A stretch of 64,000 bases of DNA from Heptranchias perlo (Eukaryota): assembly GCF_035084215.1 (NCBI RefSeq), contig NC_090338.1, positions 15,314,001 through 15,378,000 on the forward strand. The letters run 5' to 3'. Positions 1 through 64,000 of the stretch are shown one piece after another. The translations under genes and the position numbers were made by a program. How positions within the stretch are numbered: the stretch's first letter is position 1; the number at the start of each line of letters is the position of its first letter. The notes beneath the pieces are model-generated. The model was not told the origin of the DNA. It did not search any database and saw only the letters and a list, made by a program, of their open reading frames with translations.

Positions 1-1390
1 ATCATAAGGTTTAGATTAGTTATGGAAAAGGACAAGGAGCAATCTAGAGTAAAAATACTCAATTGGAGGAGAGCCAATTTCATTGGGTTGAGAAGGGATC
101 TGGCCTGGTTCATTGGAATCAAAGATTGGCAGGCAATACTGTAATTGAACAATGGGTGGACCTTTAAAGAAGAGATGGTTTGGGTACAGTGTAGTACATT
201 CCCACGAGGGGGAAAGGGAGGGCAACCAAAGCCAGAGCTCCCTGGATGAAAAAAGAGATAGCGAGTAGGATGAAGCAGAAAAAGGGGGCGTATGACAGAT
301 GTCAGGTTAATGATACAAGTATGAACCAAGCTGAATATAGAAAGTATAGAGGAGAGGTGATAAAGGAAATAAGAGGGGCAAAGAGACAGTATGAGAATAG
401 ACTGGCAACTAACATAAAAGGGAATGCAAAAGCCTTCTATAGGCATATAAATAGTGAACAGCTAGCAAGAGGAGGGATGAGACCGATTAGGGACCAAAAA
501 GGAGATCAACGTATGGAGACAGAGGGCATGGCTGAGATACTAAATGAGTACTTTGCATCTGTCTTTACCAAGGAAGAAGATGCTGCCAAAGCCACAGTCA
601 AAGAGGAGGCAGTTGAGATACTGGATGGGCTAAAAATTGATAAAGAGGAGGTACTAGAAAGGCTGGCTATACATAAAGTGGGTAAGTCACCCGGCTCGGA
701 TAGGATGCATCCTAGGTTGCTGAGGGAAGTAAGGGTGGAAATTGCAGAGGTGCTGGCCATAATCTTCCAATCCTCCTTAGATATGGGTTGGTGCCAGAGG
801 AGTGGAGAATTGCAAATGTTACACCCTTGCTCAAAAAAGGGTGTAAGGTTAAACCCGACAATTACAGGCCAGTCATTTTAACCTCAGTGATGGGGAAGCT
901 TTTAGAAATGATAATCCAGGACAAAATTAAGAGTCACTTGGACAAGTGTGGATTAATAAAGGAAAGCCAACATGGATTTGTTAAAGGTAAATTGTGTTTA
1001 ACCAACTTGATAGAGTTTTTTGATGAAGCAACAGGGAGAGTTGATGAGGGCAATGCGGTTGATGTTGTGTATATGAACTTTCAAAAGGCGTCTGATAAAG
1101 TGCCACATAATAGGCTTGTCAGCAAAATTGAAGCCCATGGAATAGAAGAGGCAGTGGCAGCATGAATACGAAATTGGCTAAGTGACAGGAAACAGAGAAT
1201 AGTGGTGAACAGTTGTTTTTTCGGATTGGAGGAAGATATACAGTGGTGTTCCCCAGGGGTGGGTATTAGGACCACTGCTTTTTTTGATATATATTAATGA
1301 CCTGGACTTGGGTGTACAGGGCACAATTTCAAAATTTTCAGATGACACAAAAGTTGGAAGTGTAGTAAACTGTGAGGAGGATAGTGATAG

Positions 1391-4300
1391 GAACATAAGA
1401 ACATAAGAACATATGAACATAAGAAATAGGAGCAGGAGTAGGCCAATCGGCCCCTCGAGCCTGCTCCGCCATTCAATAAGATCATGGCTGATCTGATCCT
1501 AACCTCAAATCTAAATTCATGTCCAATTTCCTGCCCACTCCCCGTAACCCCTAATTCCCTTTACTTCCAGGAAAATGTCTATTTCTGTTTTAAATTTATT
1601 CAGTGATGCAGCTTCCACAGCTTCCTGGGGCAGCAAATTCCACAGACCTACTACCCTCTGAGTGAAGAAGTTTCTCCTCATCTCAGTTTTGAAAGAGCAG
1701 CCCCTTATTCGAAGATTATGCCCCCTAGTTCTAGTTTCACCCATCCTTGGGAACATCCTCACCGCATCCACCCGATCAAGCCCCTTCACAATCTTATATG
1801 TTTCAATAAGATCGCCTCTCATTCTTCTGAACTCCAATCAACTCAACCTCTCCTCATATGTCCGCCCCCTCATCCACGGGATTAACCGAGTGAACCTTCT
1901 TTGTACTGCCTCGAGAGCAAGTATGTCTTTTCTTAAGTATGGAGACCAAAACTATGCAGTATTCCAGGTGCGGTCTCACCAATACCTTATATAACTGCAG
2001 TAATACCTCCCTGTTTTTATATTCTATCCCCCTAGCAATAAACGGCAACATTCCATTGGCCTTCTTGATCACCTGCTGTACCTGCATACTAACTTTTTGA
2101 TTTTCTTGCACTAGGACCCCCCAGATCCCTTTGCACTGCAGTACTTTCCAGTTTCTCGCCATTAAGATAATAACTTGCTCTCTGATTTTTCCTGCCAAAG
2201 TGTATAACCTCACATTTTCCAATATTGTATTGCATCTGCCAAATCTCCGCCCACTCACCCAGCCTGTCTATATCCCCTTGTATGTTTTTTATGTCCTCCT
2301 CACTCTCTACTTTCCCTCCCATCTTTGTATCATCTGCAAACTTTGATATGTTACACTCGGTCCCCTCCTCCAAATCGTTAATATAGATTGTAAAGAGTTT
2401 GGGACCCAGCACCGACCCCTGCGGAACACCACTGGCCATTGGTTGCCAGTCAGAGAATGAACCATTTATCCCAACTCTCTGCTTCCTGTTAGATAACCAA
2501 TCCTCCACCCATGCCAGAATATTACCCCCAATCCAGTGATTCTTTATCTTGAGCAATAATCTTTTATGTGGCACCTTGTCGAATGCCTTCTGGAAGTCTA
2601 AATACACTACGTCCACTGGTTCCCCTTTATCCACCCTGTACGTTATGTCCTCAAAGAACTCAAGCAAATTTGTCAGACATGACTTCCCCTTCGTAAAGCC
2701 ATGCTGACTTTGTCCTATTAAATTATGCTTATCCAAATGTTCCGCTACTGTCTCCTTAATAATAGACTCCAAAATTTTACCCAGCACAGATGTTAGGCTA
2801 ACTGGTCTATAATTTCCAGCCTTCTGCCTACTACCCTTTTTAAATAAGGGTGTTACATTAGCAGTTTTCCAATCTGCCGGGACCTTTGCCGAGTCCAGAG
2901 AATTTTGGAAAATTATTACCAAAGCATCCACAATCCCTACTGCCACTTCCCTCAAGACCCTAGGATGTAAGCCATCAGGTCCAAGGGATTTATCCGCCTT
3001 GAGTCCCATTAATTTACTGAGTACCAATTCCTGAGTGATTTTAATCGTATTTAGCTCCTCCCCCACTAGAGCCCCCTGTTTGTCCAGTGTTGGGATATTC
3101 TTAGTGTCCTCTACTGTAAAGACTGAAACAAAATATTTGTTCAGCATTTTTGCCATCTCCATGTTTCCCACCATTAATTTCCCGGTCTCATCCTCTAAGG
3201 GACCTATGTTTGCCTTAGCCACCCTTTTTCTTTTTATACAACTGTAGAAACTCTTGCTATCTGTTTTTATATTTTTTGCGAATTTATTTTCATAATCTAT
3301 CTTCCCTTTCTTAATCAATCCTTTCGTTACTTTTTGCTGTCTTTTGAAGACTTCCCAATCTTCTATCCTCCCACTAAGTTTGGCTACCTTATATGTCCTT
3401 GTTTTTAGTCAGATACTATCCTTAATTTCTTTACTTAGCCACTGATGGCTGTTATTTCTTTTACACCCTTTTTTCCTCAGTGGAATATATATTTTTTGAA
3501 AGTTGTAAAATAACTCCTTAAATGAACACCACTGCTCATGTACCATCTTACCCTTTAATCTATTTTCCCTGTCCACTTTAATCAATTCCGCTCTCATACC
3601 ATCATAGTCTCCTTTATTCAAGCTCAGTACGCTTGTTTGAGAACCAACCTTCTCACCCTCTAATTGGATATGGAATGTAACCATGTTATGGTCACTCATT
3701 CCAAGAGGATCCTTAACTAGGACATTATTAATTAATCCTGGCTCATTACACAGGACCAGGTCCAAGGTTGCTTGCCCCCTTGTAGGATCAGTTACATACT
3801 GCTCAAGAAATCCATCCCTAATACGCTCAATAAACTCTTCCTCAAGGTTGCCCTGCCCAATTTGATTTGTCCAGTTAATATGATAGTTAAAATCCCCCAT
3901 AATTATAGCTGTTCCCTTATCACATGCCGTGACTATTTCCTGATTAATACTTCTTCCAGCAGAGTTGCAACTATTAGGAGGCCTATATACTACGCCCACT
4001 AGTGTTTTTTCCCCCTTATTATTCCTTATCTCTACCCAAACTGTTTCATTATCCTGATCCTTTGTCCCAATATCATTTCTCTGTATTACAGTGATTCCTT
4101 CCTTTATTAACATAGCCACCCCACCTCCCCTTCCTTCCTACCTGTCCTTCCTGATTGTTAAATACCCTGGCATATTTAATTCCCAGTCGTTGTCACCCTG
4201 CAGTCATGTTTCTGTAATGGCCACAACATCATACCCATACGTAGTTATTTGAGCCATTAACTCGTCCATTTTGTTACGAATGCTACGTGCATTCAGATAA

Positions 4301-4638
4301 ACAACTTTTAAATATGTTTTGTGACACTTAGTTCCTGCTTTTTCCTTTTTTAACACTTTACCTTTTACTCCATACCTTCTGTCCCTTCCTGACACGCTTT
4401 CCTCTGTCTCCCTGCTCAGGTTCCCAACCCCCTGCCACAGCTTTGATGCTGGGGTAATCGCCTTACGCCTTCTAATTTTTATTTTATCTGTCGTGCCTAG
4501 AGTACACTTTCTTTCCGCTGCTCTACGCTTTACCCTTTCACTTGTTCTTGAACAACTGTTTGCACTATTTGTATTGTAGATTTCCCCTGGGTCTTCCCCT
4601 CTCTTGCAGCTCTCAACTTCATTCCTTTCTAACTCCAA
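1391..4638 (-). mobile_element. CR1-like LINE with near-complete ORF2 (APE endonuclease + RT), broken by stops/frameshifts, nested in the element above
   Basis: [35 protein letters not shown]; 8-nt-period (aacataag)n tail at 1391-1425; GATAG duplicated at 1386-1390 and 4639-4643. Confidence 0.95.
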
Positions 4639-4903
4639 GATAGACTTCAAGAGGACTTAGACAGGCTGGTTTGAATGGGCGCACAAATGGCAGATGAAAT
4701 TTAACGCAGAGAAGTGCAAAGTCAAACATTTTGGCAGGAAGAACGAGGAGAGGCAATATAAATTAAATGGTACAATTTTAAAGGGGGTGCAAGAACAGAG
4801 AGACCTGGGGTTATTTGTGTACAAATCTTTGAAGGTGGCAAGACAGGTTGAGAAAGCAGTTAAAAAAACATACAGGATTCTGGGCAATATATATAGAGAC
4901 ATA

Positions 4904-6957
4904 GGGCTCGATTTTTGCACCCCCGAGCGGGTGCGTTCATGGTGGGGGGGGTCTGCAAAAAATCGGGGATTCCCGGGGCGGGCCTGGAGCCCGGCTCCAA
5001 CCCGCCTACTTCTGGGTTCCCCAGTGATGCGCTGACATGCGCGTGCAGCCCCCGAATGTGGGACTCCCGCCGGCAATTAAAGCCGGCGGGATGCCACTTA
5101 AGGTCATTATTTAGGTACTTCAGGTCGTTTTCAGACCTGATTAACATGATATTTTAGGAGGGGTGGAATTTTCCAAACAACTGGGACTGTTTACCGTACT
5201 GGGGGAAACACTCCAAGTTGAAATGGACGTGTTGCAGCTGTCAGCCTGTGGCAGCTGCAAAGGTCCATTTGACGGGTGGTGGGGGTGACCCTCACTCATT
5301 GCAGGAGGCCACTCCATCATTTTGGACAAAGTTTGGCCTCCACCACCCTCTTCCTAACAATAAAATTCACCAACTTGCACACTTACCCCCGGTGTCCAGA
5401 CACATGTACCTACCTTGCGGATCCCCTCAGATGTACATCTTCCGGATGGTGGATGCCGTAGCTGCAGTCATGACCTCCTCGGAAGACAAACAGCATCACC
5501 AGCCTCGCCAGCCACGCCGTTCACCTCTGACTCGTGGAGCCCCACAACACAGTGCTGTGACACATCCACCTGCACAGCAGGAGGGAGGGCAACGGCAGAG
5601 AGAGATGCATCGCAGAGGGCACTACCCTCGCCACAGGATCCACAGACCGAGGCTCAGCTTCCTGGACCTCTCTGAGCAGCAGTGCACACGGAGGCTCAGA
5701 GTCACTCAACATATAGTCGTGGACATCTGTAGCCTCCTTCATGCCGAGCTGCTCCCGGCTGGCCCGAGCACCATCTTCTTACCTGTTGCTGTCAAAGTCA
5801 CCACTGCCCTCAACAACTTCTCCTCCACATCCTTCCAGGGTGCCACCGGGGACATCGCCGACGTCTCTCAGTCGTCTGCACAAAAGAGCCCTGCAAATAC
5901 ACCTACACCCACTCTGCAGTGACACAATGGGTGGCATCAGGTGTGGGTCTTCATAGTGATCCTCAGGATAGGGCATTATTGCACAAACCAGACAAGATTC
6001 GCAAAGACGTGGCAGTAGTGGTGACAATATAATATGTAATGTGAGTTGATCAGAAATTAAATATAAGTAAAAACCATGACAAACCCTCAAACACCCTTGT
6101 GCATCTCCTTCATGCTCATGACACGTTTGCCTTATGCTTCCTACTGCACATATGTGATGCATGCCCTGTGGCTGCAGCACAGGTAGTGGCAGGTTGAGTG
6201 AGGCTGACCGTGAAAGAGATGCATGAGAGGGTGAGTATGAGATAGAGCCATGAGATTGTATGAGGATTGAGTTGAGTGGTAGTGGTGGGATGAGTACTGG
6301 GGAGGTGAGTATGTGCAGGTAAGATGAGGATGAGCTTTGAGTGGGTGTGAGGAGTGATGTGACAGAGTAGTGTTGGCAGTGCAGAAGGAGATGTGGGGTG
6401 GGGGCGGTGATGTGGCGGACGGAGTGTAGGGGAATGAGTAAGTGTACTCACTTTGGCTGACCTACTTAGGTCAATGAAGCGCCTCCTGCACTGTATGCAG
6501 GTGGGCGATATGTTGTTGGTGCAGGTGACCTCCTCTGCCACCTCGAGCCAGGCCTTCTTGGTGCTAGAGGCAGGTCACTTCCTCCCGCCCGCCGGGGGGG
6601 AGGATCTCTGTCCTCCCCCTCCTCCTCACCCCATCCAATAATACCTGATGTGAAGCATCATTAAACCTGGGAGCAGCCTTCCCCCTGGGCTGCTCCATGA
6701 GGTAATTTTTCCTATTTTCTGCAGCATCAGTCAGTGGAGGACTGCCCCTTTAAATAGGGTTCTCCAACTGACAGCCTGTGCTGTGCATGCGCAGTCCGCC
6801 CGCTGCGCAGCTTTCCAGCGCGAAACCCGAAAGCACAGATAGGTGGCTGTAATTAGCCTGCGATTGTGTGCGGAGCACCCCGATTTCACTGGGTGCGTTA
6901 CCCACGTGCCCAGTCGACCCCCCGCTGTGAACCTGCCGCCCTCCTAATATTGGGCCC
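4904..6957 (+). mobile_element. PIF/Harbinger DNA transposon, internally deleted (HARBI1-like transposase N-terminus on +, Myb/SANT-like remnant on -)
   Basis: Imperfect TIRs GGGCTCGATTTT / GGGCCCAATATT; 3-bp TSD ATA (4901-4903, 6958-6960). [31 protein letters not shown]; AEEV..QCRRRFIDL. Confidence 0.9.
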
Positions 6958-8171
6958 ATAGAGTACAAAAGCAAGGATGTCATGTTGAATCTTTATAAAA
7001 AACTGGTTTGGCCACAACTGGAGTATTGTGTCCAATTCTGGGCACTGCACTTTCGGAAGGATGTGAAGACCTTAGAGAGGGTGCAGAAAAGATTTACTGG
7101 AATGGTCCCAGGTTTAAGGGTCTTCAGTTATATGGATCGACTGGAGAAGCTGGGGTTATTATCCTTAGAGCAGAGAAGGTTGAGAAGAAATTTGATAGAA
7201 GTGTTCAAAATCATGAAGGGTTCAGATAAAGTAAATAAAGAGAAATTGTTCCCATTGAGAACCAGAGGACACAGATTTAAGGTGATTGGCAAAAGAACTA
7301 AAGGCGACATGAGGAAAAACTTTTTTATGCAGCGAGTAGTTATGGTCTGGAATGTGCTGCCTGAAAGGGTGGTGGAAACAGAGTCAATTTTGGCTTTGAA
7401 AAGAGAATTGGATAAAGACTTGAAGGGAAAAAAATTTGCAGTTCTACGGGGAAGGAGTGGGGGAATGGGACTATCTGGATTGCTCTTACAAAGAGCCGGC
7501 ATGGGCTCGATGGGCCGAATGGCCTCCTTCTGTGCTGTAACCATTCTATGATTCTACGATTCTATGATCAGACATCACTAAATTAAAATTTGTCTCCATT
7601 TAAAAACTGACTTTATCATATCACAAACTACAAGGAGAAATTACCATCCCAAACGGTATACTTTAATAATTATATATGAGCTCGATTCTATGTCTTTTTA
7701 AGTTACTATCTAGACACCTAGAAAGTAAAATGTTTAACACCAGAGGTTCACAAAGGAGAATCTCAATACAAAATATTTCCTCGGAAAGTATTTATCTTTT
7801 TAATTTGAGGAAAACATTCTTAATTTGCAACAAGAAACCTTAGTGAGTATTTATATTCCAAATAGGATTTCAATCTCCAACTTGTATGTGAATATACAAG
7901 TTGCAGAAAAACTTTTGAGCGGCTCCATTCATCCACACAGAAGTGAACATTTTGGATGGGGCTGGATTCCAATCCAGGAAGGCCTCAACCAGAAAATGTG
8001 AGGAGCAGTTCAGCACAGAGCAGTACCAAGTTGATGTTAACTTTTCTCAAATTAAGTCCCTTTCGATTGACATTCAGGCTATCCAAGGCACCGCATTTTA
8101 CATGAGTTAATGAAGCCATTCTGAGATACGAGTGGACCACCCCATACCTGCATCATCTGAGTCACTCCAGA

Positions 8172-11100
8172 GGGCTAATTTTAACCCCGAAGAACGAGTG
8201 GGTTGGGGGCGGGTGGGAGGTTAAAGTAGCAGCTTTTTGGAACGGGACCGGGTTTAACCCAGGCGTGTTATGATGCGTGCGACAGAAACCCGAATGACCC
8301 GTCCCTACTTAAAGCCAGTGGGCTGATATTTTAAAGGGCCAATTCAGGTAGTTGAAGCACTTTAGTTACTTAATGTTTTGTGGATTCTGCAACAGAGATG
8401 GATTTAACTACTCCAGAACGTGTCTCCCATGGCTTCTGAAACATGCCATTGAAACGGAGGTGAATTGCAGCTGAAGCTCATTTGGCCCTTTCAACCTTTG
8501 ATTGACACATCTCAATAAAAGGTGCGGTATTGCAGCTGGGCACTCTAGATCTCTCAGACAAACTTTTGGCTGGGAGTTCTTTGTGTTTAGACTGAGATTG
8601 CTTTGTTGAGGCTGAGAATTCTTGTGTTCGGATAAATTTACCCAATTTTTGGAGCCCCTCAAACTGACAAGGTCAGGATGGGGGGTGCAATGGATCCATT
8701 CCACAGTACATCTGAGGAGGAGGAAAATAAAGATGGGGAACCCATCGCCAGAGCAGTCGGGCACATTGCTGCCCGTGATGCCAGGGATGCTCTCATCTCT
8801 AACAGGTTCTCATAATGAGATTTGAAAATTGAAGACTTTGAAATATCAGGCCACCTGGAACAACCACCACCACCAAAACCAACCCCACCCCCTCCCTTTG
8901 CTCAAAACAGTCATGCAACCACACATGCCCTCATTGCACACCCACCCAATGTGTGATATCATGTCTTGGTATTCATGATGAAGCAAATGAAAGGACGAAT
9001 TCACAAAAGGGACTTAATAATGGCCAAGACTTGGCAGTGGTGGCGATAATGATTAAATTTAACGTGATATAAGAAAAAATATATAAATTAACAACACGAC
9101 AGCTCATCAAACATCCTTGTGCACATCCTTGGTGAATTACAATTGCTTAGCCTTTCTCTTTCTACCGCTTCTACATGGTGCATCCCCTGTGGCTTCAGCA
9201 GAGGTAGTGGCAGGTTGCTCAGATCCCTGACCTAACCCAAGTTGGTCTCGGCCTGCAACTTCTGGGATTTTAAGCCTGTGAGGGCCCCGCCAAAGACTGC
9301 TCCACCTGCACCTGTGCAGGGGCAGATTCGGCCATTGGGAGAGGAGCCCAGTATTGCAGGTACCAGTTGAGGAGGAGGCAAAGTGTGAGACGTGGGAACG
9401 TTTTGAGTGGAGCCCACACTTCCATGTCCTCTTTTGCCATCATCCCTCTCCTGGGCCAGCGCAACATCATTCCCACCACTCTGCTGGCCAGCAGCTTGGT
9501 GAGCAGAAGTGCCACGTTTTAAGGCTCCAGCTAGTTGCGACAGACATGTTGGCATCCAAAGTCCGCATGGCCATTTTCATGGCCTGCATGGACTTATTTG
9601 TGAGTCGTGCTTGAAGCTCAATGGAGACTGCCACTTTCTCCACTGCAGACATTCTCGCACTTACCTGCGCCGCCGATCCATTAGCGATGGAGGTGGACTC
9701 TTCCATGCTCTCCACTATTGTGGCGTGTGCGTGGCACTTTTTCCATTACTTGAAAAGTTGTTGCTGTAACTCTCTTATTCTCCTTCTCATCGATGGGGTG
9801 CAGCTATGTCCAGCTGAGCAGAGCTTGGAGAGGAGTGCACCCCCTGATGCGGACGCTCCACAGCTGCCCCTCCCATCAGTGCCTGCTCGTACTCACTTGT
9901 GAGTGGTGAATCACCAAGACAACCCAACTAACTGTCTAACAGGACCCAGTAAAGTCTGAGTATCAGCATTGGTGCATGTCTGTACATCCTGTGACGGTGC
10001 ACCCACAGAAGGAATGAGCCCCTCTGAGGAATCATGTTCTTCCATTTCTGCTGATTCCTCGTGAAGTTGTGAAGGCCCTGGAAGAGAACAGAAAGCGATA
10101 TTAATGATTCATCGCAAAAGTGACAATCCTTCCAATGACCATACTGAGGTCTGGCACAGTTACATCATTGATAAAATCAATTCATCATGTGTGTGAAAGA
10201 TGTTAAAGTCCTGTCACCAACTATCTGCGGGTTGCCAGACTCGCCATCTCTGATGGATAGGCACGCAACGGTCCGACTTATTTCCATGGCCTCCTCCTCC
10301 ACATCTGTTACCTTCACTATGTGGTGGGCCAACTCCAGTTGTGCTCCTCTCCCTTGTGTTTTGTGCTCTCTTTTCCTACAACGAGAGAAAGAACAGACCT
10401 GTGAGTGACTGAAGGTGACTTATTCAGCCTATGGATGCATTGCTTTGAGTGAGGCTGTCCATGAAAGAGATGCATCAGAGGGTGACTATCAGACAGATGC
10501 ATCATATTGCATCAGGATTGGGGTGAGCGGCAGTGGTGGGTGAATAAATGGGCAGTTGAGGAAGTGCATAGAAAGTGAAGGATGGTTGCTGCTGCTGACA
10601 AGTGGGTGTGAGGAGTGATGTGATGGAGTAGGAGTGACGAGGGTGCGGGTTGGTGAACAATACAGGATGTGGGTGAATTAGCAACTCTACTCACTTTCCC
10701 TGACCTGGCTAGGTCATTAAAATGCGTCCTGCACTGAACCCAACACTTGAGCACTGTGCTCCTGCTGCTCACCTCTTCTGCCACCTCCAGCCAAGCATTT
10801 TTGATAACAGACCCAGGTTTCTTCCTGCCATCCATTGGAAACATTACCGCCATCCTGGCTCTCACTGCAACCAGCAGTACATCCAGGGAGGTATCATTAA
10901 ATCTAGGGGCAGCCTTTGCTTTCCTGGACTCCATTTCTCTTTTCTCCTTCAAAATCCATTCTTGGACTGGCCCTTTAAATAGTGGGTTTATGTCGTGTCA
11001 TTCGGATGCGCAGTGGGCCCGCTGAGCAGCTTGGAGACGCGAAACCCAGAAGCAAAGATAATTGACTGCAATCAAGATACGCTCGCTGATTAAACACACT

Positions 11101-11176
11101 CAATTTGCCTTTGGGTTCCCCACACGCAAATCCACCCACCCGCTGACTACTCGCTGCCATGTTAAAATCATGGCCC
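8172..11176 (+). mobile_element. PIF/Harbinger remnant retaining the intron-containing Myb/SANT-like partner gene (minus strand); transposase essentially deleted
   Basis: Ends GGGCTAATTTT ... AAAATCATGGCCC. ORF 10512-10952: APRFNDTSLDVLL..KNAWLEVAEEV..QCRTHFNDL followed by a gtgagt donor; further degenerate exons at ~10217-10380 and ~9190-10080. Confidence 0.8.
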
Positions 11177-11322
11177 AGGTTTGAGTGCAAATCTAACATG
11201 GCAGCACCCAGATGAAGGACAATAACTTTCTAGAAGTACCTCATCATTCTTCGATTTATTTTTGTTTTCTGTTTTTTTGAATGTTACTCATCAGAGTTTT
11301 TTGTGCTGAAACTACTCTCCTT

Positions 11323-11441
11323 GGGGTAGATCTTGACTTTGTGCGATTGTGTAAAATGGGTGATCGCGAGTCGGCAGTCCCATTTTACATCTCTCCCTAT
11401 TTTGATTTCTGTTGACTTCGAATATAATTATAGATCTACAC
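11323..11441. mobile_element. Short MITE, same family as 47911-49774
   Basis: Begins GGGGTAGATCTTGACTTTGTGCGAT and ends AGATCTACAC; internal sequence is the reverse complement of that at 47950-48003. Confidence 0.65.
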
Positions 11442-11599
11442 GCTGACTGGGTGATTGCAACATAACTACAATACTAATGAGGAAACGTCTTGATTGCCCA
11501 CTTCCTCATTTATGTTAACAGGAACTGACAGTTTGAAAGAAGAACTTAACTTCTCAAGTTGCCAACGATGGAAATAAGTGATCGATGCCCATCGCCAGC

Positions 11600-12470
11600 A
11601 TCGACAACAACTTATATTTCTTTAGCACCTTCAATATAGATAAACATCCCAATGTGTTTCATAAAGGAATAACGATAAAATTATACGGTAAGCTAAAGAA
11701 GGGGGTATTAGGAGGGCTGTCCCAAATCTTGATCAAAAAGGTGGGTTGGTTTCGGAATGGAATTCCAGAGTTTGGGGCCAAGTCAGCTCAAGGTACAACT
11801 AGCAATGGTGAGGTGAAAGAAGGGGCGGGGTGTGCACAAGAGACTGGGCTAAGAGGAATGGAGAGTTTGTGGGAGGGTTGTAGCATTTGAGGAGGTTACA
11901 GAGATAGGAAGGGGGAAGCTATGAAGAGATTTAAACATCGGGATGAGAATTTTAAATTTGAGGTGTTGAGGGACTGTGAGCCAATGTAGGTCAACAAGGA
12001 CAGGGGTGATAAGTGAGCAGGACTTGGTGTAGGATAGGATACGGGCAGCAGAGCTTTGGATGAGCTGAAGTTACAGAGGGTGGAGGATAGGAGGTCGACC
12101 AGAGTAATGGAATAGTCAAGTCTGGAGGTTACAACAGCATGGATGAGAGTTTCAACAGCAGATTCACTGAGATGGATGGATGATGTCACTAAAGGACAGC
12201 AATGTAGATGAGGAAGAGGAAGGGCCAAATATGGATCCTTTGGGGACTCCTGAGGCAACAGTGCAGGGGTGGGAAGAGAACCTATTGGTAGAGATGTTCT
12301 GGCAATGATCTGATAGGTCAGAGTGGAACCAAGTGAGAGCAGTTCCAATGAGCGAGGGAACAGAGAAGCATTTGGAGGAAGGTGATGTGGTTGAGCATGT
12401 CAAAGGCTGCAGAGTGATTGAAGAGGGATAATGCAGAATGGCCACAGTCACACAGAATATCATTTGTGAT
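11600..12470 (-). mobile_element. L2-like LINE fragments (old)
   Basis: ETLIHAVVTSRLDYS, GVPKGSIFGP, FKIL motifs; (caa)n tail near 11604. Confidence 0.75.
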
Positions 12471-12694
12471 TTTTTTCTTGGGCTATTTTAGTGATGTGGG
12501 AGGACAGATATTTGATTGGATGCAAGTGAAATTTTTACTTGTACTGTAAGTGTTATTTCCAGAAGAAAAAGTAAAAGATGTCAAATATTCTGTCACAACA
12601 GTCAATTTGGTGTTACAATACTGTGCATATAGTGGTGTACAAATGTAAGGAATCTTACAACACCAGGTTATAGTCCAACAGTTTTATTTGAAAA

Positions 12695-12731
12695 TCACAA
12701 GCTTTCGGAGATTATCTCCTTCGTCAGGTGA
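12695..12731 (-). ncRNA. Minimal hammerhead ribozyme-like motif (inverted copy)
   Basis: Reverse complement of 16053-16089. Confidence 0.7.
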
Positions 12732-15700
12732 GTGAGTGAATGAGAGGTTCTCAAATCGCATATCTTATATTAGGCTGGGACACCATCACACCAATCAAAG
12801 GTGTCGTTGGTGTTCAGACAGGTTAGCCACGGAAAACAGTCGGTCCCAGTATATTGAATACACAATGGGTCAAATTACACAGACAAAGAGAGAAAGAGAC
12901 CCGAAAGGCAGTGAGAGAGAGAGAGAGAATGTCCAATTGTATTAAAAACAGATAACTTTTTTTTCTGCTGGTGGGGTTACGTGTAGCGTGATATGAACCC
13001 AAGATCCCGGTTGAGGCCGTCCTCATGGGTGCGGAACTTGGCTATCAATTTCTGCTCGACGATTTTGCGTTGTCGTGTGTCTCAAAGGCCGCCTTGGAGA
13101 ATGCTTACCCGAAGATCGGTGGCTGAATGTCCTTGAGTGCTAAAGTGTTCCCCGACTGGGAGGGAACCCTCCTGTCTGGCGATTGTTGCGTGGTGTCCGT
13201 TCATCCGTTGTCGCAGTGTCTGCATGGTCTCGCCAATGCACCATGCTCCGGGGCATCCTTTCCTGCAACGTATGAGGTAGACAACATTGGCCGAGTCACA
13301 GGAGTATGAACCATGTACCTGGTGGGTGGTGTCCTCTCGTATGATGGTGGTATCTGTGTTGATGATCTGGCATGTCTTGCAGAGGTTGCCGTGGCATGGT
13401 TGTGTGGTGTCATGGACGCTGTTCTCCTGAAAGCTGGGTAATTTGCTGCGAGCGATGGTCTGTTTGAGGTTGGGTGGCTGTTTGAAGGCGAGTAGTAGAG
13501 GCATGGGGATGGCCTTAGCGAGGTGTTCGTCGTCATCGATGACATGTTGAAGGCTGCGGAGAACATGGCGTAGTTTCTCCGCTCCGGGGAAGTACTGGAC
13601 GACGAAGGGTACTCTGTTGGTTGCGTTCCGTGTTTGTCTTCTGAGGAGGTCTATGCGATTCTTCGCTGTGGCCCGTCGGAACTGCCGATCGACGAGTCGA
13701 GCGTCATATCCCGTTCTTACGAGGGCGTCTTTCAGCATCTGTAGGTCCCAGTATATTGAATACACAATGGGTCAAATTACACAGACAAAGAGAGAAAGAG
13801 ACCCGAAAGGCAGTGAGAGAGAGAGAGAGAGAATGTCCAATTGTATTAAAAACAGATAATTTTTTTTCTGCTGGTGGGGTTACGTGCAGCGTGATATGAA
13901 CCCAAGATCCCGGTTGAGGCCGTCCTCATGGGTGCGGAACTTGGCTATCAATTTCTGCTCGACGATTTTGCGTTGTCGTGTGTCTCGAAGGCCGCCTTGG
14001 AGAATGCTTACCCGAAGATCGGTGGCTGAATGTCCTTGAGTGCTAAAGTGTTCCCCGACTGGGAGGGAACCCTCCTGTCTGGCGATTGTTGCGTGGTGTC
14101 CGTTCATCCGTTGTCGCAGTGTCTGCATGGTCTCGCCAATGTACCATGCTCCGGGGCATCCTTTCCTGCAACGTATGAGGTAGACAACATTGGCCGAGTC
14201 ACAGGAGTATGAACCATGTACCTGGTGGGTGGTGTCCTCTCGTGTGATGGTGGTATCTGTGTCGATGATCTGGCATGTCTTGCAGAGGTTGCCGTGGCAG
14301 GGTTGTGTGATGTCATGGACGCTGTTCTCCTGAAAGCTGGGTAATTTGCTGCGAATGATGGTCTGTTTGAGGTTGGGTGGCTGTTTGAAGGCGAGTAGTA
14401 GAGGCGTGGGGATGGCCTTAGCGAGGTGTTCGTCGTCATCGATGACATGTCCAGTGGCGTAGTTTCTCCGCTCCGGGGAAGTACTGGACGACAAAGGGTA
14501 CTCTGTTGGTTGCGTCCCGTGTTTGTCTTCTGAGGAGGTCTATGCGATTCTTCGCTGTGGCCCGTCGGAACTGCTGATCGACAAGTCGAGCGTCATATCC
14601 CGTTCTTACGCGGGCGTCTTTCAGCGTCTGTAGGTGTCCATCGCGTTCCTCCTCGTTTGAGCAGATCCTGTGTATTCGCAGGGCCTGTCCATAGGGGATG
14701 GCCTCTTTGACGTGGTTCGGGTGGAAGCTGGAAAAGTGGAGCATCGTGTGGTTGTCCGTGGACTTGCGGTAGAGTGAGATGCTGAGGTGCCCGTCTTTGA
14801 TGGAGATTTGTGTGTCCAAGAAAGAAACCGATTCTGAGGAGTAGTCCATGGTGAGCTTGATGGTGGGATGGAACTTGTTGATGTTATCGTGCAGTCTCAT
14901 CAGTGATTCTTCGCCGTGGGTCCATAGGAAGAAAATGTCGTCGATGTATCTGGTGTACAGCGTTGGTTGGAGGTCCTGTGCAGTGAAGAAGTCATGCTCG
15001 AACTTGTGCATGAAAATGTTGGTGTATTGGGGTGCGAATTTGGTCCCCATGGCTGTTCCGTGTGTTTGGGTAAAGAACTGTTTGTCGAAGGTGAAGACAT
15101 TGTGATCCAGGATGAAGCGGATGAGTTGTAGGATGGCGTCTGGAGATTGGCTGTTGTTGGTGTTGAGTACTAAGGCTGTTGCAGCGATGCCGTCATCGTT
15201 GGGGATACTGGTGTAGAGTGCCGAGACGTCCATCGTGGTGAGAAGGGTTCCTGGTTCAACTGGTCCGTGGATGCTGAGTTTTTGTAGGAAGTCTGTAGTG
15301 TCGCGACAGAAGCTGGGCGTTCCCTGTACGATGGGTTTCAGGATGCCGTCGACGTATCCAGAGAGGTTCTCACACAGGGTTCTGTTTCCTCTGCAACCTC
15401 TGCAAGACATGCCAGATCATCGACACAGATACCACCATCACACGAGAGGACACCACCCACCAGGAACGTGGTTCATACTCCTGTGACTCGGCCAACGTTG
15501 TCTACCTCATACGTTGCAGGAAAGGATGCCCTGGAGCATGGTACATTGGCGAGACCATGCAGACACTGCGACAACTGATGAACGGACACCGCGCAACAAT
15601 CGCCAGACAGGAGGGTTCCCTCCCAGTCGGGGAACACTTCAGCACTCAAGGACGTTCAGCCACCGATCTTCGGGTAAGCATTCTCCAAGGCGGCCTTTGA

Positions 15701-16052
15701 GACACACGACAACGCAAAATCGTCGAGCAGAAATTGATAGCCAAGTTCCGCACCCATGAGGACGGCCTCAACCTTGGGTTCATGTTACGCTACACGTAAC
15801 CCCACCAGCAGAAAAAAAAGTTATCTGTTTTTAATACAACTGGACATTCTCTCTCTCTCTCTCTCTTTCTCTCTGCCTTTCGGGTCTCTTTCTCTCTTTG
15901 TCTGTGTAATTTGACCCACTGTGTATTCAGTATACTGGGACCGACTGTTTTCCGTGGCTAACCTGTCTGAACACCAACGACACCTTTGATTGGTGTGATG
16001 GTGTCCCAGCCTAATATAAGATATGCGATTTGAGAACCTCTCATTCACTCAC

Positions 16053-16089
16053 TCACCTGACGAAGGAGATAATCTCCGAAAGCTTGTGA
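16053..16089 (+). ncRNA. Minimal hammerhead ribozyme-like motif in Penelope terminal repeat
   Basis: TCAC-CTGACGA-A-GGAGA-taa-TCTCC-GAAA-GC-TT-GTGA: core CUGANGA and GAAA, 5-bp stem II, 4-bp stem I, palindromic AGCT in place of stem III. Confidence 0.7.
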
Positions 16090-17034
16090 TTTTCAAATAA
16101 AACTGTTGGACTATAACCTGGTGTTGTAAGATTCCTTACATTTGTCCACCCCAATCCATCACCGGCATCTCCACATCATCATATAGTGGTGTGGTAGCAC
16201 ACTGAATTTCAGCTCTTGCAACCAATATATCTGTGCCTTCTGTTCGCAAATCATGAAAGTGCAGCAGGAGGTTAGCTGTCACATGTGTCATGCAGACTGG
16301 CACCAGAGGAAAGCACCATCGCAAATCATGCTGACAACATTCACAGTCTGTTAAAATTGTCTCTGATGTCGATGTTTGGTTTGTCATTTGGGAGGTTACA
16401 GTCAGACCAGACTTTAAGATGGAATATGATGGTATGTGAGTGACAGGGCTGTGAACTGAGAGAGATGGTGGCTTAATCCAGGGCTGGAGACATAAGAGGC
16501 ATGATTTGTTATTAAAAATTCCAGTAATTAGAGGATGGCACCCTGTTTGAGTACTGGGATTGCAATTATTCCTTGCTATGTTGGGGAATTTACAGCTAGC
16601 TTGTCATTATTGCTGCTGTCTTCTTGTTTTGCCAAGTTTTGGTCATTATATATTTTCTCCTCCATGGCCTTACACCTTTGCAGAGCAAATTTGTATGCAG
16701 CCTGTATATAGAAGTCTATGCACAAGCTTCAGTATTGATAGATTTTTGTGAACCAAAAGCTGAGGCGGCGATATGGAGTTAGGTCACAGGTCAGCCATGA
16801 TCTCGCTGAATGGCGGAACAGGCTTGAGGGTCTAAATGGCCTACTCCTGATCCTATGTTCCCATAAGAGATGGAAGAGGAGGCAGAGGTCCAGGTGTACT
16901 AATTTTACTCTAGGATCCCTGTGAGTGTACTGCACTGCCTCAATCGGTCTAATCATCTGAAACATGGGACCCTGTGTACCTGTATTCTGGCTGTATAAAT
17001 GGGCCAGCATTGCTCTGGTCTCCCAGCATTCAGC

Positions 17035-17400
17035 AGCAGATGGGTTGAGGCGGAGGCGGAGACGGACAATGGAGGTGGAAGTAGGCAGTCTTTGTGATGA
17101 AGAGGATATGGGTTTGGAAGCTCAGTTTAGGGTCAAATAGGACACCAAGTTGCAAACAGTCTGGTTGAGCTTGAGTCTTCAGTAGGTGGAGGGAGTGGTA
17201 GCGATGGAATGGAGTTTGTGGCAGTGGCTGAAGACAATAGGTTCGGTCTTCCCCATGTTTAATTGGAGAAAATTGCGACTCATTCAGGACTGGATGTTGG
17301 ACAAGCAGTCTGACAACATAGAGGCAATGGAGAGGTTGAGCGAGGTGGTGCTGAGGCAGAGTTGGGTGTCATCAGTGTACATGTGGATCCTGACATCCTG
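17035..17400 (-). mobile_element. L2-like LINE fragment
   Basis: Minus strand reads HMYTDDTQLCLS (RT core) and matches other L2-like copies in the window. Confidence 0.65.
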
Positions 17401-18114
17401 GGAGTTATATTGGATAACCCCCAAAACCAGGCACGGTGTCGCGGTGCGCGACTAACCCACGCACGGTCATTACGATGCAGGCAGCACGTAACATTCACTC
17501 ACCAGCAGGGGGCCCAGATATCGCTAGTGACTAGCACGACTTAAAGGCAGCCTGCACCTCTGAAAGGGAAGGTGCAGTGTGTCCGCAGGATGTGTTGGAA
17601 GTCAATTGAGAAGTGAATCTGCGCTGCAATATAGTGCAACATGGCGATGATGGGACCTGTAGAATTTTTAATGAGCAACAACTGGGCTGCTCAATGTTTG
17701 CGGGGCTCTGATATTTGCAAAATATAAGATATGGGTCCGCACGGAGTCTGAACGGAGATCAGACATTGCACACGTAAAACACAGATGCAGGTCCCATCCC
17801 TATGTTTACAAGTGCTGAGTTATGTTAAAACATTGAATAAAGGTTGCACACTACTAAATCCCACATAACAGGAGGCAGCAAGTGGTGGAGGCTCCATGGA
17901 ACATGAGCCTGCTGTCCTCGCTCAGGATGACAGCATTCCTGTCCCACCCCTTAAACTCCACCAGTGCCCTTGGTGTTGCCTGTCAGCTAGCCAGCCCACT
18001 CCCTGTACAGTGTTGAAACTTTATTATAGGAAGATAGGAAGATAGGAACAGGAGTGGACCATTCAGCCTCCCCATGAGCCTGTTCCATCATTCAATGAGG
18101 TCATAGTTGATCTG

Positions 18115-19452
18115 TGTCGGGGCTGGTGGTGTGTGTCAGCTTCATCTCTGACTTCTGAGCGGTCCGAATCGCTCCCACTCCCTGGGTTCTAGACCTTTGA
18201 CTTATTTGGGGGTTGTGACAAAGTGCAGCAGACAACTGCTTTTAGTGCAAGAAACTTTGACCTTTATTCAAGAGAGAAAATACAACACAACAATCTTAAC
18301 AGTCTAATAAAATGGGGAACACTTTGGTACACACGAGGGAAATTACAGTAGAAAGATACCTCACCCCTCCCAATCCCACTGTACTAGCTAGGTTGGACTC
18401 TAAAGGGCCAGAGATAATGCTCACCAAACGTATCTTTGACAGTAATTCACCCAGAGGTAAGTCAGAAATAGATTGTAGAGTGGAAACTTTGCGGATCTTT
18501 GGTTTTCTCCCGAGTTGGTTTTCTTTGGTCGCGGTGGCCCAATATTACCCGGTTGGTTGGTGGTAATATTCGGTTGGTTGTTCCGTAAGGCCCTTGTTGC
18601 CGCGAGGTGTCTGATGGTCACTGGGGCTGTTGCTCTGGTTTCTTCCTGTGTGTCGGCCTGCTTCTAGAGCTGCTGACCTTCCCCGTCGAACTGCCTTCCC
18701 CTCGCCTTGTTGTTTGCTGGAAACTGCTCTTCTTTCCAGACACAGGCAGAACCAAGACAAGCAGCCNNNNNNNNNNNNNNNNNNNNNNNNNNNNNNNNNN
18801 NNNNNNNNNNNNNNNNNNNNNNNNNNNNNNNNNNNNNNNNNNNNNNNNNNNNNNNNNNNNNNNNNNNNNNNNNNNNNNNNNNNNNNNNNNNNNNNNNNNN
18901 NNNNNNNNNNNNNNNNNNNNCACTTGTGGATGTCTCTCTTACAATTGGTCTTCGACCCTTTAAAAAAAACACTTCATGTCTGTTTAAACAGTTCTTACAA
19001 AGGCCTTAAGAATCTTTGATGGCTTTTTGATGGTCCCTCATCATGTTGCCATTGCTTCTCCCGATGGGTCATTGTTAATTCCGATTTGCTGATCACCTGG
19101 TTTACAGGCTTCCTTTTGTATCCAACATCCTAGGTGTTGATAGGTTTTGCATTAAAACAAAGACATGGCCCCACCATGTCTGGAGCAGTTGCCTCTTTCA
19201 ATGGCTGACTGCCTTTTGAATTCGTGCTGAGTGTCGACCACCTGCTGTCGGTTATGCATTAAAACAGAGTCATGTCTGAAGCATTAATTCTCTGAAGTTC
19301 CACGGTGTGTGTGTTGTTGATTTCACCTGGTGACCTCTCACCTATCCTTCCATTTTAGGATTATAGTCAATGGCCAAAGTTTTCCCATACTCAGGGTTTT
19401 TTAGGGTTTTTCTCCGGGTTTTGGGGGATCTGTGAATTTCGAGAATCTTACA
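18115..19452 (-). mobile_element. Probable solo LTR (or collapsed LTR element) inserted in a CR1 3' tail
   Basis: TGT...ACA termini; 4-bp TSD TCTG (18111-18114, 19453-19456); the host CR1 tail (~18030-19680) rejoins on removal; minus-strand AATAAA near 18263. Confidence 0.72.
18767..18920. other. Assembly gap (154 N)
   Basis: Run of n. Confidence 1.
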
Positions 19453-20739
19453 TCTGTGACCCAACTCCATATACCCACCTTAGCCCCATATCCCTTAATA
19501 CCTTTAGTTAACAAAAATCTATCAATCTCAGATTTAAAATTAACAATTGAGCTAGCATCAACTTCCATTTGCGCAAGAGAGTTCCAAACTTTTACCACCC
19601 TTGGGTGTAGAAACTTTTGCAAACTTCACTCCTGCAAGTCCTGGCTCTAATTTTTAGGCTGTGTCCCCTAGTCCTAATATTCAAGTATAGGAGACCTCCA
19701 AAAACAGGTACAAATGAATCAGCAGCCAGAAGCAATAATCCAGCAACTAACCTGTAACTCCTGCAACATCCCTTTAGATAGGATTTTACATTGTCATGGT
19801 GAAATTTTATTGGAATTTTTTTATGGAGTTGTAGCAGTTACTGTGCTGAGTGCACTCATATATAATGTTAACATTTTTGATACTCAGCTAAAATTAGCAT
19901 CAGTAACAGCAACACAAGACTTATTGGTTTACGAGAAAACGAAACGTGGTTTGATCTTGGACCGCCTACTTTGGAGTGAGTTAGTTACAGAATCTGACTC
20001 AAAAATGGTTTGTTTTGTGGTTAACCACACAGAGCTAAGATATTTATTTGACGGTTACCACAGAACCAGAGAGAAATCACGGACTAGAAATTCTTTAGGC
20101 CATTTTTAATGCAGTAAATGGGCACAGGGAACAACCCCAGTGCCCAAAGACGGAGGCCCAAGGATCACAATAAATTTAGGGCGAGTTGCCGACACCTGTC
20201 GAGCCTCCACAGGTAGCTCGCACGAGGGGGGTCGATTGTGGCAGACAGCAACCATTGGGAGTACTGTGGAGCTGGGAAGAGCACTCCTGGGCTCCACAGA
20301 AATGTAAAAAAATTATATTTCACTTATCCTTTCGGAGGCAACCAAGGCTCGGCCGCATCTATGTCCCAAAAACCTGAACAGAGAAGGCCCAAGCCCTGCT
20401 TTGCTCAGAGACACCCAATTCCTTCTTGTAATGTTCCTTAAACAGGCATTATGCTCTTTAGTGGCATATGCAAGGGACCTGATGCCTGTTTTAGGCGGCT
20501 GCGTTAGACACCTGAAAAGTGGCCAGATCCAAATTCGGGTAAGACGTTTATCAGGCATTCTTGGGGTGCAGGGCTTGTGCTCCCAAATTGGTCTTTTTTT
20601 GTGCCCGTTTCACGCCTGATGTCAAGGGTATTTTACAAATAATTGTAAATGTACCATTTGTTATTGCTACTGATTTCTTAACTACTTATATTGTTAATAA
20701 ATAATTCAGTCGTTCACGGCTTAAGCCGACATTTGATAG

Positions 20740-23700
20740 ATTCATAGAATGATAGAAAGGTTACAGCACGGAAGGAGGCCATTTGGCCCATCAAGTCCGT
20801 GCTGGCTCTATACATCAGCAATCCAGCTAGTCCCACTCCCCCACCCTAACCCCATAGCCCTGCAAATTTTTTACTTTCAAGTCCTTATCCAGTTCCCTTT
20901 TGAAGGCCATGATTGAATCTGCATCCACCAACCCCTCAGGCAGTGCATTCCAGATCCTAACCACTCGCTGTGTAAAAAAGGTTTTCCTCATGTCGCCTTT
21001 GGTTCTTTTGCCAATCACCTTAAATCTAAGCCCCCTGGTTCTTGACCTTTCCACCAATGGGAACAGTTTCTCTCTATCAACTCTCTCAAGACCCTTCATG
21101 ATTTTGAACACCTCTATCAAATCTCCTGGCAACCTTCTCTGTTCCAAGGAGAACAACCCCAGCTTCTCCAGTCTATCCACGTAACTAAAGTCCCTCATCC
21201 CTGGAATCATTCTAGTAAATCTTTTCTGCACCCTCTCTAAGGCCTTCACATCTTTCCTAAAGTGCGGAACCCAGAACCTGACACAATACTCCAGTTGTGG
21301 CCGAACCAGTGTTTTATAAAAGTTCATTGTGACTTCCTTACTTTTGTACTCTACGCCTCTATTTATAAAGCCGAGGATTCCGTATGCTTTTTTAACTGCT
21401 TTCACAACCTGCCCTGCCACCTTCAATGATTTGTGCACATGTATCCCCAGATCTCTCTGTTCCTGTACCCCTTTTAGAATTGTGCCCTTCAGTTTATATT
21501 GCCTTTCCTTGTTCTTCCTACCGAAATGTACCACTTCACATTTTTCTGCTTTCAATTTCATCTGCCACGTGTCCACCCATGCCATCAGCCTGTCTATATC
21601 ATCTTGAAGTCTATCACTATCCTCCTCACTGTTTACTACCCTTCCAAGTTTCGTGTGATCTGTAAATTTTGAAATTATGCCCTGTACACCCAAGTCCAAA
21701 TCATTAATATATATCGAGAAAAGCAGTGGTCCCAGCACCGACCTCTGGGGAACACCACTGTACACCTCCCTCCAGTCCGAGAAACAACCGTTCACCACTA
21801 CTCTCTATTTCCTGTTACTTCACCAATTCTGCATCCATGCTACTACTCTCTCCTTTATTCCATGGGCCGCAGTCTTGATGACAAGCCGACCATGCGGTAC
21901 TTCATCAAACGCCTTTTCAAAGTCTATATACACCACATCAACTGCATTGCCCTCATCTACCTTCTCTGTGACCTCATCAAAACCTCTATCAGGTTAGTTA
22001 AACAAGATTTGCCTTTAACAAATCCATGCTGGCTTTCCCTAATCAATCCAACTGTTAATTCTGTCCCGGATTATCGTTTCTTAAAGTTTCCCCACCACCG
22101 AGGTTAAACTGACTGACCTGTAGTTGCCGGGTTTATCCTTACACCCTTTTTTGAACAAGGGTGTAGCATTTGCAATTCTCCAGTACTCTGTCACCACCCC
22201 TGTATCTATGGATGTTTGGAAGATTATGGCCAGCACCTCCACAATTTCCACCCTTACTTCCCTCAGCAACCTAGGATGCATCCCATCTGGACCAGGTGAC
22301 TTATTTACTTTAAGTACAACCAGCCTTTCTAGTACTTCTTTATCAATTTTCAGCCCATCCAGTAACTCAATTATATCTTTCTTTACTGAGACACTGGCAG
22401 CATCTTCTCCCTTGGTAAGGACAGATGTAAAGTACACATTTAGTACCTTGGTCAAACCCTCTGCCTCCATGAGTAGATCTCCTTTATGGTCCCTAATCGG
22501 CCACACCCCTCCTCTTACTGCCCGTTTACTATTTATATGTCCGAAGAAAACTTCTGGATTCCCTTTTATGTTGGCCACCAATCTACTCTGAAACTCTCTC
22601 TTTGCCCCTCTTATTTCCTTTTTCACTTCTCCTCTGAACTTTCTATATTCTGCATGGTTCTCACTTGTGTTATCAACCTGACATCTGTCATATGCACTTT
22701 TTTTCCGCTTCACCTTACTCTCTATCTCTTTTGTCATCCAGGGAGCTCTGGCTTTATTTGCCCTATCTTTCTCCCTCGTGGGAATGTACCTCGACTGTAT
22801 CTGCTCCAACTCCTCTTTAAAGGCAACCCACTGTTCAGTTACAGTTTTGCCTGCCAATCTTTGATTCCAATTTACGCGGGCCAGATCTGTTCTCATCCAC
22901 TGAAATTGGTCCTCCTCCAATTGAGTATTTTTACTTTAGAGTGGTCCGTGTCCTTTTTCATAGCTATTCTAAACCTTATGATACTATGATCGCTGCTCCC
23001 TAAATGCTCCCCCACTAACATTTGCTCCACTTGGCTCGCCTCATTCCCGAGAACCAAATCCAGCAATGCCTCCTTTCCCGTTAGGCCAGAAACACATTGG
23101 TCAAGAAAATTATCCTGAACACATTTCAAAAATTCCTCCCCTTGTTTGCCCCTTATATTATTATTATCCCAGTCTATATTAGGATAGTTGAAGTCCCCCA
23201 TTATCACTACTCTATAGCTTTTGCACCTCTCTGTAATTTCCCTACAAATTTGTTCCTCCACATCCTTCCCAAGGCCCATAGAATACAACCAGTAGTGTAA
23301 TGGCACATCTATTGTTTCTTAACTCTAACCAAATAGATTCTGTCCTTGACCCCTCCAGGACATCCTCTCTTTCCAGCACTGCAATATTCTCGTTAATCAA
23401 AACTGCCACCATCCCCCACCCCCCTCCTTTCTTTCCTTCCCTATCTTTCCTGAACACCTTGTATCCAGGAATATTTAGTACCCAATCCTGCCTTTTTTAA
23501 GCCAGGTCTCCGTTATCACCATGATATTGTATTCCCATGTGGCTATTTGCATCTGCAGCTCTCCAACCTTGTTTACCACGCTTCGTGTGTTTACACACAT
23601 GCACTGCAAACCAGTCTCAGACTTTCTTGTACTCTCTCTTAGTCTGATCCCTCCTAATACTATACTAATTCTTACTCTTGTGCTATCTTTCTCTCCTGCT

Positions 23701-25252
23701 GCTTTGTGCCCCTTGTTTCCCCTTTCCACTGCTACATCCTGGTGCCCACCTCTTGTTAAATTAGTTTAAACCCCCCCCCCCCCCCGCCGACAGCACGAAT
23801 GAACCTCCCTGCGAGAACATTGATCCCAGCTCTGTTGAGGTGCAACCCGTTCGGCCTGTACAGGTCCCACCTCCGCCAGAACTGGTCCCAATGCCCCAGG
23901 TATCTAAAGCCCTCCCTCCTGCACCATCTCTCCAGCCACGCATTCATCTGCTTTAACCTCCTATTTCTATACTCACTAGCACGTGGCACTGGGAGTAATC
24001 CGGAGATTACTACCTTTGAGGTCCTGCTTGTTAATTTCTTTCCTAACTCCTTAAAATCTGCCTGCAGGACAAAGGGTAAAAGTCGATGGATATCTTTGCG
24101 AATGGAAATCTGTTTCCAGTGGTGTGCCACAGGGCTCAGTGTTGGGTCCCTTGCTGTTTGTGGTATATATATATTAATGATTTGGACTTGAATGTAGGGG
24201 GCATGATTGGCAAATTTGCAGACGTCACAAAAATTGACCGTGTAGTTGATAGTGAAGAGGATAGCTGTAGACTCCAAGAAGATATCAATGGGTTGGTGGA
24301 GTGGGCGAAAAAGTGGCAAATGGAGTTCAACCCGGAGAAGTGTGAGGTAATGCACTTAGGGAGGGCAAACAGTAAAAGGGAATACGCAGCAAAAGGGAAT
24401 ATATTGAGAGGGGTAGAGGAAGTAAGAGATCTTGGAGTGCATGTGCACAGGTCCCTGAAGGTGGCAGTTACAGGTAGATAAGGTTGTGAAGAAGGCATAC
24501 GGAATGCTCTCCATTATTAGCCGAGGTATAGAATACAAAAGCAGGGATGTAATGATGGAACTGTATAAAACGCTGGTAAGGCCACAGCTGGAGTATTATG
24601 TGCAGTTCTGGTCATCACATTACAGGAAGGATGTAATTGCTCTGGAGAGAGTGCAGAGAAGATTTACAAGAACGTTGCCAGGGCTTGAAAATTGCAGCTA
24701 CGAGGAGAGATTGGATAGGATGGGGTTGTTTTCCTTGGAGCAGAGGAGGCTGAAGGTTGACTTGATTGAAGTGTACAAAATTATGGGGGGCCCAGATAGA
24801 ATAGACAGGAAGTACCTGTTTCCCTTAGCGGAGAGTTCAAGAACTAGAGGACATAGATTTAAACTGATTGGCGGAAGAGTGAGAGAGGACATGAGGAAAA
24901 GCTTTTTTACCCAGAGGGTGGTGGGTGTATGGAATTCGCTGCCCAAATTGGTGGTAGAGGCAGGGACACTCAACTCTTTCAAAAAGTACCTGGACCTGCA
25001 TCTAAAGTGCTGTAAGCTGCAGGGCTACGGACCAGGTGCTGGAAGAAGGGATTAGAATGGGCACCTGGTTGTTCTTCAAGCCAGCGCGGACACGATGGGC
25101 TGAATGGCCCCCTTCTGTCCTGTATCTTTTCAATGGTTCTATGGTTCTAGGACCTCCTCCCTCTTTCTACCTACATCGTTGGTACCAATATGGACCACGA
25201 CCTTTGCCTGTTCACCCTCCCCTTCCAGAATGTTCTGCAGCCGCTCAGTGAC
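20740..25252 (-). mobile_element. CR1-like LINE including the 3' part of ORF1 (SGNH-type esterase) and degenerate ORF2; interrupted at 24071-25148
   Basis: ORF1: VVHIGTND (~25170-25200), VVISGLLPVP, NGLHLN. ORF2: MGDFN, SDHS, NYRSVSLTS, LEYCVRFW. Confidence 0.93.
24071..25148 (+). mobile_element. 5'-truncated CR1-like LINE nested in ORF1 of the element above
   Basis: IGKFADVTK, LEYYVQFW; (atggttct)n tail; AGGAC duplicated at 24066-24070 and 25149-25153. Confidence 0.92.
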
Positions 25253-25970
25253 AGTAGCATTTATTCTGCTGCTTTCTAAAGCCTAGGAATTCATGAGGGC
25301 CTGTGCTGTATCCAGTAAATAAAAGACCCCTGGGCACAGTCTTATTATCAGATATTGTAGATTTAAAGCAGCATTCTGGCTTGTAGGGAGCCTATGTGTC
25401 CCTTATGTGTGTGTGGTGTTTGACTGACCATGAGAAGGTAGGAAGAGATTCTTTTATCTCGTGGGTTGTGTCTCACTTAGAAGTTGGAATTTTAAAAACC
25501 TGTTTTCCGAAATACAGGCAATAGCGTCAGTCTTCTCAGAATTACTATTTGAATAATTGATGAAAAATCCCACTGATGTCTGTAAAAACTACGGGGATCA
25601 GTGTGTCATGTTTTAGTTGCTGATGCATTGCTTTTGAAGAAACTTTTGCAACATAGTCCACTTAGAGTGACTTTTAATCTTGCAAAATTCTACAAAAAAA
25701 AGTGTTGTCATAACAGAGCTAACTGAGCTTGAGCAGCATTTGGCAGATACTCAAAGACATGGCCGGGGCTTCCCACTTCTGTGCTCACCAGCCCCTGACC
25801 TTCTCACCATTAAAGTGAAAGGACAAAGAAAATCACAGGTTGGAGAATGCAAAAGCAGAAAAAGCCGGCCGATATCTCTACTGATCCCATATAGAGGGCA
25901 GTAACCTGTATCAGCAGCAGAGGTGTTGTGGTCAACATTTATCCCTCAACAAACATCACTCTCACAGATT

Positions 25971-26155
25971 GGGGGTGGAATTGGACATGGCGGGGACACA
26001 AAACAGGCGGTATCGCATCGTTCACCCGTTATACGCCCCGCCCGATAGTCTGTCCCACGGACTTCAATACAGTTGACTATCGGGCGTGTTGTATGAATGT
26101 CGGCAAATGAGATTCCGCCTGTTTTGTGTCCCTGCCCATGTTCAATTTCACCCCC
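25971..26155. mobile_element. Harbinger-type MITE with ~40-bp TIRs, inserted in a SINE remnant
   Basis: GGGGGTGGAATTGGACATGG..ACACAAAACAGGCGG is inverted at the right end; TSD ATT on both sides. Confidence 0.85.
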
Positions 26156-26469
26156 ATTGTTTGCTGTTTGAGGGACCTTGCTGTGTGCAGATTACTTGCC
26201 TTCTTTCCCTACATTTCAACAGTGACTACATTTCAAAAAGTATTTCACTGGCTATTAAGACGTCCTGAAGACGTGAAAGTGCTTTAGAAGGACAAGTTCT
26301 TCTTTCTTTAGGTGTGTGTTGTAAAAGATTCAGTTCACATTAGCATATTGTACCCATGTTCAGATTACTGGACCTGTAAAGTTGTATTGAAGTCACTATT
26401 TATTTTCATATGTTTAAAATATCTGAAATTCAGGAGAAATTATTTTTGGCATGAAAGGTAGAATTACAG

Positions 26470-28270
26470 TTGGCCTCAAAATATCAGAAAATGCACAAAA
26501 TAAATACATAGGGCATTAAATTGGCCACACAGTGCCCGTTGTTTCGGTGCTACACGGCCTCTCCGACATCTAAGATGGCGTCTTGGATAAGCACACACGT
26601 TTCCTGCGTGACCTGCGCCAGTTGCCATCTTGGTATTGGAGTTAGAGCAGGTGCAGATAAAGCACGCTGGAATCATGTAAAGTAGGGAGAAAATGGCTTC
26701 AATCAGTGTGCAACGCTGATTTAAAGTGATCGACACCATTTTGGGACTTAACACTCAACTCAGCACACAGTCTTAAGCCCGACCATCTGAATGTGTCTTC
26801 GAGTGCCTGGTGGACCCCTCACCAGCGCTATTTAAAGGGACCATGCAGGATTTACAGGTTAGTGGCTGGATTACTGCTTCTGGCTGCTGAGACATTTGTA
26901 ACTATTATTGGAGGTCTCCTAGACTTAAATACTAGGACATGGGGATTATAGTCTAACATTTAGAGCCAGGACATGCAGGAGTGAAGTTAGAAAATGCTTC
27001 TACAAACAAAGGGTGGGAGACGTTTGGAATGCTCTTCTGCAGACGGCAGTTGATGTTAGCTCACCTGTGAAAGTTAAAGCTGAGATTGATACATTTCTTT
27101 GAACCAAGGGTGTTAAAGGATATGGGGTTAAGGCGGGTATATGGAGTTAGGTCACAGGTCCACCATGATCTCATTGAATGGCAGAATAGGCTTGAGGGGC
27201 TAAATGCCACTGCCACTTGCCTCTTGATATGCGCCACCTTCTCCTGCAAGAAATCGGGATGTGTGTCTGGGTGATGTGCCTGTCATGGTTGAATAGCTCA
27301 CCATTGTGTGTGGCCTGTGAGTTGTGGGTGAGCGGTTTGAAACAGTGCTAATGTGCAAGGGTGAGAGGAAGCATCTGGTTGGAAGAGTTGAGTACTGATG
27401 GAAAGAGTTTGTTGATAGATGGAGGATGGGGGGGTGTAGTGCGTGGTGCAGATGGTAGGAGATGCCACTTGACAGTTGACCTCACTCACCTTGACCACTC
27501 ATGTCAAAGCATTGAACTTCTTCCTGCACTGCATCCATGTTCATGATGCTGTGCACCTGGCAATAACATCGTCCCCCGTTGCCTCCCACTGTCTTTTGGA
27601 TACATGTCTGGAGGACTTCTTGACCCCCCCCCCGCGGATATAGGATGTCCCTCCTTCTGTCCACCGCTTCCACCCAAGGTCTCTAGTGCATCAGCAGAGA
27701 ACCTTGGTGCATTCACTCTCGCAGGCCTGGTACCAACTCAGATCGGCAGATTGGCGAGGATGTGGGATTTAGTAGTGCGCAACCTTCATTCAATGTTTTA
27801 ACATAACTCATCAGTGTATAAAGATAGGGATGGGACCTGCATCTGTGTTTTATGTGTGCGATGTCTGATCTCTGTTCAGACTCCATGCAGACAGTAAACT
27901 GTTATTTTCAGCAAGTAACAGGTACCAGCTACCTTTAAGAGATTTCGAAGAAACATCCTCCTTTAAGAGATTGAGCTCCCCCTGGTGGCAAAAATTGCAA
28001 ATTGCATCAATTCCGAGTGCAAGGCCTGGAAAGGAAGGCTGATTGCAGGTAAGTCCTCGGGTGGGTCGAAACTTGCATCCTGCCTGCGCAGGGTCCATCG
28101 GGCACGGGGCACTAGCGCATCACGGTACCCCCGCCCGAAATGGACTCTTATCCAATTTCTCCCCCAAAAAATCATAACTTTCTGGGGATGTTTCCCTAGG
28201 AAATAAGAGGGCGATTTTAACCCATCCCGTCCGGCAGGAACTGGGCAACACAATTAAAATTGCCTCTTAA
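26470..28270. mobile_element. Degenerate Harbinger-related remnant (Myb/SANT-like piece on - at ~27480-27720) with a CR1 3' fragment at ~26930-27210
   Basis: NAPRFSADALETL, VDRRRDILYP; boundaries approximate. Confidence 0.6.
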
Positions 28271-28305
28271 AACTTACCGCCCTGTTCCTGCTTTTTTTTA
28301 TATGG

Positions 28306-28560
28306 AAACATAGAAAATAGGAGCAAGAGTAGGCCATTCGGCCCTTCAGGTCTCCTTCGCCATTCAAAATGATCATGGCTGATCGTCTAACTCAGTACCC
28401 TGTTCCCAATTTTTTCCCCATATCCCTTGATCCCTTTAGCATTAAGAAATATATCTATCGCCTTCTTGAATACATCTAATGTCTTGGCCTCCACTGCCTT
28501 CTGTGGGAGAGAATTCCACAGGTTCACCACCCTCTGAGTGAAGAAATTTCTCCTCATCTT
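28306..28560 (-). mobile_element. CR1-like 3' end fragment
   Basis: [18 protein letters not shown]; same subfamily as 33680-35068. Confidence 0.85.
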
Positions 28561-29751
28561 TGTTCCCGCTCCAATCCCGCCTGCTCCCACATTAATTGGG
28601 CCCTTTTTTTAGGCAGCCCAGGCGCCCAAGTAACTCAGGCGGGAGTTTCATCACTACATGTAAATCAAGATCTTATGATGTCATTAGGACACAATGGCAT
28701 TTTAACCATTGACTGATCAGGGTGCCCGTTGTGACTGCCCCACTCGGTAAAACCTCTTGGGGACGAAGCGGAAGCCATAAAAGGTAAGTTTTAAACTGTT
28801 AAATTGTGGGGTCAGGAGGAAAGTCTGAGCCTCTGCTGCCCCGGCCTCCCCCTTTCCCAACTACAAGGCCCTACCGAAATCAACCCCTCGCAACTTACCT
28901 CAGTGCCGGCAGGTGGCCTCTGGGCTGTTCAATCTTCACCTGACAGTAGACGGACAACTGCCTCATTTCAGGTGGGCAGCTGGCTGGTGAGATGTAAATA
29001 AGGCCTGAAGTTAAAATAGCCTCGGAGGGGAGGGTTTGACATTTGCTCCACTCCTGCCTGTTAGAAACACGCTCCGAGTTAAAATCCTTCAAAGTCCCAT
29101 GCCTTCAACATGTGTATTTCACTTTGGTAAGTTTCAAATCCAACACTGCTTTTCCCTTGCAATAAAAGTGATGCAGTTTTAGTAATGACTTGCCCGTGTC
29201 CCACTGCACTTTCAGTCTAACTTCTCATCTTTACATGTCATAAGGCCATTATTTTGAAGTTGTCATCCTTTTTGGGGCTGCGTCGGTTTTTACCAGCGTG
29301 CTGGAATGGCATGTACACAGACATGATGGTAATGACCCGGATTTTGGGAACAAACCCTTATCAGATGTAACAAGCATTTTTGCAACATTGATGGGAAAGC
29401 TTGTTTTCACATCAACCAAAGCTTGAATAGACCAGAAACTCCCTCATTCCCCTTTGCAACCTTTCTTGTCCTTCTATCATATTCATACTGTTACTGTTAA
29501 TGCTTCCCAGAGCTTTTCTCTCTTGTTCCTCCTATTTGCCATCTGACTCATTTTACTTCTTACCCACTTCCTCAATGTGTTGAAATCAAGATGCACATCC
29601 ACGGTAACTGTCGAAAAGCTAACCAACAGTTTTAAAAAAAAAGTTGGCACACTATCAAAAAGACGTCCAACTCCAAAACCACCCTGAATGTTACTCTGCA
29701 ATGTATGAACACTTGTTATTTGTGCTGCAAGTATACCGAAGCTTATTACTC

Positions 29752-30660
29752 AAAGATTGGTGGCATTGTAAGCAGTGTAGATGAAAACATAAAATTACAA
29801 AGCGATATTGATAGATTAGGTGAATGGGCAAAACTGTGGCAGATGGAATTCAATGTAGACAAGTGTGAGGTCATCCACTTTGGATCAAAAAAGGATAGAA
29901 CAGGGTACTTTCTAAATGGTAAAAAGTTAAAAACAGTGGATGTCCAAAGAGACTTAGGGGTTCAGGTACATAGATCATTGAAGTGTCATGAACAGGTGCA
30001 GAAAATAATCAATAAGGCTAATGGAATGCTGGCCTTTATATCTAGAGGACTAGAGTACAAGGGGACAGAGGTTATGCTGCAGCTATACAAAACCCTGGTT
30101 CGACCGCACCTGGAGTACTGTGAGCAGTTCTGGGCACCGCACCTTCGGAAGGGCATATTGGCTTTGGAGGGAGTGCAGCGTAGGTTTACTAGAATGATAC
30201 CCGGACTTCATGGGTTAAGTTACGAGGAGAGATTACACAAATTGGGGTTGTATTCTCTACAGTTTCGAAGGTTAAGGGGTGATCTGATCGAAGTTTATAA
30301 GATATTAAGGGGAACAGATAGGGTGGATAGAGAGAAACTATTTCCGCTGGTTGGGGATTTTAGGAGTCGGGGGCACAGTCTAAAAATTAGAGCCAGACCT
30401 TTCAGGAGCGAGATTAGAAAACATTTCTACACACAAAGGGTGGTAGAAGTTTGGAACTCTCTTCCGCAAACGGCAATTGATACTAGCTCAGTTGCTAAAT
30501 TTAAATCTGAGATAGATAGCTTTTTGGCAACCAAAAATTTTAAAGGCTATGGGCCAAAGGCAGGTATATGGAGTTAGATCACAGATCAGCCATGATCTTA
30601 TCAAATGGCGGAGCAGGCACGAGGGGCTGAATGGCCTATTCCTGTTCCTATGTTCCTGTG
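29752..30660 (+). mobile_element. 5'-truncated CR1-like LINE with uninterrupted ORF2 C-terminus
   Basis: ORF 29705-30577: KIGGIV..WQMEFNVDKC..LEYCEQFW..FYTQRVVEVWN; tail at ~30640-30660. Confidence 0.92.
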
Positions 30661-31147
30661 TATTCATCTTGAAGGAGTAAAATCAGAAGTTTATGAAAGT
30701 TTTAGGAGTGATATAAGTTTAGTCGGCACAAGATTTGATTTTTTGAACCTTTATTTGGTACATTTTCAAAAATTTTAGATTCTCGAGTGAAAATGGGCAT
30801 TGAATTTTTTTAACATCTCAACATGGGGAATTTTGAGGATCATCTTGATATAAAATATCCTTGGCTGCAGGGTCCGGCACCCCGAGAGAGTGGTAACGTG
30901 CCCCTCCAACTTTTCTAGCCACCCTTTGGGGCGGATGCCCATGAGGAACTGGAAATAGCACAGGTCTTTGGGGCAGGGTCAACGATGGGCCATGCTGACA
31001 ATCGGAAATCTCGTCCTCTGCAATTCCATCAGGGGTACGAGCCTTCAGGAATTTCAGGTCCCGTGTGACTTTTAGTCCAGGCAACATTTAGTTGGATCTT
31101 TTTGGCCTTCGAAGTGGAAGGAATTTCTCACCACATTCATGGAGTTA

Positions 31148-31326
31148 TGATTTATCCATCCTTCTTTGTCCCATTTTCACCTAAGGTAGGTCTGGTGGAA
31201 AATGGGACATAGAGGGATGAATAAATCACAGGGCACTGTGCTGTTTCCTCATGTTACATTGGAGTTGACACAATCCACCATTAGACCATCACCTACGGTA
31301 GGTCTGGGGAATGGTCTAATGGTGGA
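31148..31326. other. Two adjacent hairpins sharing apical motif CACCTA(A/C)GGTAGGTCTGG
   Basis: Hairpin 1 (31148-31228) has ~34-bp imperfect arms. Hairpin 2 has perfect 16-bp arms TCCACCATTAGACCAT (31274-31289) / ATGGTCTAATGGTGGA (31311-31326). Function unknown. Confidence 0.8.
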
Positions 31327-31813
31327 GTTGCATTATGCAGAATCCACGACACGTGATACAATGCACATCAATACAGTCAATCATTTTTACCCATGGAGGT
31401 GAGCCTGACTCCAATAGACAATATTCTAGTATTTAAATAGATGTGTTGATCAGGTTATACCATTTGTTTCATCTGAAAAGAACTTGGAGCATTGCCAAAC
31501 ATGTACACACGAGAGTGTACACAGAGCATGCATGAAGTTGAGTTGTGATTTGGAGTGTTTAATGGGGGCGTACTGAAAAATGGCAGCATAAGATGGAACT
31601 CACACTGGTAACCAAGGATAACAGGAGCAGTAGGTGTATCATTGAATGAATTCATTAAATGCTGGTGGTTATTAAGGCATGAATTTACCCACATTGACTT
31701 CTAATCAGAGACAGAAAAACTCAAGCTTAAGGGATACATTGCACAGTGGAATCATCATTGTTGGTTATTACACTTCTGAGAAATTAATCAACAAAATTAC
31801 GTGTAATGTTCAA

Positions 31814-31819
31814 TTTATT
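31814..31819 (-). promoter_or_regulatory. Candidate polyadenylation signal (AATAAA) of the Ig receptor gene
   Basis: tttatt on the plus strand about 270 nt past the stop codon; position is plausible but unverified. Confidence 0.45.
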
Positions 31820-32085
31820 TTCCATAATGTAGCAGTTTTTTTTACATAGCATCTGCAGAAGCCCGGAAAGGATTGTTGAAACTATATCAAGAGAAGTATT
31901 TCTATTGCAGGTTATGTTTGTAAGTTATGTTCATACTTGAAAAAAGTGATGCAATGATTATGTTCCATCAGAGCAGCTGCACAGGAAGACAGTTAAATAT
32001 CGGTTCTTCGGTAATGATATCAATTCCCCAAAATGTTATATTCCACATATCTAACTCCAAGCTCTTCCTGTCTATCCTGTGCAGC

Positions 32086-32157
32086 TTATTTAAATTTTGC
32101 TTGTGCTATTTGTGCATAGATAACAGATGAATCAGCTTCCTTTGAAGGAGTCAGGTT
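32086..32157 (-). CDS. Terminal coding exon [23 protein letters not shown] (ITIM/ITSM-like VIYAQI)
   Basis: ttctctcttgcag|AAC...AAATAA, phase 0, after a 140-bp intron. Confidence 0.85.
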   Translation of the reverse strand, partial: NLTPSKEADSSVIYAQIAQAKFK

Positions 32158-35100
32158 CTGCAAGAGAGAAATTAACCATTTATAATAATGTGAACTATTA
32201 CTGCATCTCTTTACATCAGATAACAACTTTACAAATTTGTTGCGGATATTAATATTGTAGGACGTGTGATTTCACCAATATGAATCTATATACTTACAGT
32301 ATCTGAAGATTGTTGATTGCCTTGTGTACCATGTCTGGACCCTGTGATAATTGCAAACACCACAATTAAAGGATAACACTGACAAAAAAAACTGACAATT
32401 GGCACACAAATATTCTCAACTTACTGCATTTCATCGTACAGCCAATGGATCAGCAAGACATTGATTGACAGTGAACCCAGTTTTCATCTGTATAACCCAG
32501 ATCCACACTAAGCACTGCATTTGCACAGGGAGCCATTGGGACGGTCATAAATGAACTAAGCTCCTGAAAAGACTCTGCAGAGTTTGAGAATTTCAGTGCC
32601 TTTTCAGCTTCAGATACCTGCTTTCATATAGAAAGCATAGAAATTACAGCACAGCAAGAGGTCATTTGGTCCATTGAATCGAGGCCGATGTTAACTGTTC
32701 ATCCGCAGCTTTCTATTCCAATCCCACTAATCTTTTATATGCCTCGTGTATTTTTAGATGATTGTAGTTTACAATTTATGCTCTATTAGATGTCGGGGTT
32801 GATTCTCCTGTTTCCTCCTTGCCCGGGTGGAGCAGACTCAAAATGGGATCTGCTTGTCCAGGCCTCAGGGTGCCTTAATTTAGTTGGGCAGGTCATTAGC
32901 ATGGTCTGATTAAACCCTGGTTGCAGGCCCACTTCCTAGAAGAGCTGTTCACTGGGAAACAGACAGAAAAAGAACCACAGCTGCAGGCCTGAGAAGACCT
33001 GAAACTGTGGGACAGGCCATCGGTCTCGGGGCCTTCTGGCTGTTGACCAGCAGTCAGTGGCTTAGTTCAAGCTTTCATGCCTGAAGATTGTTGGGAGATT
33101 GCAAGAGATAATGAACACTTACCTTTACGGCCTTGCTTGCCTATCCGTCTGGTCCCCTCAGACCCGAGGGGCTCCCAGGCACACGGCCCACTGTCAGCTC
33201 ATTCAGGTGCTGTTGGAAGTGATTGCTCTTCGGCTGAAACCACAGCAATGGGAGGGTGGAGAAAGTGGGAAATGCTCCTCCAGCCTTATTTCCATTGAAG
33301 CATGGGGACAACATAAAAGGAGCAGAGGTCCCATATTACAGATCACCACCCCTTTTTCCTACCATTAAGGTCCAGGGAATAAGTGTTTCCTAGCAACTGA
33401 TAGGAAAATCAGCCTTACTTATATCAACTTGGGAAGAATTGTCATAGTGCCTTTCACATCCTCAGGACATTTCAAAGCAAATTAAACACTTTTAATGTTT
33501 AGTTACTGTTTTAGGCAATGCGCCTCCAACAATACAACACTCCCTGAGCCTAGATTGTAGCAAGTAGGGTGTGAACCCATGACCTTCTCTCTCAGAGGTG
33601 GGAGTGCTACCCCTGAGCCAAGCTGGCAATCAGAAGGCTGAAACAAGTTTCTTTCTACACCACATGTTAAATTTTACATGGAAACATAGAAACATAGAAA
33701 ATAGGAGCAAGATCAGGCCATTCGGCCCTTCGGGTCTGCTCCGCCATTCGAAATGATCATGGCTGATCGTCTTACTCAGTACCCTGTTCCTACTTTTTCC
33801 CCATATCCCTTGATCCCTTTAGCATTAAGAAATATATCTATCTCGTTCTTGAATACATCTAATGACTTGGCCTCCACTGCCTTCTGTGGTAGAGAATTCC
33901 ACAGGTTCACCACCCTCTGAGTGAAGAAATTTCTCCTCATCTCGGTTCTAAATGGCATACCCCGTATCCTGAGACTGTGACACCTGGTTCTGGACACCTC
34001 AGCCATCGGGAACATCCTCCCTGCATCTAGTCTGTCTAGTCCTGCTAGAATTTTATATGTTTCGATGAGATCACCTCTCATTCTTCTAAAGTCTAGTGAA
34101 TATAGCCAAGTCTACCCAATCTCTCCTCATACGTCAGTCCTGCCTTCCCAGGAATCAGTCTGGTAAACATTTGTTGCACTCCCTCCATGGCAAGGACATC
34201 CTTCCTCAGATAAGGAGACCAAAACTGCACACAATACTCCAGATGTGGTCTCACCAAGGCCCTGTATAACTTCAGTAAGACATCCCTGCTCCTGTACTCA
34301 AATCCTCTTGCAATGAAGGCCAACATACCATTCGCTTTCCTAACTGCTTGCTGCACCTGAATGCTCGCTTTCAGCGACTGGTGTACAAGGACACCCAGTT
34401 CTCGTTGTACCTCCCCTTTTCCCAATCTATCACCATTCAGATAATAATCTGCCTTTCTGTTTTTACAACCAAAGTGGATAACCTCACATTTATCCACGAT
34501 ATACTGCATCTGCCATGTTCTTGCCCACTCAACCAACTTGTCTAAATCACATTGGAGCCTCTTTGCATCCTTCTCACAGCTCACATGTGTCATCTGCAAA
34601 CTTGGAAATGTTACATTTAGTTCCCTCATCCAAATCATTGATATATATTGTGAATAGCTGGGGCCCAAGCACTGATCCCTGCGGCACCCCACTAGTCACT
34701 GCCTGCCAACCGGAAAGAGACCCGTTTATTCCTACTCTCTGTTTCCTGTCTGTCAACCAATTCTCAATCCATGCCAGTATATTCCCCCCAATCCCATGTG
34801 CTTTAATTTTGCACACCAACCTCTTGTGTGGGAACTTATCAAAAGCCTTCTGAAAATCCAAATACACCACATCAACTGGTTCTTCCCTATCTATTCTACT
34901 AGTTACATCCTCAAAAAACTTCAGTAGATTTGTTAAGCATGATTTCTCTTTCATAAAGCCATGCTGACTTTGTCCAATCCCGTTAATGCCCTCCAAGTGT
35001 TCTGTTATCACATGGAGGCCATTAACGGGATTGGTCAAAGTCAGCATGGGTTTATGAAAGGGAAATCATTTTAAGTTCAGATGTGATATGATTCAAGAAT

Positions 35101-38100
35101 GTCAGATGTTTTCCTCTTACTATGCTTCCATATTGCTAATAACTTCAATCTTCAGTTCAAGATAATCACAATAAAGTGGTTTTCTTTCACCACAATATTT
35201 CTAAAAGAAGTTCCAATTGGAAATATACTACTGATTTGATCTACAAGACCATCTACAGGATGCACTGCAGCAACTCGCCAAGGCATCTGCATCAGCACCT
35301 CCCAAACCCGTGACCTCTACCACCTCGAAGATCAAGGGCAGCAGGCGCATGGGAACACCCCCACCTGCACGTTCCCCTCCAAGTCACACACCATACTGAC
35401 TTGAAAATATATCGCTGTTCCTTCATTGTCGCTGGGTCACAATCCTTGAACTCCCTATCTAACAGCACTGTGGGAGAACCTTCACCACATGGACTGCAGC
35501 GGTTCAAGAAGCCAGCTCACCACCACCTTCTCAAAGGCAATTAGGGATGGGCAATAAATGCTGGCCTTGCCAGCGATGCCCACATCCCATGATTGAATGA
35601 ATAAAAAAAGGTACCACGTTTTATCGTGTGTGCAGGAAATTGCACTGGTCATAAGGGTCTTGCACCATTTCAGTATTTTTCAGGATATGGATGACCCTGG
35701 TCAGGGCCACATTTATTTCCCACCCCTAGTTACCCTAAGAAGGTAGTGGATGTTCTTCTTGAAGCAATTGTACACTTCGGAGAGCAGTAAGAGTTAATCA
35801 CATAGTGTGGATTAGAGTCCCATTTAAGCCAGAATGGGAGGTGCCTTTCCCTGAAGGACTTTAGTAAACCCAGTTACCTCAATTTCCCTGGTGCTAACCT
35901 ACAAATTAAGAGATTTATTAGTTTCAATTTCACAACATACCATGGTAAGCTTGGAACTCATAACTTTCAGGTTGCTAGTCCAATACCACAGTCACCACAA
36001 TACCGTGTCTGGCTGTTGAGGTACTTTAATATTTGTTGTTTCTAGTTCTTCAGCCTCAGTGCAGTTCCTACTGGGCATTGGCCAACAGCACAATACTTTC
36101 TCTAATTCAAAATTGATTGCCGATCTCACAGAGAGGCACAGGACAACTGGTGTGGCAAATGGAAAAATGGCACGCTGGTGCATCAGCGGGTGCTCTTCTG
36201 AGGTTGGTGGTGAGGCACTTTTTCAGGGCAGAGTATGAGGAGCTTTACTCTGTGTTTGACTGCGCTGTACCTGCCCTAGGAATGTCTGATGCTGACATTA
36301 GGAGCATAATTTTAGAATGGCAACAGGATCTCAGCAGGGGGGGGGGGTCAATGTGCACGTTGGAAGCCTGGAAAAAAATTGCCTAACTTTTTGCACCCGA
36401 TTGTGACTTAATTGAAGGCCCTTAATGTGGCTTTATGATCTTATTGAATGGCGGAGCAGACTCGAGGAGCCATATGGCCTATTATTTCTTATGTTCTTAT
36501 GTAGGTGCGGATGCTTCATGAGTGCACGGGACCTCAGCCATCAGTAAACCCTCTGTGTTGAGCGATGTTGTGCAGGAGCAACAAACGATTATTATTCTAC
36601 ACACTCTCGGTCATGCGTACTGAAGGGCTCCCCCAGATCGATCCAGGCATCTGAAGCACATCTTGAGCAGTCCTGTGGCTTGTTCAATGACAGAGCTGGT
36701 GGTGATGTGGCTGTGGTTGTACCGCTGCTATGCCTTGCTGGTGGGATTTCTCAGAGGTGTCATGTGCCACGTCTGCAGCGGGTATTCCATGTCTCCAAGG
36801 AGCCAGCCCTTAAGTCTGTTTTGTGCATGGAAGGGGCCAGAATGTTGGATTCGTGCAGAATGAAGGAATCACGGCAGCTGCCAGGGAATTTGGCACACTC
36901 CTGCAGAAACCTCCTCCAGTGGTCGCAAACCAGCTGCGCATTGATGGAGTGATATCCCTTTTGGTTGATGAACAGTCCTGGCTCATGTGCAGGTCCTCGG
37001 ATTGCTACGCGTGTGCAATTAATTGTGCCCTGTACCCATGGGAAGCCAGTCAGAGAGTGGAAACTCACTGCCCTCTCAGTCTGGCTGATGTCATCGCAGG
37101 GGAATGCCCTGGCAAACAAGCCATCCGTGACCTGTCGTATACACTTATGTGCAGATGACTGAGAGAGAGACCCCGGCAATGTTACTGGTGGCATCCTGGA
37201 AGGATCCGGAGGCAAAGAAATTGAGGGAAGTGGTGACTGTAACTACGATGGGCAATGCGTGGCCACTAGGCCCAGCCGGGAGCAGATCTGCATGAAGGAG
37301 CCTGCAGATATCGACAACCAATTAGCAACTCAATCTGAGCCTTCGTCGGCACCGCTCCTCAGAGAGGTCCAGGAAGCTCAGTCTCTGTCTGTACACCCTC
37401 TCACTTGGGTTGTGCCTCCTGCAACCTCTGCCCCTCCGTTGGTTCCCTCTCTGCTCTTCTGCAGGTCCTTGTGGTGCACCTCTATCTTGTGGAGCTGCAA
37501 GTCCCAGAATTGCTGCCATGCCTGTCATGGATGGTGATGTGCCTCCTCCTCAGATGTACGGCAGAATAAACCCATTGCGCCCCTCACCCCCAACATCCTG
37601 ATGGTGTCAGTTTGAGGGGGTCCAAAATGAAGGTAAATATGTGTGAACACAAGAATTCTGAGTGTGAACCAAGAAATCTCAGTGCAAACACAAAGAACTC
37701 CCAGTCAAAGGTTTGTCTGAGAGAACTGATTGCCCTGCTGCAAAAACTCACCTTTTATTCTCATTTGTCAATCGCTGGTTTAAAGGTCTAAATGGCTGCC
37801 GGCTGCAACTCGCCTCTGTTTCCATGGAGTCTGTCAGATGCCACGGGAAACACATTGAAGCAGAGTTAAAATCGTTACCCTGCCTCAATCCACAGAAAAT
37901 GAAACACTTTAACTACTTTAAGTATCTTAATTGATGGTTTAAATATCGGTCCGCTGGGCTATGGGTCCTGAGGCTATGGGCCCCGACAACATCCCGGCTA
38001 TAGTGCTGACGACTTGTCCTCAAGAACCAGTCGCGCCTCTAGCCAAACTGTTCCAGTACAGCTACAACACTGGCATCTACCTGACAATGTGGAAAATTGC

Positions 38101-41100
38101 CCAGGTATGTCCTGTCCACAAAAAGCAGGACAAATTCAATCCGGCCAATTACCGCCCCATCAGTCTACTCTCAATCATCAGTAAAGTGATGGGAGGTGTC
38201 ATCGACAGTGCTGCCAAGTGGCACTTACTCACCAATAACCTGCTTACCAATGCTCAGTTTGGGTTCCGCCATGACCATTTGGCTCCAGACCTCATTACAG
38301 CCTTGGTCCAAACATGGACAAAAGAGCTGAATTTCACAGGTGAGGTGAGAGTGACTGCCTTTGACATCAAGGCAGTATTTGACCGAGTGTGGCACCAAGG
38401 AGCCCTAGTAAAATTGAAGTCAATAGGAATCAGGGGGAAAACTCTACAGGGGCTGGAATCATACCTAGCACAAAGGAAGATGGTAGTGGTTGTTGGAGGC
38501 CAATCATCTCAGCCCCAGGACATTGCTGCAGGAGTTCCTCAGGGCAGTGTCCTAGGCCCAACCATCTTCAGCTGCTTCATCAATGACCTTCCCTCCATCA
38601 TAAGGTCAGAAATGGGGATGCTCGCTGATGATTGCACAATGTTCAGTTCCATTCGGAACCCCTCAGATAATGAAGCAGTTTGTGCCCGCATACAACAAGA
38701 CCTGGACAACATCCAGGCTTGGGCTGATATGTGGCAAGTAACATTCACGCCAGACAAGTGCCAGGCAATGACATTCTCCAACAAGAGAGTGTCCAACCAC
38801 TTCCCTTGACATTCAACAGCATTACCATCGTCAAATCCCCCACCATCAACATCCTGGGGGTCACCATTGACCAGAAACTTAACTAGACCAGCCACATAAA
38901 TACTGTGGCTACAAGAGCAGGTCAGAGGCTGGGTACTCACCTCCTGACTCCCCAAAGCCTTTCCACCATCAACAAGGCACAAGTCAGGAGTGTGATGGAA
39001 TACTCTCCACTTGCCTGGATGAGTGCAGCTCCAACAACACTCAAGAAGCTCAACACCAGGACAAAGTAACCCGCCTGATTGGCACCCCTTCCACCAACCT
39101 AAACATTCACTCTCTTCACCACTGGCACACCGTGGCTGCAGTGTGTACCTTCCACAGGATGCCCTGCAGCAACTCACCAAGGCTTCTTCGACAGCACCTC
39201 CCAAACCCGCGACCTCCATCACCTAGAAGGACAAGAGCAGCGGGCACATGGGAACAACACTACCTGCACGTTCCCCTTCAAGTCACCCACCATCCCGACT
39301 TGGAAATATATCGCCGTTCCTTCATCGTCGCTGGGTCAAAATCCTGGAACTCCCTGCCTAACAGCACTGTGGGAGAACCTTCACTACACGGACTGCAGCG
39401 GTTCAAGAAGGCAGCTCACCACCACCTCCTCAAGGGCAATTAGTAATTGGCAATAAATGCTGACCTTGCCAATGATGCCCAGATCCCATGAACGAATAAA
39501 AAAAAATTGCCAGAAGGAATTCTGGCTTCCTGAAGCGCGTGCATCCAGATGCGTCTGGGTCGAACTCGAAAGTTGGTTGCCTGGAGCCAGGATTTATTCC
39601 TGCTCCGAAAAATATTGATTTGCTCTGCCCCCCACCCCCGTCCCCAACCCACCCGATCTTGGGGGCTAAAATCATGCCCTAGCATGATTAAGAATGAAGA
39701 CAAGCGATTTCAACGCTGCCTCAGCGTGTTTCCCGCGCTGTGTGAAACACGTCATAGTGAACGAGTCGTGTTTCAGCCAGCAGCCATTTGGACATTTAAA
39801 TGCCTGTTTGACAGATGGGGATAAAAGGTGAGTTATTGCAGTCGGGCACTCAGTTCTCTCAGACAAACTTTAGGCTGGAAGATCTTTGTGTTTAGACTGA
39901 AAATTCTTGGTTTCCACTCAGAATTGTTCTGTTTACACATATTTACCTCACCAGTTTTATTACCCAGCATTATCATTCCTCACCTTGATGAACACAAAAA
40001 TGAAAAATATAATAACAATGAAAAAAATTGCAATACCAAGCTTCATTACCTGGTGCTTTTTTCCGAAAAGCGACAGATGCGTAATGAATATCTTCTCTTT
40101 CTGTGTCTGCAGAGAATAAGAAAGAAATAAAGAGTTTGCATCTCTATATAGAGTTCCTTAACATAATCCAATGCACTTTCAATAATGCAGTACTCCCCTT
40201 GAAGTGTCACTCTGGAGTATGTGCTCAAGTCCTGAAGTGAGGCTTGAACACACAACATTCTGTCTCTGAAGTGACGGTGCTACCAAGTGAGCCAAGTTGA
40301 CTCATGAATTAGAGCATCAACATCACAGATCAGTTGCTGCAGATTTACTAAACAATGTCAATTAAAAACATAGCTCGCTGATCCGATTATCTTTTCCAAT
40401 TTTCTTCTCTTTTCTCTCACCTCTCTTGACTCTCACTCGGTTATGGTTCCACAAGTACTGACAGTCCTCCAGTATATAACTCAAATGTTCTTCATGTGTG
40501 AGCCTGGATATTAAGGGCTCGATTTTAAAACGGAACTGCGGGAATGTTGGGGGCGGGGGTGGGGGCGAAGAAAAACACGATTTCCGGGAGCGAGGGAGAA
40601 ATCCCAGCTCCAACATGCCTAATAAGGTGCACGACCCAGAGTCATCTGGGTGTGTGCACCAATCCCGAACCCGGAAGTCCCTCCGGCAATTAAAGCCGAG
40701 GTATTTGAAGTACTTGAAATGTACATGAATCTAATTAAGAATGAAGACAAGCGATTTCAACGCTGCCTCAGCGTGTTTCCCGCGCTGTGTGAAACACGTC
40801 ATAGTGAACGAGTCGTGTTTCAGCCGGCAGCCATTTGGACATTTAAATGCCTGTTTGACAGATGGGGATAAAAGGTGAGTTATTGCAGTCGGGCACTCAG
40901 TTCTCTCAGACAAACTTTAGGCTGGAAGATCTTTGTGTTTAGACTGAAAATTCTTGGTTTCCACTCAGAATTGTTCTGTTTACACATATTTACCTCACCA
41001 GTTTTATTACCCAGCATTATCATTCCTCACCTTGATGAACACAAAAATGAAAAATATAATAACAATGAAAAAAATTGCAATACCAAGCTTCATTACCTGG

Positions 41101-44100
41101 TGCTTTTTTCCGAAAAGCGACAGATGCGTAATGAATATCTTCTCTTTCTGTGTCTGCAGAGAATAAGATAGAAATAAAGAGTTTGCATCTCTATATAGAG
41201 TTCCTTAACATAATCCAATGCACTTAACATCCAATGAATTACTTTTAAAATGGAAGTACTGTTGTCAGGTAAACAAACACAGAATTCAAGGTTCCAAAAG
41301 CATTAAATAAGATAACAACTCGTTAACTTCTTGTGGTGGTCTTGGTTGAGGGAAGAATATAAATCAGGACAACTCCCTGCTCTCCAATTATACAATGATA
41401 TTTTTAACATGCACCTAAACAGGTCTCAACTGAAAGACGGCACTTTCAATAATGCAGTACTCCCCTTGAAGTGTCACTCTAGAGTATGTGCTCAAGTCCT
41501 GAAGTGAGGCTTGAACACACAACATTCTGTCTCTGAAGTGACGGTGCTACCAAGTGAGCCAAGTTGACTCATGAATTAGAGCATCAACATCACAGATCAG
41601 TTGCTGCAGATTTACTAAACAATGTCAATTAAAAACATAGCTCGCTGATCCGATTATCTTTTCCAATTTCCTTCTCTTTTCTCTCACCTCTCTTGACTCT
41701 CACTCGGTTATGGTTCCACAAGTACTGACAGTCCTCCAGTATATAACTCAAATGTTCTTCATGTGTGAGCCTGGATATTAAGGGCTCGATTTTAAAACGG
41801 AACTGCGGGAATGTTGGGGGCGGGGGTGGGGGCGAAGAAAATCACGATTTCCAGGAGCGAGGGAGAAATCCCAGCTCCAACATGCCTAATTGGTGCACAC
41901 ACCCAGAGTCATCTGGGTGTGTGCACCAATCCTGAACCCGGAAGTCCCTCCGGCAATTAAAGCCGAGGTATTTGAAGTACTTGAAATGTACATGAATCTA
42001 ATTAAGAATGAAGACAAGCGATTTCAACGCTGCCTCAGCGTGTTTCCCGCGCTGTGTGAAACACGTCATAGTGAACGAGTCGTGTTTCAGCCGGCAGCCA
42101 TTTGGACATTTAAATGCCTGTTTGACAGATGGGGATAAAAGGTGAGTTATTGCAGTCGGGCACTCAGTTCTCTCAGACAAACTTTAGGCTGGAAGATCTT
42201 TGTGTTTAGACTGAAAATTCTTGGTTTCCACTCAGAATTGTTCTGTTTACACATATTTACCAACTTTTTGGACCCCTCAAACTGACACCATCAGGATGGG
42301 GGGCCGTGATGGCTGCATTCACCAGTACACCCGAGGACGAGCAACATCACCATCCTCACCAGGCACGGTGTGCACTTCCGCCACTTGCAGTTCCACAACA
42401 CAGTGCTGCGTCACAAGGACCCGCACAAGACCACAGAGGGGAACAACAGAGGGAGCGACATTGCAGGAGACACTACCCTCGTCAGAGGGTCTACAGACTG
42501 AGGCTCAGATTCCTGGACCTCTCTGAGGAGCAGTGCATACAGAGGCTGAGAGTGAGTCGCCAGGTGGTCGCAGACATCTGCAGCCTCCTTCATGCCGAGC
42601 TGCTCCCGGCTGGGCCTGGTGGCATCTCATTACCCATCGCAGTTAAACTGATCACTGCCCTTAACTTCTTCGCCTCCGGATCATTCCAGGGTGCCACCGG
42701 TGGTATCGCTGGGGTTTCTCAGTCATCTGCACACAAGTGTTTAAATGTTACCTTGCATTTGCTGTATTTCATTAGCATTTGAATAAAGCTGAGATGCATC
42801 TTCTCTACTTTCCCTTGGCTGCAGAGGTTTCTGTCTTTGATTTTCCAAACCTGTTCATACAGAGGTCACCTATTAAGATGCATTCAACTTTCCTCATAAC
42901 TTTCACACATTCTAATAAACAAACTCAGTTTTAAAATGGTCCATTAGCACAGATATTTTTTTCAAGTATGAAAGACATTGTGACAAGATATTATGGATAT
43001 CTCTGTATACACTAGATACAGACTTCGCGAGGCATTGCTGACCAACTTATTTACTTGTTGTTGAAGATTGTGGATTCAAGCCCCAGTTTAGGACATGAGC
43101 ACATAATCGAGGCTGATACTTTAGTGCAATACTGAGGGAGTGCTGCACTGTCAGAGGTGAATGGGATATTAAACCGAGACTCTGTCTGCCTGTTCAGTTG
43201 GATGTAAAGCATCAAAGTGCACAGAGTGCTTCCAGTGTCCTGGCCAAAATTTCTCCGTCAGCCAACACCACCAAAATACAGACCAAGTGATCATTCATCT
43301 CATTTGCTGTTGTGGGAGCTTCATTAGTTCAAATTGATTGCTATGTTTGCCTAGATAACAGCAGTAACTACACTTCAAAAGTAATTTGTGAAATGCTGTA
43401 GGACATCTTGAGGACATGATAGTGCCTTGCAGGACTAGTGATCCAGAGGCTTGGACTAATAATCCAGTAGAACGTGAGTTCAAATCCCACCATGGCAGTT
43501 TGAGAATTTGAATTCAGTTTAAAAAGAAAATCTAAAAAGAAATAGCTGGTATCAGTAAAAGTGGCCATGAAGCTATCGGATATCAGTTAAAGGCCTGTTC
43601 ACTAGTGTCCTTCAGAGAAGGAAACCTGCCTTCTTTAGCCGGTCTGGCCTACATGTGACTCCAGTCCTGCACCAATGTGGTTGACTCTTAACTGGCCTCT
43701 AAAGTGGTCTAGCAAGTCACTCATTTGTATTATAGGCAACTAGGGATGGGCAATAAATGCCGGTCTTGCCAGCGACCCCCACATCCTGAGCATTTTTTAA
43801 AAATGTGATGCTGAATAAATGGAAGCTCTCTCCTTTACTTCACATGTGATCACATGTCTTATTTTCCTTCCCCAATTTTCCCCGATTATCGGGGTACAGT
43901 TCCATGGGCAATGGCAGACTACTGCTACCTCATGCAAATGGCCATGTGGGTATGGACGGTGTGCATAGTTGGATTACTCATCTGTAGACACCAGCACATT
44001 TGAGTCTAATTGTGTCCTCATTAAATGTTATTATACTTGCACATCTAACAATCAGAGGCACTTCTCTTCCCGAGGAGGGCAGGAGATGGGAGAAACTAAT

Positions 44101-47100
44101 CTAGTGATATACCTCCAGCCAAGCATTGACTGAAAACTTTGGGCTGGATATTGCTGTGAGCAGTGAACGCATGGCGCCAGCCGTTCATTAGACTTGCACT
44201 TGCCCATAGACTTTCTATGGGGTTTTGCACGGCAAATTACTGTCAGTGGGACAGCCAAACAGCGCGGCGCCCTCTATAGGGCATCTGGGATCTGTGTGAA
44301 CAGAGTAAGCAACTGTGTATCTCCTTAACCAGTCAGATTAAAGAATCGCTAATAACAGCACAGTCACAACCAGGAAGTGTAAGTTAGAATAGTGAATTCA
44401 ATGTCAAATCAGGTACAGAAAGTGAAATAAAGAGAGGGAAAGAAAGATTGAATTAAGAGACAGAAAGAAAAGAGGCAGAAAGAAAAAGTAAAATAAAAAT
44501 TATTAATTTTCTAAACTGTCCAAACAATAATTAAAATCTGAAGGAATGATACTCCACACTTGTAAAAGGTAATTTTCAGTGCCAGAGAGGTTGTTTGGCA
44601 GTAACTAAGACTTATCATGCGTTAAAATGGTGCTTAAACTAACATTGTAACCTTTACTGTGCCCAGTCGGGAAAGCCTCGATTTTAAAATTCTCATCCTT
44701 GATTACAAACTCCCAATGGCCTCGCCCCTCCCTATCTTTGTAACCTCCTCAAGACCAACAACAACTACAACTACTCATAGAATCATAGAAAGGTTACAGC
44801 GCTGAAGGAGGCTATTTGGCCCATCAAGTCCGTGCCAGCTCTATGCAAGAGCAATCCAGCTGGTCCCACTCCTCCACCCTACCCCTGTAGCACTGCAGTT
44901 TTTTTCCTTTCATGTGCTTGTCTAATTCCCTTTTAAAAGCCATGCTTGAATCTGCCTCCACCACCCCCTATGGCAGTACATTCCAGATCGCAACCACTCG
45001 CTGTGTAAAAAGTTTTTCCTCATGTCACCTTTGGTTCTTTTGCCAATCACCTTACATCTATGTCCTCTGGTTCTTGATCCTTCCGCCAATGGGAACAATT
45101 TCTCTCTATCTACTTTGTCTAGACCCTTCATGATTTTGAATACCTCTATCAAATCTCCTCTCAAACTTTTCTGTTCCAAGGAGAACAACCCCAGCTTCTC
45201 CAGTCTATCCATGTAACTAAAGTCCCTCATCCCTAGCATCATTCCACTAAATCCCTTTTGCACCCTCTCTAAGGCCTTCACATCTTTCCTAAAGTGCGGA
45301 ACCCAGAACTGGCCGAACCAGTGTTTTATAAAGGTTCATCGTGACTTCCTTGCTTTTGTACTCCATGCCTCTATTTATAAAGCCCAAGATCCTGTATGCT
45401 TTTTTAAGCGCTTTCTCAACCTGCCCTGCCACCTTCAACGATTTGTGTACATATACCCCAGGTCTCTGTGTTCCTGCACCCCTTTTAGAATTTGTGCCCT
45501 TTAGTTTATATCGCCTCCCCTTATTCTTCCTATCAAAATGTATCACTTTGTATTTTTCTGTGTTAAATTTAATCTGCCACGTGTCCGCCCATGCCACCAG
45601 CCTGTCTATATCCTCTTGAAGTCTATCACTATCCTCCTCACTGTTCACTATACTTCCAAGTTTTGATCATCGGCAAATTTGGAAATTGTGCCCTGTACAC
45701 CCAAATCCAAGTCATTAATATATATCAAGAAAAGCAGTGTTCCTAGTACCGACCCCTGGAGAACACCACTGAACACCTCCCTCTAGTCTGAAAAACAAGC
45801 GTACACCACTACTCTCTGTTTCCTGTCACTTAACCAATTCTGTATCCATGTTGCTACCACCCCCTTTATTCCATGGGCTTCAATTTTGATGACAAGCCTA
45901 TTATGAGGCACTTTACCAAATGCCTTTTGAAAGTCCATATCCACCACATCAACTGCATTGCCCTCATCGACCCTCTCTGTTACCTCATCAAAAAACTCTA
46001 TCAGGTTAATTAAACACGATTTGACTTTAACAAATCCAAGCTGGCTTTCCCTAATCAATCCACACTTGTCCAAGTGACTGCTAATTCTGGATTATTGTTT
46101 CTAAATGTTTCCCCACCACCGAGATTAAACTGTCTGGCCTGTAGTTGCTGGGTTTATCCTTACACCCTTTATATAGCACCCTTAATGTAGTAAACATCGC
46201 AAGGCTCTTCACGGGAGTAAACAAAATTTGACACTGCGCCACATAAGGGCACAAAGAGATGAGTTTTAAGGAGCGTCTTCAAGAAGGAGAGAGAGGTAGG
46301 GAGGTTTGTGGAGAGAATTCCAGAGCTTAGGGCCTAGGCAGCTGAAGGCACGGCCGCCAGTAGTGAGCGATTAATATTGGGGATGGGCAAGAGGCAAGAA
46401 TTGGAGGAGCGCAGGGATCCCGGAGGGTTGTAGAGCTGGAGAAGGTTACAGAGATAAGGAGGGGCGAGACCATGGAGGGATTTGAAAACAAAGATGAGAA
46501 TTTTAAAATCGAGGTGTGACCAGGAGCCAATGTAAGTCAGCATGCACAGGGGTGACAGAAGAATGGGACTTGGTGCGAGTTAGGATACGGGCAGTAGAGT
46601 ATGGATGAGCTTAAGTTTATGGAGGGTGGAAGATGGAAGGCCGGCCAGGAGGGCATTAAAATAGTCAAGTATAGAGGTAACAGAGGCATGGGTGAGGGTT
46701 TCAGCAGCAGATGAGCTGAGGCAGGCGATGTTACGGAGGTGAAAGTAGATGGTCTTGGTGATGGAGCGCATATGTGGTCGGAAGCTCATCTTAGGGTCAT
46801 TACGAATGCCAAGATTGCGAACGGTCTGGTTTAGCCTCAGACAGTGACGAGGGAAATTCTGGCCTCTTGCACATCCACGATTTTCATTGCACCATTATGC
46901 TTACAGATGCCTAGGCCCTAAGCTCTGGTATTCCATCCCTAAACCTCTCTGCCTCTGTAAATCTCTCTCCTCCTTTAAGACACTCCTTAAAATCTACCTC
47001 TTTGACCAAGCATTTGTTCACTTGTCCTAATATCTCTTTATGTAGCTCCATGTCAAAGTTTGTTTGATAACGTTCCTGTGAAGCATCTTGGGATGATTTA

Positions 47101-50100
47101 CTACGTTAAAGGCGCTATATAAATGCAAATTGTTGTTGTTGTTGTTGATTTTTGACCAATTGCATAGCCTAGTATAGAACTCACATCATTCTAGCAGTTC
47201 AGGAACCAATGCCTTTCTAGAATGTTTGACACGTAGAAAACAAACACATCTATTTATCTAATCCTAGTGGATTATATCATTTAATTTTAAACAAAGATAT
47301 AATTGTCATTCCTAATTTTTGGAATCATGTGCCACATTCACATTTTCTTACATGGATGAAACCTGAAATTAGTTGCAGCAATTTACAAATCTTACCTGCT
47401 GCCTTGAACTTTCTTAAACACAGCACCACTACCAGGATAATGATGAGGAGAAGAGCCAGACTCCCAAAAATAACAACATTGGTATGTTTAAAAGTGTAAC
47501 CATCTGTCAGAAGAATAAAAATAGATTTTCCATTTAGTTTACAGGTTAATTTTTTTTAAGCTCCCCTAATGACCCATTGGATAAAATTGCTGTCTGATTT
47601 ACCACCAAACTGTACAGACCAGAAGGTCTTAGGTTTAATTCCTGATCCAAGTTAACTGACCTCACTCAGGATCGTCGGAGTGCTACAATTATCCTCATTG
47701 CTCGTCAGTTAATGACAGGTAAAAAAATCACACAGGGCTCTCATTCCCAGTTACAATCTAGTGATTCCTTCTGGAAAAGAGATGTGTGCAAATGACTGGT
47801 AAGAAAAGGATGCGATTCAGCTGTGATGCTTCCACTGTACAATAGGTCAACGATACTCATTGTCTAGGCTTATACTTGAATAATTCCATTTGAATGAGAA
47901 CTCACTCAATGGGGTAGATCTTGACTTTGTGCGATAGTGTAAAACGGGTGGAAATAAAAATGGGGAGAGATGTAAAACAGGCTGCCGACTCGTTATCACC
48001 CGTGTTTTTTCTTTTTTTATTTGTTCATGGGATGTCGTCGTCGCTGGCGAGGCCAACATTTATTGCCCATCCCTAATTGCCCTTGAGAAGGTGGTGGTGA
48101 GTCGCCTTCTTGAACCGCTGCAGTCCGTGTGGTGAAGGTTCTTCCACAGTGCTGTTAGGAAGGGAGTTCCATGATTTTGACCCAGTGATGATGAAGGAAC
48201 AGCGGTATATTTCCAAGTTGGGATGGTGTGTGACTTGAAGGGGAACGTGCAGGTGGTGTTGTTCCCATGTGCCTGCTGCTCTTGTCCTTCTAGGTGGTAG
48301 AGGTCGTGGATTTGGGAGGTGCTGTCGAAGAAGCCTTGGCGAGTTGCTGCAGTGCATCCTGTGGATAGTACACACTGCAGCGAATGTGCGCCGGTGGTGA
48401 AGGGAGTGAATGTTTAGGGTGGTGGATGGGGTGCCAATCAAGCGGGCTGCTTTGTCCTGGATGGTGTTGAGCTTCTTGGGTGTTGTTGGAGCTGCACTCA
48501 TCCAGGCAAGTGGAGACTATTCCATCACACTCCTGACTTGTGCCTTGTAGATGGTAGAAAGGCTTTGGGGAGCCAGGAGGTGAGTCACTCGCCGCAGAAT
48601 ACTCAGCCTCTGACCTGCTCTGTTAGCCACAGTATTTATATGGCTGGTCCAGTTAAGTTTCTGGTCAATGGTAACCCCCAGGATGTTGATGGTGTGGGAT
48701 TCGGCGATGGTAATGCTGTTGAATGTCAAGGCAAGGTGGTTAGACTCTCTCTTGTTGGAGATGGTCATTGCCTGGCACTTGTCTGGAGCGAATGTTACTT
48801 GCCACTTATCAGCCCAAGCCTAGATGTTGCCAGGTCTTGCTGCATGCGGGCTCGGACTGCTTCATTATTTGAGGGGTTGTGAATGGAACTGAACACTGTG
48901 CAATCATTAGCGAACAGTCCCATTTCTGGCCTTATGATGGAGGGAAGGTCATTGATGAAGCAGCTGAAGATGGTTGGGCCTAGGACACTGCCCTGAGGAA
49001 CTCCTGCAGCAATGTCCTGGGACTGAGATGATTGGCCTCCAACAACCACTACCATCTTCCTTTGTGCTAGGTATGACTGCAGCCACTGGAGAGTTTTTCC
49101 CCTGATTCCCATTGACTTCAATTTTACTAGGGCTCCTTGGTGCCACACTCGGTCAAATGCTGCCTTGATGTCAAAGGCAGTCACTCTCACCTCACCTCTG
49201 GAATTCAGCTCTTTTGTCCATATTTGGACCAAGGCTGTAATGAGGCCTGGAGCCAAGTGGTCCTGGCGGAACCCAAACTGAGCATCGGTGAGCAGGTTAT
49301 TGGTGAATAAGTGCCGCTTGATAGCACTGTTGATGACACCTTCCATCACTTTGCTGATGATTGAGAGTAGACTGATGGGGCGGTAATTGGCTGGATTGAA
49401 TTTGTCCTGCTTTTTGTGGACAGGACATACCTGGGCAATTTTCCATATTGTCGGGTAGATGCCAGTGTTGTAGCTGTACTGGAACAGTTTGGCTAGAGAC
49501 GCAGCTAGTGCTGGAGCACAAGTCTTCAGCACTACAGCCGGGATGTTGTCGGGGCCCATAGCCTTTGTTTTATCCAGTGCACTCAGCCGTTTCTTAATAT
49601 CACGTGGAGTGAATCGATTTGGCTGAAGACTGGCTTCTGTGATGGTGGGGATATCGGGAGGAGGCCGAGATGGATCATCCACTCGGCACTTCTGGCTGAA
49701 GATGGTTGCAAATGCTTCAGCATTGTCTTTTGCACTCACGTTTTACACTGTTGCACAAAGTCAAGATCTATCCCAACATGGGAGGAGACGAGGAAAAAGG
49801 AGAAAACTGGCAGAGAATTAGCAACAAAAATTGGTACAGTATCTTTCTGGCCATAATATTTAGCAAAAATTAATCCTTGACAATACAACCTAAGTAATGA
49901 CACCACAACGCATATTAGAGCAACAAGACACTACCATGGAATGAGTTTGTGGTCATGATGTGCCACAAACTAAATGTCCAATCTCAGTCAGGGTTTCAGA
50001 AGGAGGTTGGAAAAGTATGGTGAGCGTTCCCCTGGGAGGGAGAAAAAATACAGCGACAACAACTCTCCTCATACTTTTCTCATGCACCTCCCTGTGGCAG

Positions 50101-53100
50101 GTTGGAGGGTAACTTTGGTAGAGACCTGGAAATAGGCCACCTGTCCACACAGGTAGGAAATGGTGCAAACAATGTGATACCAAAAGAAAAAGGGACTGAT
50201 TGCAGCATTGGAAATACAGACTAAACAAATTCTTTTGTTCGAGATTACTCACTCCATGTAACTGTGCTCATGTGAGGAATGTTTTGATTTTGCAACTAAC
50301 AATAAAATTTGGGAATTTTTATTCCTGAATTTGATCACACGACAAGAACTTAAAGAAATTCCTGAAGACTTTTTAACCAGCATAAGAATAGCAGAACATG
50401 TGATACAAAAGAAGGCCACATATTAGACTTGTTAGCTCAAGTAAAGCCCATGGGATTAAAGGGAAAGTGGCAGCATGGAGACTAATGACCTGGACTTGGG
50501 TATACAGAGTATAATTGCAAGTTTGCAGATGACAAGAATCTCGTAAAGGTGATTGGCAAAAGAATGAGGAAACATTTTTTTACGCTGCGAGTTGTTATGA
50601 TCTGGAATGCACTGCCTGAAAGGGTGGTGGAAGCAGATTCAATGGTAACTTTCAAAAGGGAATTGGATAAAAAGTTAAAGTGAAAATATTTACGGGGCTA
50701 TGGGGAAAGAGCAGGGGAGTGAGACTAATTGGTTCGCTCTACCAAAATGCCAACTCAGGCACAATGAGCCAAATGGCCTCCTTCTGTGCAGTATCATACT
50801 ATGATACTATGATTTCAGAAGTGACACAGCACATGCACACCCCAGTAATAAACTGTATAGAAAATAGTCACTTTCCTATAGATATAGTTATTATAATGAA
50901 TTATTGTTTCTCAGACATTCCCTCAGCCCTCAAAGCTTCAACAAAAACAAAACTTTACATTTGTATGGCACTTTTACTGAAGAAAATGTTCCAAGTACTT
51001 TACGAAGAGTGGGAAAATAGATGAAAGCATTAAAAGACGACGACGACAATAACAACAACAACTTGAATTATATAGCGCATTTAACGTAGTAAAATGTTTG
51101 ATAACACAGAAGTGTTATCAAAAAGACTTTTAAACCAATCCACATAAGGAGATATTAGGACAGGTGACCAAAAGCTTGGTCAAAGAGGCAGGTTTTAAGG
51201 AGTGTCTTAAAGGAGCAAAGCGAGGTAGAGACGCTTATAGATTTAGGGAGGGAATTCCACAGCTTAGGTCTGGGCAGCTGAAGGCAAGGCCGCCAATGGT
51301 GGAGCGATGAAAATCGGGAATGTGCAAGAGGCCAGAATTGGATGAGCGCAGAGATCTCAAAGGGTGAAAACGAGGAGATGTGACTGAACATTCAAAAAAT
51401 ATTGGCTTGGAGAATGTTTTTTAAAGGAGCACAGAGAAATGAAGAGGTAGAGAGATTTTGTGTTGATTCCAAACAGTGGCTGAAGGCTCTCCCATCAATG
51501 GTAGTCTTGGGTTCAAGGGAAAAAGTGGAGAGGGAGAGCTGGGTGTCCTCAACATACATATGGAAGTTGATCCTGTGCATGATGTCACCGAGAAGCAGTG
51601 TGTGGATAAGGAAGAGGAGGGAAATGTATATTTGGAAATCGCCAGCTGCATTTTTCAAACTCATCTATTTTCTGGTTTACAAAAGTATCTAGTGTGTTAC
51701 AGGTGACAAATGAAAAAAGGTCCAGAACTTTAAGTGGTCTTTCTCACCCTCCATATGGTGGGGAGCATATTCTGGACCATTTCATAATATCGCCCTGTGA
51801 GCAAATATCTCTAACACTCCAGGGTCATCCTGGACCACTTCAATCTCTCCTCATCCACCACATACCACCTGTTCAGACCTCTCTTCCCCACAGTCTCCAT
51901 TGTGATCTTTGATAACAAATGCAAAGTGTTCATGGAATTTTTTGACCAAAATCAAGGCAGCCTCTGCCTCCTCTGCTTCCTCCTCTTCACCATCTTAGAC
52001 ATTGCTTAGTGATCCTAGGAGTAGATGAGGAAGACATTTGCTGATCTCCCAAGGGTTGCTAAGGTAAACGTGCTCACACTTTGCCTTCTTTTATAATCTT
52101 ACCTCCCAATTCATGCTATCAGCACTTCACTGCAAGCTTGATGGAGCATCAAGGTGCGAAAATGCCCAGCTCTCTGACAACTGTTCACCCACTTTCCAAA
52201 TGTACAGAAACATTGTAAAATCTAGCACGCTGTCAACACAAGATATCTGCATAATGTGTGTTCACACACCCACTTAAGGTGGGTGATTGGCTTGCCAGTA
52301 GGGTGGCATTGTCTCTGCTTTTCCCAATTCCAGCATATGTCTATTTTGTATATACTTATAAAAGGCTGCACATGTGAACAGAGTTGTCCCTAAAGTGGAC
52401 ATCCCAAACAGTACTCACTGACTCTGCGAGCGAAATGAGGAAGAAGCTGTTTCCTTTGGTTTTCTACCCCTAAATCAATGCCACCGATTTCCCTTGAACA
52501 TTTTTACCTTTCCCACGATCTGCCTGTGTCGTTCCCAAATGAGCTCATTTATACATATTATAATGAGGACCAGTGACACTGCAGCCTCGAGTTTCCTGCT
52601 TTTGCACTCACAATGCACTGGCCCTAAGTTAGAATGAGAGTGATGAGACACAGATGTTCCCAGGATCAGCTGAGACAGGCAGCAATGTGGTTGATTCTTA
52701 ATTGCCCTCTGAAATGGCCTAGCAAGCCACTCAGTTGTAAAATCTCGCTACGAAAAGTCATAATAAGAATAAAACTGGACGGACCACCCGGCATCGGACC
52801 ACTAGGCACTGGACACGACAACGACAATGGCAAACCAAGCCCAGTCGATCCTGCAAAGTCTTCCTCACTAACATCTGGGGACTTGTGCCAAAATTGGGAG
52901 ATCTGTCCCACAGACTAGTCAAGCAACAGCCTGACATAGCCATACTGACAGAATCATACCTTTCAGCCAATGGCCCAGACTCTTCCATCACCATCCCTGG
53001 GTATGTCCTGTCCCACCGGCAGGACAGACCCACCAGAGGTGGCGGTACAATGATATACAGTCAGGAGGGAGTGGCCCTGGGAGTCCTCAAAATTGACTCT

Positions 53101-56100
53101 GGATCCCATGAAATCTCATGGCATCAGGTCAAACATGGGCAAGGAAACCTCCTGCTAATTACCACCTACCGTCCTCCCTCAGCTGATGAATCAGTCCTCC
53201 TCCATGTTGAGCACCACTTGGAGGAAGCACTGAGAGTAGCACGGGCACAAAATGTACTCTGGGTGGGGGACTTCAATGTCCATCACCAAGAGTGGCTCAG
53301 TAGCACCACTACTGACCGAGTTGGCCGAGTCCTGAAGGACATAGCTGCCAGACTGGGCCTGCGGCAGGTGGTGAGCGAACCAATACGAGGGAAAAACTTA
53401 CTTGACCTTGTCCTCACCAATCTACCTGTCGCAAATGCATCTGTCCATGATAGTGTTGGTAGGAGTGACCACCGCACAGTCCTCGTGGAGACGAAGTCCC
53501 GTCCTCGCACTTAGGACACCATCCAACGTGTTGTGTGGCACTACCACCGTGCTAAATGGGATAGATTCAGAACAGATCTAGCAGCTCAAAACTGGGCATC
53601 CATGAGGCATTGTGGGCCATCAGCAGCAGCAGAATTGTATTCCAGCACAATCTGTAACCTCATGGCCCGGCATATTCCTCACTCTACCATTACCAACAAG
53701 CCAGGGGATCAACCCTGGTTCAATGAGGAGTGTAGAAGAGCATGCCAGGAGCAGCACCAGGCGTATCTAAAAATGAGGTGCCAACCTGGTGAAGCTACAA
53801 CTCAGGACTACATGCATGCGAAACAGCGGAAGCAACATGCTATAGACAGAGCTGAGCGATTCCACAACCAACGGATCAGATCAAAGCTCTGCAGTCCTGC
53901 CACATCCAGTCATGAATGGTGGTGGACAATTAAACAACTAACGGGAGGAGGAGGCTCTGCAAACATCCCCATCCTCAATGATGGCGGACTCCAGCACGTG
54001 AGTGCAAAAGACAAGGCTGAAGCGTTTGCAACCATCTTCAGCCAGAAGTGCCGAGTGGATGATTCATCTCAGCCTCCTCCATTAACCAGAAACTTAACTG
54101 GACCAGCCATATAAATACTGTGGCTACGAGAGCAGGTCAGAGGCTGGGTATTCTGCGGCGAGTGACTCACCTCCTGACTCCCCAAAGCCTTTCCACCATC
54201 TACAAGGCACAAGTCAGGAGTGTGATGGAATACTCTCCACTTGCTTGGATGAGTGCAGCTCCAACAACACTCAAGAAGCTCAACACCATCCAAGATAAAG
54301 CAGCCCGCTTGATTGGCACCCCATCCACCACCCTAAACATTCACTCCCTTCGCCATCGGCGCACAATGGCTGCAGTGTGTACCATCCACAGGATGCACTG
54401 CAGCAACTCGCCAAGGCTTCTTCGACAGCACCTCCCAAACCCATGACCTCTACCACCTAGAAGGACAAGAGCAGCAGGCACATGGGAAAAACACCACCTG
54501 TACGTTCCCCTCCAAGTCACACACCATGCCGACTTGGAAATATATCGCCGTTCCTTCATCGTCGCTGGGTCAAAATCCTGGAACTCCCTTCCTAACAGCA
54601 CAGTGGGAGAACCGTCACCACACGGACTGCAGCAGTTCAAGAAGGCGGCTCACCACCACCTTCTCAAGGGCAATTAGGGATGGGCAATAAATGCTGGCCT
54701 AGCCAGCGATGTCCACATCCCATGAACGAATAAAAAAAAGAAGAGTTTCTCTGAGCCTGAAGAGTGGAGAGCTTCAATTGCAATGTTTGCAGCTGGGAAT
54801 TACATTTTGCTGTGATTTTTTTGAACATTCTGCCTCAGCATTCTGATTGATTTTGTTCAGAAAATGCTCCATTTTGCTGTCAAAAAGAAATGCTTACCCT
54901 GGCTCAGTGTGTTTACCGAGACCGTAGCTGAGACATACAGACCAGGAAGTTTCCACGCTCGATCTCAGGCAGTTCTGAGTTATCTCAGGGTAAATTTTCT
55001 GAGGTTCTGCACCACTGGTAGAGCCTCACACACAGGATATAAAGGAGGGGTTACATCTGGCAAAAAGAACAATAGGTGACAAGAATATTCTATCGAGAAT
55101 ATAAGTATAAAGAGCAAAACCTGAGTCACTTACCACTGGGCTCCAGATAGTACGGGACTAAAACCAGGGGCCTGTTTTGATAAAACAAAACACATATCCA
55201 GTTCTCTCTGCCTCTGTCAACTTTCTGAATATTCAGTCTCAATGATTTCTCTTCCCCATTCCATCCATTCAATGTTTTATTTCCTACAGTTTTGCCATCA
55301 CTATTGATCCAAACAAGTCTGATTGATTCAGTGACATCAGAGACAGAGCAGGTCAGGGTAACGTTGTGTCCCTCAGTCACTGCATCAGATGGTTCAGCTG
55401 TGACTGTGTAAACAACAAAATCATTTAGATTTTAAACAATGACTTTATCACTGAAAACAACAAAATTCTGTCTCCTACCTTTAACTGTGATTAGTTTAAT
55501 GATCACATATTTAGTTGATCCCAGAGAACATGTGTAAACTCCGGCATCTTCAAACAGTACAGGGACAATCCTCACACTGAAGTTCTTGCCATTAAAATTT
55601 GCCATTGTGGGAACCAGTCTTTTCCCAAAGTAGGTCCTGTTTACATTGATGAGCTCAGATTTTGAAGCAGATGCTATTTTTTTCTCCTGATTCTGAAGAT
55701 GATGTGACCTCCAGGTCCATTCAGCAGTATCGTAAGAATGATCATAATTATTATAATAATCATAGCAAATCAGGCGGAGTTCACTGTGACCTGTGCCTGA
55801 TCGATAAAGTGTGTAATTCTCACCATCTAAATCTGCAATAGAAAGACAGAGAACAAAGTGTGAGAATTTTACAGTTACTGAGATACAGAGAAAAGCCAGA
55901 ATAATTACCGCCCACAATTATATAAAACTAATTGGGTTTTGATCATCATAACTGCATTTGATAACATTTTTTCAAAGCTATGAACTGTTTAAGAATGGTA
56001 AAGCTTGGATGAATTCAATTCACAAAAGGCAGTGGAAATTTATAAAAATGAAACTTTTTTGTTTTTTAATATGATGAGATTTTTGTGCCATGGATGACAC

Positions 56101-59100
56101 TATGACATCACAGGCCCAGTGTTCAGAGGTTCGGTCAGTAACATGGAGTCCTGCAGGTGGCGGCTGCAGGTTGTGTCGAATTTTGCGATGGCCCAAATAT
56201 GGTTTCCTTCAACAACAACAACAACAACAACAACAACTTTTATTTATATAGCGCCTTTAACGTATTAAAAGGTCCCAAGTCGCTCCACAGGACCTTTATC
56301 AATCAAAGTTTGACACCGTGCCACATAAGGAGACATTAGGACAGGTGACCACAAGCTTGGTCAAAGAGATTCTTTTTAAGGAGCATCTTAAAGGAGGAGA
56401 GAGAGGTAGAGAAGTGGAGAGGTTTCGGGAGGGAATTCCAGAGCTTAGGGCACGGTCGCCAATGGTGGAACATTAAAATCAGGATGCGTAAGAGGCAAGA
56501 ATTGGAAGAGCGCAGAGATCTTGGCGCGATGTAGGGCTGGAGGAGATTACAGACATAGGAAGGGGCGAGGCCATGGAGGGCTTTGAAAACAAGGATGAGA
56601 ATTTTAAAATTGAGGCGTTCCCGGCTCAGGAGCCAATTTAGGTCAGGGGGCACAGGGGTGATAGGTGAACGGGACCTGGTGCAAGTTAGGATACAGGCCA
56701 CAGAGTTTTGGATGAGTTCAAGTTTGTGGACGGTGGAAGTTGGGAGAGCAGCCAGGAGAGCATTGGAAGAGTCGAGTCTATAGGTAAGAAAGGCATGTAT
56801 GAGAGTATCAGCAGCAGATGAACTGAGACTGGGGTGGAGATGGGCAATGTTACGGTGATGGAAGTAGGCGGTCTAGGTGATGGAGCGGATAAGTGATCGG
56901 AAGCTTATCTCAGGGTCAAATAGGACGCCAAGGTTGCCAACGGAGTGGTTCAGCCTCAGACAATGGCCAGGGAGAGGAATGGAATCGGTGGCCAGGAAAT
57001 GTAGTTGTGGTTGGGACTAAAGACGATGGCTGCGTTCTTCCCAATATTTAGTTGGATGAAATTTTTGCTCATCCATTACTGGATGTTGGACAAGCAGTGT
57101 GGCAAATGAGAGACAATGGAGGGGTCGAGAGAGGTGGTGGTGAGGTAGAACTTGGTGAGGTCAGTGAGCATGTGGAACCTCACATTGTGTTTTCAAATGA
57201 TGTCGCCGAGGGGCAGCATGTAGATGAGAAATAGGAGGGGTCCAAAGACAGATCCTTGGGGGACTCCAGAGGTAACGGTGCAGATGTGGGAAGGGAAGTC
57301 ATTGCAGGTGTTTCTCTGGCTATGTCTGGAGGAGGCTCCATGAACATCCCCATCCTCAATATGAAAGAGCCCAGCACGTGAGTGCAAAAGACAAGGCTGC
57401 AGGATTGCAAACATCTTCAGCCAGAAGTGACAAGTGGATGATCCATCTCGGCCTCCTCCCGAGATCCCCACCATCACAGAAGCAAGTCTTCAGCTGATTC
57501 GATTCACTCCACATGATATCAAGAAATGATTGAATGCACTGGATACAGCAAAGGCTATGGACCCTGGCAACATCCCGGCTGTAGTGCTGAAAACTTGTGC
57601 TCCAAAACTAGCCAGGCATCCAGCCAAGCTGTTCCACTACAACTACAGCAGTGGCATCTACCCGACATTGTGGAAAATTGCCCAAGTATGTCCTGTCCAC
57701 ACAAAGCAGGACAAATCCAATCCGGCTAAATACCGCCCCATCAGTCTATTCTCAATCATCAGCAAAGTGATGGAAGATGTCGTCATCAGTGGTTCAAGCG
57801 GCACTTACTCACCAACAACCTGCTCACCTATTTAGCTACTTTTCCTTTAAAAACTTCAATCCTCTTTGCCTCAACTATTCCCTGTGGCAAAGCATTCAAT
57901 GCTCTAACAAACCTCTGCAAAATTAAATTTCTTCTAATCTTTTGTTCATTCTTTTACTACAGTTTTAAATTGATGATCTCTCGACACTGAGTCCCCAACC
58001 AGAGGAAATAATCTTTCCCTATTCGTCCAATCAAATAAATCTCTTTTAAATCTCCTCTTGGCTTTCTCTATTCCAGTAGAAATTGTCCTAGTATCTCAAT
58101 ACTCTTCTCAGAACTATAGCTTCCATCTCTGGTATCACCCTGGAGAATCTACACTGTCCACTCTCTATGGCTTCAATGTGCTTTCAATAATGGTGGACCC
58201 AAAACTGCACTCTTACTGCAGCCTAAATTTGCTGTGCACAAATTTATTATTATTCCTTTACTGTTGTACTTTATGCCCGTATTTAGAAAACCCAAAATAA
58301 TATTGGCCTTTTTATGGCTTTATCTACCTGCATTCACACTATCAGAGAATTATATATTTAAATCCTTTGGTCTCTTTGTTCCTCCACACACTTTAGCATC
58401 TCTCCATTAAATATAAACTCTCATTCCTTGATTTTTTCCCAAAATGCATTACCACACACTTCTCCATATTAACCGGCATCTGTCACCTGTCTGCCCATTA
58501 TACGAACCTGTCTATATTGTCCTCTCTTTCTCAATCCTTCTTGGTGTTTGCCGAATTCTGCGATTTTGCATCCAAAGCAAATTTTGATATTGTGCTCCCT
58601 ACTTCCAGCACAAAACATCTATGTACAGAGAACAAAAGTGAAACCAGGTCTGACTTCTGTGGCACAAGATTTCAAGCCCTTCTCCAATCTGAGCAAAGTT
58701 CATTGAACACCAACCTTTTGCTTCTTGCCCTTGAACCACCTTTCCATCTGAAAGAGGTCCCTTTCCTCAAAAAATAAACATGAATACTTGTAACAAACAT
58801 CTTGTGAAATACCTTATTGAATGCCTCATGAAAATCCATACATACTAAATCATACTTTTGAACACCTCTATTAAATCTATTTGAAGTCTAATGTATGCAG
58901 CAGATGGAATCACTTCAAATAGCAGCAGAAATCAGTTGGGAGCAGCATTGAGGGGAGAGAGGCCAGTATTTTGTTCAATGCTGATATGTGCACCAGGAAC
59001 CCACATGCTGACTGTCAGCATGAAGTGTTGATGTGTGACATGTATGACTCCACTTTGTATGTAACAATTTTACATTAGTAACTGTTCAATATCGACTGTA

Positions 59101-62100
59101 AGATAACTGAACTTACATTGGGTCATGGAAAAATCAGCTTTGATAAGGACGGATCCACTTTCCTGCACTTCACACACGTACAACTCCTTATCCTCTACTG
59201 CAACATGTCTGACCATCAGATAATCTGTGTTCTTTATTCGGATCTGATCAGTGTTCCTCCTGTTCTGCTGAGATGAGTCCCTTTGTTTCCATTGAAGACT
59301 GACTGTATCTGAGAGTTTGGAGATGGTGCAGCTGAGTATAACGTCACTGCCCACCACAGCACTCTGTGGACTTGACTCAACTGTGAAAAACAGATATATA
59401 ATATGTAGTACAGTTTACTGTAAGTAGTGGCATGCTAGAACAATTAAGTTCCAACTGGCATTAAGATGTACCCATTATCAGCATTTGTACCTTGTTTCAT
59501 TAAAGGGTCAGACCAGATTACACACAAATGCATCTCAGCAGTAGAATAACACAGTGGGGCCGAAGATTCTCAGTCCTGCTCCACCAGCAGAAGTGTGGCA
59601 GAGCGGGGCCGGTGACCTTTACTCCTGATCCTGCCCGAGTATCCGGGGTCAGGTCAAGGTTACACAGTTTGGATGGCATTTGTGGGATGCCCACACCACA
59701 ATGGACAGGTGATGGAAACTCATCAGAGGAGGGTGTGCTGGAAATGTATCCCCTGTATTATCGGACTTGAAGTAGGTTCAAAGCCTACTGTGTTCTCAAT
59801 GTGCCGAGCACACTTCAGTAAGACCTCCCAACACATGCACTGGGAATCTGTGCACAAAATCCACATCAAAGGTCATTACAGCCCCAGAAATTATTTAAAT
59901 TATGGGGCTCCCAAAATGCATCTGGACACGGCTCTAATTATTGTGCATCGAAAATGGAATGGCACTTCAGGAGAGGCTTGTTCTAAAAATGCCCACCCTA
60001 ACTTTCGGTCCCACCTACAACATGACAAGTAATAATCAAATCTTGAACAGGGACTTTTTTCCAAGACCAGGCCAAATAAATAGTGGCAACAATTGGTTGC
60101 CGACGTCCAACGCTCTGGTGCCCGACCCATGTGTCATTCCCCGTGTACCATGCACTGTGTACCATGAGCAGCGTTAAAAATTGTAAATGAGTTGACTTTC
60201 TATTATGGTCAACTCATTCTGGTTCATTTGGGGTCTACACTTCAGGAGCAATGGTCCAGGGCGAGTACAGTCAGGATCATATTTTCGTCTCTGTGACACT
60301 TCATGATTGGATTATATTTTGTATCAACTTCATTTGACAGTGACCTGAGCCTCATTTAGATGTTAAACACATGAACCAACCACAATATGTCACTATTTAG
60401 TGATATTCTTAGTTGGCAGAAGTTAATTTTTTAGAGAGCACATCAGTGTACAGACCATAATACTCTCTGGTGGACAGATTTCCTCACTTTGCTATTTCTG
60501 GTGAAGTTATCAAAAAGTCTGTAATCATGTTGACCATTTCAGGAGAAATAATGAACAAATCTTTCCCCTGGTTGTTTTAATGAGAGATGCACGCTGCAGT
60601 GGGTGATATAAATCTCACATGATCCTGGCAATCTCTAATCTTTACAGATGAAATTAGTTACGGAGAATCATATTCTTGAACCTTTTCTAGTCTTTATCCC
60701 ACTCACATTTGACCCCAAATATTTCATACTGTTTCAGGATTTTATTTCTCGACCATTCCTGAGTCAAGATGAACAATCCCGCAAATTCAAACGTGGAATT
60801 TCTAATTCTCAGATTAATGGTACCACGATCCAGCTGTATCTTCGAGTACAAGTCGCTGTTTCTAAAGTGATCGCTCCATTGTACTTTCCACCAGCCCGTA
60901 TTAGTTTTGTAAAAAGTACCCATCTCCTGGATTGGTTGCCCTGAGTGTGGTTTCCATTCCCAGACAACAGGGTCATTTCCAGGATTGTCTGGTCCTTTTA
61001 ATGAAACGTCATCTCTCTCATCCAAAAAATAAATATGATTTGGGTTTCCTGTTAGAAAGAATAACAATGTAAACATTTTAATATCAAATCAAAACTCTTT
61101 AATCCCATGTTTGGAAAAATTAATATTGGACTTTGTTTTGTTACAGTCACTTTTTTATATTCAATGGTTCAGCAATGACACAGACACACCCCTGTGAAGA
61201 GCTGTCTGTCTGGAATAATCAGGCCTAATCCAATGATACTTTAGGACATTAGAGGGTAAATTTATGCCACTGCACTCTGACCTTGTGGGCTGGTGGTATC
61301 CAATTTCACAATATGTATTTCCAGCATTTACCGGGAGTGCGGAAGGGGAATCGTTGCTCCCATATTGTGAAGAAATTTGGAATAACATCACAATAATCAG
61401 TATTTTCCTAAAATTGAATACGATACTGATGCAATCATATCACTTCAGAATCAAAAATCAAGTCAGTGATCTCCAAAAGTGGTCTCCTCTCCTCTTGTGC
61501 AATGCACAGTAAGTTGTTGCTTCTCCTGGACCACCGGTGACCAGGCTACCCACAGGAGCACCTATAACAAAGGGAGGCAGGATTTCCCACATTACCATAA
61601 TCTGGCTGTAGGTCAGCGTGACGGACTCTGTCTTCCCCTACCGCAAACACCAGGGAATTTCCTGAGGCCAGCCTAATTTCCATAATTATGGCGACTCCTT
61701 GCAGGGTTCGTGCTCTGATCCGAGGAACCCACGTGGGAGAGGGAGGAAGATGATTGCTGCAGGTCTCGAGTGCTTTCAGCAGCAGATCAGGACTGACTAC
61801 CTGTGAGGCAGCTGAAGAGGAGGGGCAACTTTTGAAAATTTACAAATTTGGCTGTGTGATTGATCACACTTGCTTCAGAAAGATCTTTGAAACTTAAATC
61901 CCCTCCTGCACACCATTGCAACACTGGATGCTGGGAACATGCTGCTGTTCTTTGTGTTCCAGCATTGCTATGGCGATAATGATGGAAAATGTAACATCTG
62001 ATAACACTTGGCCACTACAAATAATTTGAATAAAGCTGTCCATATTTGGGTCCACATATTCAGTGAAGTGACAACAATCTGCAGGGAGCAGGTCGCCGGA

Positions 62101-63653
62101 TCCCATTACAATCCCAAGAATCTGGCAAGTGTCCTTGATTGTGGAGTTGGTTAAATTCCATGTGGCAAAAAATAAAGGCTCTACATGTCCTTACGACTCC
62201 TGGTCTACAGGGGGCAGTATCGGGGTGGACAGGAGTGAGCCGAAGAGAAATTGGGGAAGGATACGTTTATGTCGGGACTCCACCCCATTTGTCCTTGACG
62301 GGGTTCCTTGAGGTGGGAGGAGATCAGGTGGTTCCTGCTTCCCGACCTCCTCTTGTCTAAAAACACACCGTGACAAAGATAAACCAACTCTTGGAACCTG
62401 ACTTACAGCCTCTTTCCACCAGGTGCTTCGCCTTAGCTGTGAAAGATGACAACAACAACTTGCTTTTATATCCTGCTTTTCATGTAATAAAACTGCCCAA
62501 GTTGCTTCACAGGAGCGTAATCAAACAAAATTTGACACCGAGCCACATAAGGAGAAATTAGAACAGGTGACCAAGAGCATGATCACAGGGGTAGGTTTCA
62601 AGGAGCATCTTAAGGAAAAGAGCGGTAGAGAGGTGGAGAGGCTTAGGAAGGGAATTCCAGATCTTAGGGACTAGGCGGCTGGAGGCACAGCCACCAATGG
62701 TGGAGAGATTGAAATCCGGGATGCGCAAGAGGGCAGAATTGGAGGACCGCTGAGATCTCGGAGGGCTGTAGGGCTGGAGGAGGTTACAGAGATAGGGAGG
62801 TAACAAATGTCGCTGTGAAAGTGAGAAAGGCACTTAATGTTTGTGCATTCAGATACTTCGAGGGGACCTCTGATGACATTAGTTACATCATTCAGTCAGC
62901 AGTTAATCACTACCGTTCCCTGGACTGCATTTCCACCTTCGAATCATCATCTATCCTTCATTTCAAGGGTAACAGTAAACAAATAAAATACTCATTATAA
63001 CCAAATATTTTATCTACAATTTCATAAGGGAAGTTATCTAAAGCAGTAAAACCCATATATCTGTGAGTCTTGATTAAATAGCAACTCACATCACAAATAC
63101 CAAAAATAAAATAAGAACATAAGAACATAAGAAATAGGACAGGAGTAGGCCAATCGGCCCCTCGAGCCTGCTCCGCCATTCAATAAGATCATGACTGATC
63201 TGATCCTAACCTCAAATCTAAATTCATGTCCAATTTCCTGCCCGCTCCCCGTAACCCCTAATTCCCTTTACTTCTAGGAAACTGTCTATTTCTGTTTTAA
63301 ATTTATTTAATGATGTAGAATTGGCTCCATGCACACTGTATTCACTGTAAAGTTTAAACACAAAGTTTGGACACTAAACCAGATGTAACCAGATGACAGA
63401 TGAATGGATAAACAGAGTGATAGATGGATCGGGGAAAGGAGTTGAAGAGCGAACTTACTCATCCTGTTTAAAGGAGCAGGAACATGAAAATAAAGACCTT
63501 ACTTGCTTTCTGAATAGTCAGTGCGTGATTTCATTAAACACGATGATAAAGTCAAACAATATGAATGTGATTGGTGGAAAAAAGGCACTTACTCTGAGTA
63601 AAAACAGACCGAAGTAGAAACACAAAGAAACTTAACATCAAACCAGCTGACAT
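32086..63653 (-). CDS. Multi-exon Ig-superfamily type I receptor, 4 Ig domains (V-C2-V-C2), CD4/LAG-3-like ectodomain layout with ITIM-bearing tail. Exons: 63653-63593, 61048-60707, 59380-59117, 55832-55479, 55403-55134, 47503-47396, 42850-42752, 41153-41097 and/or 40106-40050, 32341-32298, 32157-32086
   Basis: Manually assembled. Every exon is bounded by AG/GT; all introns are phase 1 except the last (phase 0); there is no internal stop. CDS is 1671 nt (556 aa) with one ITIM exon or 1728 nt (575 aa) with both. Family assignment comes from domain layout only. Confidence 0.88.
32298..32341 (-). CDS. Cytoplasmic exon [15 protein letters not shown]
   Basis: aattatcacag|GG...GATACT|gtaagt, 44 nt, phase 1-0. 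Confidence 0.8.
33680..35068 (-). mobile_element. 5'-truncated CR1-like LINE with short inverted duplication at its 5' end
   Basis: [16 protein letters not shown]; (aacataga)n tail; 35012-35068 is the near reverse complement of 34939-34994. Confidence 0.9.
35245..35609 (+). mobile_element. 3' end of the poly(A)-tailed CR1/L2-group LINE family
   Basis: Matches 39150-39507 and 54385-54739; ends aataaaaaaa. Confidence 0.85.
36500..39679 (-). mobile_element. PIF/Harbinger element with degenerate HARBI1-like DDE transposase (~36500-37540), interrupted by a LINE
   Basis: [50 protein letters not shown], then LGDMEYPL in another frame; first catalytic Asp reads Asn; terminus AAAATCATGCCC at 39679. 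Confidence 0.85.
37961..39507 (+). mobile_element. 5'-truncated poly(A)-tailed CR1/L2-group LINE (RT domain)
   Basis: [35 protein letters not shown]; A-tail at ~39497-39507. Confidence 0.92.
40050..40106 (-). CDS. Cytoplasmic ITIM exon, copy 2 (identical to 41097-41153)
   Basis: Same 57 nt and same splice sites, 1047 bp from copy 1. Confidence 0.75.
41097..41153 (-). CDS. Cytoplasmic ITIM exon, copy 1: [19 protein letters not shown]
   Basis: cttattctctgcag|AC...GCACCAG|gtaatg, 57 nt, phase 1-1. IHYASV fits ITIM (I/V/L/S)xYxx(L/V/I). Confidence 0.82.
41782..42740 (+). mobile_element. PIF/Harbinger 5' portion with transposase N-terminus, truncated; partial copies at 40514-40992 and 39687-39945
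   Basis: Starts GGGCTCGATTTT like 4904; ORF 42306-42782 [31 protein letters not shown]. Confidence 0.88.
42752..42850 (-). CDS. Cytoplasmic exon 1 [33 protein letters not shown]
   Basis: tatgaacag|GT...ATGCAAG|gtaaca, 99 nt, phase 1-1, open. Contains YSN. The polypyrimidine tract is weak. Confidence 0.75.
43070..43420 (+). mobile_element. Deu-domain SINE-like element (SacSINE1/AmnSINE1 type); a degraded minus-strand copy lies at ~41220-41570
   Basis: GCTGATACTTTAGTGCAATACTGAGGGAGTGCTGCACTGTCAGAGGTG resembles the Deu core as recalled; B-box-like GGATTCAAGCCC upstream. Confidence 0.6.
43430..43790 (+). mobile_element. SINE-like non-autonomous element sharing internal and 3' sequence with the poly(A) LINE family
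   Basis: B-box-like GAGTTCAAATCC (~43476); 43673-43730 matches 52683-52739; 3' AGGGATGGGCAATAAATGC..CCACATCC matches the LINE tail. Confidence 0.7.
44775..46170 (-). mobile_element. 5'-truncated CR1-like LINE
   Basis: [21 protein letters not shown]; (catagaat)n tail. Confidence 0.9.
46170..47146. mobile_element. Two L2-like 3' fragments in opposite orientation (46170-46850 -, 46855-47146 +)
   Basis: [41 protein letters not shown]; (ttg)n tail at 47130-47146. Confidence 0.8.
47396..47503 (-). CDS. Transmembrane exon [36 protein letters not shown]
   Basis: attcttctgacag|AT...GCAGCAG|gtaaga, 108 nt, phase 1-1. About 21 hydrophobic residues with no charged residue, then Cys and a basic stop-transfer RKFK. 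Not in the ORF track. Confidence 0.9.
47911..49774. mobile_element. MITE with ~40-bp TIRs split by a LINE insertion
   Basis: Left GGGGTAGATCTTGACTTTGTGCGATAGTGTAAAA; right TTTTACACTGTTGCACAAAGTCAAGATCTATCCC resumes at 49741. Confidence 0.8.
48004..49740 (-). mobile_element. 5'-truncated poly(A)-tailed CR1/L2-group LINE (RT + 3' end)
   Basis: ORF 48795-49739 with RT motifs (FADD reads FAND); T-run tail at ~48004-48022. Confidence 0.93.
50430..51620. mobile_element. Fragmented CR1-like (+, ~50430-50810) and L2-like (-, ~51040-51620) remnants
   Basis: Similarity to intact family members in this window; (atgatact)n and (aac)n tails. Confidence 0.7.
52683..54739 (+). mobile_element. Poly(A)-tailed CR1/L2-group LINE with 5' region, APE endonuclease and 3' end but RT deleted
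   Basis: [27 protein letters not shown]; junction at ~54080 joins pre-RT to post-RT sequence relative to 48004-49740. Confidence 0.9.
55134..55403 (-). CDS. Ig domain 4 exon (short C2-like, WxC in F strand)
   Basis: tttacacag|TC...CCCAGTG|gtaagt, 270 nt, phase 1-1, after a 75-bp intron. [21 protein letters not shown]. Confidence 0.93.
55479..55832 (-). CDS. Ig domain 3 exon (V-set)
   Basis: tctattgcag|AT...GTTAAAG|gtagga, 354 nt, phase 1-1. [29 protein letters not shown]. Confidence 0.93.
56210..57320 (-). mobile_element. L2-like LINE 3' portion with (aac)n tail
   Basis: [39 protein letters not shown]; (aac)n at ~56211-56237. Confidence 0.85.
57325..57830 (+). mobile_element. Internal fragment of the poly(A) LINE family
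   Basis: [23 protein letters not shown]. Confidence 0.85.
57830..58880 (-). mobile_element. Old, highly degraded CR1-like fragment
   Basis: Recognisable residual similarity to CR1 ORF2 3' half (ccaaaatgcattaccacacacttctc, gcatccaaagcaaattttga). Confidence 0.6.
59117..59380 (-). CDS. Ig domain 2 exon (short C2/I-like)
   Basis: gtttttcacag|TT...ACCCAAT|gtaagt, 264 nt, phase 1-1. [30 protein letters not shown]. Confidence 0.92.
60707..61048 (-). CDS. Ig domain 1 exon (V-like, no cysteines)
   Basis: ctttctaacag|GA...GTCAAAT|gtgagt, 342 nt, phase 1-1. DVSLKG (B strand), VVWEWK (C strand), [18 protein letters not shown] (E-F strands), YEIFGVK (G strand). Confidence 0.85.
62450..62800 (-). mobile_element. 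L2-like 3' fragment
   Basis: [16 protein letters not shown]; (aac)n tail. Confidence 0.8.
63115..63318 (-). mobile_element. CR1-like 3' tail, near-identical to 1410-1610
   Basis: Direct sequence match including (aacataag)n. Confidence 0.9.
63593..63653 (-). CDS. Leader exon (signal peptide) [20 protein letters not shown]
   Basis: Minus strand reads ttttctgcag|caaaATG...ACTCAGA|gtaagtg. Hydrophobic 20-aa leader ending in phase 1. The acceptor just upstream (exon start 63657) implies an additional 5'UTR exon, possibly beyond the window. Confidence 0.8.
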
Positions 63654-64000
63654 TTTGCTGCAGAAAAATTGTCGATTCTTTTTGCGGATTGAGTCTCTCT
63701 GCCTGTAAGAAATATACATATAGTTATATAGATATATATAATTTTACCAGAAAACCACTCGAAGTAAAACTGAGGCACTTGTACTTCACTTCTCCACCAT
63801 AATTTTAACATACACATGAATGAATGTCAAATGAAACTGATCAGATAACGTATGAATTTTATATGCCTGAGGGTATGAATGAACAGCAATTAATGTTTTC
63901 TTGTTCACTGCTGCTCCATTTATTGATCATGTCTATATAATAACATGCTTTCAATGGCATTATCATCACCAAATCCCACACCATCAACATCCTAGAGGTC

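Follow-up and report, generated by a model that had tools for sequence, protein, structure and literature searches.

The 64-kb stretch of DNA of the sharpnose sevengill shark (Heptranchias perlo) analysed here (the window) carries an intact, transcribed gene that most probably encodes a type I receptor from an old, unnamed multigene family of the IgSF, with a CD4/LAG-3-like ectodomain and an ITIM-bearing tail. It runs along the minus strand (63653..32086) in eleven coding exons, all open and with good splice sites, separated by introns that are all GT..AG.

Gene Structure and Transcription

Translated separately, the exons equal, piece by piece, a RefSeq protein that the database names just "uncharacterized protein" (P0052; XP_067852155.1, Heptranchias perlo, 575 aa). 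They are, all on the minus strand:

63653..63593, minus strand: E1, leader (start codon, signal peptide and 1 nt); donor gtaagt; matches the P0052 N-terminus
61048..60707, minus strand: E2, D1, V-like without cysteines; phase 1-1
59380..59117, minus strand: E3, D2, C2/I-set (LSCTIS..LQWK..LYVCEV); YxC, not WxC
55832..55479, minus strand: E4, D3, V-set (Pfam V-set E 5.1e-7)
55403..55134, minus strand: E5, D4, C2 (LTCSVS..LVWIN..NWICVLF); WxC in strand F
47503..47396, minus strand: E6, stalk, uncharged TM helix (47477..47415) and RKFKAA stop-transfer
42850..42752, minus strand: E7, first tail exon, LYSN at 42788..42777
41153..41097, minus strand: E8a, 57-nt symmetric exon, ITIM IHYASV at 41136..41119
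40106..40050, minus strand: E8b, identical tandem copy of E8a, IHYASV at 40089..40072
32341..32298, minus strand: E9, 44-nt exon, from phase 1 to phase 0
32157..32086, minus strand: E10, C-terminal ITIM VIYAQI (32124..32107) and stop codon (32088..32086)

The exons total 1728 nt, i.e., 575 codons plus the stop, and a preliminary description of this DNA was right to call the gene complete and spliceable. Junctions are in phase 1 until E9, which exits in phase 0 and therefore puts E10 in frame; without E9, E10 would be translated as EPDSFKGS followed by a stop. Within the window, we found no second gene, only retroelement ORFs.

RNA evidence came from four runs (X1-X4), all of one sample of unspecified tissue. 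Contigs of runs X1 and X2 show the D1-D2 joint (59380>60707), which run X3 has at +1; the D2-D3 joint (55832>59117) is present in contigs of all four runs, and the D3-D4 joint (55403>55479) in contigs of runs X1 and X2. These joints carry GT..AG ends at the predicted borders; contigs that are 95-99% like the gene may derive in part from paralogues. The gene is intact and transcribed, and its Ig exons are spliced; because the three joints fall at the predicted sites and homologues reach E = 0, the gene model is not a product of chance. The RNA alignment that had been suggested as a check showed the joints between the Ig exons, while the joins from D4 to the TM exon, 7.6 kb away, and along the tail follow the RefSeq model and the same D4-TM-tail order in relatives.

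Ectodomain

As read at first sight, the protein runs from the leader through V-C2-V-C2 domains and an uncharged TM to a tail containing LYSN, IHYASV and VIYAQI. The WxC of the D4 F strand (WIC, 55200..55192, minus strand) and the YxC that D2 has in place of WxC (YVC, 59180..59172, minus strand) were also correctly noted. Pfam identifies D3 as a V-set domain, and D2 and D4 as Ig domains; D1 has no cysteine at all, and its exon alone has no Pfam match. In the predicted structure, D1 takes a V-domain fold (pLDDT 82-92), and the TM exon contributes a helix at residues 431-466.

In hhalign comparisons, D1 pairs with D3 (probability 93%, E 3e-7) and D2 with D4 (probability 91%, E 1e-6), against at most 10% for the four cross pairs. 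Judging from these alignments, the ectodomain arose when a V-C2 unit was duplicated in tandem (D1-D2 and D3-D4). The predicted model has continuous strands at residues 123-138 and 329-344; in it, the V and C2 domains of each pair share one such strand and form a rigid rod, as CD4 and LAG-3 are built. The D1 exon is indeed unsplit; this had been held to set the gene apart from CD4 and LAG-3, a contrast that does not stand, as shark CD4 and LAG-3 also lack the D1 intron according to the available text of Takizawa 2023 (PMC10768021).

Tail, ITIMs and Duplicated Exon

The tail, residues 462-575 of P0052, is spread over the five exons that follow the TM exon. The length of about 97 aa first given for it is close to the 95 aa obtained with one copy of the 57-nt exon, but RefSeq includes both copies, hence 114 aa. 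Its tyrosine motifs are YSNA, YASV (twice) and YAQI. The description of a multi-ITIM tail holds insofar as three canonical ITIMs are present, with the reservations that IHYASV accounts for two of them and that LYSN is of the YxN type and does not count as an ITIM. No ITAM of the form Yxx(L/I)x6-12Yxx(L/I) was found in the tail, whose last two tyrosine motifs are 39 residues apart. As first stated, both known tail motifs are missing from P0052: there is no Cx(C/H), since the tail has no cysteine, and no (F/Y)xxL(D/E).

The ITIM exon lies in a tandem duplication (39687..41225), in which 39687-40178 equals 40734-41225 with 2 mismatches at an offset of 1047; an additional partial copy (89%) lies at 42001-42300. 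Two of the three ITIMs stem from this recently duplicated exon, both copies of which are included in the RefSeq proteins P0052, P0002 and P0074. The copies differ by 2 mismatches over 492 bp, and one has to keep in mind that the assembly itself could have produced the duplicate. If so, or if the terminal ITIM exons were unused, the gene would not be a working inhibitory receptor as modelled, and its product could be shorter or soluble. RefSeq does list exon-skipping isoforms (isoform X3 without D1, isoform X2 without D4), an unspliced 1386-nt contig of run X1 crosses the D1-D2 intron, and the joints seen in reads are those of the Ig exons, not of the tail. We nevertheless regard this as highly improbable: no exon is interrupted and the splice sites are good, the tail exon order and conserved motifs are shared with shark and ray relatives, and P0062, a neighbouring paralogue of the 8-Ig form, ends in nearly the same tail, with a single ITIM exon.

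The product has a signal peptide, its TM is uncharged, and its tail holds at least one (S/I/V/L)xYxx(I/V/L). By these sequence features, we consider it a putative ITIM-bearing inhibitory IgSF receptor that would recruit SHP-1, SHP-2 or SHIP.

A Multigene Family with Paired Members

The gene had been treated as a singular one, which turned out to be wrong. A phmmer search with the D3 exon gave 51 matches at E<=1e-3. P0052 gave 118 matches among 6704 candidates, all except three of them chondrichthyan, and weaker relatives come from coelacanth, sturgeon, bichir and elopomorph fishes (eels). The gene, already in RefSeq, is therefore a member of a large unnamed multigene family that spans chimaeras to rays and extends to some primitive bony fishes; the members retrieved are either "uncharacterized" or bear automatic guesses, such as "CEACAM5-like", "VCAM1-like", "CD276 homolog" or "obscurin-like"; weak teleost matches are named "CD22-like". 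ITIMs of the I(H/Q/E/R)Y type are found in 20 of 24 aligned members, the D4 WxC in 22/24 and the D2 YxC in 20/24 (W in 0/24). Three of the 24 have a lysine in the TM and one has a truncated tail. Tails of shark and eel members also contain the LYSN-type YxN.

The paralogue P0093, located on the same 73,985,925-bp chromosome, is near-identical to P0052 in its ectodomain (85.8% in D1, 87.5% in D2, 96.6% in D3 and 90.1% in D4) and has a TM with lysine, VSGYLFVKLGVAIGLICC, and a short tail; we therefore consider the family to be paired, inhibitory and activating. Such Lys-TM forms were found in Pristiophorus and Pristis too.

The following scheme, the most likely one, is inferred as regards the ligand, the phosphatases, the adaptor and the cell type involved. 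The outer and most variable domain, D1, would bind a ligand, and Src-family kinases would phosphorylate the ITIM tyrosines, on which tandem-SH2 phosphatases (SHP-1/SHP-2, perhaps SHIP) would dock and damp activating signals. A P0093-type paralogue would have the opposite effect, pairing with an ITAM adaptor whose TM bears an acidic residue. The inhibitory gene and its Lys-TM paralogue would thereby be paired receptors in the manner of KIR, LILR or SIRP. KIR, LILR, SIRP, fish NITR/LITR and skate MDIR are likewise multigene families in which near-identical ectodomains are combined either with an uncharged TM and an ITIM tail or with a basic TM residue and a short tail. They differ from the V-C2-V-C2 and 8-Ig forms in domain type and order, and none of the names KIR, LILR, SIRP, NITR, LITR or MDIR occurs in our protein match lists.

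Resemblance to CD4 and LAG-3

When 177,635 PDB sequences were compared with the family profile A1, LAG-3 came out on top (7tzg_C, E 1.3e-9), in an alignment that covers D4, including LtCSVS/LnCSFS, and places the D4 WxC on the LAG-3 D2 WxC. CD4 was also recovered (9oaj_C, E 1.6e-7), and CEA (E 3.5e-8) and MXRA8 (E 4.6e-8) came close to LAG-3. Single exons searched against the PDB sequences had no significant CD4/LAG-3 match, the D2 exon coming nearest with CD4 D1 at E 0.01-0.03. Pfam assigned generic Ig families only; the CD4-type C2-set PF05790 has no match in P0052 at E<=1 and matches two of the 24 family members (best E 0.0051).

The fold search that had been suggested was run on the AlphaFold model, which may lean towards folds from its training, and it agrees with the profile. 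Foldseek ranked LAG-3 first (8dgg_A, E 9.4e-16, 18% identity) and second (7tzg_D), with CD4 1wio_A fourth. In a second look with VIA-align, four-domain CD4 filled the top four places (7t0r_A, Z 18.6 with 314 aligned; 7t0o_H, 18.1; 1wio_A, 16.5; 3t0e_E, 15.7), the chains ranked after them reaching Z 14.2 at best. Superposed on rat CD4 D3D4 (1cid), D3-D4 gave a Z of about 13.5 and an rmsd of 2.5-2.6 Å over 170 of 177 residues, and CD4 D3D4 is the sole two-domain VIA match below 3 Å that covers the whole target. In the VIA search not leaning on Foldseek, the single V domains of nectin-1 (Z 14.3), NITR11 (14.1), JAML (14.1) and MPZ (13.9) tied with CD4 D3D4 (13.6), and LAG-3 was rank 29.

These ties, together with the automatic names above, the CEA and MXRA8 scores and the "CD22-like" teleost matches, would fit a generic IgSF inhibitory receptor nearest to CEACAM, CD22/Siglec, B7 or nectin/CAR, its likeness to CD4/LAG-3 being convergent or mere noise of the model and rankings. 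The tail pattern xHYAxxxF ... xIYxxI, which recalls the tails of CEACAM1 and CD33-type Siglecs, also counts in its favour. We judge this reading unlikely, as LAG-3 or CD4 stand first in three different kinds of ranking (profile, Foldseek and VIA second look), CD4 D3D4 is the only two-domain target matched whole below 3 Å, the D4 WxC is retained by nearly all members, and the ectodomain is a V-C2 tandem duplicate, the origin proposed for CD4/LAG-3 in the available text of PMC10768021.

According to the same text, the CD4 tail has a Cx(C/H) LCK-binding motif, and one exon, next to that of the TM, codes for the whole LAG-3 tail (PMC10768021). The gene resembles LAG-3 in its V-C2-V-C2 ectodomain, the WxC of the last C2 domain and the inhibitory character of its tail, and differs from it by the canonical ITIMs found in place of (F/Y)xxL(D/E), the YxC of D2, a tail in five exons, a multigene family with activating partners and a VIA Z to LAG-3 of only 11.8-12.9. 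With CD4, it shares the four-domain V-C2-V-C2 rod and, in the model, the continuous V-to-C2 strand, as well as a tail in several exons and, with shark CD4, an unsplit D1 exon; it differs by having ITIMs instead of Cx(C/H) and by an identity of 12-17% in structural alignments. Identity as CD4 was rejected (no Cx(C/H), no PF05790 match), and so was identity as LAG-3 (no (F/Y)xxL(D/E), tail not single-exon). Sequence profile and predicted model thus support a likeness to CD4/LAG-3 in ectodomain build and, as far as tested, kinship would be a matter of this resemblance. The proposal made at the outset, namely a related, poorly characterised inhibitory lineage that is neither CD4 nor LAG-3, is supported to that extent by the missing CD4 and LAG-3 tail motifs, the ITIMs and the lead of LAG-3 and CD4 in the profile, Foldseek and VIA second-look rankings.

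Another possibility, which we find rather unlikely, is that the family is the expanded cartilaginous-fish counterpart of teleost G6f-like and tetrapod G6F, acting in thrombocytes, e.g., as a collagen sensor, rather than in recognition by lymphoid or myeloid cells. G6f-like itself reportedly resembles CD4/LAG-3 (work of Ohashi, 2010), and therefore this reading overlaps the main one; teleost G6f-like may share the V-C2 rod build of CD4/LAG-3. A search of the ESM Atlas by structure returned "putative g6f-like" (TM 0.44, 241 aligned) and "g6f-like isoform X9" (TM 0.39), such clusters standing beside CD4 clusters among ten Atlas rows, but TM scores below 0.5 are leads only. G6f-like is a receptor of thrombocytes. 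The available text of Hughes 2012 (PMC3528668) gives G6fL four Ig-like domains, a TM and, in its tail, a conserved YxN that binds Grb2, a likeness by description, not by sequence; the LYSN of the first tail exon matches the YxN feature, and the sturgeon and bichir relatives have tails ending in YDNV/YENC/YENV. Against this, G6fL, as described there, activates through an ITAM split over two exons, whereas our gene's tail has ITIMs and no ITAM, and a large multigene family with activating partners is unlike the G6fL of that text (PMC3528668). Moreover, no G6f-like name appears in any protein match list.

Significance

In jawed vertebrates, MHC class II is bound by two molecules, CD4 and LAG-3, and human-type adaptive immunity is oldest in sharks; to our knowledge, no paired inhibitory/activating family comparable to KIR/LILR has been well described for sharks. 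The present gene reveals such a family, large, spread from chimaeras to rays and with relatives in coelacanth, sturgeon, bichir and eels. It is conceivable, though distinctly improbable, that CD4 and LAG-3 are the survivors of a once larger V-C2-V-C2 family, of which cartilaginous fishes and a few early-branching bony fishes would keep a paired, rapidly duplicating set, the missing shark counterpart of MHC-sensing receptors of NK or myeloid cells such as KIR and LILR, with some members binding MHC through the variable D1. If the relatedness is true, the origin of CD4 as an MHC class II co-receptor and of the checkpoint LAG-3 would become testable, and so would the questions of whether ITIM inhibition is the ancestral state and which ligands are seen. 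Through this family, over 100 proteins now "uncharacterized" or mislabelled as obscurin-, VCAM-, CEACAM- or CD276-like also gain names and a frame.

Gene Structure and Public Record

The whole span from 63653 to 32086 of the window is covered by a single gene on the minus strand with 11 coding exons, which encode a leader, four Ig domains (D1 to D4), a transmembrane segment (TM) and a cytoplasmic tail.

Coding exons of the gene (window positions; read directly, with borders set by script, except E9, which was located via the public protein)
63653..63593, minus strand, leader
61048..60707, minus strand, D1
59380..59117, minus strand, D2
55832..55479, minus strand, D3
55403..55134, minus strand, D4
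47503..47396, minus strand, TM
42850..42752, minus strand, tail exon E7
41153..41097, minus strand, tail exon E8a, 57 nt
40106..40050, minus strand, tail exon E8b, 57 nt
32341..32298, minus strand, tail exon E9, 44 nt
32157..32086, minus strand, tail exon E10 (VIYAQI and stop)

Every intron is bounded by GT..AG, and the junction phase is 1 throughout up to the 44-nt exon E9, which exits in phase 0 and thereby brings the last exon, with VIYAQI and the stop codon, into frame. A direct splice from E8 to E10 is ruled out: E8 leaves phase 1, VIYAQI needs phase 0, and the join would read EPDSFKGS followed by a stop. All the motifs named in the preliminary description were found, namely WIC in D4, YVC rather than WxC in D2, a D1 devoid of any cysteine, an uncharged TM and, in the tail, LYSN, IHYASV and VIYAQI. 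LYSN is a YxN motif, and with IHYASV present twice the tail has three ITIMs, of which the second and third have their tyrosines 39 residues apart. The protein also has a signal peptide, four Ig domains and six N-glycosylation sequons.

The second IHYASV comes from a tandem duplication in the assembled sequence that includes the 57-nt ITIM exon: 39687-40178 and 40734-41225 differ by only 2 mismatches. Among the 169 of 196 stored proteins passing a crude family signature, two IHY-type motifs are found only in the three isoforms of this gene and in two others (P0084 and P0149). A third, partial copy (89%) lies at 42001-42300, and a second repeat family with a spacing of 1267 was seen around 39687-42300.

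The gene is already present in RefSeq. When the D3 exon was searched with phmmer against 1.84 billion representative proteins, 51 matches were obtained at E<=1e-3, one of them 100% identical (XP_067852158.1), and a cluster look-up gave its longer isoform, XP_067852155.1 (575 aa, hereafter P0052); both are named “uncharacterized protein [Heptranchias perlo]”. P0052 contains each of our separately translated exons, and its tblastn matches on the window fall exactly on the exons called here; for all whole-length analyses, we used this public protein and not a joining of our own exons. The gene is thus real and intact, and the complete spliceable gene proposed earlier holds, with 11 GT..AG exons in frame matching P0052. 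All Ig exons begin and end in phase 1, a symmetry (1-1) that allows D1 or D4 to be skipped, and RefSeq does hold two such in-frame isoforms: X3 (461 aa), which skips D1, and X2 (485 aa), which skips D4 (P0002 and P0074).

ORFs of retroelements and transposons fill the introns as well as the 32 kb that follow the gene (2092-4119, 14439-15410, 36763-37215, 48798-49739 and 52885-53511), with matches in the window to reverse transcriptase (RVT_1, E 2.5e-29, 1.2e-28 and 7.8e-8), endonuclease (Exo_endo_phos_2, E 4.9e-11 and 3.4e-14) and a transposase fragment (DDE_Tnp_4, E 2.5e-8). Beyond this gene, the window showed no host gene; it also includes a run of 154 N at 18767-18920.

Transcription and Splice Joints

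Four sequencing runs from one sample (X1 to X4, not to be confused with the RefSeq isoforms) contain D3-D4 words, and their contigs were placed on window positions 55100-61080. The D1-D2 joint (59380>60707) is present in contigs of two runs, X1 and X2, with X3 showing it at +1; the D2-D3 joint (55832>59117) in four runs out of four; and the D3-D4 joint (55403>55479) in X1 and X2. All three read CT..AC on the plus strand, that is, GT..AG on the strand of the gene, and a 605-nt contig of X2 connects D1, D2 and D3; the runs therefore contain RNA, and D1 is part of the transcripts. Contigs matching at 95-99% likeness may in part derive from paralogues. At least the Ig part is spliced as predicted. 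Of the check on RNA reads that the preliminary description had proposed, the part that stands is thus the three joints at the predicted borders, for the stretch 55100-61080. D4 lies 7.6 kb from the TM exon, a distance exceeding the ~6-kb stretch on which contigs were placed; the join of D4 to the TM and tail is suggested by the RefSeq model and by the same order and conserved motifs in shark and ray relatives.

Several contigs depart from this scheme. One of X1 (1386 nt, 59351-60736) is unspliced over the whole D1-D2 intron, for which a retained intron, pre-mRNA or library DNA are all possible. One of X3 has, next to the regular 55832>59117 joint, a joint 55816>59117 at which 16 other letters intervene; variant splicing or a transcript from a paralogue could account for it. 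Finally, within the D2-D3 intron, the summed contig word depth rises to about 129,000 at 56300-56700 and 57300-57900, and odd joints and loose ends are numerous there; these stretches are abundant repeats, transcribed or multi-copy, outside the gene proper.

Resemblance to CD4 and LAG-3

The preliminary description held that the gene is neither CD4 nor LAG-3, and the tail agrees with this. As it has no cysteine, it cannot carry the Cx(C/H) motif, and the gene is therefore not CD4; nor is it LAG-3, because (F/Y)xxL(D/E) is absent and five exons encode the tail (criteria from PMC10768021). The unsplit D1 exon, previously listed as a further difference, has to be withdrawn as such, since shark CD4 and LAG-3 likewise have no D1 intron according to the same source. 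Compared with teleost G6f-like, known here by its published description (PMC3528668: four-Ig plan, ITAM, YxN), the gene shares the four-Ig plan and YxN but has no ITAM.

What, then, does the ectodomain resemble? Searching the family profile against 177,635 PDB sequences placed human LAG-3 first (7tzg_C, E 1.3e-9); mouse LAG-3 scored 5.7e-8 and CD4 1.6e-7. In the LAG-3 alignment, the last part of D3 and the complete D4 match the last part of LAG-3 D1 and its D2, including LtCSVS/LnCSFS and WxC. We also built an AlphaFold model of P0052 from the family alignment (pTM 0.64; ectodomain pLDDT block means mostly 76-94), in which D1 and D2 are predicted to share one continuous strand (residues 123-138), and D3 and D4 another (329-344). 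The fold search suggested at the outset came out, for this model, in favor of the proposed likeness: Foldseek against the PDB ranked LAG-3 1 and 2 and CD4 4 and 8-10, and in a second look with VIA-align the top four were four-domain CD4 structures (Z 18.6, 18.1, 16.5 and 15.7; next-best chains 14.2), the modeled D3-D4 superposing on rat CD4 D3D4 at an rmsd of 2.6 Å over 170 of 177 residues. Within the gene, hhalign paired D1 with D3 (93%) and D2 with D4 (91%), cross pairs reaching at most 10%; a tandem duplication of a V-C2 unit, the origin that PMC10768021 proposes for CD4/LAG-3, has this pattern.

Other results count against the likeness, YxC instead of WxC in D2 among them. CEA and MXRA8 scored near LAG-3 in the profile search. 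Single exons gave no significant CD4 or LAG-3 match among the PDB sequences, the D1 exon matched no Pfam family, and Pfam otherwise gave generic Ig families only, the CD4-type C2-set model PF05790 appearing weakly in 2 of 24 members. In a structure search not leaning on Foldseek, CD4 D3D4 (Z 13.6) is level with the V domains of nectin-1, NITR11, JAML and MPZ (13.9-14.3), and LAG-3 ranks 29. Profile searches for tree sequences yielded nothing beyond members of the family and some “CD22-like” proteins of teleosts. On the side of the likeness, an ESM Atlas structure search listed CD4, CD4-1 and g6f-like clusters, which are leads only because all have a TM score under 0.5. At the level of the two-domain module, the resemblance to CD4/LAG-3 is both real and specific; a common descent closer with CD4/LAG-3 than with other IgSF groups is likely.

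A Multigene Family with Paired Forms

Among 6704 candidates, P0052 retrieved 118 proteins at E<=0.001. Sharks, rays and the chimaera Callorhinchus account for all but three of these: one protein of the coelacanth (E 8.5e-47) and two teleost matches, both weak. Many members are ~850-1000 aa long, corresponding to eight Ig domains. In the databases, family members are called “uncharacterized” or carry automatically assigned guesses (obscurin-like, VCAM1-like, CEACAM5-like, CD276 homolog). D3 also gave weaker matches in sturgeon, bichirs and elopomorph fishes, to proteins with four domains in which the same landmarks recur, WxC in D4 among them. In these bony-fish relatives, D1-D4 are kept and the tails differ: those of sturgeon (P0023) and bichir (P0033) end in YxN motifs (IYDNV..IYENC and IYENV), and those of elopomorphs (P0030, P0041 and P0044) have YSN and an ITIM-like VLYSTI/VVYSSV. 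A literature search, with subscription journals mostly outside its coverage and supplements excluded, found no description of the family, and the skate name MDIR was absent from all protein lists obtained in our searches. The family is unnamed, and the gene is one member among many.

I(H/Q/E/R)Y-type ITIMs occur in 20 of the 24 aligned members, most of these with a C-terminal (V/I)IYAQ(I/V); three others combine a short tail with a TM lysine, and one has a truncated tail. P0093, an H. perlo paralogue on the same chromosome, is of the lysine type, ending in VSGYLFVKLGVAIGLICC and a short tail, with identities to the gene of 85.8% (D1), 87.5% (D2), 96.6% (D3) and 90.1% (D4). Its residues 433-506 have no match in the window, which rules out an activating-type alternative TM exon within the gene; the “SEYATV” tail exon of other family members has no match anywhere in the window either. 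The coexistence of P0052-like ITIM and P0093-like Lys-TM forms is, at the sequence level, the hallmark of a receptor system with paired inhibitory and activating members. Among orthologue-like relatives, conservation is lowest in D1 (49-60%, against 69-83% for D4), which is compatible with ligand contact at D1. The nurse shark record AGQ17915.1 (P0078, “obscurin-like protein”) reads ...FGKSKIEALATRGKCRRYISALFKY after the TM, a stretch resembling the +1 frame of the first tail exon of the window; a frame shift or a different tail splice may be involved.

By analogy with established ITIM receptors, ligand binding would place the receptor beside activating receptors, Src-family kinases would then phosphorylate its ITIMs, and SHP-1/SHP-2 (or SHIP) would dock and dampen the signal. 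P0093, the partner with a TM lysine, would have the opposite effect by associating with an ITAM adaptor whose TM contains an acidic residue. We rate the gene as belonging to a receptor family that pairs ITIM and charged-TM forms and has an ectodomain of the CD4/LAG-3 type, a family that bears on the origin of CD4 and LAG-3 and on innate recognition in sharks.

Follow-up and report, generated by a model that had tools for sequence, protein, structure and literature searches.

A gene in a receptor cluster of Heptranchias perlo encodes a four-Ig, one-transmembrane (TM) receptor with an ITIM tail, and one ITIM exon of this tail occurs twice in tandem. We asked whether the second copy adds a motif to the receptor or has another explanation, and analyzed a window of 64,000 nt (the whole stretch of DNA under study) together with paralogs, relatives and sequencing runs. 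The first-pass annotation, made from the letters alone, had proposed a possible gain in ITIM number and suggested that alternative splicing could tune inhibitory signalling through it. Based on the comparison with the paralogs, we consider it probable that the host gene lost one ITIM exon and has the next one in a second, tandem copy that is likely real, resulting in a three-ITIM tail with the spacing of its paralogs on an ordinary inhibitory receptor.

The host receptor and its tail

Joining the exons of the window, including both ITIM copies, reproduces all three RefSeq isoforms of the host gene letter for letter, so that both copies are present in each isoform; these isoforms are annotation models. 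All features are listed in Table 1. Domain D1 lacks cysteines, while D2, D3 and D4 contain two each. The tail consists of five exons downstream of the TM exon. Its open frame contains three motifs that fit the ITIM consensus S/I/V/LxYxxI/V/L, as given in bioRxiv 10.1101/2021.06.11.448072: IHYASV twice and VIYAQI. No homology was supported between the first tail exon and either ITIM exon (p 0.13 and 0.30).

Together with the uncharged TM helix, these motifs predict that the host protein is likely an ordinary SHP-recruiting inhibitory receptor. Both copies would be spliced in, their tyrosines phosphorylated, and SHP-1/SHP-2 would dock via their paired SH2 domains. SHP1 is favored by Ala at pY+1 in human cells (PMC8631942), and the binding residues of SHP are conserved across jawed vertebrates (PMC12151841).

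Table 1. Features of the host gene and of the duplicated region (window coordinates).
Feature	Position	Strand	Remark
Signal-peptide exon	63593..63653	-	
Ig-like domain D1	60707..61048	-	lacks cysteine; no best Pfam stretch at this position
Ig domain D2	59117..59380	-	
Ig domain D3 (V-set)	55479..55832	-	
Ig domain D4	55134..55403	-	WxC motif
TM exon	47396..47503	-	helix without charged residue
First tail exon	42752..42850	-	QLYSNA (not ITIM), phase 1-1
Scar of 6,707-bp deletion	42736..42739		AGTG microhomology; paralog alignment
h at its original place within Harbinger	42001..42261	+	
Harbinger-type DNA transposon, 5′ part	41782..42739	+	TIR starts at 41782
Segment missing from unit 1, 220 bp	41220..41439		flanked by GCACTT microhomology
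ITIM exon copy a	41097..41153	-	first in transcript order; 19 residues, phase 1-1
Junction filler TCACC	40995..40999	+	second occurrence 39948-39952
Tandem unit 2, 1267 bp	40734..42000		derived: 2 substitutions, one cluster
ITIM exon copy b	40050..40106	-	identical to copy a
Tandem unit 1, 1047 bp	39687..40733		5 derived substitutions and 220-bp deletion
TIR of second, inverted Harbinger-type element (39668-39679) and left junction	39668..39686	-	
Tail spacer exon	32298..32341	-	phase 1-0
Last coding exon	32086..32157	-	ITIM VIYAQI and stop

Tandem units at an old transposon

The two copies of the 57-nt exon are identical (57/57) and separated by an intron of 990 nt. Each is flanked by an acceptor ending in CTGCAG and a donor GTAATG, and the splice sites of both copies differ by one base only, in the pyrimidine tract. 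With the symmetric phase 1-1, skipping of either copy would keep the reading frame. The surrounding tandem units are distinguished by seven isolated substitutions, by one cluster of 2 substitutions with 2 single-base gaps, and by the 220-bp deletion, and private derived changes, polarised on the closest paralog, are found in both. The identical exon with its intact splice sites, and the tandem units with few substitutions and a microhomology-flanked deletion, had thus been described correctly by the first-pass annotation. At a divergence of about 1%, an exon identity of 57/57 is expected and therefore gives no sign of selection.

A 261-bp piece (h) is present three times, at 39687-39947, 40734-40994 and 42001-42261. 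The first two copies bracket the duplicated segment, and the third lies at its original place within a Harbinger-type element, the 5′ end of which is duplicated at 40515-40994. PIF/Harbinger elements are characterized by TIRs, a TAA/TTA target site, a DDE_Tnp_4 transposase and a Myb-like ORF. Counting the features of related copies, the breakpoint element belongs to this family: its counterpart in the closest paralog measures 4,150 bp and carries both TIRs, which match each other over 16 bp and are bordered by TAA/TTA, a DDE_Tnp_4 match was found in a 77%-identical copy in the window, and a Myb match below the cutoff in a different Harbinger copy. The breakpoint element's own ORF piece (42210-42779) had no match in Pfam.

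The breakpoints had been placed inside the Harbinger 5′ end. This holds for h, which lies within the element, but not for the other junctions: breakpoint 41000 falls in unique intron sequence, and the left junction (39683) is located 4 nt outside the TIR of the second element, where 15 bp of paralog sequence are absent from the host gene. This left junction is the only one near a TIR, and that TIR is the second element's. We rejected a transposase-driven duplication, since h ends at 220 and 480 nt within the element and the unit boundaries do not coincide with element ends. The junctions look like the products of repair and recombination within an old Harbinger rather than of transposition, and the role of the transposon would be that of a supplier of sequence. 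The sequence CCTCACC recurs at 41025, which suggests that the filler TCACC is a templated insertion.

From these junctions we infer the following history. First, repair would have inserted a 261-bp piece from the adjacent Harbinger beyond the exon, on its other side. The exon would then have been doubled by unequal crossing-over between this new repeat and the original one, and the units would have diverged afterwards by about 1%. A recent, transposon-associated exon duplication in frame that provides three ITIM-consensus motifs, as originally proposed, is supported. An array of three units that was later truncated by a deletion also fits, with one extra event needed.

Loss of a neighboring ITIM exon

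The closest paralog contains a single unit and bears an extra ITIM exon (SDYASV) further upstream. Aligned to the window, it shows breaks at 39683/41000 and at 42736-42739. At the latter site, the host gene lacks a 6,707-bp stretch of the paralog, of which 3,192 bp belong to the transposon and 3,515 bp are intron sequence that includes the 78-nt SDYASV exon. The duplication may have preceded or followed this deletion. An SxYAxV exon is kept in three of the five tail-bearing copies of the cluster and is absent from the host gene; one annotated isoform of the closest paralog omits its SDYASV exon.

With both copies included, the ITIM tyrosines of the host protein are located at positions 508, 527 and 566, and those of the two other intact paralogs at 864, 883 and 922 and at 1337, 1356 and 1395, which in all three proteins corresponds to a spacing of 19 and then 39 residues. 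The claim of three ITIMs instead of two is correct relative to a single-copy version of the host gene, but not relative to these intact paralogs, which also have three. Since the SxYAxV exon is missing from the host, its count only equals theirs, and a net gain is not borne out. This comparison indicates that the duplication is likely a replacement back to the three ITIMs of the paralogs, rather than an added motif.

A stronger version of this reading is doubtful: that selection holds three ITIMs at a fixed spacing and that copying of the neighboring exon made good the lost inhibitory one, within an undescribed shark-to-teleost family whose tails would be built from interchangeable phase-1 exons, each with its tyrosine ten residues ahead of its end. 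If true, the locus would provide a natural experiment on the compensatory turnover of exons. Without the second copy, the host tail would still hold a pair of ITIMs 39 residues apart. Because such a pair remains and only two strict ITIMs are found in the tails of many relatives, the extra copy may be neutral.

Transcripts, reads and competing explanations

The four sequencing runs compared with the window come from one sample, possibly the source of the assembly; the label “RNA” on some of them is a program's guess, and no listed run is recorded as RNA. The stretch used, 40995-47600, contains one unit. In two of three putative RNA runs, the TM-tail contig (length 231) ends 28 nt into the exon, and one of these two shows no coverage of the intron bin 41216-41436. 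In a k=31 model, a break at 28 nt results from two copies or a retained intron and one at 27 nt from a paralog's extra exon feeding in, while a single copy gives no break; the observed break is thus also compatible with a retained intron or with DNA in the run. The putative RNA contigs favor the exon-to-exon junction only indirectly.

A real duplication with mostly one-copy transcripts, i.e. a two-ITIM receptor with the second copy as a neutral passenger, appears unlikely. It would agree with the exon identity expected without selection, with the two-ITIM tails common in the family, with the junction of the two copies not being among the 15 joints listed for this repeat-swamped stretch (258 more lie beyond these), and with a summed depth of 143-193 units, which is below the all-double model (230). 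Part of this depth range is also reached by a model with a mixture of paralogs (up to 160). Against mostly one-copy transcripts stand the almost identical splice sites of both copies, the absence of skipping from all three RefSeq isoforms and the 28-nt break with its zero-depth intron bin. Depth was dropped as a gauge of copy number, because contigs expected to hold one and two copies had similar depths (7.5-12.6).

We regard it as quite improbable that the tandem is an assembly artefact, in which the 261-bp repeat served to join two haplotypes that each carry this repeat and a single exon copy. The flanking direct repeat offers a route for such a join, a difference of about 1% is plausible between immune-cluster alleles, none of the reads examined spanned the array, and one nearby DNA contig has 7 differences matched neither in the window nor in the assembled closest paralog. 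DNA contigs contain sequence specific to each unit (in one run, the unit-1-specific pairing of 41645 C with 41670 T on one contig as well as the unit-2-specific 220-bp segment), which would arise from two haplotypes, too. However, there is no N run within 20 kb, the contig measures 74 Mb, a genome-wide search gave no stray copy, and both the break of the RNA contig and the RefSeq models point to two copies per transcript.

Inhibitory strength above normal, tuned by splicing between two and three ITIMs, is very unlikely, because both other intact paralogs also count three and none of the annotated host isoforms skips a copy, even though the exon is symmetric, the closest paralog has an SDYASV-skipping isoform and a half-and-half model (172) matches the depth sums as well as any.

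Known systems and relatives

Siglec and LILR are further multi-ITIM inhibitory receptors. With BTLA and PD-1 (PMC8631942), the host shares tandem tyrosine motifs, Ala at pY+1 and a disordered tail, but its spacing is 19 and 39 residues instead of about 25, and it has no ITSM.

The four-Ig ectodomain and the WxC in D4 resemble the CD4/LAG-3 family as described in PMC10768021, and LAG-3 is among the best weak PDB matches (E 5.5e-4; in a profile search 2e-6, behind PD-L1, CEA and MXRA8). Relative to that description, the host has a cysteine-free D1, WIC in D4 but YVC in D2 where the family has WxC in both, neither Cx(C/H) nor (F/Y)xxL(D/E), a multi-exon tail with classical ITIMs, and a place in a multigene cluster whose members have 4, 8 or 12 Ig domains. 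We rejected CD4, because a tail without cysteine cannot form the LCK-binding Cx(C/H), and LAG-3, because five tail exons replace a single-exon tail and (F/Y)xxL(D/E) is absent.

DICP genes of ray-finned fish (bioRxiv 10.1101/2021.06.11.448072) share gene clusters, paired-domain repeats, ITIM-bearing and motif-less forms and alternative splicing with the host. They have four conserved cysteines per D1/D2, and their four-domain forms retain at least C23 and C104; the host has no extra DICP cysteines and in D1 not even the canonical pair. With the cysteine counts given above, DICP membership was rejected, and none of the named relatives carries a DICP annotation.

In tandem duplications of symmetric exons (PMC9013439, PMC8373072 and PMC9741552), homologous exons likewise lie next to each other, keep their splice sites intact and preserve the frame. 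The stress in those papers is on mutually exclusive use, whereas the host annotation includes both copies; here, moreover, the copy makes up for a lost neighboring exon that bore a motif. The underlying process is a familiar one, and RefSeq already contains the protein; the case is a real, tidy example, in which the remodelling of an inhibitory receptor tail by exon loss and gain beside old transposons is visible at base resolution. The matched tails SDYASV-IHYASV-VIYAQI and IHYASV-IHYASV-VIYAQI, equal in spacing, offer a test of ITIM number, identity or spacing in phosphatase recruitment.

The locus also points to a multigene family of Ig receptors, as yet unnamed, in sharks, rays and bony fish; no description of this family or of the duplication was found in open PMC and bioRxiv text. 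Tail-module duplications recur among annotated relatives: a doubled tail motif occurs in 8 of the 69 tail-bearing proteins in the scan, and these 8 belong to five other species of elasmobranch. The same exon type is affected in a skate, Rhinoraja longicauda, where the predicted tail of LOC144599914 (XP_078267305.1) contains an IHYGSI-type exon twice in tandem. Unlike in the host, these copies differ at one residue, belong to a separate lineage and are known from a predicted protein.

Two copies of an ITIM exon in a four-Ig receptor gene

The first-pass annotation had described two identical 57-nt phase 1-1 ITIM exons with intact splice sites inside tandem units of 1047 and 1267 bp, and this was confirmed in the sequence: the copies are identical and encode one and the same peptide (18 letters). 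The units, said to differ by a few substitutions and a 220-bp microhomology-flanked deletion, indeed show seven isolated substitutions, one small cluster and the deletion, flanked by GCACTT. A 261-bp Harbinger piece (h) occurs three times in the window, whose single N run lies at 18767-18920.

Features in the window and on C14, the contig that holds it (Mb, whole-contig positions)
Feature	Position	Strand	Details
ITIM exon copy	41097-41153	minus	57 nt, phase 1-1, canonical acceptor and donor
ITIM exon copy	40050-40106	minus	57 nt, phase 1-1, canonical acceptor and donor
Apparently intact tail-bearing gene (window gene)	63653 to 32086	minus	4 Ig
Apparently intact tail-bearing gene	15.64-15.71 Mb		8 Ig
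Apparently intact tail-bearing gene	15.89-15.94 Mb		12 Ig

The 11 exons of the window gene encode a signal peptide, four Ig-like domains (D1 to D4), an uncharged transmembrane (TM) helix and a tail. Splicing them gives exactly XP_067852155.1, and omitting D4 or D1 reproduces XP_067852156.1 and XP_067852158.1. All three RefSeq isoforms, predicted models named "uncharacterized protein" (Heptranchias perlo), contain both exon copies. D1 (60707-61048) is cysteine-free; the skipping of D1 or D4 in RefSeq isoforms is in frame. The duplication is an instance of a known process, in a protein already in RefSeq.

A lost ITIM exon and the spacing of tail tyrosines

The duplication had been interpreted as an ITIM gain. 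The exon duplication itself is likely real, but a net gain is not supported, since the copy likely replaces a lost exon encoding SDYASV; a real duplication replacing a lost ITIM exon is the most likely reading of the window gene. Its closest paralog, the 8-Ig gene at 15.69 Mb, contains a single unit and is 96.7% identical to the window over 41000-42739. The alignment jumps by 6,707 bp at window 42736-42739, with AGTG at both sides, and the extra stretch holds 3,192 bp of Harbinger sequence and a 78-nt phase 1-1 exon for SDYASV, an ITIM-consensus motif. Three of the five tail copies have an exon of this type; it is missing from the window gene and from a tail-only remnant, where the same SxYAxV exon was removed by a separate, independent deletion of ~1 kb (C14:15843467-15843471). 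Because an elephant-shark relative carries DEYATL at this position, the loss is the derived state.

When both copies are included, the window gene has its ITIM tyrosines at residues 508, 527 and 566, compared with 864/883/922 and 1337/1356/1395 in the two intact paralogs. The spacing of 19 and then 39 residues is shared by all three genes because each of the three phase-1 tail exons has its tyrosine ten residues ahead of its end. At their 3′ ends the lost and duplicated exons agree at 18 of 35 bases, against a mean of 9.2 after shuffling (p 0.00075; the Tyr codon and donor AG were left out), suggesting that the two may be ancient duplicates, though shared motif codons contribute to the likeness. 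In the same comparison, no comparable 3′-end similarity to either was seen for the first tail exon.

The tail motifs match the ITIM consensus and carry Ala at pY+1, a residue that in human T cells favours SHP1 (PMC8631942). Across jawed vertebrates the SHP binding residues are conserved (PMC12151841), and SHP-2 activation depends on how far apart the two phosphotyrosines lie (PMC7078208). With 25 residues in PD-1 and BTLA for comparison, the 19-residue pair may be short. That the duplicated exon compensates for the lost one is offered as a hypothesis and not as a result, because the 39-residue pair is present with or without the duplication and two strict ITIMs are all that many relatives have.

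Reads, splicing and the origin of the duplication

Twelve sequencing runs, all as contigs, were available, eight of them from one sample of the best-matching organism; four (one DNA, three putative RNA) were compared with the one-unit stretch 40995-47600. In the DNA run, one contig combines C at 41645 with T at 41670; within the surveyed cluster sequence this combination occurs a single time, in unit 1. Another contig of that run matches the 220-bp segment of unit 2 with no differences. Both units are therefore present in the reads; the data do not put them on one chromosome. A DNA contig with seven clustered differences at 44022-44054, absent from the window and the assembled closest paralog, is possibly another allele or an unassembled copy.

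All three putative RNA runs show the TM-to-tail splice; two of them also show the direct tail-to-ITIM splice, and in those two the 231-nt contig ends 28 nt into the exon. In a k=31 model of contig ends, one copy produces no break, a paralog's extra exon feeding in a break at 27 nt, and two copies or a retained intron a break at 28 nt. Summed depth over the exon-holding bin was 143, 187 and 193 units in the three putative RNA runs, against model values of 57 for one copy, 89 for a retained intron, 126-160 for mixtures with paralogs, 172 if half of the transcripts are double and 230 if all are. This leans towards two copies without settling the matter, depth being an unreliable measure in these contigs. 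The copy-to-copy junction itself was not among the joints displayed.

The paralog has the order flank, 15 bp, exon segment, Harbinger, and the window flank, h, TCACC, segment, h, TCACC, segment, h. Since the filler TCACC is identical at both junctions, the junction formed once and was then copied. Nearby recurrence of filler sequence is a signature of templated repair, and CCTCACC recurs ~30 nt from the junction, which suggests such repair here. As the simplest path, we infer that h would have inserted on the far side of the exon, and unequal exchange between the two h repeats would then have doubled the exon. The Harbinger element belongs to a high-copy family (best other copies 84-91% identical) and is older than the duplication, because the closest paralog also has it. 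The left junction and the TIR of a second element are 4 nt apart, possibly by chance, possibly not. Polarised on the paralog, unit 1 acquired five substitutions and the deletion, unit 2 two substitutions and the cluster. The units diverge by ~0.8%, about one-third of the divergence that this region shows from the paralog (49 mismatches in 1748 columns). A single haplotype is compatible with either order of the 6,707-bp deletion and the duplication.

The ITIM exon lies between two oppositely oriented Harbinger-type elements (36435-39679 and 41782-42739), the left one interrupted by a LINE piece (37971-39504). Elsewhere, at 12634-16150, an element with RT-like and GIY-YIG-like ORFs, presumably Penelope-like, forms nested repeats, both direct and inverted (95-96%).

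The receptor family and its cluster

Doubled motif modules occur in 11 of the 69 proteins retrieved that have a tail of this kind, each isoform being counted. Three represent the window gene; the other eight, taken from gene models, belong to sawshark (two different modules), Narcine, Amblyraja, Mobula birostris and Rhinoraja, and in Rhinoraja the doubled exon is of the same type as in the window gene. The Narcine and Amblyraja doublings may be one shared event. These eight proteins point to tail remodelling as common in the family, which makes the window-gene case less surprising.

In layout and the D4 WxC the ectodomain resembles CD4/LAG-3, with weak PDB matches. The tail failed both tail tests for CD4 and LAG-3 identity, and DICP identity was rejected on the cysteine test. 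A profile search found four-domain relatives in sturgeons, bowfin, eel, tarpon and cyprinids; all 20 representatives checked are named uncharacterized, hypothetical or generic "Ig-like", and one member of the cluster carries the automatic name CEACAM5-like. Searches of open PMC and bioRxiv text listed no paper on either the family or the duplication event.

All 13 matches to D3 lie on C14. The 646 kb of C14 surveyed, including the window and minus gaps of 60, 30 and 4 kb, contain five tail-bearing copies, and a genome-wide DNA search returned the same five. Besides the three apparently intact genes, one copy has a TM-exon insertion and another consists of a tail with no Ig exons upstream. A ~208-bp palindromic repeat sits in a paralog TM exon (C14:15460209-15460418), which its RefSeq model omits.

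The window gene looks chimeric when its Ig part (55134-61048) is set against its tail part (30661-48001): D3 is 97% identical to a motif-less-TM gene at 15.59 Mb, while the tail introns match the 8-Ig gene at 15.69 Mb in one continuous alignment. The cluster (C14 15.28-15.98 Mb), possibly of greater interest than the exon duplication, comprises unnamed multigene Ig receptors with 4-, 8- and 12-domain members and both ITIM-tailed and motif-less TM types, and its relatives range from elephant shark to teleosts. It is bracketed by two distant four-domain paralogs in inverted orientation to each other (C14:15282599-15292161 and 15971453-15982957), and another such paralog lies at 26.63 Mb.
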